48,936 bases of DNA from Candidatus Doudnabacteria bacterium (GTDB lineage Bacteria > Patescibacteriota > Doudnabacteria > UBA920). The notes under the pieces were generated by a model. The model was not told the origin of the DNA, searched no databases, and worked only from the letters and a program-made list of their open reading frames with translations. Made by a program: the position numbers and the translations under genes. The stretch lies in the NCBI GenBank assembly GCA_903908535.1, contig CAIVSE010000077.1:1-48936 (forward strand). Reading direction: 5' to 3'. Positions 1 through 48,936 of this stretch are shown piece after piece; position 1 is the stretch's first letter; each line of letters starts with the position of its first letter.

Positions 1-46
1 CCTACTGTTTACAAAACAGTTGCTCTACCAACTGAGCTACGCTGGC
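1..46 (-). tRNA. tRNA-Thr(UGU), 5' 46 nt (runs off the window edge)
   Basis: Reverse complement GCCAGCGTAGCTCAGTTGGTAGAGCA-ACTGT-TTTGTAA-ACAGT-AGG: canonical D-arm, anticodon stem, TGT anticodon. Confidence 0.9.
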
Positions 47-59
47 AAGCGACGGCGGG

Positions 60-82
60 TCTACCAACTGAGCTACATCGGC
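60..82 (-). pseudogene. Orphan 5' fragment (nt 1-23) of a second, probably Thr, tRNA allele
   Basis: GCCGATGTAGCTCAGTTGGTAGA = acceptor 5' strand plus D-arm, ending 13 nt upstream of the tRNA-Thr(UGU); acceptor strand differs from that gene. Confidence 0.75.
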
Positions 83-162
83 ATTTACCGAACTTTGCTT
101 ATTTTAACATAGATATCAAAAAAAATCCAGCGGCTTGATTTTAGGCTGGATTTTGGCTAAAA

Positions 163-408
163 TTGTTTTATATGATTATTACCAACGAACCAATTGTCCC
201 CGGCTCCCCGGTAAAATTTAAGGTTACCGGTTTTCCCGACGAAGACGCGGTTAAGGCTTCCGTGGAAAGGTTTTATGGCCTCAAGCCGGATGCCGACCGC
301 CAGTTTTTAATTTTTAATGCTTTTGATGAGCAAATTTTTGCAGGCAAAACCAGCGATGACGGACGGATTTTGTCGCTGGAGGCCACACATAAAATCAGCA
401 AACCTTAA
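163..408 (+). CDS. Hypothetical protein (ATG start probably 172)
   Basis: 81-aa ORF with no competing ORF, convergent with next gene. Confidence 0.55.
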   Translation: MFYMIITNEPIVPGSPVKFKVTGFPDEDAVKASVERFYGLKPDADRQFLIFNAFDEQIFAGKTSDDGRILSLEATHKISKP

Positions 409-410
409 AT

Positions 411-1388
411 TTACCTGCCGATTCTTACGGTAAAGCTTCCCGGGCGCAACCCAAACAGCCTGAAAATTTGCATACCGTTACCGCCCGGTAAAGTAATTGT
501 GGGTATGGTCACGGAACTCGGCCTGGGCGAGGAGCCAAGGCCATTAACGCCGTGGCCATGGCGGTGGTAGCCGTTGTCCAATCCCGGAGTGCCCGTTGGG
601 GTTGATGTCTCGGCCGTACCGGTCCTGGTCACGCTAAAACTGGCGCCGTCGGGACCTAAAGACGAAGCATCGGCCAAATCCTGGTTATTGGAATTTAACA
701 TGCTCATAGCCTGGCCGCCGGCCTGGGCCGCGGTTAAGGTTTGGCCGTTTTCTATTGTGGTCGCATTGCTGAAATTAACCGCGCCAAAATTATCCAAAGG
801 GATAAAGCTATTGCCGGACATTGGCATTTCCTCTATCCATTCCGCGGATGACAGCGAAGAATTATATTGCGTGCTGGCCTGGTAGCTTTGGCCGGTGGTG
901 TTGTCCCGCAAACTAACCAGCCACTGGGCGGGACCTTGCTCGGTAATAGAGGCTATTATAGAATCCCCGGCATTAACAGTTAATGGCACGGGTTGGGAAC
1001 CCTGTGGCAGGGTTTCAAACCAGGCTTGATATTGGATATTGCCGTTTTGGTCTATAGTTTGTGTGCCGGCCTGGATTAAGTCCTGGGTGTTTATGCCGCC
1101 AATGCCCACCCAAGTGGCATCTGCCGAAGGGCTTGGGGAACTGCTAATTTGCGGAATGTTCCAGGTACCGCTAACCGAGGTAAAATTACTGCCGCTAGCG
1201 GTATAACCGGCCCAGTTGTAAGATTTATTGGCGCCGGCCGGCGAGTTTTGCGCCGGTTGCTGGCCGTATTCGCTATAACCGGGTGTGCCCGGCATTTGGA
1301 TGGCCAAAGCCGGCACGGCGGCTAGCATTAGTCCGCCGGAAATCGCCATGGCCAAAAGGGATTTTAAAAAACTTTTTATTGTTTGCAT
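411..1388 (-). CDS. Secreted glutamic peptidase, family G1 (Peptidase_A4/eqolisin-like)
   Basis: Signal peptide; motifs SYNWAGY, WVGIGG, LIQAGT, SAEWIEE. Confidence 0.85.
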   Translation of the reverse strand: MQTIKSFLKSLLAMAISGGLMLAAVPALAIQMPGTPGYSEYGQQPAQNSPAGANKSYNWAGYTASGSNFTSVSGTWNIPQISSSPSPSADATWVGIGGINTQDLIQAGTQTIDQNGNIQYQAWFETLPQGSQPVPLTVNAGDSIIASITEQGPAQWLVSLRDNTTGQSYQASTQYNSSLSSAEWIEEMPMSGNSFIPLDNFGAVNFSNATTIENGQTLTAAQAGGQAMSMLNSNNQDLADASSLGPDGASFSVTRTGTAETSTPTGTPGLDNGYHRHGHGVNGLGSSPRPSSVTIPTITLPGGNGMQIFRLFGLRPGSFTVRIGR

Positions 1389-1497
1389 AATTTGTGTCCT
1401 TGGTTAAGACTGCTACTTTATAATACATTTTCCGGCCTCAAAACTTACAGGTTGACAAATTGATTTTTTGGCTTAAACTTATGGCAAGGAGGAATTC

Positions 1498-1677
1498 GTG
1501 CGGAAACTTTTTTTCTTTTGGCCGTACGCGGTGGTGTTTTGCTATGCCATGGTCTTCTTGACTATGAAGCCCCCGGTAAAGCCGGTAAATGTCCCAGGCG
1601 ACCGACCCAGTAAAGTCGGAATCCACAAGCTGTTCCAGCGCCCGTTCCAGCCTTCGCCGGAACGGAAAAAGTATTAG
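1498..1677 (+). CDS. Small single-TM protein (59 aa), absent from ORF track
   Basis: TTGACA at 1452, SD AGGAGG, GTG start, MRKLFFFWPYAVVFCYAMVFLTMKPPVKP..., terminator downstream. Confidence 0.6.
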   Translation: MRKLFFFWPYAVVFCYAMVFLTMKPPVKPVNVPGDRPSKVGIHKLFQRPFQPSPERKKY

Positions 1678-1715
1678 TTTGTTTACGGTTATTCCAGCTC
1701 GCCTGGCATAATCGG

Positions 1716-1741
1716 CCGCGGTTGCTAACCGCGGTTTTTTT
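1716..1741 (+). terminator. Intrinsic terminator
   Basis: CCGCGGTT-GCT-AACCGCGG followed by T-run. Confidence 0.7.
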
Positions 1742-1839
1742 GTTGCAGGGACTATTTAAAAATTAAAACCCCACGACCCGAAGGTGTGAGGTTGCTTGTA
1801 ATTTTCAACAAGCTAAGGTAGTACTTTAAAACTGAAAAG

Positions 1840-3408
1840 TCAGCTGACTTTTGCCCGCAACTCGACGAAGTTGACCTTGCGGTTGATCTCCTCATCGTGA
1901 GAGGACAAAGTCAGGTTACCCGGGAGAGGGAAAAGGTCGTTTTCCAGGACGTCGCCGAAATATTTGCGGCGATACGGCAGGAACTCGCGGAAGTTGTCGC
2001 GGTTGCGGATGATTACGCCGCCGGACATAGGGTGGCGGTGTAACGCGCCGCTAGCCCAGTGGAATATCCCTGAGCCAACGGTGCCAAGCGTGTCGGTGAT
2101 GGGTGTTGGGGAGTTTCTGTCCCGTTGCCATGCGTGGTGCGCAATCTGACCTAGTCGATAAAAGTCTCGGTAGCACCAATAAAGTAAACGCTCAAGTTCA
2201 CCCGGTTTGAAGTTAGGGTGCGCCCAAACACGATGTGTTGTGTCGTAACGGTCAAGGTTTTTTTCCTCCAGCAAACCTTGAGCCATAAACTCGCCGTATT
2301 GCTCGGTGCCAGGAATCGGCGTGAGTACATAAAACGAAGCGGAATTCGGGCCGACAGAGCGTAAGACCTTCATGTGTTCCTTAATGCTCTGTTCGTCCTG
2401 ATCGGGAAAGCCGATGATGTTGGAGAAATGGGATGTAATTCCAAACTCCCGACAAAGCTCGACTATCCGAATGTAGGTGTCCGGCCGATTCTGACCCTTG
2501 TGTACGCCTTTGAGGTCGCGTTTATTAAAGCTCTCGACGCCGACAAAGATGTGATAACAGCCCGCCTTAGCCATGAGCTGTAACAGTTCGGGTTGACGTT
2601 CAATCTGTGTGTCGGTTTGGCACAAGAACTTCATGCCGATTTTGTCGTCGATCATGGCTTGCATGAGTTCCGGAGCTTCGGCGTACTTATTGAGGTTATC
2701 CGAGGTGAACATCACGAGCCGAACGCCGGCTTGTTTTGCTAACCTTAGCGTTTTCAGCGTTGTTTCAATCGGTTGACTGCGAACCCGCCGTCCCGCAATC
2801 TTGATGACGGAACAGAAGTTGCACAGAAACGGGCAACCACGCGCCGGGTAAATACCCATCATCGGAAAGACATACCGTCCCAGTTCGTGTTGTGTGGGCG
2901 GAATAATGACCGGTGCTTCCACTTCCGTGGCCCAGCGCCGATCTCCCCCATATACCGGTTTGAGTTCACCAACAACAGCGTCAGTGAGAATTTCACTGAT
3001 GATCATCTCTGCCTCGGAAAGGGCAAAACTGATGCCGCGATTTTGGAGCATCGTGGTGTCGCAGGTCATGGGATGAGGTCCGCCTACAATCGCAAGACAT
3101 CCGTGGTCGACTGCGTATGCGGCTAAATCCTGCGCTCGTTGGAACTGATGGCTTTGAACGCCGACGAACATGGCCAGCGTGGTTACGCCTTTTTCTGCAT
3201 GCAGGCGATTTTGGTATTCACTTGGAACATAGACGGCTTCGTCGTAATACTCGGTTTCAACCGTCCGGCCATTCAGCCGAGGCGGAATCATACTGAGTAT
3301 AAAGCGGCCGGTGCTGTTCGGAAGAAACCCCCACCTGAAACGGGCAACGTACCCGTCCGGGTTATACTTCGAGGGTTTGATAATTACTACTCTCAAAGTC
3401 TTGTTCAT
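1840..3408 (-). CDS. B12-binding-domain radical SAM protein
   Basis: RGCPFLCNFC (CxxxCxxC), N-terminal VGGPHP, GVES, TPIPGT. Confidence 0.9.
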   Translation of the reverse strand: MNKTLRVVIIKPSKYNPDGYVARFRWGFLPNSTGRFILSMIPPRLNGRTVETEYYDEAVYVPSEYQNRLHAEKGVTTLAMFVGVQSHQFQRAQDLAAYAVDHGCLAIVGGPHPMTCDTTMLQNRGISFALSEAEMIISEILTDAVVGELKPVYGGDRRWATEVEAPVIIPPTQHELGRYVFPMMGIYPARGCPFLCNFCSVIKIAGRRVRSQPIETTLKTLRLAKQAGVRLVMFTSDNLNKYAEAPELMQAMIDDKIGMKFLCQTDTQIERQPELLQLMAKAGCYHIFVGVESFNKRDLKGVHKGQNRPDTYIRIVELCREFGITSHFSNIIGFPDQDEQSIKEHMKVLRSVGPNSASFYVLTPIPGTEQYGEFMAQGLLEEKNLDRYDTTHRVWAHPNFKPGELERLLYWCYRDFYRLGQIAHHAWQRDRNSPTPITDTLGTVGSGIFHWASGALHRHPMSGGVIIRNRDNFREFLPYRRKYFGDVLENDLFPLPGNLTLSSHDEEINRKVNFVELRAKVS

Positions 3409-3521
3409 TCGTTCCTCCTCGGAAGAATGAAATTATTATCTCACTTTTTATAGCTTAAGTCAATGCTCGGTTTACTGCCAAAAATTTGTTTAACTTTATC
3501 CCCCATTAATTTTAGCGGCGT

Positions 3522-3555
3522 GCCATGAACCTGAGCGGAGCGAATGGTTCATGGT
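3522..3555. repeat. REP-like hairpin overlapping the tRNA-Tyr 3' end
   Basis: CCATGAACC-TGAGCGGAGCGAAT-GGTTCATGG inverted repeat. Confidence 0.45.
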
Positions 3556-3638
3556 GGGCAGGATAGGATTCGAACCTATGAAGGCATAAAGCCAACTGAT
3601 TTACAGTCAGTCGCGTTTGACCGCTTCGCTACCTGCCC
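3552..3638 (-). tRNA. tRNA-Tyr(GUA)
   Basis: GGGCAGGTAGCGAAGCGGTCAAACGCG-ACTGA-CTGTAAA-TCAGT, long variable arm, GGTTCGAATCC, encoded CCA. Confidence 0.97.
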
Positions 3639-3698
3639 ATATTAAATTCTTAAGTAATTATACAGGAATTACCAAAAAAATCAATCGTTTTTATAATA

Positions 3699-4166
3699 CT
3701 AATTTAACCGCCAAATGCTAAAGTTCAGGTAAGCTGCAAAGGTTACCCAAATAATATATGGAACCATCAACCAGGCGGCAGCCGGTGAAATTTTGGAGAA
3801 TTCGAAAATTGTCAAAATAATAGACAGCCAAAGGAAAATAATTTCCGCAAAAGCCGCGGCCGGATTGTGCCAGCCAAAAAAGATGGCTGACCACAGGACA
3901 TTTAAAACTAACTGGATAAGAAATACTATGAGGGCAATGACAACGCCTGGGCTGGCTATTCCCCGTTGCCAGACCAGCCAGGCCGCAACGGCCATCAATA
4001 AATATAAAATGGTCCAGACCGGCGCGAATACCCAATTGGGTGGGTTTAGCCTTGGGCGGTTTAAAGTTTTATACCAGCCGCGGATATTTCTAGCGGTAAA
4101 AATGGAGCCCAAAGCTCCCGCGCCTTCGGTTATAACAATAGCCAATACCAATTGTAAAATATTCAT
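3699..4166 (-). CDS. tspO: TspO/MBR tryptophan-rich sensory protein
   Basis: [48 protein letters not shown]. Confidence 0.95.
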   Translation of the reverse strand: [155 protein letters not shown]

Positions 4167-4221
4167 TTTTTTGTTTTTAATTTTCCCATTTTAACTATAG
4201 CACTTTTGGTTTTATTTACAA

Positions 4222-4247
4222 CAAAAAACCCTAACATAAGTTAAGGT
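4222..4247 (-). terminator. Terminator behind the tRNA-Thr 3' half (presumed original tRNA terminator)
   Basis: AACCTTAAC-TTAT-GTTAGGGTT-TTTT on minus strand just after the CCA end. Confidence 0.6.
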
Positions 4248-4253
4248 TGTTTG

Positions 4254-4298
4254 TGGAGCCCAAGTGCGGAATTGAACCGCAGACCTGCTCCTTACCAT
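4254..4298 (-). pseudogene. 3' half (nt 32-76) of intronless tRNA-Thr(GGU); island att junction
   Basis: ATGGTAA-GGAGC-AGGTCTGCGGTTCAATTCCGCACTTGGGCTCCA; C43 pairs with G27 of the 5' half at 17880-17917. Confidence 0.92.
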
Positions 4299-4359
4299 CA
4301 ATAACCCCGAAGCAATTTTTGCACTTTGTGCAATAATTACAGGGAGAAAATGATTTTTT

Positions 4360-4381
4360 AGTTCACAAATATATACCGTTG
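4360..4381 (+). repeat. Left sub-terminal inverted repeat
   Basis: AGTTCACAAA-TA-TATACCGTTG; partner at 17745-17768 on minus strand. Confidence 0.85.
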
Positions 4382-4487
4382 CTAGGGCCTATTTATAACC
4401 AGTTATATTATAGACAAAGGAGTCTAAAAAAGCACTGCAACAACATATTTAATTTTTAAATGGGCTTACGGCTTAATTTTACATAAT

Positions 4488-5429
4488 TTACTTGAATAAT
4501 GCAACCCGCAGAGCGTTAAGGCCAGACTGCAAATTAGTGTCTGGCAACCATCGCAAATACACATTTATTGTTGTCCGTACGTCTTTGTGCCCCATCATAG
4601 ATGATAACCGCAGCAAGTCTTTTGTGGCCACGTAAAAATTTACGGCAAAGGTGTGGCGAAACCTATGAAGATGGCATTTTAGTCCCGTCGCTTCTTCCAG
4701 TTTTTTTATGAAGTGTTTGCCCCCGTGTTCCGTAAAGTTCCTATCTTCGGAGCTGGAGACCCATAAGTATGGAGTGGTTAGGGTTTTGCGGGCTTCCAGG
4801 TAAGTTCCCAGGTGGCTCATTAAATTTTCTTCAATTGGGACATAGTGGGTAATACGGGACTTTGAGATTTCCGCCCGCACGGTTAAAATTTTATTTTTTA
4901 AATCAAGGTCATCCAGCCGTAAACCGAATAATTCTTCTTTACGAACCCCAGTCATGCTTAGGAAATAAATCATGGTGTTATTTCGGATTCGCTGCAAAAG
5001 ATTCTCCCAAACAATATTGCGGCCCACGGCTAGGCAAATTTTGTCAAACTCCTCCAGTGTGAAAGCCCTTCTATCCGTGTACGAAACTTCTGGGTGCGGA
5101 ATTTTGTCAAAAGGGTTAGCGGTTATATGTCCTCCAATAACCAGCCAATTAAAGAATGAGCTTAACTTCCCCCTTATTGTGGATATGCTTGAATTTTTTA
5201 ATTTGCGGACTATCAGATGTTTGCCGACCTTCCTTTCCCGTGAGTTTAAGTAAGCAAAAAGATTTACCATTAGTTCGGGATTTAAATCTGCGGCCTGAAT
5301 GTCTGGCTTAAATTCAGTCAACAAGCCAAAATTATCCCGATAATTTTTTACGGTTTTTGGGGACTTCCCTTCCAAGTTTTCCGCCTGATTTACAAAATCT
5401 TCAAATAATTGTTTTAAGTTTTTTTCCAT
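4488..5429 (-). CDS. Tyrosine recombinase/integrase (island left end)
   Basis: TGVRKEEL, HRFRHTFA, MMGHKDVRTTINVY catalytic motifs; N-terminal core-binding domain. Confidence 0.95.
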   Translation of the reverse strand: MEKNLKQLFEDFVNQAENLEGKSPKTVKNYRDNFGLLTEFKPDIQAADLNPELMVNLFAYLNSRERKVGKHLIVRKLKNSSISTIRGKLSSFFNWLVIGGHITANPFDKIPHPEVSYTDRRAFTLEEFDKICLAVGRNIVWENLLQRIRNNTMIYFLSMTGVRKEELFGLRLDDLDLKNKILTVRAEISKSRITHYVPIEENLMSHLGTYLEARKTLTTPYLWVSSSEDRNFTEHGGKHFIKKLEEATGLKCHLHRFRHTFAVNFYVATKDLLRLSSMMGHKDVRTTINVYLRWLPDTNLQSGLNALRVALFK

Positions 5430-5595
5430 TGGGAACAGGTCTTTCTTCCAGGTTCTCCAGGCCTTTTTCTACGAATTTATTTATCAGGTCTAGGACTTTC
5501 GCCTGCTCATAGGCAGCTAAAATTTTTACACGCTTGTGTAATTTAGCATCCAGCCTAACCTGTTTTGTGGGGTCGCTTCGTAATTTTGTTGACAT
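5401..5595 (-). CDS. Small ribbon-helix-helix-like DNA-binding protein
   Basis: KQVRLDAKLHKRVKILAAYEQAKVLDLINKFVEKGL fits strand-helix-helix pattern; overlaps integrase start. Confidence 0.6.
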   Translation of the reverse strand: MSTKLRSDPTKQVRLDAKLHKRVKILAAYEQAKVLDLINKFVEKGLENLEERPVPNGKKLKTII

Positions 5596-5639
5596 AAGAG
5601 TTTATAACCGCTTCTATTTCCTTTCATCCCCTCCTTCGG

Positions 5640-5905
5640 CTCATGGAAAGCCTGCTTCTACAATCAGTCAGCATGTCCTTTACAAAACGTTTGGCAAATA
5701 AAACGGGAAAAATAGGATTTGCCACGGCTTTTGGTTATTCACGCTGAATTTTTGTCTGACTAAAAGCGGACTAAAATTACTATTGCCGAACGGGTGAAAG
5801 TCCCCCGTTGTCAAGCGGTCAGACAGAGCGGGGACAATTATCCATTCGCCAATAGTTTGCGGCTGGTTTTTTTCGGGAGACTAACCGACGACTCCCTTCC
5901 ATGAG
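5640..5905. ncRNA. Closed multi-branch structured element upstream of RHH/integrase
   Basis: CTCATGGAA(5640)/TTCCATGAG(5897) closing helix; nested AGTCAG/CTGACT and TGGCAAAT/ATTTGCCA; long hairpin 5779-5857; GGGAG/CTCCC. Confidence 0.45.
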
Positions 5906-5925
5906 GTTGTTGCTTGGGAAAATCC

Positions 5926-6250
5926 AAACAAAAAAACCTAAAAACTACCCATATTCTAATTTTTAGAATACAAATAATTTTTAGGTTTCTCGGCGTTCAA
6001 CTGGCCGCCCTAAAATTTTTACGCTATACACCATTGCAGCCTGTCTGCTCGGATGTTTGACGCCGTTTAGCTTCAATGATTAAAGCTCGCGGTGGAAGGT
6101 TATAGTGTCTCCACTTGGACTGTTTTTAGTCCGTCACCCGCTTTTGTGGCAGGTGTTTACCTAAAGGCTCCGATTATTCCAGGGACGAGCCTAAAAGGGT
6201 TCCAAATATCGTAAAACTTATGAAATTTTAAAAAATCTTCTACTAATAAC
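5926..6250 (-). ncRNA. Putative ~320-nt structured ncRNA or leader
   Basis: Downstream of a sigma70 promoter; six hairpins (AGGCTC/GAGCCT, CACCTGC/GCGGGTG, GGACT/AGTCC, GTGGAG/TTCCAC, AGCTT/AAGCT, CGGCGT/ACGCCG); ends in terminator-like hairpin 5933-5988 plus U-run; no ORF. Confidence 0.5.
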
Positions 6251-6257
6251 TAAGGGT

Positions 6258-6286
6258 ATTTTAAACCGAAGCCGAAAAACTGTCAA
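6258..6286 (-). promoter_or_regulatory. sigma70-type promoter
   Basis: TTGACA-17 bp-TAAAAT. Confidence 0.75.
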
Positions 6287-6311
6287 GAACAAATTACCAG
6301 TTTTCGTGGTA

Positions 6312-6340
6312 TTGCCAAAATAAGCTAAAAGAGTTAATAT
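6312..6340 (+). promoter_or_regulatory. sigma70-type promoter for the cargo operon
   Basis: TTGCCA-17 bp-TAATAT. Confidence 0.6.
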
Positions 6341-6516
6341 TAAAGCACAATTTAATCAGTTTGCCTAACCCCACAGCGGTGCTATGGGCATGGCAAAAAC
6401 CCACTCTCATGCAGCGACGGTCGTCTGTCTTGCTTTAGCCATGAGAGTGGTCTCTGCCCGAAAGGGCAGATGGAGCAAGCGGGCGGCCTTTTTTGATGCC
6501 CGCAGAAAGACTATTT

Positions 6517-7890
6517 ATGAAAAAACTTCTATTGACGATTTTAGTAACAATTTTACTGGCTCCTACTTTGGCTTCGGCTGATGATTTTGAAGGCTTAAGT
6601 TCTTTGGGCAGCCAAACAACCACAACGACTCCAAGTCCTATATCTTTTTACTATGGGGATAACAACCCTTCAACAAATATTACGTTTAAAACCAACTGTA
6701 AAAAATTACCGTCGGTGTCAATTGCTGGATTGCCGGCAGGTGCTTTCACTCCTTCTGTTAGCACTAACCCACGTTCACTCGGTTCCTCCGTTTTGTTTGT
6801 AACAGTTTCATTCGGCGGCGCGTTACTTGAAGAGGGGCAATTTTCAATAAGCATAACCCTAACAGATGCCTGTAATCCAAATTTAACACAAACCACTTTA
6901 TACAATGTAAAAGTTTCAAGCACCTTTGATGTAACAAGTAATTACGTTTTGCCATCTGGATATACCGGCCTTGCCTATAACGCGGCCATCAATTTCCAGT
7001 ATAAAGGAATATATACCCCCTCCGTAAGTTTTACTGGATTACCTGCGGGGATGACTCTTAGCAAGGTGGTGCAAAATTCCCCCAATACCTCCGGCATTAT
7101 TCCCGTGCAGTCTTACTCTGTGATTTTAAGCGGCACCCCAACACAGTCTGGTTTCTTTAACCCACAACTATTTATAACTGACCCGACAACTGATAACACG
7201 GACACATATTCTGACAATTTGTCGCTTACAATTATCCAAAGCTCTAATGCTCCCACAATCCAGGCTTCCACCACTCCAGTCACTAGCAGCCAGCCTGGAA
7301 ATATAACCGACCTGGCAGGGACAAATATAAGCTCTAATGGCACGGTATATATGATTACCGCCAGCGGCCAAAAACGGCCGTATACTTCCGCTGGAGCCTT
7401 CCTGTCTTATGGTTTTAATTCCTGGGCTGACGTTGTTACAGCCAGCTCGGCCGATTTAGCTTTACCAACTGGAAATTTTATTCCACCACGGGACGGGAAG
7501 ATTATCTGTTCCAACAAGGGAAGTGATACGGGCACTTGTTATTTAATTACCAACAGCGAAAAGGCCGCCTTTACCAGTTCGGCGGTATTCACAGGTTTAG
7601 GGTTTAGTTTTTCTAATTCTTTGAGCGGTGACGTTTCTTTCCTAAATTCTGCTCCCAATATAAATTCTGTAACTCAAACTCACCCAGAAGGGGTTTTGTT
7701 AAACAAAGGCGGGACGATTTACCTTGTCGGCAACAATGGCTTGCTGGGAGTTCCCGATGTAAACACTTTGACCTCTTGGGGTTACACTTCCAGCGATTCA
7801 GTGCTTGCTAATTCGGCCGACAATGCTTTGCCGCAAATAGGCGTTATGCCCGCTCATACCGCTGGGGCTTTAAATCCTTTTGGAAACTGA
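6517..7890 (+). CDS. Secreted/surface protein with Ig-like (He_PIG-type) repeats and CPR-type C-terminal repeat domain
   Basis: Signal peptide MKKLLLTIL...ASA, GLPAG / LSGTPT motifs, C-terminal KRPYTSAGAFLSYGF domain; start refined from ORF 6493. Confidence 0.75.
   Translation: MKKLLLTILVTILLAPTLASADDFEGLSSLGSQTTTTTPSPISFYYGDNNPSTNITFKTNCKKLPSVSIAGLPAGAFTPSVSTNPRSLGSSVLFVTVSFGGALLEEGQFSISITLTDACNPNLTQTTLYNVKVSSTFDVTSNYVLPSGYTGLAYNAAINFQYKGIYTPSVSFTGLPAGMTLSKVVQNSPNTSGIIPVQSYSVILSGTPTQSGFFNPQLFITDPTTDNTDTYSDNLSLTIIQSSNAPTIQASTTPVTSSQPGNITDLAGTNISSNGTVYMITASGQKRPYTSAGAFLSYGFNSWADVVTASSADLALPTGNFIPPRDGKIICSNKGSDTGTCYLITNSEKAAFTSSAVFTGLGFSFSNSLSGDVSFLNSAPNINSVTQTHPEGVLLNKGGTIYLVGNNGLLGVPDVNTLTSWGYTSSDSVLANSADNALPQIGVMPAHTAGALNPFGN
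7309..7890 (+). repeat. ~580-bp direct repeat, copy 1
   Basis: Colinear with 12624-13205, many synonymous differences. Confidence 0.9.
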
Positions 7891-7905
7891 TATCAAAAAT
7901 ATTTT

Positions 7906-9036
7906 ATGAACTTCCAGGAATTACAATCAAAGTGGTGGTATAGACTTCTAAAGATTATTTTTGCCTTGGCTTTTGTGGTCGGTGTGATTTTTGCATTTGT
8001 CGCCATTAGCCAGTATTTACCATCTAAAAGCACTCCTGCCGCAAAATCTATATTGAACTTCCAACAATTTTCACAATTACACGACGATGGGTTAAGTGTT
8101 CAACAGATTGTAGATTTTAACCACGTTCTCTATCCCTCATCTTCCAGCACTCCTTCCCAGTCCTCGGTAAAGACACCTTCTTGGCTGACTTACTTTGAAA
8201 TTTTAATTGGAGCTATACTGGTTGAAATAATATTTTTTTGGCTGATTCGTGGAGCGTTTTTGTATATTTTTGTTGGAAAAAAAACTTTAGCCACCAATGG
8301 CGCACTTTTTGGCGCAAAAAAAGCGACTAAAGTAGTTTTGGTGTTGGTTGGTGTTGCGCTGCTTGTTTTTGTAATTGTACGTATTTATTCCACAGTAAAA
8401 AATTACGGAGTAGTAAGTAATCCCGTTATGCCGCCTTCCCTTCAAATGCCAGTTACTGTTTTACCGACTAACGACGCTATTAACGGAAGCGGGACTTACT
8501 CCGATAAATACCCTCTAACATTTTCCGTAACGGGGAATAGCCAACTTACGAGTGAATTGGCCGCTTACGGGGTAATATATAAGGTCTGGCTGGGACTAAC
8601 AGGCTGGACTGGTTCGGGCAGTATCGGGGTAGACGGTAGTAGTGTTGTAAGTTTACATCCTGTTGGCGGGGGTGCCGATTATGGAGAGAGGGTTTCCTAT
8701 TCTGAAATACCCGCCTGCGCTGGATGTATGGAAGAAAACGCCGCACCTTACTTTTCAAGTGCAATGCAGACATACCAAGAATACGATGAAAAAAGTTTTG
8801 GTGTTCCTATAACCGTACCGCAAGGGCTAGAAGTTACGCCTATTTCATCCACGTTAGTAACTTACACATTGCCCGACGCTGACGGTCTGTCAACGCTCGG
8901 CGTGGTCTATTACCTTCCTGGTAGCCAAACAGTCAATGCTTATTACACAGATGCTGAATTTGTTTTGCCTGTGGGAGATACGGATTTATTAAACTTTTTG
9001 GCGCAGAATTTTATTCAGCAGGAAGGGTTAAAATAA
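7906..9036 (+). CDS. Multi-TM protein with C-terminal DUF4850-like domain
   Basis: Three hydrophobic segments; GWTGSGSIGVDGS and IPACAGC motifs. Confidence 0.55.
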   Translation: MNFQELQSKWWYRLLKIIFALAFVVGVIFAFVAISQYLPSKSTPAAKSILNFQQFSQLHDDGLSVQQIVDFNHVLYPSSSSTPSQSSVKTPSWLTYFEILIGAILVEIIFFWLIRGAFLYIFVGKKTLATNGALFGAKKATKVVLVLVGVALLVFVIVRIYSTVKNYGVVSNPVMPPSLQMPVTVLPTNDAINGSGTYSDKYPLTFSVTGNSQLTSELAAYGVIYKVWLGLTGWTGSGSIGVDGSSVVSLHPVGGGADYGERVSYSEIPACAGCMEENAAPYFSSAMQTYQEYDEKSFGVPITVPQGLEVTPISSTLVTYTLPDADGLSTLGVVYYLPGSQTVNAYYTDAEFVLPVGDTDLLNFLAQNFIQQEGLK

Positions 9037-9128
9037 AGTTATTGCGCCAACCTGGTTGGCAGGCCCAAGGCGTCCGGCTCGTGCTTTGACTATAACCCGA
9101 CGATGGGCGGTAGTTAAATTATAATTTT

Positions 9129-9323
9129 ATGGTAAAAAAACTATTGCTAATTATGAAGCCCAGTACAGGGGAAACAGCGGAAGAATTTGCCGCCCGTACT
9201 TGGCAAAACTTGGCAGGCCGAGGTTTAGCAAAAGACGGAAAGCTGGTTTCCCAGGGCGAAATGGGTAAAATTTTAGACAAAGAGCAAACGCTAAAAAATC
9301 AAGACGGCGTTATTCTAGGGTAG
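9129..9323 (+). CDS. Small hypothetical protein
   Basis: 64-aa ORF co-oriented within cargo. Confidence 0.5.
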   Translation: MVKKLLLIMKPSTGETAEEFAARTWQNLAGRGLAKDGKLVSQGEMGKILDKEQTLKNQDGVILG

Positions 9324-9407
9324 GAAGAGGCGGGCTGATTTGTATAATGGCCGAAAAGGGCTATAATATAAGCGGAAATGGATTTTAAAATGGGGGTAAT
9401 TAAATAT

Positions 9408-10412
9408 ATGCCAAAACCAGTAATAATCTTGGGGGCAGGTGCTTCTTATGACTACATTCACAGAGGCGATAGTAACCTTCCGCTTAATCACGAGCCTCCT
9501 TTAGCGAATAACCTTTTTGATAAAAGGTTTGAAGGGATTATTAAGCATTTTCCGCAAGTGATGAACCTTTCAGCCAGCGTGGCCTCGGCTTCACGGCAAG
9601 GAAAAGGATTGGAAGAACTCTTTACAGAGATTCAGGCCAAAAGTTCGCAGAATCCCGAAAGACTGCAACAGCTCATAGCCTGCCAGTTCTATCTGCAAAA
9701 ACTTTTTAGAGATATTACCAGCAATTATGGGAGCCAATCCCAAAATAATTACAGCGAGCTTATTAACCAGATTAGGGACAATGGCGGCCAAGCGTGTGTG
9801 GTAAATTTTAACTATGACTTGCTGTTTGAGCAGGCTACTGGGTACAAATTAGAAAATGTTGGCGATTTTGTCGCCCACCCTATCAAAATAATTAAGGTTC
9901 ACGGGGCCTATAACTGGACTAAAGTTTTGCGGAACGCTTTTCGCATCCCAAGCGACGGTGACACTTACGGCTTTTTGATGAACAACCCAGAACATCTACT
10001 AAAAAATCCATCAGAAGATACAGACCCAATTTATATTCAGGACGGCTACGGTATGACGGATGGCAGTGGAGATAAATACTTCTTTTATCCCTGGATTGCA
10101 ATTCCCATTGCAGATAAAAATACCTTCGTTTGCCCGCCCGACCATCTGGTCGTATTAAAGGAAGCGTTGCGGCAAACCGATAGAATTTTAATTGTGGGAT
10201 GGAAGGCGGCAGACCAACACTTAGTTAAGCTAATGGGAGATGTTGTTCAGCAGGCTGTAAAAATAATTATTGTTAGCGGTTCAGGTAAAACCGCAAGGGA
10301 AATCCAAGCTAAATTATCGGGAGTAATAAACGCCACTTTTCCAAACTCGGTAGCTACGTTCAGCGATTTCGTGGGTAGTCAAATTTGCCAAGAATTTTTT
10401 CAAACCGAATAA
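9408..10412 (+). CDS. SIR2-like (SIR2_2) protein, putative NADase/defence effector
   Basis: IILGAGAS, VNFNYDLLFE, IKVHG motifs; start refined from ORF 9378. Confidence 0.8.
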   Translation: MPKPVIILGAGASYDYIHRGDSNLPLNHEPPLANNLFDKRFEGIIKHFPQVMNLSASVASASRQGKGLEELFTEIQAKSSQNPERLQQLIACQFYLQKLFRDITSNYGSQSQNNYSELINQIRDNGGQACVVNFNYDLLFEQATGYKLENVGDFVAHPIKIIKVHGAYNWTKVLRNAFRIPSDGDTYGFLMNNPEHLLKNPSEDTDPIYIQDGYGMTDGSGDKYFFYPWIAIPIADKNTFVCPPDHLVVLKEALRQTDRILIVGWKAADQHLVKLMGDVVQQAVKIIIVSGSGKTAREIQAKLSGVINATFPNSVATFSDFVGSQICQEFFQTE

Positions 10413-10413
10413 T

Positions 10414-11226
10414 ATGCCCTACCTAAGTTTGCCCTTTGCCAGAAAGACTTGGATTGTAAACGCTACAAAGTTTTGGACCACGCTGGCCTTAATCTTCGCC
10501 CTGCTTGCTCTTGATGTAGTTTGGTTAGTTGTCAGGGCAAAGACTTTAAATTTTCGTATCTTTGTAGTCACCCCTCCCCTGAAAGCCGTAATATCTTTGC
10601 TAATAATTTTGGCCATAGTTGTTCTGTTCATTTGGTTTATGGTTAAAGTGGATGAGCGACTGGACGCCAGGATGGAAAAGTGCTTGGCCAATTATGAACA
10701 CGCCCGCAAAGGTGATGACGGGGAAATCCTGGTACGTAAATATTTAAACCAATATTTGGACGAGAAACAGTACAAAATCTATCCTAATTACAAGATTCCC
10801 GCAGTAAAGGCGGATTATGACTTCGTAGTTGTCGGCCCCAAGGGCGTAATTTTAATAGAAGTTAAAACTTATGACGTCCATACAGTCTTTACCTACGATA
10901 AAGCATATGGCCAATCAGCGGATGGCAAATTATTTTCACTCTGGGATATTCGGGAAAAAGTTAAATGGCGGGCTGGGCAGTTAGAGAGGTATTTGGCCGA
11001 ACACGGCTTGGATAATATCAACGTACGCAAGGTGGTCCTGTTTGTGAATCTCAAATCGGTGGAAATCCAGGGCGGCTGGAAGAATAAATATAAGGTCTAT
11101 GTGGCCCAGGGTATTCCCGCATTTGCTGATTACCTTTTTCGCCAACAGCCAAGCCCCCAGTTTACGCCCGAATATGTTAAACGAGTTTGCGATGCCTTTA
11201 ATATTCAAACTACACCAGCTGTATGA
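10414..11226 (+). CDS. Membrane-anchored NERD nuclease-domain protein
   Basis: Two N-terminal TM helices; GDDGE, DYDFVVVGPKGVILIEVK. Confidence 0.85.
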   Translation: MPYLSLPFARKTWIVNATKFWTTLALIFALLALDVVWLVVRAKTLNFRIFVVTPPLKAVISLLIILAIVVLFIWFMVKVDERLDARMEKCLANYEHARKGDDGEILVRKYLNQYLDEKQYKIYPNYKIPAVKADYDFVVVGPKGVILIEVKTYDVHTVFTYDKAYGQSADGKLFSLWDIREKVKWRAGQLERYLAEHGLDNINVRKVVLFVNLKSVEIQGGWKNKYKVYVAQGIPAFADYLFRQQPSPQFTPEYVKRVCDAFNIQTTPAV

Positions 11227-11807
11227 TTAACGACATCTTGGAACAAACCGCAGAGGACTATTTTCGGCATTTGGGATATTTCACCCAGCACAACGTTAAG
11301 TATAAGCCGAACAAGAAGGGGCCTGCTTACGCCGTCCATTCCGACATAGATATAATCGGCATTAACCCCACTAAACGTGGTATAGAGCGGGTTGTGGTGG
11401 TAAGCTGTAAGAGCTGGCACGGCGGCATACGGATAAAAGGTTCCCTAGATGCCATAAAAAGGAGTTTAAGGAGAACAAGGAAGATTTACCGTGAAGTAGC
11501 CCAGCCGTACTGGTCAAAGGCTTTAAAAGATAAAGTCTACGAGCTGACTGACCAAAAAACTTTCGTCTTCTATTTTTGTTGTACCAGGTACGATAAACGG
11601 CATAGGGAACTGTGGGAGGGTGACAAAGAGTTTCGGAAAAATCTGGCTGGCTGTAAGATTAAACTACTGGACTTTGAAGAAATGGCCACGGCCATATGGC
11701 CCGAAATGCACATTATTACACCTTCCAACAGCGAACTCGGCAGGCTGTTCCAGTTCATCCACTTTAGCGGCGGGAAATTACATTATAAGGATTTAATTAA
11801 AAAATAA
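11223..11807 (+). CDS. PD-(D/E)XK restriction-endonuclease-like protein
   Basis: LEQTAEDYFRHLGY...SDIDIIG...VVSCKSW; ATGA overlap with NERD gene. Confidence 0.7.
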   Translation: MINDILEQTAEDYFRHLGYFTQHNVKYKPNKKGPAYAVHSDIDIIGINPTKRGIERVVVVSCKSWHGGIRIKGSLDAIKRSLRRTRKIYREVAQPYWSKALKDKVYELTDQKTFVFYFCCTRYDKRHRELWEGDKEFRKNLAGCKIKLLDFEEMATAIWPEMHIITPSNSELGRLFQFIHFSGGKLHYKDLIKK

Positions 11808-11822
11808 TTAAGCCAAAACTTT

Positions 11823-13205
11823 ATGAAAAAAATTTATGTCAGCCTCTTCGTTCTTGTGCTTTGCTTGGCCTTCTATGCGCCCAATGCTAAAGCAGAAAAT
11901 CAAGCGTTTCAAATAATAACAACATCGCCTTTGCCCAATGCTTCCCTTGCTGATTATTATTCAGCTACCATTAAATATATTTATAGCGGCATTTGTGACC
12001 CTATTGTTACTACTCAAGGACTACCGCCGGGCATCAATTTAGGAAGTGGCTCAGTAAATGCTACTGATTTAGGCTCAACCACTCTAGTGGGTGCTCCAAC
12101 ACAAGAGGGGGTCTATACGGTTAAGTTTTATTTAAGTGATTCTTGCGGTTCCACCTTAGAACAAGATTTTAGCCTAACAGTAGTAAGTTATGTTCAAAAA
12201 GTTACAACTACTCAGGCAGGGGGCGCAACTACTGGTTTTCCTTACAATTCTACAATTAGCTTTGACTGGTTTGGCCCCACTGTCCCCGCAACAATAGTTT
12301 CAGGTTTGCCCCCAGGAATTGCCTCAAGCATTCCAGTTATGACCCCTGTTCAACAGGCTTCGGTTAGTGGCTTTTCGGACGCCATAACTTTGACCGGCAC
12401 GCCAACCCAAGCTGGTGTCTATAATGTTTTGGTTACAGTAACTGACCCTACTGCAAGTACAACTTTAGATTATCCTTTATCCATAGGCGCAAATCCATAT
12501 GCGTCCAATAATCCGCAACCAGCCGCTAGTCCAACATCCGTTCCAACGCCAATAGTTTCGAATCCCGCCATAACTAATCAAACAACCCCCACAACCGTAA
12601 ACCAAACATCAACCAGCGGCACAGACCCCGCCGGCACAAATGTTATCTCTAACGGTATAGTCTATGAAATAACCGCCAGCGGCCAAAAACGGCCATATAC
12701 TTCGGCTGGAGCTTTCTTGTCTTACGGTTTTAACTCCTGGGCCAATGTAGTTACAGCCAGTTCCGCCGATTTAGCTTTGCCCACGGGGAATTTTATCCCG
12801 CCACGTGACGGGAAGATTATTTGCTCCAACAAAGGAAGCGATATGGGAACTTGTTACCTAATTACAGATAGCAAAAAAGCCGCCTTTACCAGTGCGGCCG
12901 TGTTTACAGGTTTAGGATTTAGTTTCTCCAATTCCTTGAGCGGTGATGTTTCCTTTTTACCATCTGCCCCAAATATCAGCTCTGCCAGCCAGTTGCATCC
13001 TGCGGGCATTTTAGTAAATAAGGGCGGCACAATTTACCTCACAGGCGATAATGGACTGCTTGGTGTGCCAGATATGGCCACACTGACCTCTTGGGGTTAT
13101 TCCTTAACCGATTCTGTCCCCGCCAATGCCGCCGATTCAGCTACGGCGCAAAGCGGCGTAATGACAGCTCACACGGCTGGGGCGTTGAACCCATTTGGTA
13201 ATTGA
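11823..13205 (+). CDS. Paralogous Ig-like surface protein
   Basis: Signal peptide, GLPPG / LTGTPT repeats, same C-terminal domain as 6517-7890. Confidence 0.75.
   Translation: MKKIYVSLFVLVLCLAFYAPNAKAENQAFQIITTSPLPNASLADYYSATIKYIYSGICDPIVTTQGLPPGINLGSGSVNATDLGSTTLVGAPTQEGVYTVKFYLSDSCGSTLEQDFSLTVVSYVQKVTTTQAGGATTGFPYNSTISFDWFGPTVPATIVSGLPPGIASSIPVMTPVQQASVSGFSDAITLTGTPTQAGVYNVLVTVTDPTASTTLDYPLSIGANPYASNNPQPAASPTSVPTPIVSNPAITNQTTPTTVNQTSTSGTDPAGTNVISNGIVYEITASGQKRPYTSAGAFLSYGFNSWANVVTASSADLALPTGNFIPPRDGKIICSNKGSDMGTCYLITDSKKAAFTSAAVFTGLGFSFSNSLSGDVSFLPSAPNISSASQLHPAGILVNKGGTIYLTGDNGLLGVPDMATLTSWGYSLTDSVPANAADSATAQSGVMTAHTAGALNPFGN
12624..13205 (+). repeat. ~580-bp direct repeat, copy 2
   Basis: Colinear with 7309-7890. 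Confidence 0.9.
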
Positions 13206-13226
13206 TGGTTATTAAAGTTTTATAGT

Positions 13227-14222
13227 ATGGCCGTCCTGTTTTTCCAAAATAAGTTTCATCCAAAAGTTAAGTATGGCCCGAATTTTGATTTAGAGGCCAG
13301 TTTCCTTTCTGAAAAAGGGGTGGCTTTTGAAGGGGAAGGTGGATTTTTTGCCATCAGTATGAACTTTGGAGGAGACCCTTATTTTGCACCAGTTCCAAAC
13401 CCTCCCGAAATTTCTTTAAAGGATTGGGTTTTAAAAAGTTTTGGGGATGGTAATCCGACAGAGCACGGGACTGTCCCTGGTGTATGTTATAAGCGGATTT
13501 GGAGGCCTGGTATAAATAACTATTATAACCGTGGTTTTGAAAAAACAATTTCGCAGAAGGAACTTACCCAATCATCCGTTTCCTTGCAGATTTTACTGGA
13601 TAAATTAGAGAGTTTGTTTGAATTTTTAGAGCCGAGCGAGCAAAATGAATCCGCATATGGTCATAGAATAAGAGAAATTATTTTGTTAGCTTCTATGGAA
13701 GTTGAATCTGCTTGGTCTGCGGTTCTCAGGGATAATGGTTATACATCGGAGCAGGATTTTAATACCAAGGATTATGTTAAACTTCTAAACCCAATGTTTT
13801 TGGATGGATATAAATTATCTCTCCAGCAATATCCCCAATTTAGCCCTTTTAGTCCTTTTGAAGGCTGGAACCCCGCTGCCCCGACCCATTCTTTAATTTG
13901 GTATGATGCCTACAACAAAATAAAACATGACAGAGAGAAAAACCTGCCTTTGGCTACATTGCAAAATGCTATTACGTCAGTTGGTGCAGCGGCGGTAATG
14001 TACAGAGCGCAATTTGGATTTAATAGACCATTTACTTGGACCCAGCAACCAAAACCGCCTTTTATAGACAGTATATTTTCGCTAGAGACGAGTGACGGAT
14101 TCAAAAAATACGAAAAAGATTTTTATATATCAAAATTAGGCCTTCGCCAGTCTGGTTCCACTATTGAGCTTGACCATGGTCCCGCCCAAAACTGGACAAT
14201 ACTAAATTATAAATTTGATTAA
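13227..14222 (+). CDS. Hypothetical protein with HEPN-like motif
   Basis: LLASMEVES followed by WYDAYNKIKHDRE. Confidence 0.5.
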   Translation: MAVLFFQNKFHPKVKYGPNFDLEASFLSEKGVAFEGEGGFFAISMNFGGDPYFAPVPNPPEISLKDWVLKSFGDGNPTEHGTVPGVCYKRIWRPGINNYYNRGFEKTISQKELTQSSVSLQILLDKLESLFEFLEPSEQNESAYGHRIREIILLASMEVESAWSAVLRDNGYTSEQDFNTKDYVKLLNPMFLDGYKLSLQQYPQFSPFSPFEGWNPAAPTHSLIWYDAYNKIKHDREKNLPLATLQNAITSVGAAAVMYRAQFGFNRPFTWTQQPKPPFIDSIFSLETSDGFKKYEKDFYISKLGLRQSGSTIELDHGPAQNWTILNYKFD

Positions 14223-14339
14223 CGAAAAGCTACTTCCTGTAATTAGACTTATGGGAAGTCGGAGCGTATTTTGTATAAAAAAACCGTAGAACCTTTTAGA
14301 GGAACTACGGTAGGTGTTTGGCTTGATGGTCGGTGATGC

Positions 14340-15158
14340 CTACTTCCCGAACAGCCAGTGAAAGTCCTGTAACGTAGAAGTAATTAGGTCGTAGACGAAC
14401 AACCCAAATATTATCAACATTCCAGCCAGTCGGTACAGAGCCAGCAACAAGCGTGGGGCCTTAATCTTTTCTAATGACGTTTCTATAATACGTCCACCGT
14501 CCAGCGGCAGAAATGGCAGCGTGTTCATCAATCCCAAACAAAGGGACAAAGTGCAAGCCATCATCACCCCTTTGGTAAAGTTCAGGTTGTAATGGTAAAC
14601 ATCGGCAGCAAGTTTTAAGTATCCGCCGTTTGACTTAAATGCTTCGGGGTGAAAAACGGAGGCGTGGGCCATAAGAGCTAATAAGCACAGCCCCAAGAGC
14701 GGAACCCCGTATCGGCAGAATTGTTTCTTTAGCGGCAGTAAAACTAAGGCCATAACTGCACAGGCTCCAGCTATTCGGTAGTCGGCCATTGTCAGTTCGC
14801 AGACAGCCAGAACCACGAGTGGATAAAAGATACTCCCCCAAACACCCGCCCCGTAAATCACGGAGGATTCGCTGTAAGGCAGCCACCGTTGTATTTTCAG
14901 GCTGTCCCTGGTTGAGTTCTTGACGTAAGCCATAAACGGCAGGATGTTGAGGTAAAACGGCGTGTTGGGTAGCAGCCAAGGAATACTAAGCCGCAGCCGA
15001 GGCCAAGATGTGATTGGTACCCCAAAGCCCCATTCTCTGACCCTGAGCCCACGTTTTAACATCTCACGGGCGTGTTCATACTCGTGGAGCAGAACAAAAA
15101 TAACCGTAACCAAAATACACGTCACCAAGCCAAGCATATTTGTCCCCCTTTGACTCAC
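14340..15158 (-). CDS. Site-2 protease family (M50) membrane metallopeptidase
   Basis: HEYEH in a TM helix and NTLPFLPLDGG. Confidence 0.85.
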   Translation of the reverse strand: MSQRGTNMLGLVTCILVTVIFVLLHEYEHAREMLKRGLRVREWGFGVPITSWPRLRLSIPWLLPNTPFYLNILPFMAYVKNSTRDSLKIQRWLPYSESSVIYGAGVWGSIFYPLVVLAVCELTMADYRIAGACAVMALVLLPLKKQFCRYGVPLLGLCLLALMAHASVFHPEAFKSNGGYLKLAADVYHYNLNFTKGVMMACTLSLCLGLMNTLPFLPLDGGRIIETSLEKIKAPRLLLALYRLAGMLIIFGLFVYDLITSTLQDFHWLFGK

Positions 15159-15227
15159 AATTGTACTGCATTTATAGGGGTTCTGTCAAGCGGTTTTAGG
15201 GTGGCTTATATTATTAAAAGGAATTTT

Positions 15228-15614
15228 TTAAACATCCTGGTCCGCACTGTTTTTTGCTGAATAATCTGTAATGTTAATTATGAAGGGTTGACTTTCGGCG
15301 TTACCCAACTCTTGTCGTGGGCTAAACTCTTTCTTTAGTTTGCGTTCCAAATACCATTTCGCTTCGTTTGAGTTGTCCAAACTCTCCACAATTGTTTGAC
15401 GGGCTTTTAAAATTGGCTGTTGCCGCAGTCCGTCAATTTTGTCGGAAAATTCGGGTTTTTCTTTCAAAAAATTATAGAAGGTATCCCTGCTGATTCCCGC
15501 AAAGGAACAGGCTTCTTCGGCCGTTGCGTCAATGGCAAAAGCCGTCTCCAGTTTTCGGACAACGGTTGCCGTCATCACCGATGGCCTGCCAACTTTTTTA
15601 GTTTTAGATTTCAT
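15228..15614 (-). CDS. HTH protein resembling a phage terminase small subunit
   Basis: N-terminal GRPS, HTH EEACSFAGISRDTFYNF, AKWYLERK; directly follows the integrase stop. Confidence 0.55.
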   Translation of the reverse strand: MKSKTKKVGRPSVMTATVVRKLETAFAIDATAEEACSFAGISRDTFYNFLKEKPEFSDKIDGLRQQPILKARQTIVESLDNSNEAKWYLERKLKKEFSPRQELGNAESQPFIINITDYSAKNSADQDV

Positions 15615-16520
15615 TTAAAAGTTCACCCCCTGAAAGGTTGCGTAATAGCGGGGTAAGTCCGCTTTATGCTTTATATTGTCGTTGTATACCTGTAACATCT
15701 CCAGGCTTTTGTGTCTGGTGTATTGGGCAACTTCCAACAAGTCGCCTTTATAAGTTTTAATTAACATGGTAGTAAAGTAGTGCCTGAGGCCGTGGACACA
15801 TTTTGTAATATTGAGTTCGCCAAGCAGGCATTTTACAATTTGTCTTAACGCCCTGGTTGTCAGCCTGTGATTTATGCTGTTGTTGCTCCTGCTGGTGAAC
15901 AGCGGGCCACTGCCAACCTTATTGGCTTTAGCATAAATCTTTAAATTTTTAACCGTTTCGGGATGCAGGTTGATAATTTCCTTGTCATCTCTCCCCTTTC
16001 CCCGCACAAAGGCTACCCCACTTACAAGGTCTAAATCTTTTACGTCCAGCCTAGCAATTTCTATCTGCCGTAATCCTTGCAGGGTTAAAAGGCTAAAAAT
16101 GGCCTTTAGGCGTGAGCTTTCGGGATTTTCGGGTAAAGATTGGAGTTTTTGCGAAACGCTTTGGATTTCGGCTTCTGTAAGGCCGTCTCGTTTATGCTTC
16201 TTGCTTTGGTTAAAACTTTTTACGTTTTGGGTGATGTCTGCGGGTAAAGCCCCTTGTCGGTTAAGCTCCTTTAGGAAGATTTTGGCTGCCGCCAAATATT
16301 TGTTTTTAGTCGCTGTGCTGTAATCGTTACGACCGTCCAAATACCGTTTGAACTTTAAAAAGCTGTTGCGGTCAAAGCCTTCCCTTTGGATGAAGCCCAC
16401 GAACATACCAATGCGGCACTGGTAATCTTTCCGTGTGCCTTCGCTAACATCTAGGTTTTCAAAAATCCTTGCGGCTTGCTGTTCGGGGTTGCTTATGACT
16501 TGTAGAGTTTTAGTGTCCAT
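15615..16520 (-). CDS. Tyrosine recombinase
   Basis: QGLRQIEI, RGKGR, HGLRHYF, TRHKSLEMLQVY. Confidence 0.92.
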   Translation of the reverse strand: MDTKTLQVISNPEQQAARIFENLDVSEGTRKDYQCRIGMFVGFIQREGFDRNSFLKFKRYLDGRNDYSTATKNKYLAAAKIFLKELNRQGALPADITQNVKSFNQSKKHKRDGLTEAEIQSVSQKLQSLPENPESSRLKAIFSLLTLQGLRQIEIARLDVKDLDLVSGVAFVRGKGRDDKEIINLHPETVKNLKIYAKANKVGSGPLFTSRSNNSINHRLTTRALRQIVKCLLGELNITKCVHGLRHYFTTMLIKTYKGDLLEVAQYTRHKSLEMLQVYNDNIKHKADLPRYYATFQGVNF

Positions 16521-16524
16521 ATGA

Positions 16525-17418
16525 TTATAAATTATTTAATGGGTGTTTGGTCATTTGCGAACGTAAATGTTCGGCACTGGCTGACAAATAAATTGTCGTG
16601 GTCTTAATGTCCGAGTGTCCCATCATTCGGGAAAGGCTGTAAATGTCGCATCCGCCTTCCAGCATCAGCGTGGCAAAAGTGTGCCGCAGCTTATGAATGG
16701 TAAACTTAATTTTTGACGCTTTAACCATAGTTAGCAAGAGTCTTTTTAAGCCGCTGTCCGTGAATCCTTTATCGTGGTTCAGGGAGATAAAAAATTCTGG
16801 GCAAGTCCTTTTTAGCCGCTTCCGCTCTTCCAGGTATTTTTGCAGACTTTCCGCCAGCTTATAGCATATCGGCAGGATTCTATCCTTACCGCCTTTCCCC
16901 TGCCGAATAAATATGGATAAATTTTCCAGGTCAACGTCGGTATACTTTAAATTTAGCAGTTCCTTTTTCCTTATGCCCGACAGGATGAAGGTGGAAAATA
17001 TGGCGTGGTTCCTGTAACGCAGGAATTTATAAGAATACGGGAAATTGTACGAGACTTCCAAAATTTTCATCGCTTCCTGCCGAGTCAGTTTTGGCGGCAG
17101 TCTTTTCTCCAGCTTTGGGATTTCTATGTCGTCCGTGGGGTTAAACTGCATATAACCCTCTTTCACGCACCACCTAAAGAATACGGCTAAAGATTTGTGG
17201 TAGCAGATGAACGTGTTGGGCGTCCAACCTTGGGAAGTCCTGCCGTAGTAGAATAATTCCCGTGTATTGTCTTTGGTGACCTGCTCCAATTCCTCTATGC
17301 CCGCAAACCTCGTATAATAATTTATTACCTGTTTGTAGCGTTTTAATGTCGGTTTTGAATAGCCTTTTATGTACTGCGAATAATCGCAAAACTTTTGGGC
17401 TAATGTCGCTATTTGCAT
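16525..17418 (-). CDS. XerC/D-like tyrosine recombinase
   Basis: SGIRKKEL, GKGGKDR, HKLRHTFAT, MMGHSDIKTTTIY. Confidence 0.95.
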   Translation of the reverse strand: MQIATLAQKFCDYSQYIKGYSKPTLKRYKQVINYYTRFAGIEELEQVTKDNTRELFYYGRTSQGWTPNTFICYHKSLAVFFRWCVKEGYMQFNPTDDIEIPKLEKRLPPKLTRQEAMKILEVSYNFPYSYKFLRYRNHAIFSTFILSGIRKKELLNLKYTDVDLENLSIFIRQGKGGKDRILPICYKLAESLQKYLEERKRLKRTCPEFFISLNHDKGFTDSGLKRLLLTMVKASKIKFTIHKLRHTFATLMLEGGCDIYSLSRMMGHSDIKTTTIYLSASAEHLRSQMTKHPLNNL

Positions 17419-17420
17419 AT

Positions 17421-17452
17421 AAAAAACACTCCAACGTTAATTGCAGTGTTTT
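17421..17452 (-). terminator. Terminator-like hairpin between island tRNA and integrase
   Basis: AAACACT...AGTGTTT plus T-run just before the integrase ATG. Confidence 0.55.
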
Positions 17453-17456
17453 CTAC

Positions 17457-17741
17457 TGGAGCCCAAGTGCGGAATTGAACCGCAGACCTTCTCCTTCACT
17501 TTTACCTCAATTTCTAACTGGCTACCTGGCCGCCAGTTGTTATATAAGGGTTAGACTGTATCTTACGCTTACCGTAAAGGTTTAGCGTTCCTTGTCAGTC
17601 GTTCGGGCGATTGCTCGCCACGGTCTTGGCCATTGCGGGCTATTAACCGTAATTCGGATTTCATTAAAATGTTTCCATTTTAACGGGCAAGCCTCTTGTA
17701 AGGCCACCATGGAGATGCTCTACCAACTGAGCTACTTGGGC
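17457..17741 (-). tRNA. Intron-containing tRNA-Thr(GGU): exon1 17741-17706 (nt 1-36), exon2 17496-17457 (nt 37-76)
   Basis: Joined exons give a 76-nt cloverleaf with anticodon stem TCTCC/GGAGA, loop ATGGTAA and encoded CCA. Confidence 0.93.
17497..17705 (-). ncRNA. Group I self-splicing intron, 209 nt, no homing endonuclease
   Basis: 5' splice after U with U.G in P1 (GGU/GCC), GAAA-capped P2, P4 ACGGU/ACCGU, P6, P7 GACUG/CAGUC, S-like AAGAUACAGUCUA, P8, P9, terminal G. Confidence 0.9.
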
Positions 17742-17744
17742 AAA

Positions 17745-17768
17745 CAACGGTATAAATTTTTGTGAACT
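17745..17768 (-). repeat. Right sub-terminal inverted repeat
   Basis: AGTTCACAAA-AATT-TATACCGTTG on minus strand; two identical 10-mers shared with 4360-4381. Confidence 0.85.
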
Positions 17769-17879
17769 TTGACCAGCCCACGACCTGTTTAGGGCGGAAC
17801 AGGGTCATCCTACTCTTCTCTTTTGGCATTTCTGCTTTTGGATTAGAGCAATTCCTTGATAACAAGCAGGGCCTGTTTA

Positions 17880-17917
17880 TTACCATGGAGCTGCTCTACC
17901 AACTGAGCTACTTGGGC
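17880..17917 (-). pseudogene. 5' half (nt 1-38) of intronless tRNA-Thr(GGU); island att junction
   Basis: GCCCAAGTAGCTCAGTTGGTAGAGCA-GCTCC-ATGGTAA then unrelated sequence. Confidence 0.92.
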
Positions 17918-17938
17918 GCGTTAACGTTCCAACACATT

Positions 17939-18787
17939 CTACACGTTTTTTAATTTTTCCGCAATGTCCGCGTTAAACGGTTCAAACTTTTGGGCCTTGA
18001 GCAATGCGGCTTTGGCGGCCAGCCGGTTGCCGGTCTTTTGCAGAGCCCCGGCCAGGGTGGTGTAAAATTTAATGTTGCGGGGTTCCAGGACAATGGCCTG
18101 CTTAAAAGTTTCGGCCGCCTCATTCAGCTGGCCTAAAGCCTCCTGGCACACGCCTTTATTATATAGCCGATTGGGCTGGGAAGGGTCAATGGCCAGGGAC
18201 TGGGCGTAATTTTCCACGGCCGGCCCGTAATCTTTTAGTTTATAGTTGGCCTGGGCCAAACGCGCGTAATATTCGGCATTAGTCATATTATGACGGACCA
18301 AATACTGGAAGATATCGCGCGCGTCGGCAGACTGGCCGCTGTCCAGATAAAATTTACCCAGTTGGTTATAAAGCTGGAGGTTTTTAGGGTCAGCTTTAAT
18401 TTTTTCCAGATAATAATTATCATCAGGCTCGCCGGTTTGATTTTCGGCCTGCGCAGGGATTGGCCGGGCGGCCGGCAGCGCCGCCGCGCTTACCGCATTA
18501 CGGCCAAAAATTTTTTTGACGCGGTAGCCTACTGCCGCGGATGGCCTTAGGTCCTTGGCCTCCAGAAGGAAGTGCCACAACCTTTGGCTTTGCCGCTGAA
18601 AGTAAGTCCGGAATTTGGGAATATCAAGCCAGGGCAGGCCTTTAAGCTTAATTTTTTGCGCCAAGGGGTCAGCCTGCTCCGGCTGGATTTTCGATGCCTC
18701 CGGTAAATGCCGCAGGATCATAAGCACAATCCCGAGAAAAGAAACTATAAGTAAAATATTTGGAATAATTTGGTAAGACAAGCGCAA
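17939..18787 (-). CDS. Membrane-anchored TPR protein
   Basis: N-terminal TM helix, several TPR-like repeats. Confidence 0.85.
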   Translation of the reverse strand: MRLSYQIIPNILLIVSFLGIVLMILRHLPEASKIQPEQADPLAQKIKLKGLPWLDIPKFRTYFQRQSQRLWHFLLEAKDLRPSAAVGYRVKKIFGRNAVSAAALPAARPIPAQAENQTGEPDDNYYLEKIKADPKNLQLYNQLGKFYLDSGQSADARDIFQYLVRHNMTNAEYYARLAQANYKLKDYGPAVENYAQSLAIDPSQPNRLYNKGVCQEALGQLNEAAETFKQAIVLEPRNIKFYTTLAGALQKTGNRLAAKAALLKAQKFEPFNADIAEKLKNV

Positions 18788-18873
18788 TAATTTCCAATTT
18801 TTAATTTTCAGTTTTCAATGACTTTGCGCCATTGAGTTTGAAAATTGAAAATTGTTAAATGAAAATTTTAATT

Positions 18874-19455
18874 TTAGTTTCCCAAAACGAAACGCGAAAA
18901 GCGGCGCACCACTACATTCTCCCCCATTTTGCCCACGGCTTGCGCTACTAGATCCTTTATTTTTGTATCCGGATTTTTTACAAACGGCTGTTCCATTAGG
19001 CAGGCTTCCTCATAGTATTTGGCCACGCGGCCCTCCACCATCTTATTTATGATATCTTCCGGCTTGCCTTTGGCTTGTTCTTTATAAATTTCCTGTTCTT
19101 TTTCCATCACGTCACCCGGCACATCCGCAATACTTACGTATAAAGGATTAGCCGCGGCAATGTGCAGGGCAATTTCTTTAACCAAAGTTTTAAAGTCGTC
19201 GGTGCGGGACACAAAGTCGGTTTCGCAATTAACTTCCACCAAAACGCCCACGCGGGAACCTGGATGGATGTAGGCTTCAACCAGGCCTTCCTTGGCCGCG
19301 CGTTCGGACTTTTTTCCGGCCTTCATGGCGCCTTTTTTGCGCAAAATTTCCATGGCTTTGTCCTTATCGTTGCCGGCTTCCGTAAGCGCTTCTTTGATAT
19401 CAACAATCCCCGCTCCGGTTAATTCGCGCAGTTCTTTTAAAATATCGTTAGACAT
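18874..19455 (-). CDS. tsf: Elongation factor Ts (short form)
   Basis: LRELTGAG, EVNCETDFV; follows rpsB. Confidence 0.97.
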   Translation of the reverse strand: MSNDILKELRELTGAGIVDIKEALTEAGNDKDKAMEILRKKGAMKAGKKSERAAKEGLVEAYIHPGSRVGVLVEVNCETDFVSRTDDFKTLVKEIALHIAAANPLYVSIADVPGDVMEKEQEIYKEQAKGKPEDIINKMVEGRVAKYYEEACLMEQPFVKNPDTKIKDLVAQAVGKMGENVVVRRFSRFVLGN

Positions 19456-19480
19456 ATGATTTTGTTTAGGTTAAATTAAT

Positions 19481-20224
19481 CTACTTAACTTCTTCAGCTG
19501 ACGGTTCGGCCACCGGAGCCGCTTCCTTGACTATCGCGGCCGCGCCCTTGGCTTCGTTAATGGCGTTGCTCATAGCCTGGCAGATAAGCTCTATGGCTTT
19601 GGTGGCATCGTCGTTGGCCGGAATCACATAGTTAATCCCTTCCGGGTTAACATTGGTATCTACAACGCCCACAATCTTTATGTTACTTTTTTGGGCTTCC
19701 TTTACCGCAATATCATCGTGTTTAACGTCAGTAACAAAAATGGCATCCGGCAGTTTCTTCATGTTTTTAATGCCCTCGAACAGCTTTTCCATCTTTTCTA
19801 TTTCGCGGTCAATCATCAAACGTTCTTTTTTGGTGTATTTGGTTTCCAGTTCTCCGGTAGCCTTTAAGCCTTCCAGGCGTTCCATTTTGCGCACGGTGCG
19901 CTGGATGGTTTTAAAGTTGGTAAAGGTGCCGCCCAGCCAGCGGACGTTAATGTAAGGCATGCCGCAGGCCATGGCTGCGTTTTTTAAAATGTCCTTGCTT
20001 TGCCGTTTGGTTCCCACAAATAAGATGGTACCGCCTTTGCCGGCCACGTCGCCGGCAAATTTCATGGCTTTTTCCAGGTTCTTTTTGGTCTGTTCCAAAT
20101 CCAAAATATGGATACCGCTCCGAACCGTAAAAATGTACGGCTTCATTTTGGGGTTCCACCGGCTGGTGGTATGGCCAAAATGCGCTCCGCTTTTGAGCAA
20201 ATCTAAAAGGGTGATGTCTTTCAT
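19481..20224 (-). CDS. rpsB: 30S ribosomal protein S2
   Basis: GAHFGH, WNPKMKPYI, RWLGGTFTNF, PANDDA. Confidence 0.98.
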   Translation of the reverse strand: MKDITLLDLLKSGAHFGHTTSRWNPKMKPYIFTVRSGIHILDLEQTKKNLEKAMKFAGDVAGKGGTILFVGTKRQSKDILKNAAMACGMPYINVRWLGGTFTNFKTIQRTVRKMERLEGLKATGELETKYTKKERLMIDREIEKMEKLFEGIKNMKKLPDAIFVTDVKHDDIAVKEAQKSNIKIVGVVDTNVNPEGINYVIPANDDATKAIELICQAMSNAINEAKGAAAIVKEAAPVAEPSAEEVK

Positions 20225-20234
20225 GGTCCTTATC

Positions 20235-20296
20235 CTTCTATCCGGTGGATTTATAAGATGCCCACAGGCCTTATAAACAGGAGGGTTTACCGGATA
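20235..20296 (-). promoter_or_regulatory. Structured rpsB 5' leader
   Basis: TATCCGGT/ACCGGATA outer and TTTATAAG/CTTATAAA inner helices just upstream of the SD. Confidence 0.45.
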
Positions 20297-20391
20297 TGTT
20301 AATTAATCTGTCTAAATTATAGCAGGCCTTGACGAAAATGGCAAATAAGGATACAATAAACGGGACATGACCCATTAATTGTTCATAAACC

Positions 20392-20655
20392 ATGAAAACA
20401 GCTATCCATCCCAAATATTTTAATGATGCCATAGTCACCTGCGCCTGTGGCAAAACTTTTACCACCGGCAGCACCCAGGCTACGCTTTACACCGAAGTCT
20501 GCAGCCAGTGCCACCCGTTTTATACCGGCAAGCAAATGCTACTCGACACCGCCGGCGTAGTCGATAAGTTTAAAAAGCGCAGCGCCGCCGCCGCAGCCAT
20601 TAAGTCTGTGGTCAAGGTCAAAAAAGAACGCAAACCGCGCGTGAAAAAAGCATAA
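20392..20655 (+). CDS. rpmE: 50S ribosomal protein L31 (Zn-binding type)
   Basis: IHPKY, CACG, CSQCHPFYTG. Confidence 0.97.
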   Translation: MKTAIHPKYFNDAIVTCACGKTFTTGSTQATLYTEVCSQCHPFYTGKQMLLDTAGVVDKFKKRSAAAAAIKSVVKVKKERKPRVKKA

Positions 20656-20691
20656 TGGGGACATAACCCATTATCAGCAATATTTATATTT

Positions 20692-20717
20692 AAAACCCCG
20701 CCGTAAGGCGGGGTTTT
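20692..20717. terminator. Bidirectional terminator
   Basis: AAAACCCCGCC-GTAA-GGCGGGGTTTT. Confidence 0.85.
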
Positions 20718-20778
20718 GCGTCGGTTAGGGAAGGTCTATTTTTCATTTATTAGCCATTTAAGTGTTTACTTAAATCGC

Positions 20779-21444
20779 TTATTTGACAATATTTAGCAAA
20801 TCCTTAAGGTTAGTAATGGTATAATCCACGGCTTCCGATTTTCTGTCTCCGTATTCAGGCAGTTTGTACCAAATGGTGGTCATGCCGAAGTTTTTTGCTT
20901 GGACTAGTCCCCTCTCTATGTTATCGTCTATCATGACGGATTTTTTAGGGTCGGCGCCGGTGCTATTAAATACGGCCTGGTAAAGTTGTGGGTCAGGTTT
21001 CTTAAAACCATAGTCAAGCGAGACCTCATTATGGTCAAAATATTGCAAAATGCCGGCTTGTTCCAACACTGTTTTAATGTACGCGTGCTGGTTGGCAATA
21101 ATTCCCAATTTATATTTTTGGCTTAGTATTGGTAGGACTTCTTTTATTTCTGGACGGATGTTTTTGACTTCAAAATAGTTTGGTAAACCTTTTTCTCGTT
21201 TCAACAGGTCTTGTTTAGCATCTTTAAATTTGTCGCCTGGCACAATTAATGAAAGCATGTTTTCTGCAAGGTTGCCAATTATGGAGCTGGCTTTTTGATG
21301 GAGATTAAAGACGTCCTGAAAAGTTAAATTAGGATTGTATATCTGCGCAGACTCCAAAATTAGTTGCCGCCTGGCATTATTAAAAGCTGATTCATTTATA
21401 ATTACTCCTCCAACATCAAAAAATATCCAGTCAATATTGTTCAT
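20779..21444 (-). CDS. HAD-superfamily hydrolase
   Basis: FFDVGGV, KKPDP, MIDD. Confidence 0.9.
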   Translation of the reverse strand: MNNIDWIFFDVGGVIINESAFNNARRQLILESAQIYNPNLTFQDVFNLHQKASSIIGNLAENMLSLIVPGDKFKDAKQDLLKREKGLPNYFEVKNIRPEIKEVLPILSQKYKLGIIANQHAYIKTVLEQAGILQYFDHNEVSLDYGFKKPDPQLYQAVFNSTGADPKKSVMIDDNIERGLVQAKNFGMTTIWYKLPEYGDRKSEAVDYTITNLKDLLNIVK

Positions 21445-21484
21445 AATTTTGCTTATTTGGCAATAAGCAGTAATTTATTTTAGT

Positions 21485-21726
21485 CTAATGCTTTTGTTTG
21501 CGTAATTGCTTTTCGATTTTCCTACGTTCAGATCTTGGCATTTGAGATATTTGGTTTTCTTTAACATAATCTATAACATGGCACGAAGGCATTCGGAAAG
21601 ACAAGACTGTTCGTCCTTGATGGTTAGTAACGGAGTTGGCTGGCGAGAATTTACAAATGCAATTCTTTGGTTTTTGTAAAAGTCCAGTCCTATTAAATTT
21701 AAACCGGGAAGAAATACTTTTTTCAT
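21485..21726 (-). pseudogene. Possible degraded retropepsin-like protease fragment
   Basis: LIGLDF in one frame and VTNHQGRTVLSFRMPSCHVIDYVKE in another; family recognised from memory only. Confidence 0.3.
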
Positions 21727-21731
21727 AAGTT

Positions 21732-22340
21732 TTAAATTATTTCCACTCCAAGTTTTTTTAAATCCTCGATAAATGTATCGTTATCCGTAAACAAAATTTC
21801 TTTTAACCCGATTTCCTTGGCGGCGATGGTATTGCGGTCTTTGTCGTCTACAAACACCGCTTGTTCTGCCGTTACGCCAGCTTTTTTTAACGCTAAGTTA
21901 TAAAATTCCGGGTCGGGTTTTTTTAGATGTTCAACGCAGGATAAAACTAAAAAATCAAAATGTTTATAAATGCCCATGCGCTCATCCACAACCATCCTGG
22001 AAAAAGTCAGATTGGAAAGCACTCCGATTGTATAATTTTTGCGCAGCAAATCGATTGCCTTGAGCAGTTGGGTGTTAATTGTCCTGACCTTTAGCATTTC
22101 CTCAATCCAAATTGACTGCAAGTCCACCCCCTTACCGGCCCCCGCTTTTTTAAAAGCCTCAAAAAATTGTTCCAGGGTTATGTTGCCGAGGATTAAGTCG
22201 CTCCAGTTTTCTTGGTGGTAATTGTCTATTAGCTGAACGTCAATGCCTACACGGCCAGAGAAATTTTTATATAGTTCCTGAAAACTGCCAAGAGTTACCA
22301 CTCCCCCGATATCAAAAATAATGGCTTTAATATTCTCCAT
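21732..22340 (-). CDS. HAD-superfamily phosphatase (YihX-like)
   Basis: IFDIGGV, LSN, KKPDPEFY, FVDD; start refined to MENIK. Confidence 0.9.
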   Translation of the reverse strand: MENIKAIIFDIGGVVTLGSFQELYKNFSGRVGIDVQLIDNYHQENWSDLILGNITLEQFFEAFKKAGAGKGVDLQSIWIEEMLKVRTINTQLLKAIDLLRKNYTIGVLSNLTFSRMVVDERMGIYKHFDFLVLSCVEHLKKPDPEFYNLALKKAGVTAEQAVFVDDKDRNTIAAKEIGLKEILFTDNDTFIEDLKKLGVEII

Positions 22341-22424
22341 ACTTAAAGTATAACATAAGCCGCTGCCCTTGTTTTTTTGGCTAAACATGCTATAATCATT
22401 TGAAATTCTTGAGGAGGAATTTAT

Positions 22425-23120
22425 ATGCCTGTTACGAACCGCACTATGACCGCTTTTGAGGCACTCCGCCTGGCATTTGTAGATGAAGGGAAACTTAACC
22501 CCCCGTTTGAAAAAGTCCCGCTGGAGATTTTACAGCTAGACTGGGAAAAAGCTAAAAATTTGCAGGTTGACCCGGAAACTTTCGACCACCATAAAGCCTG
22601 GGAGATTATCTGCCAAATTGGCTTTTGCAAAGCTGCGGTTTTGCCGCTCATCGACCCGGCCATTGCCCAAATTATAAGCCGGCTGATGGATTTGCCGGTT
22701 CTGCCCATTGCCAGCTGCAGCGGCCACGACTGGGCGACCATGGCTTGGGTAACTTTATTTTTTCGCGACGCGGCTTTTGGACAAAGGTTTTTGGCCGCCT
22801 GCGAAATTAACTGCGCCTGCGCGAAAATTACAGTCTCCGTGAATAGTTATATTGCGCGCCAAGTCGGCGGCTTCGGCCCGAGAATACCGGTTGAGCAATG
22901 CCTGGCTAACCGTCTGCCGCTGACCATTTCCGCGGACACACAAAGCGGCGATGACTGTCAGGCCTTTTGGCGGGCTTTTTCCCAGGCACTTGACTTGTTT
23001 GACCGCAAAGGGTTGATAGTTATAGACAAGAGCCAGCTGGACTCCTGTGTCCCTGACGATGAACGTCCTAAATACCTGCGCGAGATTTGGAATTCGCTGT
23101 GGTGGGGAGGTGGAGAATGA
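22425..23120 (+). CDS. Hypothetical protein
   Basis: SD GAGGAGG, 231-aa ORF, contains SCSGH. Confidence 0.7.
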   Translation: MPVTNRTMTAFEALRLAFVDEGKLNPPFEKVPLEILQLDWEKAKNLQVDPETFDHHKAWEIICQIGFCKAAVLPLIDPAIAQIISRLMDLPVLPIASCSGHDWATMAWVTLFFRDAAFGQRFLAACEINCACAKITVSVNSYIARQVGGFGPRIPVEQCLANRLPLTISADTQSGDDCQAFWRAFSQALDLFDRKGLIVIDKSQLDSCVPDDERPKYLREIWNSLWWGGGE

Positions 23121-23395
23121 GCCGGACCAAATTTACAGTCTTGCCCCATGATAATCCGCCACTTGGTTTACCCAATAAGTATGGTCTGTTGGAAAGTCTG
23201 GATAGCTCCTTCCCCTACACTGTCTTTTGTACAAAAAAAGCCTGGCTGACAGTTTTGGAGCGGGTTAACCTTGCGGTTGAAGAAAAGCTGGCCAGGGAAC
23301 GGGAAGTTTTACAGTCGGATTTACCTGAGAGTATCCTGGAACTTGACCATATGGTTGCCCAATCCCATATCCCGCCGAACAGGCATAAAATATAG
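23117..23395 (+). CDS. Hypothetical protein
   Basis: ATGA overlap with previous gene, SD GGAGG. Confidence 0.6.
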   Translation: MSRTKFTVLPHDNPPLGLPNKYGLLESLDSSFPYTVFCTKKAWLTVLERVNLAVEEKLAREREVLQSDLPESILELDHMVAQSHIPPNRHKI

Positions 23396-23448
23396 GCAAC
23401 AAAAAAACACGGTACGGCAGCCAAAACTGCCGCGCCGTGTTATTTTTA

Positions 23449-24132
23449 TTAGTGTTTATACTTGGCGTGGCCGGTCCAGCCGGGGCTGGCCCTAATTATT
23501 CTAACGGGTCCTATTAATGGCCTGTGTGGCCTTAGGTTGCCCGCAGTTTCATCATCATCATTTTTGTAAACCGCGGCCGCCTGGTCCCAGAGCTCATTAA
23601 GTTTTTCCTGATTGAAACCGCTTTCAGGCACCATGCCGCCCAAGTCGGCAATTTGCTGCGCGACCACGCCGATAAATATAGTCCGTATTTTTTCCAAATC
23701 ATCCGGCCTAAACTGTTTTACAAGATGTTCCGGAACCTGTTGCGCGGCTTCCTGTCTTAGTTTTTGGTCGTTCATCAATTTTTCCAAAGCATCGATGTTC
23801 TGTACCATGGCGTCAATCTGCACGCCAGTTACATCCGGCTGGTCAGCTAAGTAATCAAAATACTCATTGTAAGCGTCCAAATACATTTGGATATTATCCG
23901 GGTTATCCTGGTCGGCAAAATCTTTGCCTTGACTAATAATCCCAGCTTCCTTGGATTTCATGAGGTCATAGTATTTTTGAATGACGGTCAGTTGTTCTTT
24001 TCTTTTTACCAAAGCTTCCTGCCTAGCCTCCACAGGCAATTTGGAGATAAATTCCTGAGATTTTTTAGTATCCTGAATTTTTTGGTGTGTTTGATTATAT
24101 TCATCCCACTGCTCTTGGTGTTTTTCTGCCAT
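23449..24132 (-). CDS. Hypothetical helical protein
   Basis: 227-aa ORF with charged, coiled-coil-like composition. Confidence 0.7.
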   Translation of the reverse strand: MAEKHQEQWDEYNQTHQKIQDTKKSQEFISKLPVEARQEALVKRKEQLTVIQKYYDLMKSKEAGIISQGKDFADQDNPDNIQMYLDAYNEYFDYLADQPDVTGVQIDAMVQNIDALEKLMNDQKLRQEAAQQVPEHLVKQFRPDDLEKIRTIFIGVVAQQIADLGGMVPESGFNQEKLNELWDQAAAVYKNDDDETAGNLRPHRPLIGPVRIIRASPGWTGHAKYKH

Positions 24133-24220
24133 ATATTATTTGATAAATATTTATAGATAAATTATAGCAAATTATAGGTAAAAGAAAAGGCGTCCCGGTG
24201 GGATCGGGACGCCGAGGTTT

Positions 24221-24655
24221 TTATTGCTTCACCTCCTTGGCTTGCTGCGCCGCCGCACAGGCGCAGAAGTCTTGGGCGATCTTACCGGCGGCCTTATCCA
24301 CGAACTGGTTATAATGCACCAGTTCCGGGAATTCCGACAGGTTAGCGGGCTTTATGCGCTGGCCCGAAGCGTATGGGACCAGGGTGCCGTGGATGCTAAC
24401 GGTTAGCACCGACTGCGCCGGTTCCCACTTGACCTTGCCAGTCAGGCTGGTGCCGTTCTTGCCGGATTTGGCGCCGCGCGAGTAAAGCTGGGCACCAATG
24501 GCATCGGCCACATAACCGGCCTCGTCGCCGTCGAGGACAATGTCCTTGATGGTCAGCGCCGAAAGGTTGCAGGCGGCCTTGTCGGCCGAAGCGGTTTGGC
24601 AACCGGTCAGGGCTGCCAGCAAAATAACTAGCGCGAAAGCAAAAAAAGTTTTCAT
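24221..24655 (-). CDS. Putative lipoprotein
   Basis: SD GGAGG; MKTFFAFALVILLAALTG-C lipobox; hairpin 24189-24213 downstream. Confidence 0.75.
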   Translation of the reverse strand: MKTFFAFALVILLAALTGCQTASADKAACNLSALTIKDIVLDGDEAGYVADAIGAQLYSRGAKSGKNGTSLTGKVKWEPAQSVLTVSIHGTLVPYASGQRIKPANLSEFPELVHYNQFVDKAAGKIAQDFCACAAAQQAKEVKQ

Positions 24656-24771
24656 ATGTCCTCCAAAAATTTGAACTGGAAAATGTTGGCGTGACTGCTC
24701 CATCTAGTTGCATGTGGCTTGTCCCGATAAAATCGGGACATTCACCACGCCAATCAAACTTGGTTTACCGG

Positions 24772-24954
24772 TCAGCGCTTGCGCATCGACTGGCCGGAAA
24801 AGGGGCAGGATACCAAGCGGCGTTCAAAACCGATTTGCGCCTTGACGCTTTTGATCTTTTTGGGATCGGTTACGAATTTCCGTCCGTCCCAGCGAAGATT
24901 CTTGCTGAGTAGAAATTCGGTTGCCTGCCGCTCTAAGTTACTTTGAGTCATCAT
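24772..24954 (-). CDS. Small basic hypothetical protein downstream of Ro60
   Basis: SD GGAGGAG, 60-aa ORF. Confidence 0.55.
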   Translation of the reverse strand: MMTQSNLERQATEFLLSKNLRWDGRKFVTDPKKIKSVKAQIGFERRLVSCPFSGQSMRKR

Positions 24955-25231
24955 TTAAGATGTCTCCTCCCCGCAGTCCGCTATGGGCTAACGGACTATG
25001 AGGAGGAGAGATGAACAACGTCGTTCGAGAACGACGTTGTGAACGGGCGTCCATCTCTTTGTAGGTATTATTAGTTCGATTATTCCTCCTTAAAACTATT
25101 TGGCCTTTCCCATTAATTTTTCACTAATCCGAACGGATTGCTTGCGGCGCAGGACGCGCCGCAAGCAGGCTTTTAGTCTCTTATAGCCTAGTGTCCCGAT
25201 GTTGTCGGGATTCGCGCAGTCAGACTGGGAT

Positions 25232-26881
25232 TCACTGCGCGTCGTCCGGAGCTTCGGGGCTCTGCCGGATTTCCGCCTGGCGCAAATTCATCCTGCTAAT
25301 TTCTCTCAGTTGGCTTTCGCCGCCCTCAAGCATTAACGGAATGTATTTGACCACAGCGTCGCTCCATCCGTAAATGAAGCGCACTCCAGGTTCGTTAGCT
25401 GGTGCAACAGCGTGGCTGTAAGGGGCGAGTTGGACCACAAAGGCTTGCGCCTGAGGATTCACAACTGCCCGATACTGCCGCCACAACGAGATGAACGAGT
25501 CCCGGGTTTGGAATCCCGAGCCATACGCCCAATCTTCGTTGTCGGTTAGGCCCACAAACGCATCCACTTTGACCTTGCGGTCAAGTAAACGCTGAATGGG
25601 GCTGCCGAGCGCCGTGCCGCCACCACCGAGCTCATGGATTTTTTCCGCCGTGACCATAACATCGTCACGTCCGGAAAGTCCATGGTCAGCAATGACACAG
25701 GTTTCGAACGGGAGCGAAATCGCCCGACCTTCGATTTTACGCAACAGAGCTCCGGTAAAGATGCCGGCGATATCAATGCACTGCGTCTCTCCCCTTTCGG
25801 AGATTGGCGTAGTGCTCATTGAACCGCTGACATCAACACCTAAAGCTACTGTCGCGTTGCCGAAAGAAGGCATGTTGGCAAACGAAAGATTCAACGCAGC
25901 GCGGAGGGTATCCGCGATTCTGCTGTCAAAACCTTCGCTGCCCACATACTTTCTCCAGGCATCAAAGAATCGGAACGGCAAAACTTTGGAACGCTCCACG
26001 GCTTGCTGGTTGGAAAGTTTCTCCACAGCGCGCTGGACATTGGTCTCTTTTTGGAACACGCCGTGACGGGTAAAGGTCACGAGATTCCGCAAAAGGTTCA
26101 TGTACGGCGCTTGGTAAAGCAACTCTTCCCAAATTCGCGGCGTCATGTGCTTGACGGCTGGCACCACGACTTCAAACGGCAACCGCCCCTTTTGAATCAG
26201 GGCAATGGCTTCGTCTTCAGTCGTGGCCAACTTTAAAGCCACATACGCACGAATTTGCGGGTTGAGCTCGGGATTACTCCCAAGCTTACCCGAAACCAAC
26301 CAACCGAGGCGTTCGGCAACTGCGTCGTCGTCCGTACGCGGGTGGGTCATGCGCACAATGTCTCGAAGTGACACGCCCTCTGAAGCGGCCGAACCGTACT
26401 TCAGGGTGTGGTACTCGGACATTTGCGTCAGCCACTTCGCGACGGATTTAACAACGTAGCCGCCAAGGCCCTTTTTGCCGGCCACCTGGCCCGAGAGCAA
26501 CGCGCCGGTAAAGACGCGCAGATCGTCGGGGATGCAGATAACCTGGTCAAAAATGGTCTCAAAAGGCTCGCGGGTTTTGCCGCGGCCTCCGCTAAGCTCT
26601 GCTAGCGCCAACACGTTTTGGTCTTTGATCAGACCCCGGTTACGGCCATAGACAATGGCTTTGGCCAGGAATTCCGGATCTTCGGACCGGGCTTTAAGGA
26701 TGGCATCCTTCCACTCCGCTTCAAGCTCGCGCTTGCCGGCGTAAAAGGTGTCCCCAAAAATCCCAACGGTTAGCAGCTGTAGGACGCGCTCCCGCGGGGA
26801 GCGACTAAAGGTTTGGCCGCCTTCGTAGTTGCCTACGTTGGTCTGGGCCGCTGTCAGTGCGGAAAGCGTCGTCTGGTTCAT
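25232..26881 (-). CDS. rsr: Ro60/Rsr TROVE-domain RNA-binding protein with vWA domain
   Basis: DTFYA, DPEFLAKAIVYGR, LRDIVRMTHP, PYMNLLRNL, SKVLPFRF, MIDAS DVSGSM, GGGT, LTDNEDW, GWSD. Confidence 0.95.
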   Translation of the reverse strand: MNQTTLSALTAAQTNVGNYEGGQTFSRSPRERVLQLLTVGIFGDTFYAGKRELEAEWKDAILKARSEDPEFLAKAIVYGRNRGLIKDQNVLALAELSGGRGKTREPFETIFDQVICIPDDLRVFTGALLSGQVAGKKGLGGYVVKSVAKWLTQMSEYHTLKYGSAASEGVSLRDIVRMTHPRTDDDAVAERLGWLVSGKLGSNPELNPQIRAYVALKLATTEDEAIALIQKGRLPFEVVVPAVKHMTPRIWEELLYQAPYMNLLRNLVTFTRHGVFQKETNVQRAVEKLSNQQAVERSKVLPFRFFDAWRKYVGSEGFDSRIADTLRAALNLSFANMPSFGNATVALGVDVSGSMSTTPISERGETQCIDIAGIFTGALLRKIEGRAISLPFETCVIADHGLSGRDDVMVTAEKIHELGGGGTALGSPIQRLLDRKVKVDAFVGLTDNEDWAYGSGFQTRDSFISLWRQYRAVVNPQAQAFVVQLAPYSHAVAPANEPGVRFIYGWSDAVVKYIPLMLEGGESQLREISRMNLRQAEIRQSPEAPDDAQ

Positions 26882-27056
26882 TTAGATCTCCTTTTCCGAG
26901 ATATCTTCCTGTAGATAGAAAAACATTTTAGAAAAGGAGATGATTTTTAAAGTCCTATTTTGAACCCACAAATTTTTATAGGTTCAAATTAAGAGGGATG
27001 AAGTGGTTAGTTTCATCCCCGTAAGCCGGATTTAACCGGGCATATATTTTTTCCTC

Positions 27057-27150
27057 CTGGAAAGTAGGTTAGTAGGTCGTCCCGACTTTGTCGGGACGAC
27101 CATGCGGTGACAATTTGTCGAAGTATCCTCAACCGGCAGTCCTCGGCCAG
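27057..27150 (-). ncRNA. Y-RNA-like unit 1
   Basis: 5'/3' stem CUGG-CC-GAGG...CUUUCCAG, GGUUGAGG/CCUACUAACC, internal hairpins; upstream of rsr. Confidence 0.55.
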
Positions 27151-27158
27151 TAATTCGT

Positions 27159-27328
27159 GGCTGTCTACGGACAAAAGGTGGTTAAGGAGTGCCTGAGCGT
27201 AACCTGCGCCCAGGACTTTGTCCCCCGCCGCCTGGGAAATTCCAAACGGCGGAGCCGGAAGCGACAAGCCAAATACCAGTCAATTTTGGTTGGTTTGTCG
27301 AAGTAACCTCACCGAGCAGTCCTCAGCC
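27159..27328 (-). ncRNA. Y-RNA-like unit 2
   Basis: GGCUG/CAGCC, GGAC/GUCC, GGUGAGGUUA/UAACCACC enclosing three hairpins; shares a 31/37-nt 5' motif with unit 1. Confidence 0.6.
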
Positions 27329-27639
27329 GGCGCATCGCAACAGTTCCAGTCAGAGCCTCATGATTAACCTTCCGCTGCAGCAGAAGGTTAACCGCCTTTG
27401 GACATCTAACTTTTCCTATCACTAGCTCCGGGGTCAATCCACCTTCGCTCCTTTTGGGAGCTTCGGCGGACTTTGCGGACAAATCCGCTTGCGCGGGTGG
27501 TAAGGTAATCGCAGGCTTCGGAAGGGCCGAGCCTGTCGCTTCCTCAGAACCATCTGGGTTCCCGATAACTCCAGTCTGATTCCTCCCCAGGGCCCGCCAA
27601 ATCGGGATATGGCGGGCTTTAGGGAAAAATCAGGCATTA

Positions 27640-27748
27640 ATTTCAGCGGCAGGTTAGTGGGTTTGGGCTCGCCCTATTTCCCGACTTGTCGGGAAGCAAT
27701 AATGCGATAAGTGGACGGCTTAAGGCCGGTTAACCCGCCGGCTGAAAT
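27640..27748 (-). ncRNA. Y-RNA-like unit 3
   Basis: AUUUCAGC-C-GGCGGGUUA...UAACCUGCC-GCUGAAAU: long terminal stem with a single bulged C. Confidence 0.55.
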
Positions 27749-27805
27749 GTAATGTTATAAGTTTTTGACAAAATGCTTTTTTATTTGTTTAAGCTTACAA
27801 AAGGG

Positions 27806-27834
27806 ATGTTAGCAAATTCTATAAATTTTGTCAA
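27806..27834 (-). promoter_or_regulatory. sigma70 promoter for the RNA array and rsr
   Basis: TTGACA-17 bp-TAACAT with TG extended -10. Confidence 0.7.
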
Positions 27835-28013
27835 GGGGTATTGACATAAAATATAGTCAAAACAATACTTTTACTATTAAATAAGCCATAAAATCTTATC
27901 AAAAACTGTTTAAAAATGATGGCAAAACAAGAAAATTTAAATGCAAAATATTAAAAATTATCTTAAAATAAATTTGTATCTACTACTTCATTCTGTATAA
28001 ATGTTTGCCGCTA

Positions 28014-28042
28014 TTGACAAAATAGTTAGGTTGTGATATTAT
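28014..28042 (+). promoter_or_regulatory. sigma70 promoter
   Basis: TTGACA-17 bp-TATTAT with TG extended -10. Confidence 0.75.
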
Positions 28043-28048
28043 TTGTTT

Positions 28049-28516
28049 ACGACCGAAATGTCGGAATTCTATGTAGCGGAGGTGAAGGATGGGACACTAG
28101 GCGGAGAAAGGCCCCGATTACCCCGAAGGTTCGGGAGGGGCCGAGTACCTTACTAGAGAACATCTGGAACCTAAAAATAAAAAAGAAAAGGAGGCTTATG
28201 GAAAACAATGGGCGGTTAGAACGTATAGTCTCCTGACGACTGTTGGGGTCGAGGGAGCAAAAAAATCGCAGACTGAGATGGGAAGTGGTTCTGCCGGTCA
28301 CAAAACTTTGTAACGACAAACTCGGCAAGATCACATAGCCCCATGTCGCGGCAATCTACTTACTCGGAATAAGCCGGGAGTCCGAACGCCGCAGTTCCAC
28401 TATTGTTGTCCAATCGCTGCCCGCGGCCCAACCGCTTAGGCAGCAAAAAAGAGGCTAACAAGCCAGACGAAGCCCGGGGCACGCATCTAAACAGATGGTC
28501 CCCGGGTATTTTTTTT
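28049..28516 (+). ncRNA. Unidentified ~470-nt structured RNA
   Basis: Promoter upstream, many GC hairpins, terminator CCCGGGG...CCCCGGG plus T-run at 28473-28516, no convincing long ORF. Confidence 0.5.
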
Positions 28517-28557
28517 AAAGTTGATTATCACCTATTAATATAGTATTATTAACATAT

Positions 28558-29334
28558 ATGAACTTAACCAAAGAACTCCAAAATATCGGCCTGACCGACA
28601 AAGAAGCCAAAGTATATTTGGCCGCCTTGGAATTGGGCCAGGACAGCGTTCAAAATATTGCCAAAAAATCCGGCGTTAACCGCGCCACTACTTACGTTAT
28701 TTTAAATTCCCTTATCCAAAAAGGTTTGTGTAGCACTTACGAACAGGATAAAAAAACCCATTACATTGCTTCCGACCCCGGCCAACTGGAAGGTATTTTT
28801 GAAATTCAAAAAAAGGAACTGGAAGAAAAGCAAAAATATTTAAAAACCATTGTCTCCCAATTGCAGTTAATCAACAATAAGCAGACTAACAAGCCGGTGG
28901 TAAAATTTTATGAAGGCAAGCAGGGTTTGATTAATTGTTTTATGGAGTTTACTACTTCCGGTAATTTAGACCCTAAGGCTGATAATTTTCGTTTAGTTTT
29001 TTCTAAGGACAAACTTGATAATTTGTTTACGGAAGAAGACCGCAAAAAATTTGTAAACGTTCGTTTAACCAAACAGGCTAAGAGCAAAGCATTGTATAAT
29101 TCTAAAAATGTTACTATGACCGATACGCCGGAAAGTTCCCGCATTAAAGTTTCAGAGGAGCAGTCCCCTTTCCCTTGCGACATTGGCGTGTTTGGCGATA
29201 ATGTTCGAATACTATCGGAAGGTAAAAAACTTTCGGGTATATTAATCACCGACAAAGATGTTGCTACGACCATGCGTTCGTTGTTCGATTTGGCATGGGA
29301 AGCGGCGCAAGCGAGAGCAAAAAAAGAAAAATAG
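28558..29334 (+). CDS. TrmB-family transcriptional regulator
   Basis: GLTDKEAKVYLAALELG, IAKKSGVNRATTY, VKFYEG. Confidence 0.92.
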   Translation: MNLTKELQNIGLTDKEAKVYLAALELGQDSVQNIAKKSGVNRATTYVILNSLIQKGLCSTYEQDKKTHYIASDPGQLEGIFEIQKKELEEKQKYLKTIVSQLQLINNKQTNKPVVKFYEGKQGLINCFMEFTTSGNLDPKADNFRLVFSKDKLDNLFTEEDRKKFVNVRLTKQAKSKALYNSKNVTMTDTPESSRIKVSEEQSPFPCDIGVFGDNVRILSEGKKLSGILITDKDVATTMRSLFDLAWEAAQARAKKEK

Positions 29335-29376
29335 CCATGGGCTGGTTTTGTGTTAGAATATAATTAGCTGGCCCAT

Positions 29377-30432
29377 ATGGAAATTGGCTTTCAAAAAATT
29401 TTGGATGAATATCACAAACTGACCGAAGAAATGTCTTCTGGCGGCGGTTTTGATATGGCTAAGTTGGGCAAACGGCAGGCCGAGTTATTGCCGGTGGTGG
29501 AAAAAATCCAAAGGCTGGAAAGTTCGGAAAAGCAATTAGCGGAAAATAAACAGATGCTTAACGATCCCGACGCGGAAATTAAGTCCATGGCCCTGGATGA
29601 GGGCCGGCGTTTGGAGGCGGAGATTCTGGAATTACAATCGGCTATAGAAGAAATGCTCCTGCCTAAAGACGCGCATGACGTCAACGACGCCATTGTGGAA
29701 ATCCGCGCCGGCGCCGGCGGCGATGAATCCACGCTTTTTGCGGCCGAACTGTTCCGAGCTTATGGCAAGTACGCGGAAAGTTTAAATTGCAAAATTCACA
29801 TTAATTCCACTTCCAAGAGCGATGCCGGCGGTTATAAAGAAATTGTTTTTGAAATTTACGGTAAAGCCCCCTACTCCGTGTTTAAATATGAAAGCGGCGT
29901 GCACCGCGTGCAGCGAGTACCGGAAACAGAAAAATCCGGCCGGGTGCACACTTCCACCATTACGGTGGCGGTTTTACCTAAGCTGGAAGAAAAGGATTAT
30001 ACTATAAATCCAAACGACCTAAAAATTGAAGCCACTACTTCTTCCGGACACGGCGGACAGAGCGTTAACACTACTTATTCGGCAGTGCGTATTTTACATA
30101 TTCCAACGGGTATTACCGCCCAGTGCCAGGACGAGCGCAGTTTTATGCAGAATAAGGAAAAGGCCATGGATGTTATCCGCGCCCGCGTGGCAGCTTATTA
30201 TGAGGAAATAGAAAACAAAAAAGTGCGCGATTTAACCAAGAGCCAAATTGGCACCGGCGACCGCAGTGAAAAAATCCGCACCTACAACTTTCCACAGGAC
30301 CGCGTAACCGACCATCGCATTAACCAAAATTTTAACCAGATAAACTTAATAATGGAAGGTAAGTTTGCGGACATTACCCTGGCTTTGCAGAAGGCAGACT
30401 TGCAGGCTAAAAAGGAAGCGTTAAAAAAGTAA
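29377..30432 (+). CDS. prfA: Peptide chain release factor 1
   Basis: [13 protein letters not shown] (PxT), [13 protein letters not shown]. Confidence 0.97.
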
Positions 30433-31241
30433 TGACCATTGCTGAAGCGTCTAAAAAATATCATAAAATAGAACTAGAACTCCTTTTGGCCCATGTACTA
30501 CAAAAACCAAAGGAGTTTGTTTTTTTGCATGAGGAAACAAAATTGATCATCAAGCAGCAACGAGAAGTGGAGAAATTAGCCAAACTCCGCTTACAGGGGC
30601 GCCCTGTGGCTTACATTTTAGGTTACAAAGATTTTTACGGTCTGCGTTTTAAAGTCAACAGAAACGTGCTAATTCCGCGCCCGGAAACTGAATGGTTGGT
30701 TGATCGCGCCATGACAAGGGCGGCCCTTGGAAAGGCAAAAATCCTCGATATTGGCACAGGCAGCGGCGCAATTGCTGTTAGTTTAGCCAAAGAGCTGCGC
30801 TCAAGGGCGGCCCTTGAAGCCTCGGACATCTCGCAAAAAGCCTTGATGGTTGCCAAGCAGAACGCTAAAAACCATAAAGTTAAAATTAAATTTCATCATT
30901 CCAACCTTTTTTCTAACATTACAGGAAAATTTGATATTATTATCGCCAACTTACCCTATGTATCGACGGCTGATTATCGGAAGCTTCGGAGTGGCTTGCG
31001 CTTTGAGCCAAGGGGCGCCCTTGTAGCCAAGGATAACTTCGAAATTTACCAGGATTTCCTAAAAAAGCTTCCGGATTATACGTCTAGGGGCGCCCTTGTG
31101 TTGCTGGAAATGGACCCTAAAACCAAAAAATATTTGCAAATTTGGCAAAAAAAATATCTCCCAACATGGAAGATAAGTTTTTACAAAGATTTTAACAATT
31201 TGTGGCGCTACGCGGAACTCACTCGGTCAGCCGCTCTATAA
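30432..31241 (+). CDS. prmC: Release factor glutamine methyltransferase
   Basis: LIPRPETE, DIGTGSG, NLPY. Confidence 0.95.
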   Translation: MTIAEASKKYHKIELELLLAHVLQKPKEFVFLHEETKLIIKQQREVEKLAKLRLQGRPVAYILGYKDFYGLRFKVNRNVLIPRPETEWLVDRAMTRAALGKAKILDIGTGSGAIAVSLAKELRSRAALEASDISQKALMVAKQNAKNHKVKIKFHHSNLFSNITGKFDIIIANLPYVSTADYRKLRSGLRFEPRGALVAKDNFEIYQDFLKKLPDYTSRGALVLLEMDPKTKKYLQIWQKKYLPTWKISFYKDFNNLWRYAELTRSAAL

Positions 31242-32103
31242 ATTTGTCCAAAGGCTCGCCCGGGCTGACGCGCACCCGGGGCAATTCCATTAAATCATTG
31301 AGGTTGACCCAGGCTGTGTCATGCACAGTCATGCCCATTACAAAACTCAGGTTTTTGGCCTGCGCCAAATAGTCGGCGTTGTAGTGGCCATAAGGGTACA
31401 TTAGGTAGGGTTCAGCCGCGCCCAAATGGTTCTGCAGGGCCTGCTGGCAGCTGCTTAAATTTTGGTAGATGTAAGCGGTATCATATTTGGGGTTTGAGCC
31501 GTCAAAATGGTTTTCGGTGTGGCAGATAATTTCCATACCCTGCCGTTTGGCGGCCGCAATTTGGCCCCAGTCGGCGTAAGTATTGGTGCCGCTGGTCGTG
31601 CCGGGGAAATGGGTGATAATCCCGAACAAGCCGGTGTAGCCGTATTGCCGCAAAATGGGGGTGCCGTTAGTAAAAGCGTCATCATAGCCGTCATCAAAGG
31701 TAAAGATGACCGGCTTTTTCGGCATGGTAAAGCGTTTTTGGGTGTAGAGGTAAAGGTCGTTGAGGGAAATGGAAGTATATCCCTGGGATTTCAGCCAGGA
31801 AACTTGTTGCGCGAATTCCTGCGGGCTCACAGTCAACCCAATACGGATGGAATCTACCGTACCCGTGGGAACGTAGCCAATATGGTGGTACATTAAAATT
31901 GGCAGGTCCATACTGGTGGAGGTGGCGCGGGGCAAAGGGGCGAAGTCTTGGGCTGTGGGCCGCATCTGGATTTGCGGCGCCGAGCTTATCACCGCCTGGA
32001 CGTTTTTAATTTTGTCCGAACGTGCAAATAGAACCAGGGCCACGGCTCCGCCGGCTATAATCAACCCAACAACCGCAAATAATAAAGCCTTGTTTAATTT
32101 CAT
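31219..32103 (-). CDS. Polysaccharide deacetylase (CE4), membrane-anchored
   Basis: PILMYHH, TFDDGY, HTENH, YPYG; start refined to MKLNK. Confidence 0.92.
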   Translation of the reverse strand: MKLNKALLFAVVGLIIAGGAVALVLFARSDKIKNVQAVISSAPQIQMRPTAQDFAPLPRATSTSMDLPILMYHHIGYVPTGTVDSIRIGLTVSPQEFAQQVSWLKSQGYTSISLNDLYLYTQKRFTMPKKPVIFTFDDGYDDAFTNGTPILRQYGYTGLFGIITHFPGTTSGTNTYADWGQIAAAKRQGMEIICHTENHFDGSNPKYDTAYIYQNLSSCQQALQNHLGAAEPYLMYPYGHYNADYLAQAKNLSFVMGMTVHDTAWVNLNDLMELPRVRVSPGEPLDKFIERLTE

Positions 32104-32152
32104 GATAACAAAAATCCCCCGCTCCATAAGAAAGCCGGGGGATTTAAAATAA

Positions 32153-32839
32153 TTATTTTTTCTTCTCTTCCGCCGGCTTTTCGCCTTCCGGAGCCGCGCC
32201 AGCTTCTGCAGGTTTAGTTTCAGCCGCGCCTTCCACAGCGGAAACATCTTCCACCACCGGCTGGGCCAGTTCGGCTTCCACGTCGCGCGGCGGCTGGACT
32301 TTAATAACCAGTTCATCACCCGGCGTTAACACAGTAACTTTTGCCGGGACTTTTAAGTCTTTAACAAAAATTTCATCCTGTAAAGTTTTTAAACCGGCAA
32401 TATCAATTATAATATTGTGCGGCAGGTCGGCCGGTAAACATTCCACTTCAACTTCGTTTAAAACTTTTACCAAAACTCCGCCCAAAGTTTTTACGGCGGC
32501 CGATTCGCCCGTGAATTCCAAAGCTACACCGGCAGTAAGTTTTTCAGTCATGCTGACTTCATAAAAGTCCACGTGTTCGGGGGTGGATTGTAAATAATGG
32601 GCCTGAACGTCATGGATTAAAACCGGATGGGTTTTGCCGTCAGCTGTCTGTAAATCTATAATTGTGCTTTCACCCGCCTTTTTAAAAACTCTTTCGAATT
32701 CTCCGAAGTTTACGCTTAAATTTTGGTTTTCCACTTTGTGGCCATATAAAACAGCCGGAATTAAGCCCATTTTTCGGATCTTTTTAGGCGTCTGCGTCTT
32801 AATATCGCGCGCTTCCGCCTTTAGCTGAATTTTATCCAT
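32153..32839 (-). CDS. rplY: 50S ribosomal protein L25/Ctc
   Basis: IPAVLYG, HVDFYEV, ECLPADLP. Confidence 0.96.
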   Translation of the reverse strand: MDKIQLKAEARDIKTQTPKKIRKMGLIPAVLYGHKVENQNLSVNFGEFERVFKKAGESTIIDLQTADGKTHPVLIHDVQAHYLQSTPEHVDFYEVSMTEKLTAGVALEFTGESAAVKTLGGVLVKVLNEVEVECLPADLPHNIIIDIAGLKTLQDEIFVKDLKVPAKVTVLTPGDELVIKVQPPRDVEAELAQPVVEDVSAVEGAAETKPAEAGAAPEGEKPAEEKKK

Positions 32840-32918
32840 ACAGTTCCTTGTGTTCTACCCATCTCCCGTATAGGGATACTCATAGAATGTTAATGTGTCG
32901 GAATTTTAACACAAAAGG

Positions 32919-33284
32919 TTAAACTTGTCCAGCTATTGTGCCCACAAAATCTCCCTGGAATTCCTGTAAAGTAAGATGTAAATTAATAAGTTCATCGGTG
33001 GAAATACGGGAAAAATCCTTGAACTTCATGGAATCGGCGGAAGTTAAGTCCGTGACCATTCCCACGCTGTAAACCTGCGGGCCGCGGATTTCTACATTAA
33101 ACATCACCGAACTTTTGCATTTGGCGCAGTCGGAATGGATTAGTATGCGCGCCTCGTTAAAAGGCATATGCTGCTGGCTGGAAATAACCCTGGTCTGTTC
33201 CACCAGATATTTAGTCGAACATATGGGGCATTTAAGCATGGCCTCCAGCCACTGCATAATTTTTTGTAGATCCATATTATTCAT
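32919..33284 (-). CDS. Hypothetical Zn-ribbon protein
   Basis: CPIC...CAKC. Confidence 0.75.
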   Translation of the reverse strand: MNNMDLQKIMQWLEAMLKCPICSTKYLVEQTRVISSQQHMPFNEARILIHSDCAKCKSSVMFNVEIRGPQVYSVGMVTDLTSADSMKFKDFSRISTDELINLHLTLQEFQGDFVGTIAGQV

Positions 33285-33306
33285 ATATTCATTGTATCAT
33301 TTTTTG

Positions 33307-34404
33307 TTAGAATCTCAAAGCCTTGCTCTGCATGGCAATGTTTTGCACGACCCCGAGGCTTATTAATGCCACAATTAAAGATGATCCCCCGGCTGAAACA
33401 AACGGCAAAGGAATGCCGGTCACCGGCAACAGACCAATGTTCATGCCCACATTAATGGCCACGTGGGCGAAAAACATAAAAAATACGCCGGCGGTTATGT
33501 ACATGCCCAGGTCATCGCGCGCCAGTTTGATGATTTTAACCAGCCTGGCCAGCAAAAACAAATACAGGGCCAGCAAAGCTATACTGCCCAAAAAACCAAC
33601 CTCCTCGCTGCTGGCGGAAAAAATAAAATCCGTCTGCTGTTCCGGCAAAAATTTGTTCTGGCTTTGCAGGCCCTTGCCCAGGCCCATACCAAAAACCTGC
33701 CCGCTGCCCACGGCAATAGCCGCCTGCCGCACGTTATAGCCTTTGCCCATGGGGTCCAGTTGGGGATCTAAAAATACCAGCACGCGGTCGCGCTGAAAGG
33801 GCTTGAGAAAAAATTTCCAGCCAATGCCGGTGACCGCGCAGGCCGCCAGTAAAATAACAACCAGGAATTTTTTTTGGATGGGACTGATTAAGATAATACC
33901 TATCCAGATAACCATAATAATAACAGCAGATCCTAAATCCGGTTCCAGTAAAATCAATCCGGCCGGCACGGCCGCGTAGACAAACGACCACAAAATGTTC
34001 CGCCAGCTGTTAATCTCTCCGCGTCTTAAATACAGCAGGCGCGCCAGCCCCAAAATTATGGAAACTTTCATGAATTCCGCGACCTGGAAATTAAACACGC
34101 CGAGGTCAATCCAGCGGCTGCTGCCCTTAATGTGCCGGCCCAGCACGGCCAGGTAAATCAGTAAAATTACAAAAATTACATACAGCAGGCGGTTGCCTTT
34201 GGCCAAAGCGTGGTAATCAAAAAACGAGAAAAATAAAAAACCGGCCAGGCCGGGCAGTAACACCAGCAATTGTCTGGTAAAAATATTGCCGCTGTTGCCT
34301 ACCGTAGTGCTGTAAAGCAGGGCCAGGCCCACCACCACCAACAGGCCGGTGGCGATTTGCAGGGGCGCGTCAAAGTATTTAAATTTATTCAAAAAAGAAA
34401 ACAT
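33307..34404 (-). CDS. rodA: SEDS peptidoglycan polymerase RodA
   Basis: SRWIDLG, FQVAEFMK, EPDLG, FLPEQQTDFIF, PVTGIPLPFVSAGGS. Confidence 0.93.
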   Translation of the reverse strand: MFSFLNKFKYFDAPLQIATGLLVVVGLALLYSTTVGNSGNIFTRQLLVLLPGLAGFLFFSFFDYHALAKGNRLLYVIFVILLIYLAVLGRHIKGSSRWIDLGVFNFQVAEFMKVSIILGLARLLYLRRGEINSWRNILWSFVYAAVPAGLILLEPDLGSAVIIMVIWIGIILISPIQKKFLVVILLAACAVTGIGWKFFLKPFQRDRVLVFLDPQLDPMGKGYNVRQAAIAVGSGQVFGMGLGKGLQSQNKFLPEQQTDFIFSASSEEVGFLGSIALLALYLFLLARLVKIIKLARDDLGMYITAGVFFMFFAHVAINVGMNIGLLPVTGIPLPFVSAGGSSLIVALISLGVVQNIAMQSKALRF

Positions 34405-35261
34405 CAGTGGTTTAAGTCCGAAGCCGGGGTTATGGTGGCTTCCGGCAGAGTAATGTTACTGTTGTCTAAAACGTCTGTTTCCGGGTAAACATTAACTGTG
34501 GTTACGGCCGTGGTATAAACGTTGGGCCATAATTGCACGTAGGCGCGGCGTTCAAACGGCTCAAAAGTAAATTCCGTGCGCGTGCTGGCGGCTATAATTT
34601 TGCCGGCGGCATCCCTTAAAATAAAACCAATATCAACTTCGTTCAGCTGATAGGGGCTGTTGTTGTAAACGGTGCCCTGGACCACAAAGGCCGGCGGGTT
34701 TTGCTGGTTGGAAGCGGCTGGCGTGGAGGCCGACAGCGAGACAGTGGGAATGTTCAAACGTTTTTGCCATGGCAGGTTTTGGGGAAACTGGATTTGCGCG
34801 CCGGTAATAGTTTCCGTGGTCTGGAAGTTAGGTAAAATTAAATATTTGGTTTCGCCCGGAAGCAAATACAGGGTGGCCTGGCTGCTGCCCACCTGCTGGT
34901 TCTGGGCGTTAAAAAGTAGGAAGTCGTAACTAACCTTATCAAGCGACAGCGTCAGGTTTTTGTTGGTAATCTGCGCGGCCACGGAATAAATGCCGGCGCC
35001 GGCTTCAGTAATGTTAATATTGGAAATTTGTGGCGCTTGCGGGTTTTGGAAGGCCGGCATTGCCGCCAGCTCATCTTTGCGGTATCTGCCCAAATCCACA
35101 TGGAGTGCAGTTTCCTTTATCGCTATATAAGCCGGAATAATCATGATAAGGCAAAAAATAAACACGCGTTTTTGCGCCGAACCAAAACCGGATAGAGCTT
35201 TTTTTGTCTGCAACTCGGCTTCAGCCACTTCCAACTCCAATTTTTCTTTTACAAAAGCCAT
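34404..35261 (-). CDS. Single-TM exported hypothetical protein with two Ig-like domains
   Basis: TM helix then repeated beta-rich segments (ITNKN / VYNNS). Confidence 0.7.
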   Translation of the reverse strand: MAFVKEKLELEVAEAELQTKKALSGFGSAQKRVFIFCLIMIIPAYIAIKETALHVDLGRYRKDELAAMPAFQNPQAPQISNINITEAGAGIYSVAAQITNKNLTLSLDKVSYDFLLFNAQNQQVGSSQATLYLLPGETKYLILPNFQTTETITGAQIQFPQNLPWQKRLNIPTVSLSASTPAASNQQNPPAFVVQGTVYNNSPYQLNEVDIGFILRDAAGKIIAASTRTEFTFEPFERRAYVQLWPNVYTTAVTTVNVYPETDVLDNSNITLPEATITPASDLNH

Positions 35262-35316
35262 AAAATTAAGTTTTCATTTAGCAATAACATTATAGCAAAA
35301 TTGGGGAATTTTTGGT

Positions 35317-38300
35317 ATGATAAATGAAATGCCCTTCACCCATCTCCACTGCCATAGCCATTATTCCCTGCTGGACGGACTGTCTAAAATCGATCCGCTC
35401 ATTGAGCGCGTTAAAGAGCTTAATATGGAAGCCTTGGCCATTACTGACCACGGCGTTATGTACGGCGCCATAGAATTTTACACCCATTGCCGGGAGGCCG
35501 GCATCAAACCAATTATCGGCGTGGAAGCTTACGTGGCGCCGCGCGGTTTAGCGGACCGTGAAGGCAAAGTGGATTCCGACTACCATCATTTAACTCTTTT
35601 GGCCAAAACCTACCAGGGCTATAAAAATTTAATGATGCTGACGACCATTGCGCACCTGGAAGGTTTTTATTATAAACCCAGGATAGATTTGGAGGTTTTA
35701 AAAAAATATTCCAATGGCGTCATTTGCCTCTCCGGCTGCATGCGCGGCGAAATCGCGCGCGCCGTGGTCAATAAGAGCGAGGATGAAGCCCAAAAAGTTT
35801 TGCAAAAGTATGTGGATATTTTTGGGCCGGATAATTTATATATAGAAATTCAGCGTTTGGCCAAGCACGATGACGGCTCGGAAAAATCGCGCAATGAAAA
35901 ATTAATTGCTTTGGCCAAAAAAAACAATTTATCTTTGGCGGCCACGGCCGATTGCCATTATATTTTTCCGGAAGACTCAGAGGCCCAGGATGTGCTGGTT
36001 TGTATTGGTACGGCCAGCAACGTCAACGAAACCGACCGGCTGGATATGCGTGGCTATGATTTGTCTTTAAAATCAGAGCAGCAAATGCGCGAGTTGTTTT
36101 ATGACGTGCCCGAAGCCGTGGAAAACACTCAAAAAATCGCGGATTTATGTAACGTGGAAATTCCCATTGACCAGCGGTACTTCCCAATGGTTCCCATCCC
36201 CGAAGGGCTGACCTCGGAGGAATATCTCAAAAAAATCACCCACGAAAAAGCCGTGCCGCTTTACGGTAAAAACGGGACGGTGCCGCCGGAAATTTTAGAA
36301 CGCATAGATTACGAACTGAATATTATCTGCAAAAAAGGTTTTGACACTTATTTTTTAATGGTGGCGGATTTAGTCCAGGGTGCGCATAATATTGGCGCCA
36401 TTACCAACACTAGGGGCTCTGCTGCCGGCAGCATTGTGGGTAAAATTTTAGGCATCACCAACGTTGACCCGCTGTATTATGAACTGCCGTTTGAACGGTT
36501 TTTGACTATGCACCGTCCCACGCCGCCCGATATCGACCTGGACATTGCCGACAACCGCCGCGACGAAGCCATTGCCTACATTACCGAACGGTACGGCAAA
36601 GACAAAGTCGCGCAAATTATTACTTTTGGGACTATGCAGGCGCGGGCCAGCGTGCGCGACGTCGGCCGGGCTTTGGGTGTGGCTTACAGCAAGTGCGACC
36701 AAATTGCCAAAATGATTCCCTTGGGCAAACAGGGCTTCCAAATGACTTTAGACAAAGCGCTGGATATGAATGCCGAACTAAAGGATATCTACCAGCGCGA
36801 CCCGGACACTAACCGCATCATCAATATTGCCAAAAAACTGGAAGAAAACAAGCGGCACGCCTCGGTGCACGCAGCCGGCATTGTCATCACTCCCACGCCG
36901 CTGACCGACTATATGCCTTTGCAAAGAGAACCGGACGGTGAGCGCGTCATTACCCAGTACGACATGTATTCGCTGGATGTTAACGCCAAAAGCAGCGCCA
37001 TTGGCGTGGTTAAAATGGACCTCTTGGGCATCCGCAACCTTTCTATTTTGGAAACTGCCGTGAATTTGGCCCAGAACCGCCATAAAATAAAAATAGATAT
37101 TTACAATCTCCCCCATCCCGACCCCAAGACCTTCCATTTGCTTTCCGAAGGCCACACGTTTGGCGTGTTCCAGCTGGGTTCATCCGGTATGACCCGTTAC
37201 TTAAAAGAACTTAAAGCATCCACTATTTTTGATATTATGGCCATGATAGCTTTGTACCGTCCGGGTCCCATGCAGTTTATCCCCCAATATATAGAGCGCA
37301 AGCTGAACTCTAAATTAATAAAATATTTTGACCCGGCTTTTGAACGGATTTTAAAGCGGACCTACGGCATTTTGGTTTACCAGGACGATTTATTGACCAT
37401 TGCGCACGATTTGGCCGGCTACAGCTGGGAAGAAGTGGATAAATTCCGCAAGGCCGTGGGCAAGAAGATTCCTGAGGAAATGGCCAAGCAAAAAGTTAAA
37501 TTTATAGACGGCTGCATGAAAACTTCGGGCTGGAACCAGGCCAAGGCCGCGGAAATTTGGGCCTGGATAGAACCCTTTGCCGCCTACGGTTTTAATAAGT
37601 CACACTCCGCTTCTTATGCCGTAGTCAGCTATCAAACCGCTTACATGAAGGCTAACTATCCGGTGGAATTTATGGCCGCGGTTATGACCGCGGAAAGCGG
37701 CGATGAAGATAAAATTTACGCGGCCGTGGAAGAATGCGCGGCCCTGGGCATCAAAGTTTTACCGCCAAATGTTAATGAATCTTTGGGCGACTTTACCGTA
37801 GTCGACGATCATACCATAAGGTTTGGCCTGAACGCCATAAAAAATCTGGGCAGCGACGTTATTGCTAAAATTATTGAAGTCAGGCAAAACGGGGCTTTTA
37901 ACACGCTGGAAGATTTCCTTATCCGCGCCCATACCAAAAATTTAAATAAAAAATCCTGGGAAGCTTTAAGCAAAGCCGGCGCCCTGGATGCTTTTGGCGA
38001 CCGCGGCACGTTATTGGCCAATACCGAAGAGGTTTTGGATTTTACCCGCCAGCATTTTAAAGACGCGGATAATGGGCAAAATTCTTTGTTCGGCAAATCT
38101 TTGCAAATGGGCAAATTGACGTTACGCGAGGTGCCGCCCGCAACCATGAACGAAATGCTTTTGTGGGAAAAAGAAATTTTGGGCTTTTTTGTTTCGGCCA
38201 ACCCGCTGGACAGTCACCGTGAAGTCTTAAAAGGTTTTACCGCTTTTAGAAGTTTACAGCAAAGCGATTTAGGCCGCGCCGTGGTCATGGGCGGCATTAT

Positions 38301-38784
38301 CTCCAAACTCAAAAGGATTTTAACCAAAAAGAACGACCCTATGGCCTTTTTTACGCTCCAGGATTCCACCGGCAGCATTGAGGTTTTGGTTTTCCCCAAG
38401 ACCATGGAAAAAGTTTTACCGCTTTTAGAAAATGATAAAATTGTGGAAGTTTCCGGTAAGCTTTCGGACAAGGACGAGGAGTTTAAATTATTGGCCGACG
38501 ACATTAAAGAATTGCCCACGGACGATTTGTATAACATGGCCCTGGCGGAAATGCAAAAAGAAAAATCTATTGTCCTGCATATGAACACGCTGGCCGGATC
38601 GGAGGCCTTAAACGCAATTAAAGATATTTTGCAGCAGCATCCCGGAAATGCACAAGTTTATTTATCCGTCGGCGTCGGCGGTAACGCGAAAAAAATAAAA
38701 ACCCAGTCTATGGTTAAAATAGACGGCAATTTGGTTAGCGAGTTAAAAAGCATTCCGGAAGTCGTGATGGTGGATGTGAAATAA
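35317..38784 (+). CDS. dnaE: DNA polymerase III alpha subunit
   Basis: HLHCHSHYSLLDG PHP domain, RGSAAGS, PDIDLD, YGFNKSH; no intein evident. Confidence 0.98.
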   Translation: MINEMPFTHLHCHSHYSLLDGLSKIDPLIERVKELNMEALAITDHGVMYGAIEFYTHCREAGIKPIIGVEAYVAPRGLADREGKVDSDYHHLTLLAKTYQGYKNLMMLTTIAHLEGFYYKPRIDLEVLKKYSNGVICLSGCMRGEIARAVVNKSEDEAQKVLQKYVDIFGPDNLYIEIQRLAKHDDGSEKSRNEKLIALAKKNNLSLAATADCHYIFPEDSEAQDVLVCIGTASNVNETDRLDMRGYDLSLKSEQQMRELFYDVPEAVENTQKIADLCNVEIPIDQRYFPMVPIPEGLTSEEYLKKITHEKAVPLYGKNGTVPPEILERIDYELNIICKKGFDTYFLMVADLVQGAHNIGAITNTRGSAAGSIVGKILGITNVDPLYYELPFERFLTMHRPTPPDIDLDIADNRRDEAIAYITERYGKDKVAQIITFGTMQARASVRDVGRALGVAYSKCDQIAKMIPLGKQGFQMTLDKALDMNAELKDIYQRDPDTNRIINIAKKLEENKRHASVHAAGIVITPTPLTDYMPLQREPDGERVITQYDMYSLDVNAKSSAIGVVKMDLLGIRNLSILETAVNLAQNRHKIKIDIYNLPHPDPKTFHLLSEGHTFGVFQLGSSGMTRYLKELKASTIFDIMAMIALYRPGPMQFIPQYIERKLNSKLIKYFDPAFERILKRTYGILVYQDDLLTIAHDLAGYSWEEVDKFRKAVGKKIPEEMAKQKVKFIDGCMKTSGWNQAKAAEIWAWIEPFAAYGFNKSHSASYAVVSYQTAYMKANYPVEFMAAVMTAESGDEDKIYAAVEECAALGIKVLPPNVNESLGDFTVVDDHTIRFGLNAIKNLGSDVIAKIIEVRQNGAFNTLEDFLIRAHTKNLNKKSWEALSKAGALDAFGDRGTLLANTEEVLDFTRQHFKDADNGQNSLFGKSLQMGKLTLREVPPATMNEMLLWEKEILGFFVSANPLDSHREVLKGFTAFRSLQQSDLGRAVVMGGIISKLKRILTKKNDPMAFFTLQDSTGSIEVLVFPKTMEKVLPLLENDKIVEVSGKLSDKDEEFKLLADDIKELPTDDLYNMALAEMQKEKSIVLHMNTLAGSEALNAIKDILQQHPGNAQVYLSVGVGGNAKKIKTQSMVKIDGNLVSELKSIPEVVMVDVK

Positions 38785-38809
38785 AAGTTCCGAAGGAACT
38801 TTTCTTAAC

Positions 38810-38858
38810 TCCTCGGCTCGCTTTCCCGATTAAAATCGGGAAGACTCGCCTACGTCGC
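38810..38858. repeat. REP-like palindrome
   Basis: CTCGGCTCG-TTCCCGAT-TAAA-ATCGGGAA-CTCGCCTACGTCG; TCCCGA..TCGGGA core recurs elsewhere in window. Confidence 0.55.
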
Positions 38859-38905
38859 GAATAAAACCTTATAAATAAGCCAAGTCAAAACTGTGGAAAA
38901 CTTTC

Positions 38906-38934
38906 TTGATAATCCTTGTTTTATCTGATATAAT
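38906..38934 (+). promoter_or_regulatory. sigma70 promoter upstream of thrS
   Basis: TTGATA-17 bp-TATAAT with TG extended -10. Confidence 0.75.
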
Positions 38935-38940
38935 TATTTC

Positions 38941-39206
38941 AGTTCTTCAAGTGAGATCCCCGTACCACTTCATCGGGTACGGGACACAGTCGGCTACCAA
39001 CCGATGAACTTGAAACAAATAGTAATTAACCTTAAAGTGTTCTAGAGCCACTTTTTGGTGAAAAGACTCTGTATTAGTCGGCCTAAAGGCCTCCGGTGCA
39101 GGGTAAACTGGGACGGAAACGTCTTCCCATTAGATTAGGGAGACCCCAGGATTTGGTCCTATCATTTGTCAACCGATAAATGATGGATCATATCCTGGGG
39201 TTTTGT
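38941..39206 (+). ncRNA. Structured RNA/leader with terminator upstream of thrS
   Basis: 3-way junction 38946-39014, multi-branch domain ~39030-39140, long hairpin plus T-run 39143-39206. Confidence 0.5.
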
Positions 39207-39343
39207 GTTAGATATTGGAGAGGACAACCCAAAAAGGGTTTTCCTCTCCAACGTCCAACTGCGTTGGACTGCCTCACTTTTCCAACGAATCCTCGACATC
39301 GGAGTGAATCCGACGCCTCGGAACTATAATTAACCAATTTCCT

Positions 39344-41080
39344 ATGTCACAAAACCAAGAACTTGAACATCTTCGCCACTCACTCGCCCACCTTTTAGCC
39401 GCGGCGGTAATTAAGTTGTATCCTGGTACCAAACGGACAATTGGTCCGGCCATAGACAACGGTTTTTATTATGATTTTGAATTCGCGGAACCGATTACTG
39501 AAAAAGATTTGCCGAAGATTGAAAAGGAAATGAAGAAGCTGCTTAAAACCTGGTCAACCTTTGAGCGGCGGGAAGTCAGCGCCGACCAGGCCCGGGAACT
39601 TTTTAAAGATAACCCCTACAAGCTGGAACTGATAAATGAATTTTCTAAAGACGGCCAAACCTTAACCATCTACAAATCCAGCGAATACTTTGAGGACCTC
39701 TGCCGCGGCGGCCATGCCGAAAATATGTCCAAAGTTGACCCGGAAAGCTTTAAGCTGGCTAAATTAGCCGGGGCTTACTGGCGCGGGGACGAAAAAAATA
39801 AAATGCTCACCCGCATTTACGGTTACGCCTTTGCCACCAAGGAAGATCTGCAAAATTATTTAAAAATGCTGGAAGAAGCCGAAAAGCGCGACCATAAAGT
39901 TTTGGGGCCAAAGCTGGAATTGTTTATGTTCCATCCCACTGCCCCCGGTATGCCATACTGGCTGCCCAAGGGCGTGATTCTTTATAATCAGTTGATTGAT
40001 TTTTGGCGAAAAGAACACCAAAAGCGCGGCTACCAGGAAATTGTCTCCCCTCTTTTAAATAAAAAAGAACTCTATATTACCTCCGGGCACTACGAGCATT
40101 ATTGGCCCGATATGTTTGTGGCCAACATGGGTGAAAACGAAGAATACGGCATAAAGGCCATGAACTGCCCCAACGCCATGGTGGTGTTTGGCAGCAAACT
40201 CCGAAGCTATAAAGATTTGCCTTACCGGTTAAGCGACACCGACATGTTGCACCGCTATGAAGGCTCGGGAAGCTTGAATGGCTTATTGCGTGTCCGCGAA
40301 TTCCGCCAGGACGACGCGCATATTTTTGTGACCGAAGAAATGATAGAAGCCGAATACGAACGGGTGTTTGAAATCACCAAGCTTTTTTACGGCATCTTTA
40401 ACCTGGAATACCACTACCGCCTGGGCACCCGGCCGGAAAAATTTTTGGGCGACGTGGAAACCTGGAACCGCGCCGAGCAGTCTTTAAAGAAGATTCTGGA
40501 AAAAAGCGGGCGTGATTATTCCGTGGAAGAAGGCGATGGCGCTTTTTACGGGCCCAAGGTGGATATTTTAATGAAGGACGCCCTGGGACGCGAGTGGCAG
40601 ATGGGCACCATCCAGCTGGACTTCCAGCAGCCGCGCCGCTTTAATTTGGAATACGTGGCCGAAGACGGCAGCCGCAAAACCCCGGTGGCTATCCACCGGG
40701 TGATTTACGGCTCGCTGGAAAGGTTTATTGGCCTGCTAATAGAACATTATGCCGGCGCTTTCCCGCTGTGGCTGTCCCCTGTCCAAATTGCCATCTTGCC
40801 GATTTCCGACAACCAGATTGGCTACGCTAAAAAAGTCCGTGACGGATTGTCGGCGGCTAATGAAAATCTTCGGATTGAAATTGACGAGCGCCCGGAAAGT
40901 ATTGGCAAAAAAATCCGCGAAGCCAGCATGCAAAAAATCCCCTACCAAATTATTGTGGGGGAAAAAGAAGTGGAAGCTAATAAAGTTGCAATCAGGACCC
41001 GTGACGGATCTGATTTAGGTCAAATATCAACGCAAGAATTTTCTGAGAAGATAAATTTGGAAATTAAAGAAAAGAAGTAG
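39344..41080 (+). CDS. thrS: Threonyl-tRNA synthetase (no N-terminal TGS domain)
   Basis: RHSLAHL, DLCRGGH, KAMNCP, RVREFRQDDAH, GAFYGPK, HRVIYGSLERF. Confidence 0.98.
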   Translation: MSQNQELEHLRHSLAHLLAAAVIKLYPGTKRTIGPAIDNGFYYDFEFAEPITEKDLPKIEKEMKKLLKTWSTFERREVSADQARELFKDNPYKLELINEFSKDGQTLTIYKSSEYFEDLCRGGHAENMSKVDPESFKLAKLAGAYWRGDEKNKMLTRIYGYAFATKEDLQNYLKMLEEAEKRDHKVLGPKLELFMFHPTAPGMPYWLPKGVILYNQLIDFWRKEHQKRGYQEIVSPLLNKKELYITSGHYEHYWPDMFVANMGENEEYGIKAMNCPNAMVVFGSKLRSYKDLPYRLSDTDMLHRYEGSGSLNGLLRVREFRQDDAHIFVTEEMIEAEYERVFEITKLFYGIFNLEYHYRLGTRPEKFLGDVETWNRAEQSLKKILEKSGRDYSVEEGDGAFYGPKVDILMKDALGREWQMGTIQLDFQQPRRFNLEYVAEDGSRKTPVAIHRVIYGSLERFIGLLIEHYAGAFPLWLSPVQIAILPISDNQIGYAKKVRDGLSAANENLRIEIDERPESIGKKIREASMQKIPYQIIVGEKEVEANKVAIRTRDGSDLGQISTQEFSEKINLEIKEKK

Positions 41081-41839
41081 CTACGTCAAAATCCTGCAGC
41101 CGTAGTCGGTCACGGCCACGGTGTGTTCAAAATGCGCGCTAAGCCCCCCGTCTTTGGTGGAAATGGTCCATCCGTCCGGCTCATACTGCAAAAAATATTC
41201 ATGTTCGCAGAGCATGGGCTCTATGGCCAAAACCATGCCGGTTTGCAGTTTCGGGCCGGTGCCGGGTTTGCCGTAGCAGGGCACAAAAGGGTCTTCATGG
41301 ACTTCGTAGCCTACCCCGTGCCCGCCCAAATCCCGCACCACGCTAAAACCTTCGTCCTCGGCCGCCTTTTGCGTGGCCCAGGCAATGTCGCCAATGCGGT
41401 TGCCCGGCCTAACCTGTTTTAAGGCCATATCCAAACTTTTTTTTGTGGTTTCAATCAGCAATTTGGCTTTGGAGCTAATCCTGCCCACCGCTACGGTTAT
41501 GGCCGTATCTGTAAACAGCTTTTTATATTCCATACCAATGTCCAAACTAACAATATCGCCCTGCTTTAAAATGTTAAATTTGGAGGGAATGCCGTGGACA
41601 ACCTGGGAGTTCACGGAGGTGCACAACCCGGCCGGAAACGGATTTTTTTTTGGGCCATAATTTTTAAAGCTGGGGATGCCGCCGGCTTTGGCAATTTCCG
41701 CTTCCGCAAATTCGTTGAGCCGCCAGGTGGTTATGCCCGGCTCCGCCAGTTCCGCCGCGCGCAATAAAATATCACGGAGGATTTTGCCGCCTTCCGCGAT
41801 TAGTTCTATGTCTTTGGCGGTTTTAATTTGGCCTTTCAT
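41081..41839 (-). CDS. map: Methionine aminopeptidase type I
   Basis: CTSVNSQVVHGIP, GHGVG, HEDP, AIEPM, SAHFEHT. Confidence 0.97.
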   Translation of the reverse strand: MKGQIKTAKDIELIAEGGKILRDILLRAAELAEPGITTWRLNEFAEAEIAKAGGIPSFKNYGPKKNPFPAGLCTSVNSQVVHGIPSKFNILKQGDIVSLDIGMEYKKLFTDTAITVAVGRISSKAKLLIETTKKSLDMALKQVRPGNRIGDIAWATQKAAEDEGFSVVRDLGGHGVGYEVHEDPFVPCYGKPGTGPKLQTGMVLAIEPMLCEHEYFLQYEPDGWTISTKDGGLSAHFEHTVAVTDYGCRILT

Positions 41840-42434
41840 ATGCTTCTAATTTTTTCATTAAACGTGACTTAGCCTGCACAATGGTTCCCATTGTGGAAAT
41901 TTTTAGGTAAGGGTAGCGGGCTTTAAAAAAAGCCACGACCTGGGAAATATTTTTTTTGTAATAATCCAGGCGGTTTTTTAGGGCCTGCTTGTTGTCATCG
42001 GGCCGCTTGGAAAATTTGCCCTTAAAATAAGCGGCGCGGCCGGTCATGCGCGCAATAACTTCCTTGAGCGGAATGGAAAGATAAATAAACAGCACGCGCT
42101 GGCGCTTTTCCTGCTTCAACCATTTAGCCACCAGCCTGGCTTCGCCCAGCATTTTTGGCGTACCGTTAAAAAGTATACCCTGCTTTTTTGGCCTGCCGTG
42201 GATTTTGTCATGCAGCAGTTGGCGCACTAATTCTGTGGGTGTCAGTTTGCCGCTGTCCAAAGTTTTGTCTAAATGGTATTTTTTGCGCAGCTTGGGGTTA
42301 TGCTCCAGCTGGCGCAGCTCCTGACCCATATCCAAATTATATAGATGGTATTTTTGGGTTAAAAATTTGCCGTGGGTAGCCTTGCCCGCGGCCGGATCTC
42401 CCAAAAGGATAATGTTTAAAGGTTGTTTTATCAT
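41823..42434 (-). CDS. Adenylate kinase-family NMP kinase
   Basis: GDPAAGKAT P-loop, GTPK, RPDD. Confidence 0.85.
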   Translation of the reverse strand: MIKQPLNIILLGDPAAGKATHGKFLTQKYHLYNLDMGQELRQLEHNPKLRKKYHLDKTLDSGKLTPTELVRQLLHDKIHGRPKKQGILFNGTPKMLGEARLVAKWLKQEKRQRVLFIYLSIPLKEVIARMTGRAAYFKGKFSKRPDDNKQALKNRLDYYKKNISQVVAFFKARYPYLKISTMGTIVQAKSRLMKKLEAYERPN

Positions 42435-43009
42435 TACAGGCCCAAAGCGGAATTAATTTTAGCGGATATTTCCTCAATTGTCCCCAGGCCGTCTATTTTC
42501 ATAAACTTCCCGTGTTGCTTCATAAAGTCCAAAATCGGCAAAGTCTGTTCGTAATATTGCTGCAAACGTTTTTCCACCGCTTCCCTGGTGTCGTCCGCGC
42601 GGTGTTCCCGCTGTGCCCGGAGCATAATGCGCTTAACAGATTCTTGTTTGGGAATATCCAAAAACAGGGTGATAAAATTATTGCGTCCCTGTTTGGGCAA
42701 TAGTTCCATTAAAAATTCCGCCTGGGACAATCTCCGTGGAATGCCGTCAAAAATTACTCCCTGCTCCGCCGGAATGCTGTCCAGCTTTTGGCGGGCAACT
42801 TTAAGCAACAGTTCGTCGGAAAGGTAGACGCCTTTTTCCATGGTTTCCTTAACCTCGCGGCCAATTTCGTTGTCCATTTTGGCGGCCTGCCGGCAAATGG
42901 CGCCGTTATCCCAGTGGAAAAAATCCAGTTTGGTCGCTAAAATTTTGGCCTGCGTGCCCTTACCGCTGCCCTGCGGGCCAATAAAGAAAATTGTCTTCAG
43001 TTCATTCAT
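42434..43009 (-). CDS. adk: Adenylate kinase (short LID)
   Basis: GPQGSGKGTQ, DGIPR, RADD. Confidence 0.9.
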   Translation of the reverse strand: MNELKTIFFIGPQGSGKGTQAKILATKLDFFHWDNGAICRQAAKMDNEIGREVKETMEKGVYLSDELLLKVARQKLDSIPAEQGVIFDGIPRRLSQAEFLMELLPKQGRNNFITLFLDIPKQESVKRIMLRAQREHRADDTREAVEKRLQQYYEQTLPILDFMKQHGKFMKIDGLGTIEEISAKINSALGL

Positions 43010-43071
43010 GACAAATGTATTTTACAGGAGTTGTGGAATAATGTAAACAGTAAAAATACAAACAAAATCCC

Positions 43072-44778
43072 GTGAACGATATTTTTATTGAAATTACCTT
43101 AGTCCTGGTCCTGGCCGGCGCCGTGGCATTTATAGTCAGCCTGCTCAAGCAGCCCAGTATAGTCGGGTACATTTTAACCGGTTTGATAATCGGGTCTTTT
43201 GGTTATGTGCGTCTGCATGACGGCGCGACTCTTAGCGGTTTGGCCCAAATTGGCATTACCCTTTTGCTGTTTATGGTCGGCCTGGAGCTGGACATTACCC
43301 AGCTTAAAAAAATCGGCCGTAATTCGCTGCTGGCCGGCATCGGGCAGGTTATTTTTACCAGTGCCGTTGGCTTTTTAATTTTACGTGCTTTGCATATTGG
43401 CTTAATCCCCGCCCTGTTTATTGCCCCGGCTTTGACTTTTTCATCCACCATTATTGTAGTTAAGCTGCTGTCCGAAAAGCGAGATTTGCAAAGTTTATAC
43501 GGCAAATTGGTGGTCGGCATATTCCTGACGCAGGATGTGGTTTCTATTTTAATACTTATCGGACTGTCCACCTTCAGCAGCGGCAGCGTTTATGGTTCCC
43601 TCCCGGCCTGGCAGAATATTGTTTTGGTTTTGGTTCGCGCCCTAATTTTGGTGTTGCTGACCATGTGGCTTTCGGCCAGGGTCTTCCCCAAAATTTTAAA
43701 ATACATTGGCGGCAACGACGAACTGCTGTTGATTTTTGCTTTGGCCTGGGCCCTGGGTCTGGCCGTTTTTGTATCCCTGCCGTTTATGGGTTTTTCTTTG
43801 GAGATTGGCGGGTTTTTAGCCGGTTTGAGTCTGGCCCAAAGCGGCGTGCATTATGAAATTTCCAGCCGGATTAAATCCATCCGCGACTTTTTTATCATCA
43901 TTTTTTTTGTGGTTTTGGGCAGCGGGTTGGTGTTAACCCATGCCTCAACGCTCATTGGGCCGGCCATTATCCTTTCGCTGTTTGTGCTTATTGGCAACCC
44001 GTTAATTATTATGATCCTGCTGGGCGCGCTGGGCTACAAACCGCGCACATCTTTTTTCGCGGGAGTTACGGTGGCGCAAATTTCGGAATTCAGTTTAATC
44101 TTAGTGGCGCTGGGATATCAAATGAATTTTTTACAGTCCAGTGACGTTGGGCTGGTTACGCTCATCGGCATCATTACCATTGCCCTGTCCAGCTATATGA
44201 TAAAATATGCCGGCTGGCTTTACGACCGTCTAAAACCTTTGTTGGTGATTTTTGATTTTCGTAAGGGCGCGGCTGAAAAGCATTTAACCGCCGGCAAAAC
44301 TTTAAAGGGCCACATTGTCTTAGTCGGGGCGCACCGTTTGGGGCATCATTTAATAGATGCCCTGGCCAAACAAAAACGGCCGTTTGTAGTGGTGGACTTT
44401 AACCCCGAGGTGGTGGAAAAATACGTGGAGCAGGGCCTGCTAGCCATTTGCGGCGACATTACCGACAGCTACATTCAGGAAGAAGCCCATATTCGGGATG
44501 CCAAACTGATTATTTCCACTATCCCCGACTTTAACAGCAACCTGGCTTTGCTGGAAGCGGTGCAAAAAAATTCTCGCGGTCGCGCTAAACCAAAATTAAT
44601 TTTTATCGCCCAGGACGAGGCGGAAATTAAGGCGCTTTACGATCGCGACATTGATTACGTTATTTCCCCGCACTTTATGGGCGGTCTGCATTTGGCCAAA
44701 ATTTTGGAAGACCAGGACGGCTTTAAGAGCTTAAAAAAGTTGCGCGAGCATCACTTAAAAATACTGGGAACAAAATAA
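43072..44778 (+). CDS. CPA2 cation:proton antiporter with TrkA-N domain (Kef-like)
   Basis: LLFMVGLE, FSSTIIVVK, QISEFS, C-terminal VGAHRLG Rossmann fold. Confidence 0.93.
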   Translation: MNDIFIEITLVLVLAGAVAFIVSLLKQPSIVGYILTGLIIGSFGYVRLHDGATLSGLAQIGITLLLFMVGLELDITQLKKIGRNSLLAGIGQVIFTSAVGFLILRALHIGLIPALFIAPALTFSSTIIVVKLLSEKRDLQSLYGKLVVGIFLTQDVVSILILIGLSTFSSGSVYGSLPAWQNIVLVLVRALILVLLTMWLSARVFPKILKYIGGNDELLLIFALAWALGLAVFVSLPFMGFSLEIGGFLAGLSLAQSGVHYEISSRIKSIRDFFIIIFFVVLGSGLVLTHASTLIGPAIILSLFVLIGNPLIIMILLGALGYKPRTSFFAGVTVAQISEFSLILVALGYQMNFLQSSDVGLVTLIGIITIALSSYMIKYAGWLYDRLKPLLVIFDFRKGAAEKHLTAGKTLKGHIVLVGAHRLGHHLIDALAKQKRPFVVVDFNPEVVEKYVEQGLLAICGDITDSYIQEEAHIRDAKLIISTIPDFNSNLALLEAVQKNSRGRAKPKLIFIAQDEAEIKALYDRDIDYVISPHFMGGLHLAKILEDQDGFKSLKKLREHHLKILGTK

Positions 44779-44842
44779 GGATATTAAATAAAAACACCGG
44801 ACCGAGAGAGCGATCCGGTGTATTAATTTTGATTCAGCGTTG

Positions 44843-45022
44843 TTAGCGGCCGGTGATGGCTTTTTTCGCGCCCATACAGCCGAGGGCTATAAAGGCCAAA
44901 CCCAGGCTTAGTCCAAGCACTCCAGGAGGCGCGCCGTGTTGAGGCCAGACCACCATTACCGATGCGCCTATCAGCCACAATCCTCCTACAATCAGCATAA
45001 CCGAACAAAAGCCCACAATCAT
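44843..45022 (-). CDS. Small two-TM protein (59 aa), absent from ORF track
   Basis: SD AAGGAG; MIVGFCSVMLIVGGLWLIGASVMVVWPQHGAPPGVLGLSLGLAFIALGCMGAKKAITGR; TTGACA at 45069-45074; hairpin at 44794-44821. Confidence 0.65.
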   Translation of the reverse strand: MIVGFCSVMLIVGGLWLIGASVMVVWPQHGAPPGVLGLSLGLAFIALGCMGAKKAITGR

Positions 45023-45095
45023 ACGTTCACTCCTTCAAGGCCTTAAGGATGCCACAGCTATGGGAAAATGTCAATGTTTATGGTAAAATGGCTGT

Positions 45096-46517
45096 ATGCT
45101 GAAGCTCTATAATACCTTGTCTAAAAAGATAGATGAGGTCCCCAAAAAAGACCACTTAAACCTTTATACCTGCGGTCCTACGGTTTATAATTACGCGCAC
45201 ATTGGCAACTTGCGCAGTTTTATTATGGCCGATTTGCTGTTTAGGACCCTGGAATACGACGGTTACAATCCACGCTGGGTCATGAACATTACGGACATTG
45301 ACGACAAGACTATTAAAGGCACGATCGCGGAATATGGCGAGAATGCCACGGTTGAAGATTTATTTAATTTTACCGAAAAGTATTTTCAAGGTTTTGTCAG
45401 CGACCTTAAAGAGGTTAACGTCTCGGTTGATAAAATAGAGTTTATCAGAGTGACTGATAAAATGAAGGACATCCAGGAGTTTATGATTGGTTTGGTAAAA
45501 AAGGGCTACGCTTACGTTGCCGACGACGGGATTTATTTTAGCATAGAAAAATATCAAAAGGATTTTGGCGATTACGGCCAGCTGGTGGGTGAAAAGTTTT
45601 TGGAAGGCAAAAAAGTTGGCGCCCGCGTGCAGGTGGATGAATACGATAAAGAAAGTTTGAGTGATTTCGCTTTATGGAAATTCCATAACCCCAAAACCGA
45701 CGGCAAAATTTTTTGGGAAGATTTAGTCAAAGATCCGGAAGTAAAGATAGCCGCGGGTCGTCCGGGCTGGCATATTGAATGTTCTGTAATCAACAAAGCG
45801 GCGTTTAATGGTGAACCTACGGACATTCATACCGGCGGCGTGGATTTGATATTTCCGCATCATACCAACGAAATTGCCCAAAGCCAGGCATTGCTGGGTA
45901 AAGGTAATTTTGTACACCACTGGTTCCATTCCGAACATTTACTGGTGGACGGTAAAAAGATGGCCAAGAGCGCCAATGATTTTTACACACTCAATGATTT
46001 GGCCCAAAACACCAGCTATGTTGGTCCGGGACTGAGGTATCTATTTTTGCAAGCTAAATATTCCACCCAGCAGGATTTTACCTTGTCTTCCTTTGCCGGC
46101 GCGCTTAAAAGTTTTGATTCCCTTAAATGGTATATAGAAGGCGTGTTGGGCGGCGGTATAATGGAAAAACTTACGGGACCGCAGACAACTTTTAACTACG
46201 AGCCGTTGGAAAAAGATTTAGATTTTCCGGCCTGGCTTGGTAATTTGCAAAAGCTTGGAAACAATACCGAGGTGTCCTGGGAATCTAAGTTGGGATTTAT
46301 TTTAGAGGCTTATAAATTTTGTGGCATTGATTATAAACAGTATCTGTTTAAAAATTTTGAGTGGCCGGCGGAAGTCTTAAAGTTTGTCCGCTTGCGTGAA
46401 GAAGCAAAAAAAAATCAGGACTTTGCTAAATCCGACGAGTTGCGCAAACAAATAGAAGACCTCGGCTACGAGGTTATGGATACGCCGGAAGGGCAAAAAA
46501 TTCGCAAAAAACTTTAA
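45096..46517 (+). CDS. cysS: Cysteinyl-tRNA synthetase
   Basis: YTCGPTVY, HIGN, GRPGWHIECS, FPHHTNE, KMAKS. Confidence 0.97.
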   Translation: MLKLYNTLSKKIDEVPKKDHLNLYTCGPTVYNYAHIGNLRSFIMADLLFRTLEYDGYNPRWVMNITDIDDKTIKGTIAEYGENATVEDLFNFTEKYFQGFVSDLKEVNVSVDKIEFIRVTDKMKDIQEFMIGLVKKGYAYVADDGIYFSIEKYQKDFGDYGQLVGEKFLEGKKVGARVQVDEYDKESLSDFALWKFHNPKTDGKIFWEDLVKDPEVKIAAGRPGWHIECSVINKAAFNGEPTDIHTGGVDLIFPHHTNEIAQSQALLGKGNFVHHWFHSEHLLVDGKKMAKSANDFYTLNDLAQNTSYVGPGLRYLFLQAKYSTQQDFTLSSFAGALKSFDSLKWYIEGVLGGGIMEKLTGPQTTFNYEPLEKDLDFPAWLGNLQKLGNNTEVSWESKLGFILEAYKFCGIDYKQYLFKNFEWPAEVLKFVRLREEAKKNQDFAKSDELRKQIEDLGYEVMDTPEGQKIRKKL

Positions 46518-46563
46518 AAATAACCGTCCCGACAGCCGTTAAGCTTATCGGGACGGTTTTTGG

Positions 46564-46833
46564 CTAGTTGGCCGCGGGTTGGATGTTTTTCCATTCCAGT
46601 CTCGTTTTGGCCAGAAAGGTAAAGCAGAGTTTTTTGTAGGAAGGCGACCAGTGATAGCTGTGGCGAACGAGGTCGTAAAATAATTCCAGCGCGGACAACC
46701 TGACCTCCTGCTCCATTGTGGAGGTATAGTCTTTCCATGCCAGCAGGGACCTGACAATTCCATCCTCATCTTGTGAGTTGTCTATTTCGCCTATTGAACG
46801 AGCAGTGAAGGCATTAATCTTCTTTGTTTCCAT
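46564..46833 (-). CDS. Hypothetical protein
   Basis: SD GGAGG before METKK; shares terminator hairpin 46522-46559 with cysS. Confidence 0.55.
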   Translation of the reverse strand: METKKINAFTARSIGEIDNSQDEDGIVRSLLAWKDYTSTMEQEVRLSALELFYDLVRHSYHWSPSYKKLCFTFLAKTRLEWKNIQPAAN

Positions 46834-46951
46834 TTGACCTCCCAGTCGAATTCGTTTATATTTATTGGCGACGTAGGCGAGTAAATTATTTTGTGAATTT
46901 ACGAGCCGAGGAGCCAAAACGATATTATCGTTTTATCATATTTTTCACTTT

Positions 46952-47938
46952 ATGTCAAAGAATTTTTGGAAAAACCTAAAAAGGCCCATTTTTGCCCTGG
47001 CGCCAATGGAAGATGTTACGGACTGCGCCTTTCGCGAAATGTTCACAAAATACGGCAAACCGGACGTCATATATACGGAATTTGTGTCTACAGAAGGCTT
47101 AATGCATCCTGAAGGCCGTAAAAAACTGGCTATAGACTTAAAGTTTACGCAAATCCAGAGGCCAATGGTGGCGCAAATTTGGGGCGCCAACCCGGACAAG
47201 TTTCGGGCGGTTGCGGAATATATTGCGTCTTTAGGTTTTGACGGTATAGACATTAATATGGGCTGTCCGCAGTCCAAGGAAATCCAGGTCGGCGCCTGCG
47301 CGGCTTTAATACGCGACCATGATTTAGCGGTAAAAATAATTAAGGCTACGCAAAAAGGCGCTGGTGGTTTGCCGGTTTCTGTTAAGACCAGACTGGGTTA
47401 TAGCAAGCTGGATGAAATGGAAGATTGGGTCAAATGTTTATTAGGTACCGGCATTGCGGAACTGACCCTGCACGCGCGTACCAAGCAGGAAATGTCCAAA
47501 GTCCCGGCGCATTGGGATAAAATTGCCGAAGCGGTAAAAATCCGCGACTCCGTAAAATCAGAAACCCTAATTTTAGGCAACGGAGATGTGTTATCGCGAC
47601 AGGATAGTTTGGATAAAATTGCAATGACCGGCGCGGATGGGGTAATGATAGGTCGCGCGGCATTTGGGAATCCCTGGTTATTTAGGGAAGATGGTTATCA
47701 ACCATCGGTCAAGGAACGTTTGACCGTAATGTTGGAACACGCCGAGCTGTTTGAACAAATGTTTGCTGGCATCAAAAATTTTGCCATTATGAAAAAACAT
47801 TTTAAAGCTTATGCCGGCGGTTTTGACGGCGCCGCGGAATTAAGGCAACAATTAATGGAAAGTAAGGATTTAGAGGAAACAAAAATTATTGTAGAAAAGT
47901 TCTTAGCGGGCCACGGGGAGACTTTTTTGACAAATTAA
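46952..47938 (+). CDS. dus: tRNA-dihydrouridine synthase
   Basis: LAPMEDVTD, DINMGCP, VSVKTRLG, LHART, NGD, GVMIGR. Confidence 0.95.
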   Translation: MSKNFWKNLKRPIFALAPMEDVTDCAFREMFTKYGKPDVIYTEFVSTEGLMHPEGRKKLAIDLKFTQIQRPMVAQIWGANPDKFRAVAEYIASLGFDGIDINMGCPQSKEIQVGACAALIRDHDLAVKIIKATQKGAGGLPVSVKTRLGYSKLDEMEDWVKCLLGTGIAELTLHARTKQEMSKVPAHWDKIAEAVKIRDSVKSETLILGNGDVLSRQDSLDKIAMTGADGVMIGRAAFGNPWLFREDGYQPSVKERLTVMLEHAELFEQMFAGIKNFAIMKKHFKAYAGGFDGAAELRQQLMESKDLEETKIIVEKFLAGHGETFLTN

Positions 47939-48050
47939 CAACCCTTAGGTGTAATAAAGGTTTTGTCCACCAATCATCCACTCCCTATCCCCTTTTATAG
48001 GTTTTTCCGCCCTATTTTTATCTGTCTTTTTTTGCTAGAATACATATACT

Positions 48051-48936
48051 ATGGCAGATAACTTACAACGTCTCCCGCCACAAAATCTGGAAGCCGAAGC
48101 CTCGGTTTTAGGCTGCCTGCTTTTGGACAAAGACGCCCTTATAAAAGTTGCGGATTTAATTACCGCGGATGATTTTTACGACCCTAAAAACCAGATAGTT
48201 TACCAGGCCATCATCAGCCTGTTTGAAAAAAATTCGGCCATAGATTTATTGACCATGACCAACTGGCTGGAAGAAAAACAGCTGATGGAAAAAGTCGGCG
48301 GCTCATCTTATTTAACCTCCCTGGTTAACGCCGTGCCCACGGCTGCTCATGTAGTCAACTACGCGCTGATTGTCCGCAAAAAAGGCAGTCTGCGCCGGCT
48401 AATCGCCACGGCTAACGACATCAATAACATTGCCTATAAAGAAGACGGCGACATAGAGACTATTTTGGATGAAGCGGAGCAAAAACTGTTCGGCGTGTCG
48501 CAAAAGCATTTAAAGCAGAATTTTATCCCCATTACCTCGGTATTGCAGGAAACTTTTGAGCGTATTGACCAATTGCATAAAGACAAGGGTGCGCTACGGG
48601 GGCTGTCCACCGGTTTTGTGGATTTGGATCAGCGCCTGGGAGGCTTGCAAAAGTCTGATTTGATAATTTTAGCGGCCCGGCCTTCCATGGGCAAAACGGC
48701 TTTGGCTCTGGATGTTGTGCGACACGTGGGCGTGGACATGAAGGTGCCGGTGGGTATATTTTCCCTGGAAATGAGCAAAGACCAATTGGTAGACCGCCTA
48801 CTGTCCAGCCAGGCCGAGGTGGACTTGTGGAAAATCCGCACCGGGCATTTAAACGATGATGACTTTGAACGTATTGGCCAGGCTATGGGTGTGCTTTCTG
48901 AAGCGCCAATTTTTATAGATGACAGCGCCGGCAGCA
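48051..48936 (+). CDS. dnaB: Replicative helicase DnaB, 3'-truncated by window
   Basis: Not in ORF track (no stop): MADNLQRLPPQNLEAEASVLG..., GGLQKSDLIILAARPSMGKT, FSLEMS. Confidence 0.97.
   Translation, partial: MADNLQRLPPQNLEAEASVLGCLLLDKDALIKVADLITADDFYDPKNQIVYQAIISLFEKNSAIDLLTMTNWLEEKQLMEKVGGSSYLTSLVNAVPTAAHVVNYALIVRKKGSLRRLIATANDINNIAYKEDGDIETILDEAEQKLFGVSQKHLKQNFIPITSVLQETFERIDQLHKDKGALRGLSTGFVDLDQRLGGLQKSDLIILAARPSMGKTALALDVVRHVGVDMKVPVGIFSLEMSKDQLVDRLLSSQAEVDLWKIRTGHLNDDDFERIGQAMGVLSEAPIFIDDSAGS

What the first reader, a model, noticed from the sequence alone, without database searches (positions are those of the whole stretch)
4254..17917. Island that splits tRNA-Thr(GGU) and replaces it with an intron-protected copy
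Seen: 17917-17880 (nt 1-38) and 4298-4254 (nt 32-76) overlap by exactly the 7-nt anticodon loop ATGGTAA and join into a perfect intronless tRNA-Thr(GGU) with a G27-C43 pair. Inside the island, 138 nt from the right core, is a complete tRNA-Thr(GGU) that differs only by a compensatory T27-A43 pair and a group I intron within the core. Established: tRNA-targeting tyrosine-integrase elements normally rebuild the gene using a tRNA fragment in attP. Here the deduced attP (GGTTATTG-ATGGTAA-TAAAC on minus strand) has no tRNA sequence beyond the core. Inference: the element destroys the host gene and complements it with a copy whose att core is broken in DNA but restored in RNA by splicing. This would block self-integration or superinfection and give an endonuclease-free intron a means of spreading.
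Basis: partly seen in the sequence, partly recalled or inferred. Interest (0 to 1): 0.92.

Follow-up and report, generated by a model that had tools for sequence, protein, structure and literature searches.

The report
Island splits tRNA, carries intron-bearing spare
A 13.6-kb mobile island has cut this small bacterium's threonine tRNA gene in two at the anticodon loop and carries its own full copy of that tRNA, interrupted by a self-splicing-type intron exactly where the island's recombinase would cut; this is a new twist on a trick recently described in some phages.

Summary
On the minus strand, 17917-17880 and 4298-4254 overlap by ATGGTAA and join into a 76-nt tRNA-Thr(GGU). The copy at 17741-17457 differs only at the 27/43 pair and has a 209-nt intron after U36.

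The intron folds as a group I intron. Covariation across 28 homologues supports this, although Rfam's model misses it.

The island belongs to a large family not found in the phage or plasmid collections searched. It is built around two Xer-like tyrosine recombinases, int1 and int3. Related genomes show all three site states:
- intact tRNA (empty sites in G001 and G010)
- split halves that pair perfectly (8 of 9 loci)

Destroying a tRNA gene and complementing it is already known as tRNA-dependent lysogeny in actinophages (PMC10865867). An element-delivered intron that blocks an att site was proposed for an archaeon (PMC3293823).

New here are the bacterial group I intron in the complementing tRNA, the two-recombinase element family, and comparative support for the shielding idea. 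Intron-bearing copies keep the target sequence (15 of 18). Intronless copies behind a stub have changed it (13 of 14). That support is correlative only, and mobility was not observed.

The parts
17880..17917 (-). Host tRNA-Thr(GGU) 5' half, nt 1-38 (attL). The 7-bp core ATGGTAA lies at 17886-17880.
   Evidence: The S2, EF-Ts, TPR, tRNA-Thr gene order is kept in G001, G010, G034, G028 and G100.
17742..17879 (-). Element left end. It holds the P' arm TAAACAGGCCCT (17879-17868) and the 138-nt spacer. The spacer contains a second AAACAGGTC repeat and, just before the cargo tRNA, a CCGTTGT remnant of an older tRNA start.
   Evidence: 20 of 32 stub junctions begin TAAA(C/T), counted by eye. Homologous spacers are present in G034, G028, G039, G084 and G139.
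17457..17741 (-). Element-borne tRNA-Thr(GGU) gene: exon 1 at 17741-17706, group I intron at 17705-17497 (209 nt, between U36 and A37), exon 2 at 17496-17457.
   Evidence: the spliced exons are called tRNA-Thr(GGU). (P1-P9 supported by covariation; U.G at the 5' splice site in 28/28; the last intron base G is invariant).
16525..17418 (-). int1, a Xer-like tyrosine recombinase (297 aa) and the marker gene of the element family.
   Evidence: Pfam PF00589, 2.8e-29. Below the NCBIfam XerC/XerD/XerA cut-offs. R150, K175, H242, R245, H268 and Y277 are invariant. 247 relatives were found in genome contigs.
15615..16520 (-). int2, a second tyrosine recombinase (301 aa) found in only some elements.
   Evidence: A homologue was seen in L046 (51% identity) and none in G034.
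15228..15614 (-). 128-aa protein resembling a small terminase subunit. It is probably a DNA-binding accessory factor; this role is inferred.
   Evidence: phrog_4102, 6.3e-20. Homologues lie next to int1 in G034 (50% identity) and L046 (43%).
6493..15158 (.). Cargo genes: secreted repeat/Ig-like proteins, two NERD-domain proteins, an M50-peptidase-like protein and unknowns. No phage structural or conjugation genes were recognised.
6362..6488 (+). LOOT RNA (Rfam RF03000), which recurs inside elements of this family.
   Evidence: 55.9 bits against a gathering score of 46.4. Also found in G034, L066, L046, L085, L104 and L108.
4488..5429 (-). int3, a Xer-like tyrosine recombinase (313 aa) at the far end of the island.
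   Evidence: A homologue lies just before the far half in 9 of 9 split loci, and just before attP in the contiguous forms.
4299..4312 (-). P arm of the element (...GGGGTTATTG), directly before the core.
   Evidence: P arms of other far ends and of attP forms likewise end in (T/G)TT(G/A).
4254..4298 (-). Host tRNA-Thr(GGU) 3' half, nt 32-76 with CCA (attR). The core lies at 4298-4292.
   Evidence: A Logan contig covers 4195-4465 with no difference.
4227..4248 (-). Terminator-like hairpin after the displaced 3' half.

Best explanation
**What it is.** A 13.6-kb integrative island inserted by site-specific recombination into the 7-bp anticodon loop (ATGGTAA) of the host's tRNA-Thr(GGU) gene. It belongs to a widespread family defined by two Xer-like tyrosine recombinase genes, int3 and int1. 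In the circular form these genes flank the attachment site.

**How it handles the tRNA.**
- The element's attP shares only the 7-bp core, plus a short AGGTC-containing arm, with the tRNA. Integration therefore leaves two dead halves at the island ends.
- The element carries its own complete tRNA-Thr(GGU) gene with a terminator, between attP and int1. This copy stands in for the destroyed gene.
- In this element, and in about half of its tRNA-Thr relatives, that copy has a 209-nt group I intron between U36 and A37. The DNA therefore lacks an intact core, while the spliced RNA is a normal tRNA.

**Shown:** the anatomy, the three site states in related genomes, and the intron fold.

**Inferred:**
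- the copy is expressed, spliced and needed
- int1 and int3 act together on the site
- the broken core keeps the element's recombinases from using its own tRNA as a target (my odds about 0.45)
For: **The split gene**
- The halves join to tRNA-Thr(GGU), and the cargo copy differs only at 27/43.
- No other tRNA-Thr(GGU) was found in the 87.7%-complete genome.

**The three site states in related genomes**
- attB: empty sites with an intact intronless tRNA after the same TPR gene, in G001 and G010.
- attL/attR: split halves with full pairing in 8 of 9 loci. An int3 homologue lies just before the far half in 9 of 9.
- attP: a contiguous int3-P|core|P'-tRNA-int1 arrangement.

**The recombinases.** All of them keep the residues R, K, H, R, H and Y.

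**The intron**
- 93.2% of cells are paired, against 32-46% in the slid controls.
- 41 of 69 pairs carry compensatory changes.
- P4 and P7 are invariant.
- U.G at the 5' splice site in 28/28.

**The shield**
- Intron-bearing copies share positions 29-31 plus the loop with their stub in 15 of 18 loci. Intronless copies do so in 1 of 14 (Fisher 3.9e-5, uncorrected for relatedness).
- The two states interleave on the int1 tree (14 changes).
- The only 2 intronless copies with a target-like site (G090, L055) lack the stub and spacer. That is the product expected if the core in the stub recombined with the copy's own core.
- P1 pairs only with GGU, so the intron does not itself constrain positions 29-31.

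**Precedent.** PMC10865867 (abstract, discussion and passages read).
Against: **No direct sign of mobility or function**
- No excision, circle or empty site was seen for this organism. Only low-depth contigs were available.
- Expression and splicing are untested.
- The Rfam group I model scores 13 bits, and no consensus promoter was found in the spacer.
- The genome is incomplete, so another tRNA-Thr(GGU) copy cannot be excluded. Whether the cell needs this isoacceptor is unknown, since CGU and UGU genes exist.

**Observations that do not fit neatly**
- In G034 the far half does not pair with the stub.
- Cargo exons equal the host-lineage tRNA in G000/G010 and in G100. A simple travelling-cargo picture does not explain this.

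**Weaknesses of the shield argument**
- Intronless elements exist, so the intron is not needed.
- Phylogenetically independent pairs are few: 4-5 go the same way and 0 the other (p 0.06-0.125).
- The second target-likeness measure was defined after seeing the data.
Confidence: 0.8

Rival explanations
1. The island and the complementation are as described, but the intron is only a passenger. It is an ordinary selfish or neutral tRNA-Thr(GGU) intron of these bacteria that came along when the element picked up a host tRNA gene. The broken core has no selected role.
For: - The same intron sits in native tRNA clusters, with no stub or integrase, in G046, G051, G071 and G145.
- 20 of 80 related loci manage with intronless tRNA-Thr.
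- Cargo exons look host-derived.
- Native and element-borne introns intermingle on a weakly resolved tree.
- The independent-pairs test does not reach 0.05.
Against: - Intronless copies behind a stub have almost always changed the anticodon stem or loop (13 of 14). Intron-bearing copies have not (15 of 18 the same).
- Both intronless, target-like copies are in the collapsed configuration without stub and spacer.
- P1 does not explain the conservation of positions 29-31.
Confidence: 0.4
2. There are two unrelated events. An older scar (stub plus spacer) lies upstream of a native intron-containing tRNA. Separately, a standard island (int1 to int3) integrated into that tRNA's 3' exon, with the 40-45-bp repeat 17496-17457 / 4293-4254 as its att duplication.
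For: - tRNA followed by int1, with a distant 3' repeat, is the classic island layout.
- G039 has stub, spacer and intron tRNA but no integrase.
- G090 and L055 have an intact tRNA directly before int1.
Against: - The far copy carries the full loop ATGGT before AAGGAG, i.e. it derives from an intronless gene.
- The stub G27 and far-half C43 pair with each other, not with the T27-A43 of the intron copy.
- In loci where the cargo tRNA differs strongly from the host (L053, L085, L108), the far half pairs with the stub and not with the cargo.
- P', spacer, tRNA and int1 travel together next to int3 in the attP forms.
Confidence: 0.06
3. The arrangement is old, fixed and no longer mobile. It is inherited vertically, and gene conversion keeps the stub, exons and far half alike.
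For: - int1 divergence among genera (67-72%) is about that of the neighbouring EF-Ts and S2 genes.
- The stub equals the 5' exon over 31 nt in 8 of 18 loci.
- No excision was observed.
Against: - Only 7 of 146 genomes of the order carry it, scattered over genera. The same-genus G001 has an intact tRNA at the empty site.
- int1 relatives at 62-73% identity occur in records titled as many phyla.
- The cargo differs between G000, G034 and G100.
- The halves, the arms and all three recombinase genes are intact.
Confidence: 0.1
4. It is an assembly artefact of a metagenome bin: repeats of tRNA sequence joined DNA from different strains.
For: - The window is a MAG contig.
- The contig begins inside tRNA-like repeats.
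- G034's unmatched far half could be such a chimera.
Against: - The repeats are only 36-40 bp.
- Both flanks keep the Thr...Tyr neighbourhood of relatives.
- An X1 contig bridges 4195-4465 without difference.
- The same architecture recurs in independent assemblies, including long contigs.
Confidence: 0.02

Closest known systems
tRNA-dependent lysogeny of actinobacteriophages (Fionnbharth, Cluster L, Gaia; Guerrero-Bustamante and Hatfull 2024, PMC10865867; abstract, discussion and passages read)
   Same: - A tyrosine integrase recombines at an attB inside a tRNA gene.
- attP shares only a short core (about 8-10 bp there, 7 bp here), so no tRNA is rebuilt.
[quoted passage not shown]
   Different: - There: temperate phages, lambda-like integrases with arm-binding domains, attB in the 3' half of tRNA-Lys or tRNA-Leu, no intron, and experimental proof.
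- Here: a 13.6-kb island with no recognised phage structural genes, two or three short Xer-like recombinases, a core that is the anticodon loop of tRNA-Thr(GGU), a complementing tRNA that sits next to attP and carries a group I intron, and no experiment.
Canonical tRNA-targeting genomic islands (Islander, PMC4383910; abstract seen in the search listing)
   Same: A tyrosine recombinase, a tRNA gene as target, and a displaced tRNA fragment marking the far end.
   Different: The canonical attP carries the 3' part of the tRNA and regenerates the gene at the junction. Here the junction is dead (stub followed by TAAACAGG) and a separate full gene is supplied.
Caldiarchaeum subterraneum tRNA-Thr(GGU) locus model (Sugahara et al. 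2012, PMC3293823; passages read) and the Randau-Soll idea that introns at att sites block integration (as cited there)
   Same: - The same tRNA species.
- An intron tied to an integrating element.
- The explicit proposal that the intron protects the site and benefits the integrated element.
   Different: - There: an archaeon, a protein-spliced intron lying inside attP so that the rebuilt host gene gains it.
- Here: a bacterium, a self-splicing-type group I intron in a separate cargo gene, with the host gene left split.
Bacterial tRNA group I introns (cyanobacterial tRNA-Leu(UAA) and tRNA-fMet, Azoarcus tRNA-Ile, Agrobacterium tRNA-Arg; recalled, no call)
   Same: - A small intron (about 200 nt) in the anticodon loop with no open reading frame.
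- A short P1 that includes the anticodon.
- A U.G pair at the 5' splice site, a terminal G, and a P3-P9 core.
   Different: - The host tRNA is Thr(GGU). My searches found no paper describing that.
- It is below Rfam's threshold.
- It is carried on a mobile island across records of several phyla.
XerC/XerD and other paired tyrosine recombinases
   Same: - About 300-aa recombinases with a SAM-like N-domain and the full catalytic set.
- Two paralogues (about 29% identical) associated with one site, which has inverted arms around a 7-bp centre.
   Different: - They score below the XerC, XerD and XerA cut-offs.
- They are encoded by the element itself, on either side of attP.
- That they act as a pair is inferred from co-occurrence alone.

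Membership tests
Tyrosine recombinase (Pfam PF00589) | Catalytic domain match above Pfam's cut-off | tested here: met
   int1 scores 102.5 bits, int2 71.1 and int3 82.6, against a cut-off of 27.1.
Tyrosine recombinase (Pfam PF00589) | Catalytic residues R, K, H-x-x-R, H and the nucleophile Y | tested here: met
   R150, K175, H242, R245, H268 and Y277 (int1 numbering) are invariant in int1, int2, int3 and two int3 homologues. Assigning these as the catalytic set is by position and rests on recall.
XerC / XerD / XerA (NCBIfam equivalogs) | Score above the curated cut-off | tested here: not met
   int1 scores 173 (cut-off 335), 163 (330) and 180 (220). int2 and int3 score lower.
Group I intron | U at the end of the 5' exon, paired with G in P1 | tested here: met
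   Columns 36-57 form U.G in 28 of 28 sequences, and the two neighbouring pairs are G-C in 28 and 27 of 28.
Group I intron | Terminal G of the intron | tested here: met
   G245 of the first row, directly before A246 and A247, is an invariant column in 28 sequences.
Group I intron | Conserved core P3-P8 with the P3/P7 pseudoknot | tested here: met
   P3, P5, P6, P8 and P9 show compensatory changes. P4 and P7 are invariant and 100% paired. The slid controls give 32-46% paired. The structure was drawn by me on G000, which favours it on the 'cells paired' measure.
Group I intron | Match to Rfam RF00028 at the gathering score | tested here: not met
   13.1 bits against 50. There was no hit at E 0.01 or below in 8 related loci. 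Only the J8/7-P7 stretch aligns.
Group I intron | Self-splicing with guanosine | not testable with these tools
   This needs in vitro transcription and a splicing assay.
tRNA-dependent lysogeny-type integration | Short common core, with no functional tRNA at attL or attR | tested here: met
   The core is 7 bp. The stub is followed by TAAACAGG and the far half is preceded by GTTATTG. ARAGORN finds no tRNA at either junction.
tRNA-dependent lysogeny-type integration | [quoted passage not shown] | tested here: met
   The spliced exons are called tRNA-Thr(GGU).
tRNA-dependent lysogeny-type integration | The element's tRNA is required for the carrier to survive | not testable with these tools
   The only supporting fact is that no other GGU gene was found in an 87.7%-complete genome.
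tRNA-dependent lysogeny-type integration | The element is a temperate phage | tested here: not met
   Pfam and PHROGs recognise no capsid, tail or large terminase. There is only a small-terminase-like 128-aa protein and one PHROG of unknown function.
Canonical tRNA-restoring island | attP carries the tRNA 3' part, so that the junction regenerates the gene | tested here: not met
   After the core, the P' arm shares only A at +3 and AGGTC at +6 to +10 with the tRNA. It has no T arm and no acceptor strand.

The most novel reading that the evidence does not exclude
The group I intron works as an anti-self-targeting device. By splitting the 7-bp crossover core in DNA, it lets the element keep a tRNA copy that is otherwise identical to its own integration target. 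Elements without the intron must instead mutate the anticodon stem or loop of their copy.

The same element family would then act as a vehicle carrying an endonuclease-free intron between phyla. After the island is lost through the 40-bp exon repeat, the intron-bearing tRNA would stay behind in the chromosome. G039 would be an intermediate of this process, and the native intron tRNAs of G046, G051, G071 and G145 would be end states.
Probability: 0.35. Interest if true: 0.85.

Novelty: new variant of a known kind. Interest (0 to 1): 0.72.

Why it matters
**Range of the strategy.** If the reading holds, destroying a tRNA gene and complementing it is not confined to actinophages. It would be used by a large, uncharacterised family of islands in many bacterial phyla, including ultra-small Patescibacteria. 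There, one tRNA gene per isoacceptor makes the host dependent on the island.

**A testable role for a bacterial group I intron.** Such a role has long been hard to find. Here the intron could hide a recombination site in DNA while restoring the sequence in RNA. The family contains natural controls, because intronless copies have altered stems or loops.

**A route for intron spread.** It suggests how introns that lack homing endonucleases could spread between genomes.

**A possible tool.** The two-recombinase module with a defined 7-bp core and short arms could be of interest for site-specific integration.

**Where to test it.** Cultured carriers exist by record title: Niastella populi CCTCC AB 208238 with the intron form, and Ruegeria atlantica HKCCD9103 with an intronless form. 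Bench tests are therefore feasible.

Tried and rejected
**Reads.** The look-up of sequencing runs gave only partial holders (share 0.24 or less), all kept as Logan contigs. Read laying on 3500-19500 showed the organism at about 2-5x in short contigs. The joints listed there have short sides (21-29 letters) and look like other organisms' tRNAs or introns. No empty site or circle junction could be sought properly, and no conclusion is drawn from uncovered parts.

**Rfam.** The group I model does not reach threshold in the window or in 8 related loci. I therefore derived the fold by hand and tested it by covariation.

**Promoter scan.** No consensus promoter for the cargo tRNA was found.

**Plasmid and phage collections.** Both returned only XerD-like hits at about 33% identity. 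The element type could not be named from them.

**Independent-pairs test.** There were too few well-supported pairs for significance.

**Intron tree.** It is poorly resolved, with 2 starred branches, and is used only as a weak hint.

**Junction pattern hits.** The hits in G001 (two) and G027 were chance matches in non-tRNA DNA and were dropped.

**Limits of my classifier.**
- It missed the stub of L115, which is visible.
- It could not score L088, whose stub is cut by the contig end.
- It did not include G028, G039 and G084. All three have stubs sharing positions 29-31 plus the loop with the exon (G028 differs from its exon at one D-loop position).
- The large difference counts (13-20) for some rows are alignment offsets caused by D-loop length.

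**Ideas considered and set aside.**
- That the intron's guide sequence forces the TCC stem: P1 covers only GGU.
- That the stub plus spacer is a decayed intron tRNA: it has no T arm or acceptor strand.

**Literature.** Searches found no paper on a group I intron in bacterial tRNA-Thr, or on an intron in a complementing tRNA. The library lacks most subscription journals, and supplements are closed. One search, on LOOT, returned only irrelevant hits.

Full report
**The observation.** The window is the whole of contig C77 of a 1.04-Mb, 93-contig genome that is 87.7% complete. On the minus strand there are three tRNA-related pieces:
- 17917-17880 is a tRNA 5' piece. It ends with the loop ATGGTAA and runs straight into TAAACAGG.
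- 4298-4254 begins with the same ATGGTAA, preceded by GTTATTG, and continues as a tRNA 3' half with CCA.
- 17741-17457 holds both exons of the same tRNA around 209 extra bases.

A script joined the halves through the shared 7 nt. ARAGORN called the product tRNA-Thr(GGU). The spliced exons give the same call and differ only at 27 (G/T) and 43 (C/A). Default ARAGORN and Rfam see none of these pieces. The genome otherwise holds only Thr(CGU) and Thr(UGU) genes.

**The intron.** Rfam's group I model gives only 13.1 bits (gathering score 50) and aligns little beyond the J8/7-P7 stretch. It finds nothing at E 0.01 or below in 8 related loci. I therefore aligned 28 homologous intron tRNAs, drew P1-P9 on the window's copy, and counted pairs:
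- 93.2% of cells are paired, against 32-46% when partners are slid.
- 41 of 69 pairs have changes on both sides.
- P2, P8 and P9 covary at nearly every pair. P3 shows C-G to U-A switches. P4 and P7 are invariant.
- The last exon base U pairs with G in 28 of 28.
- The last intron base is an invariant G.
- P1 uses only the anticodon GGU.

This is a small group I intron, too short to hold an open reading frame, inserted between U36 and A37. It cuts the 7-bp loop 5+2. Self-splicing itself is untested.

**The island.** Three tyrosine recombinases are present: int1 (16525-17418), int2 (15615-16520) and int3 (4488-5429). All are Xer-like but below the XerC, XerD and XerA cut-offs, and all keep R, K, H, R, H and Y. 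Next to int2 is a 128-aa small-terminase-like protein. The cargo includes NERD-domain proteins, Ig-like secreted proteins, an M50-like peptidase and a LOOT RNA. No phage structural or conjugation genes were recognised. Island GC is 43.2%, against 46.7-48.7% in the flanks.

**Relatives in the same order.** The S2, EF-Ts, TPR, tRNA-Thr(GGU) neighbourhood is conserved.
- G001 (same genus) and G010 have an intact intronless tRNA there. These are empty sites.
- Seven of 146 genomes carry stub, P' arm, spacer and intron tRNA: G000, G028, G034, G039, G084, G100 and G139.
- int1 follows wherever the contig continues, except in G039.
- G100 has a 24.9-kb island with other cargo. Its stub and far half pair perfectly and share an unusual acceptor stem.
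- The intron is found in 11 of 146 genomes. The six in the window's family are all element-borne. G046, G051, G071 and G145 have it in ordinary tRNA clusters without stub or integrase.
- G039 has stub, spacer and intron tRNA but no integrase. A non-element flank follows its CCA. This fits island loss through the 40-bp exon/far-half repeat.

**The wider family.** A scan of species-representative genomes found 247 int1 relatives. The best 80 (62-73% identity) carry record titles from Patescibacteria, Ignavibacteria, Bacteroidota, Myxococcota, Alphaproteobacteria, Chlamydiae and one archaeal assembly. MAG labels may be wrong. No relative above about 33% identity is in the plasmid or phage collections.

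Of the 80 loci:
- 25 have an intron-bearing tRNA-Thr ending about 40 nt before int1.
- 20 have an intronless tRNA-Thr there.
- 34 have none. Many of these lie next to tRNA-Lys, Ala or Pro.
- 1 is unclear.

About 150 nt upstream of the tRNA-Thr lies a core followed by a conserved arm with consensus TAAACAGGTCTA. Left of the core there are two alternatives:
- A tRNA 5' half, often clearly different from the adjacent full tRNA. In that case the stub is host and the tRNA is cargo.
- Non-tRNA DNA ending in GTT(T/G)(A/G), with an int3 homologue just upstream.

Far halves were found in 9 loci. Eight pair fully with their stub (one scored 6/7 because of a window offset). All 9 have an int3 homologue just before them. 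In genomes with the attP form, the native tRNA-Thr(GGU) is intact and has the loop TTGGTAA. That loop does not match the element's ATGGTAA core.

**Mechanism.**
- *Shown by anatomy and comparison:* recombination at a 7-bp core in the anticodon loop, an attP that cannot rebuild the gene, and a full same-isotype tRNA carried between attP and int1.
- *Inferred:* int1 and int3 act together on inverted arms around the core, as XerC and XerD do. The cargo tRNA replaces the lost gene.

This is the logic of tRNA-dependent lysogeny, proven for actinophages (PMC10865867; abstract, discussion and passages read). That paper does not involve introns.

**Does the intron shield the copy?**
- Behind a stub, intron-bearing copies share positions 29-31 plus the loop with the stub in 15 of 18 loci. 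They are identical to it over 31 nt in 8 of 18.
- Intronless copies share these positions in 1 of 14 and are never identical. They have GCC, ACC or CGC stems, or a TTGGTAA loop. Fisher's test gives 3.9e-5, not corrected for relatedness.
- The two states interleave on the int1 tree, with 14 changes.
- Independent pairs go the same way in 4-5 cases and never the other way, but p is only 0.06-0.125.
- Over all 47 copies the counts are 24/26 against 2/21. This uses a target definition chosen after seeing the data.
- The two intronless, target-like copies (G090, L055) both lack the stub and spacer. That is the product expected if the stub core recombined with the copy's own core.

I put the shield reading at about 0.45. 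The passenger reading remains strong, because the intron also lives in native genes and the element can do without it. The idea has an archaeal precedent at the same tRNA species (PMC3293823; passages read).

**Unexplained.**
- The cargo exons in G000 equal G010's native tRNA.
- In G000 and G100, a 7-9-nt remnant of the usual element tRNA start lies just upstream of a host-type tRNA. This suggests exon replacement by an unknown route.
- G034's far half does not fit its stub.
- How the attP-form copies are held in chromosomes is unknown.

**Verdict.** The mechanism is a new variant of a known kind. The intron shield is plausible, testable and unproven.

Noticed in passing
window 6362-6488 (+); L016 11885-12007; L066 2157-2278; L046 9721-9838; L085 12459-12578; L104 12568-12698; L108 15982-16094: LOOT RNA (Rfam RF03000; function unknown as far as I recall) lies inside elements of this family in 7 of the 17 sources scanned with Rfam: the window, 8 sources and 8. 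It seems to be a regular component of the element.
   Followed up: partly
window 1-76 (minus strand): The contig starts inside a tRNA-Thr(UGU) gene. Just before it lies a 23-nt fragment of another tRNA 5' end. This may be a second integration scar, or the reason the assembly broke here.
   Followed up: no
window about 17745-17751; L040 about 18172-18181: Directly upstream of the cargo tRNA, G000 and G100 keep 7-9 nt of the usual element tRNA start (CCGTTGT / GCCGTTGTA). A tRNA with the host lineage's acceptor stem then follows. It looks as if the exons were swapped for host-type ones.
   Followed up: partly
L042 4740-5034 (minus); L016 15145-15230: G090 has a roughly 209-nt intron in its tRNA-Tyr(GUA) gene by ARAGORN. 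The same-genus G034 has the intronless gene with matching exons. tRNA introns seem to be polymorphic in this group.
   Followed up: no
G000 contigs C54 16606-16889, C76 5864-6200, C67 1399-2717: ARAGORN with the intron option proposes further intron-containing tRNAs elsewhere in the genome. These were not checked. The MAG's ARAGORN set has no Asn, Asp or Met (CAU) tRNA genes.
   Followed up: no
L097; L070, L071, L074, L079, L083, L086, L101, L102, L117, L120; L078, L109; L072: int1 relatives use other targets. L097 has a stub of tRNA-Thr(CGU) plus a full intronless tRNA-Thr(CGU). Many others lie 120-200 nt after tRNA-Lys, and some after tRNA-Ala or tRNA-Pro.
   Followed up: partly
L123 (-642 and -488 relative to int1); L059 (-3682 to -3418): L123 has two successive stubs, each with its own P' arm, before the intron tRNA. 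L059 has a second intron tRNA beside its int3. These may be tandem or nested elements.
   Followed up: no
L041 8349-9911 (+): In G100 a 520-aa ORF abuts and overlaps the displaced tRNA 3' half on the host side. From its N-terminal motif it looks to me like a large serine recombinase (not searched). It may mark another mobile element at the same hotspot.
   Followed up: no
window 5401-5595 (-): A 64-aa ORF overlaps the start of int3. It was not searched against any family. It could be a small regulator or directionality factor.
   Followed up: no
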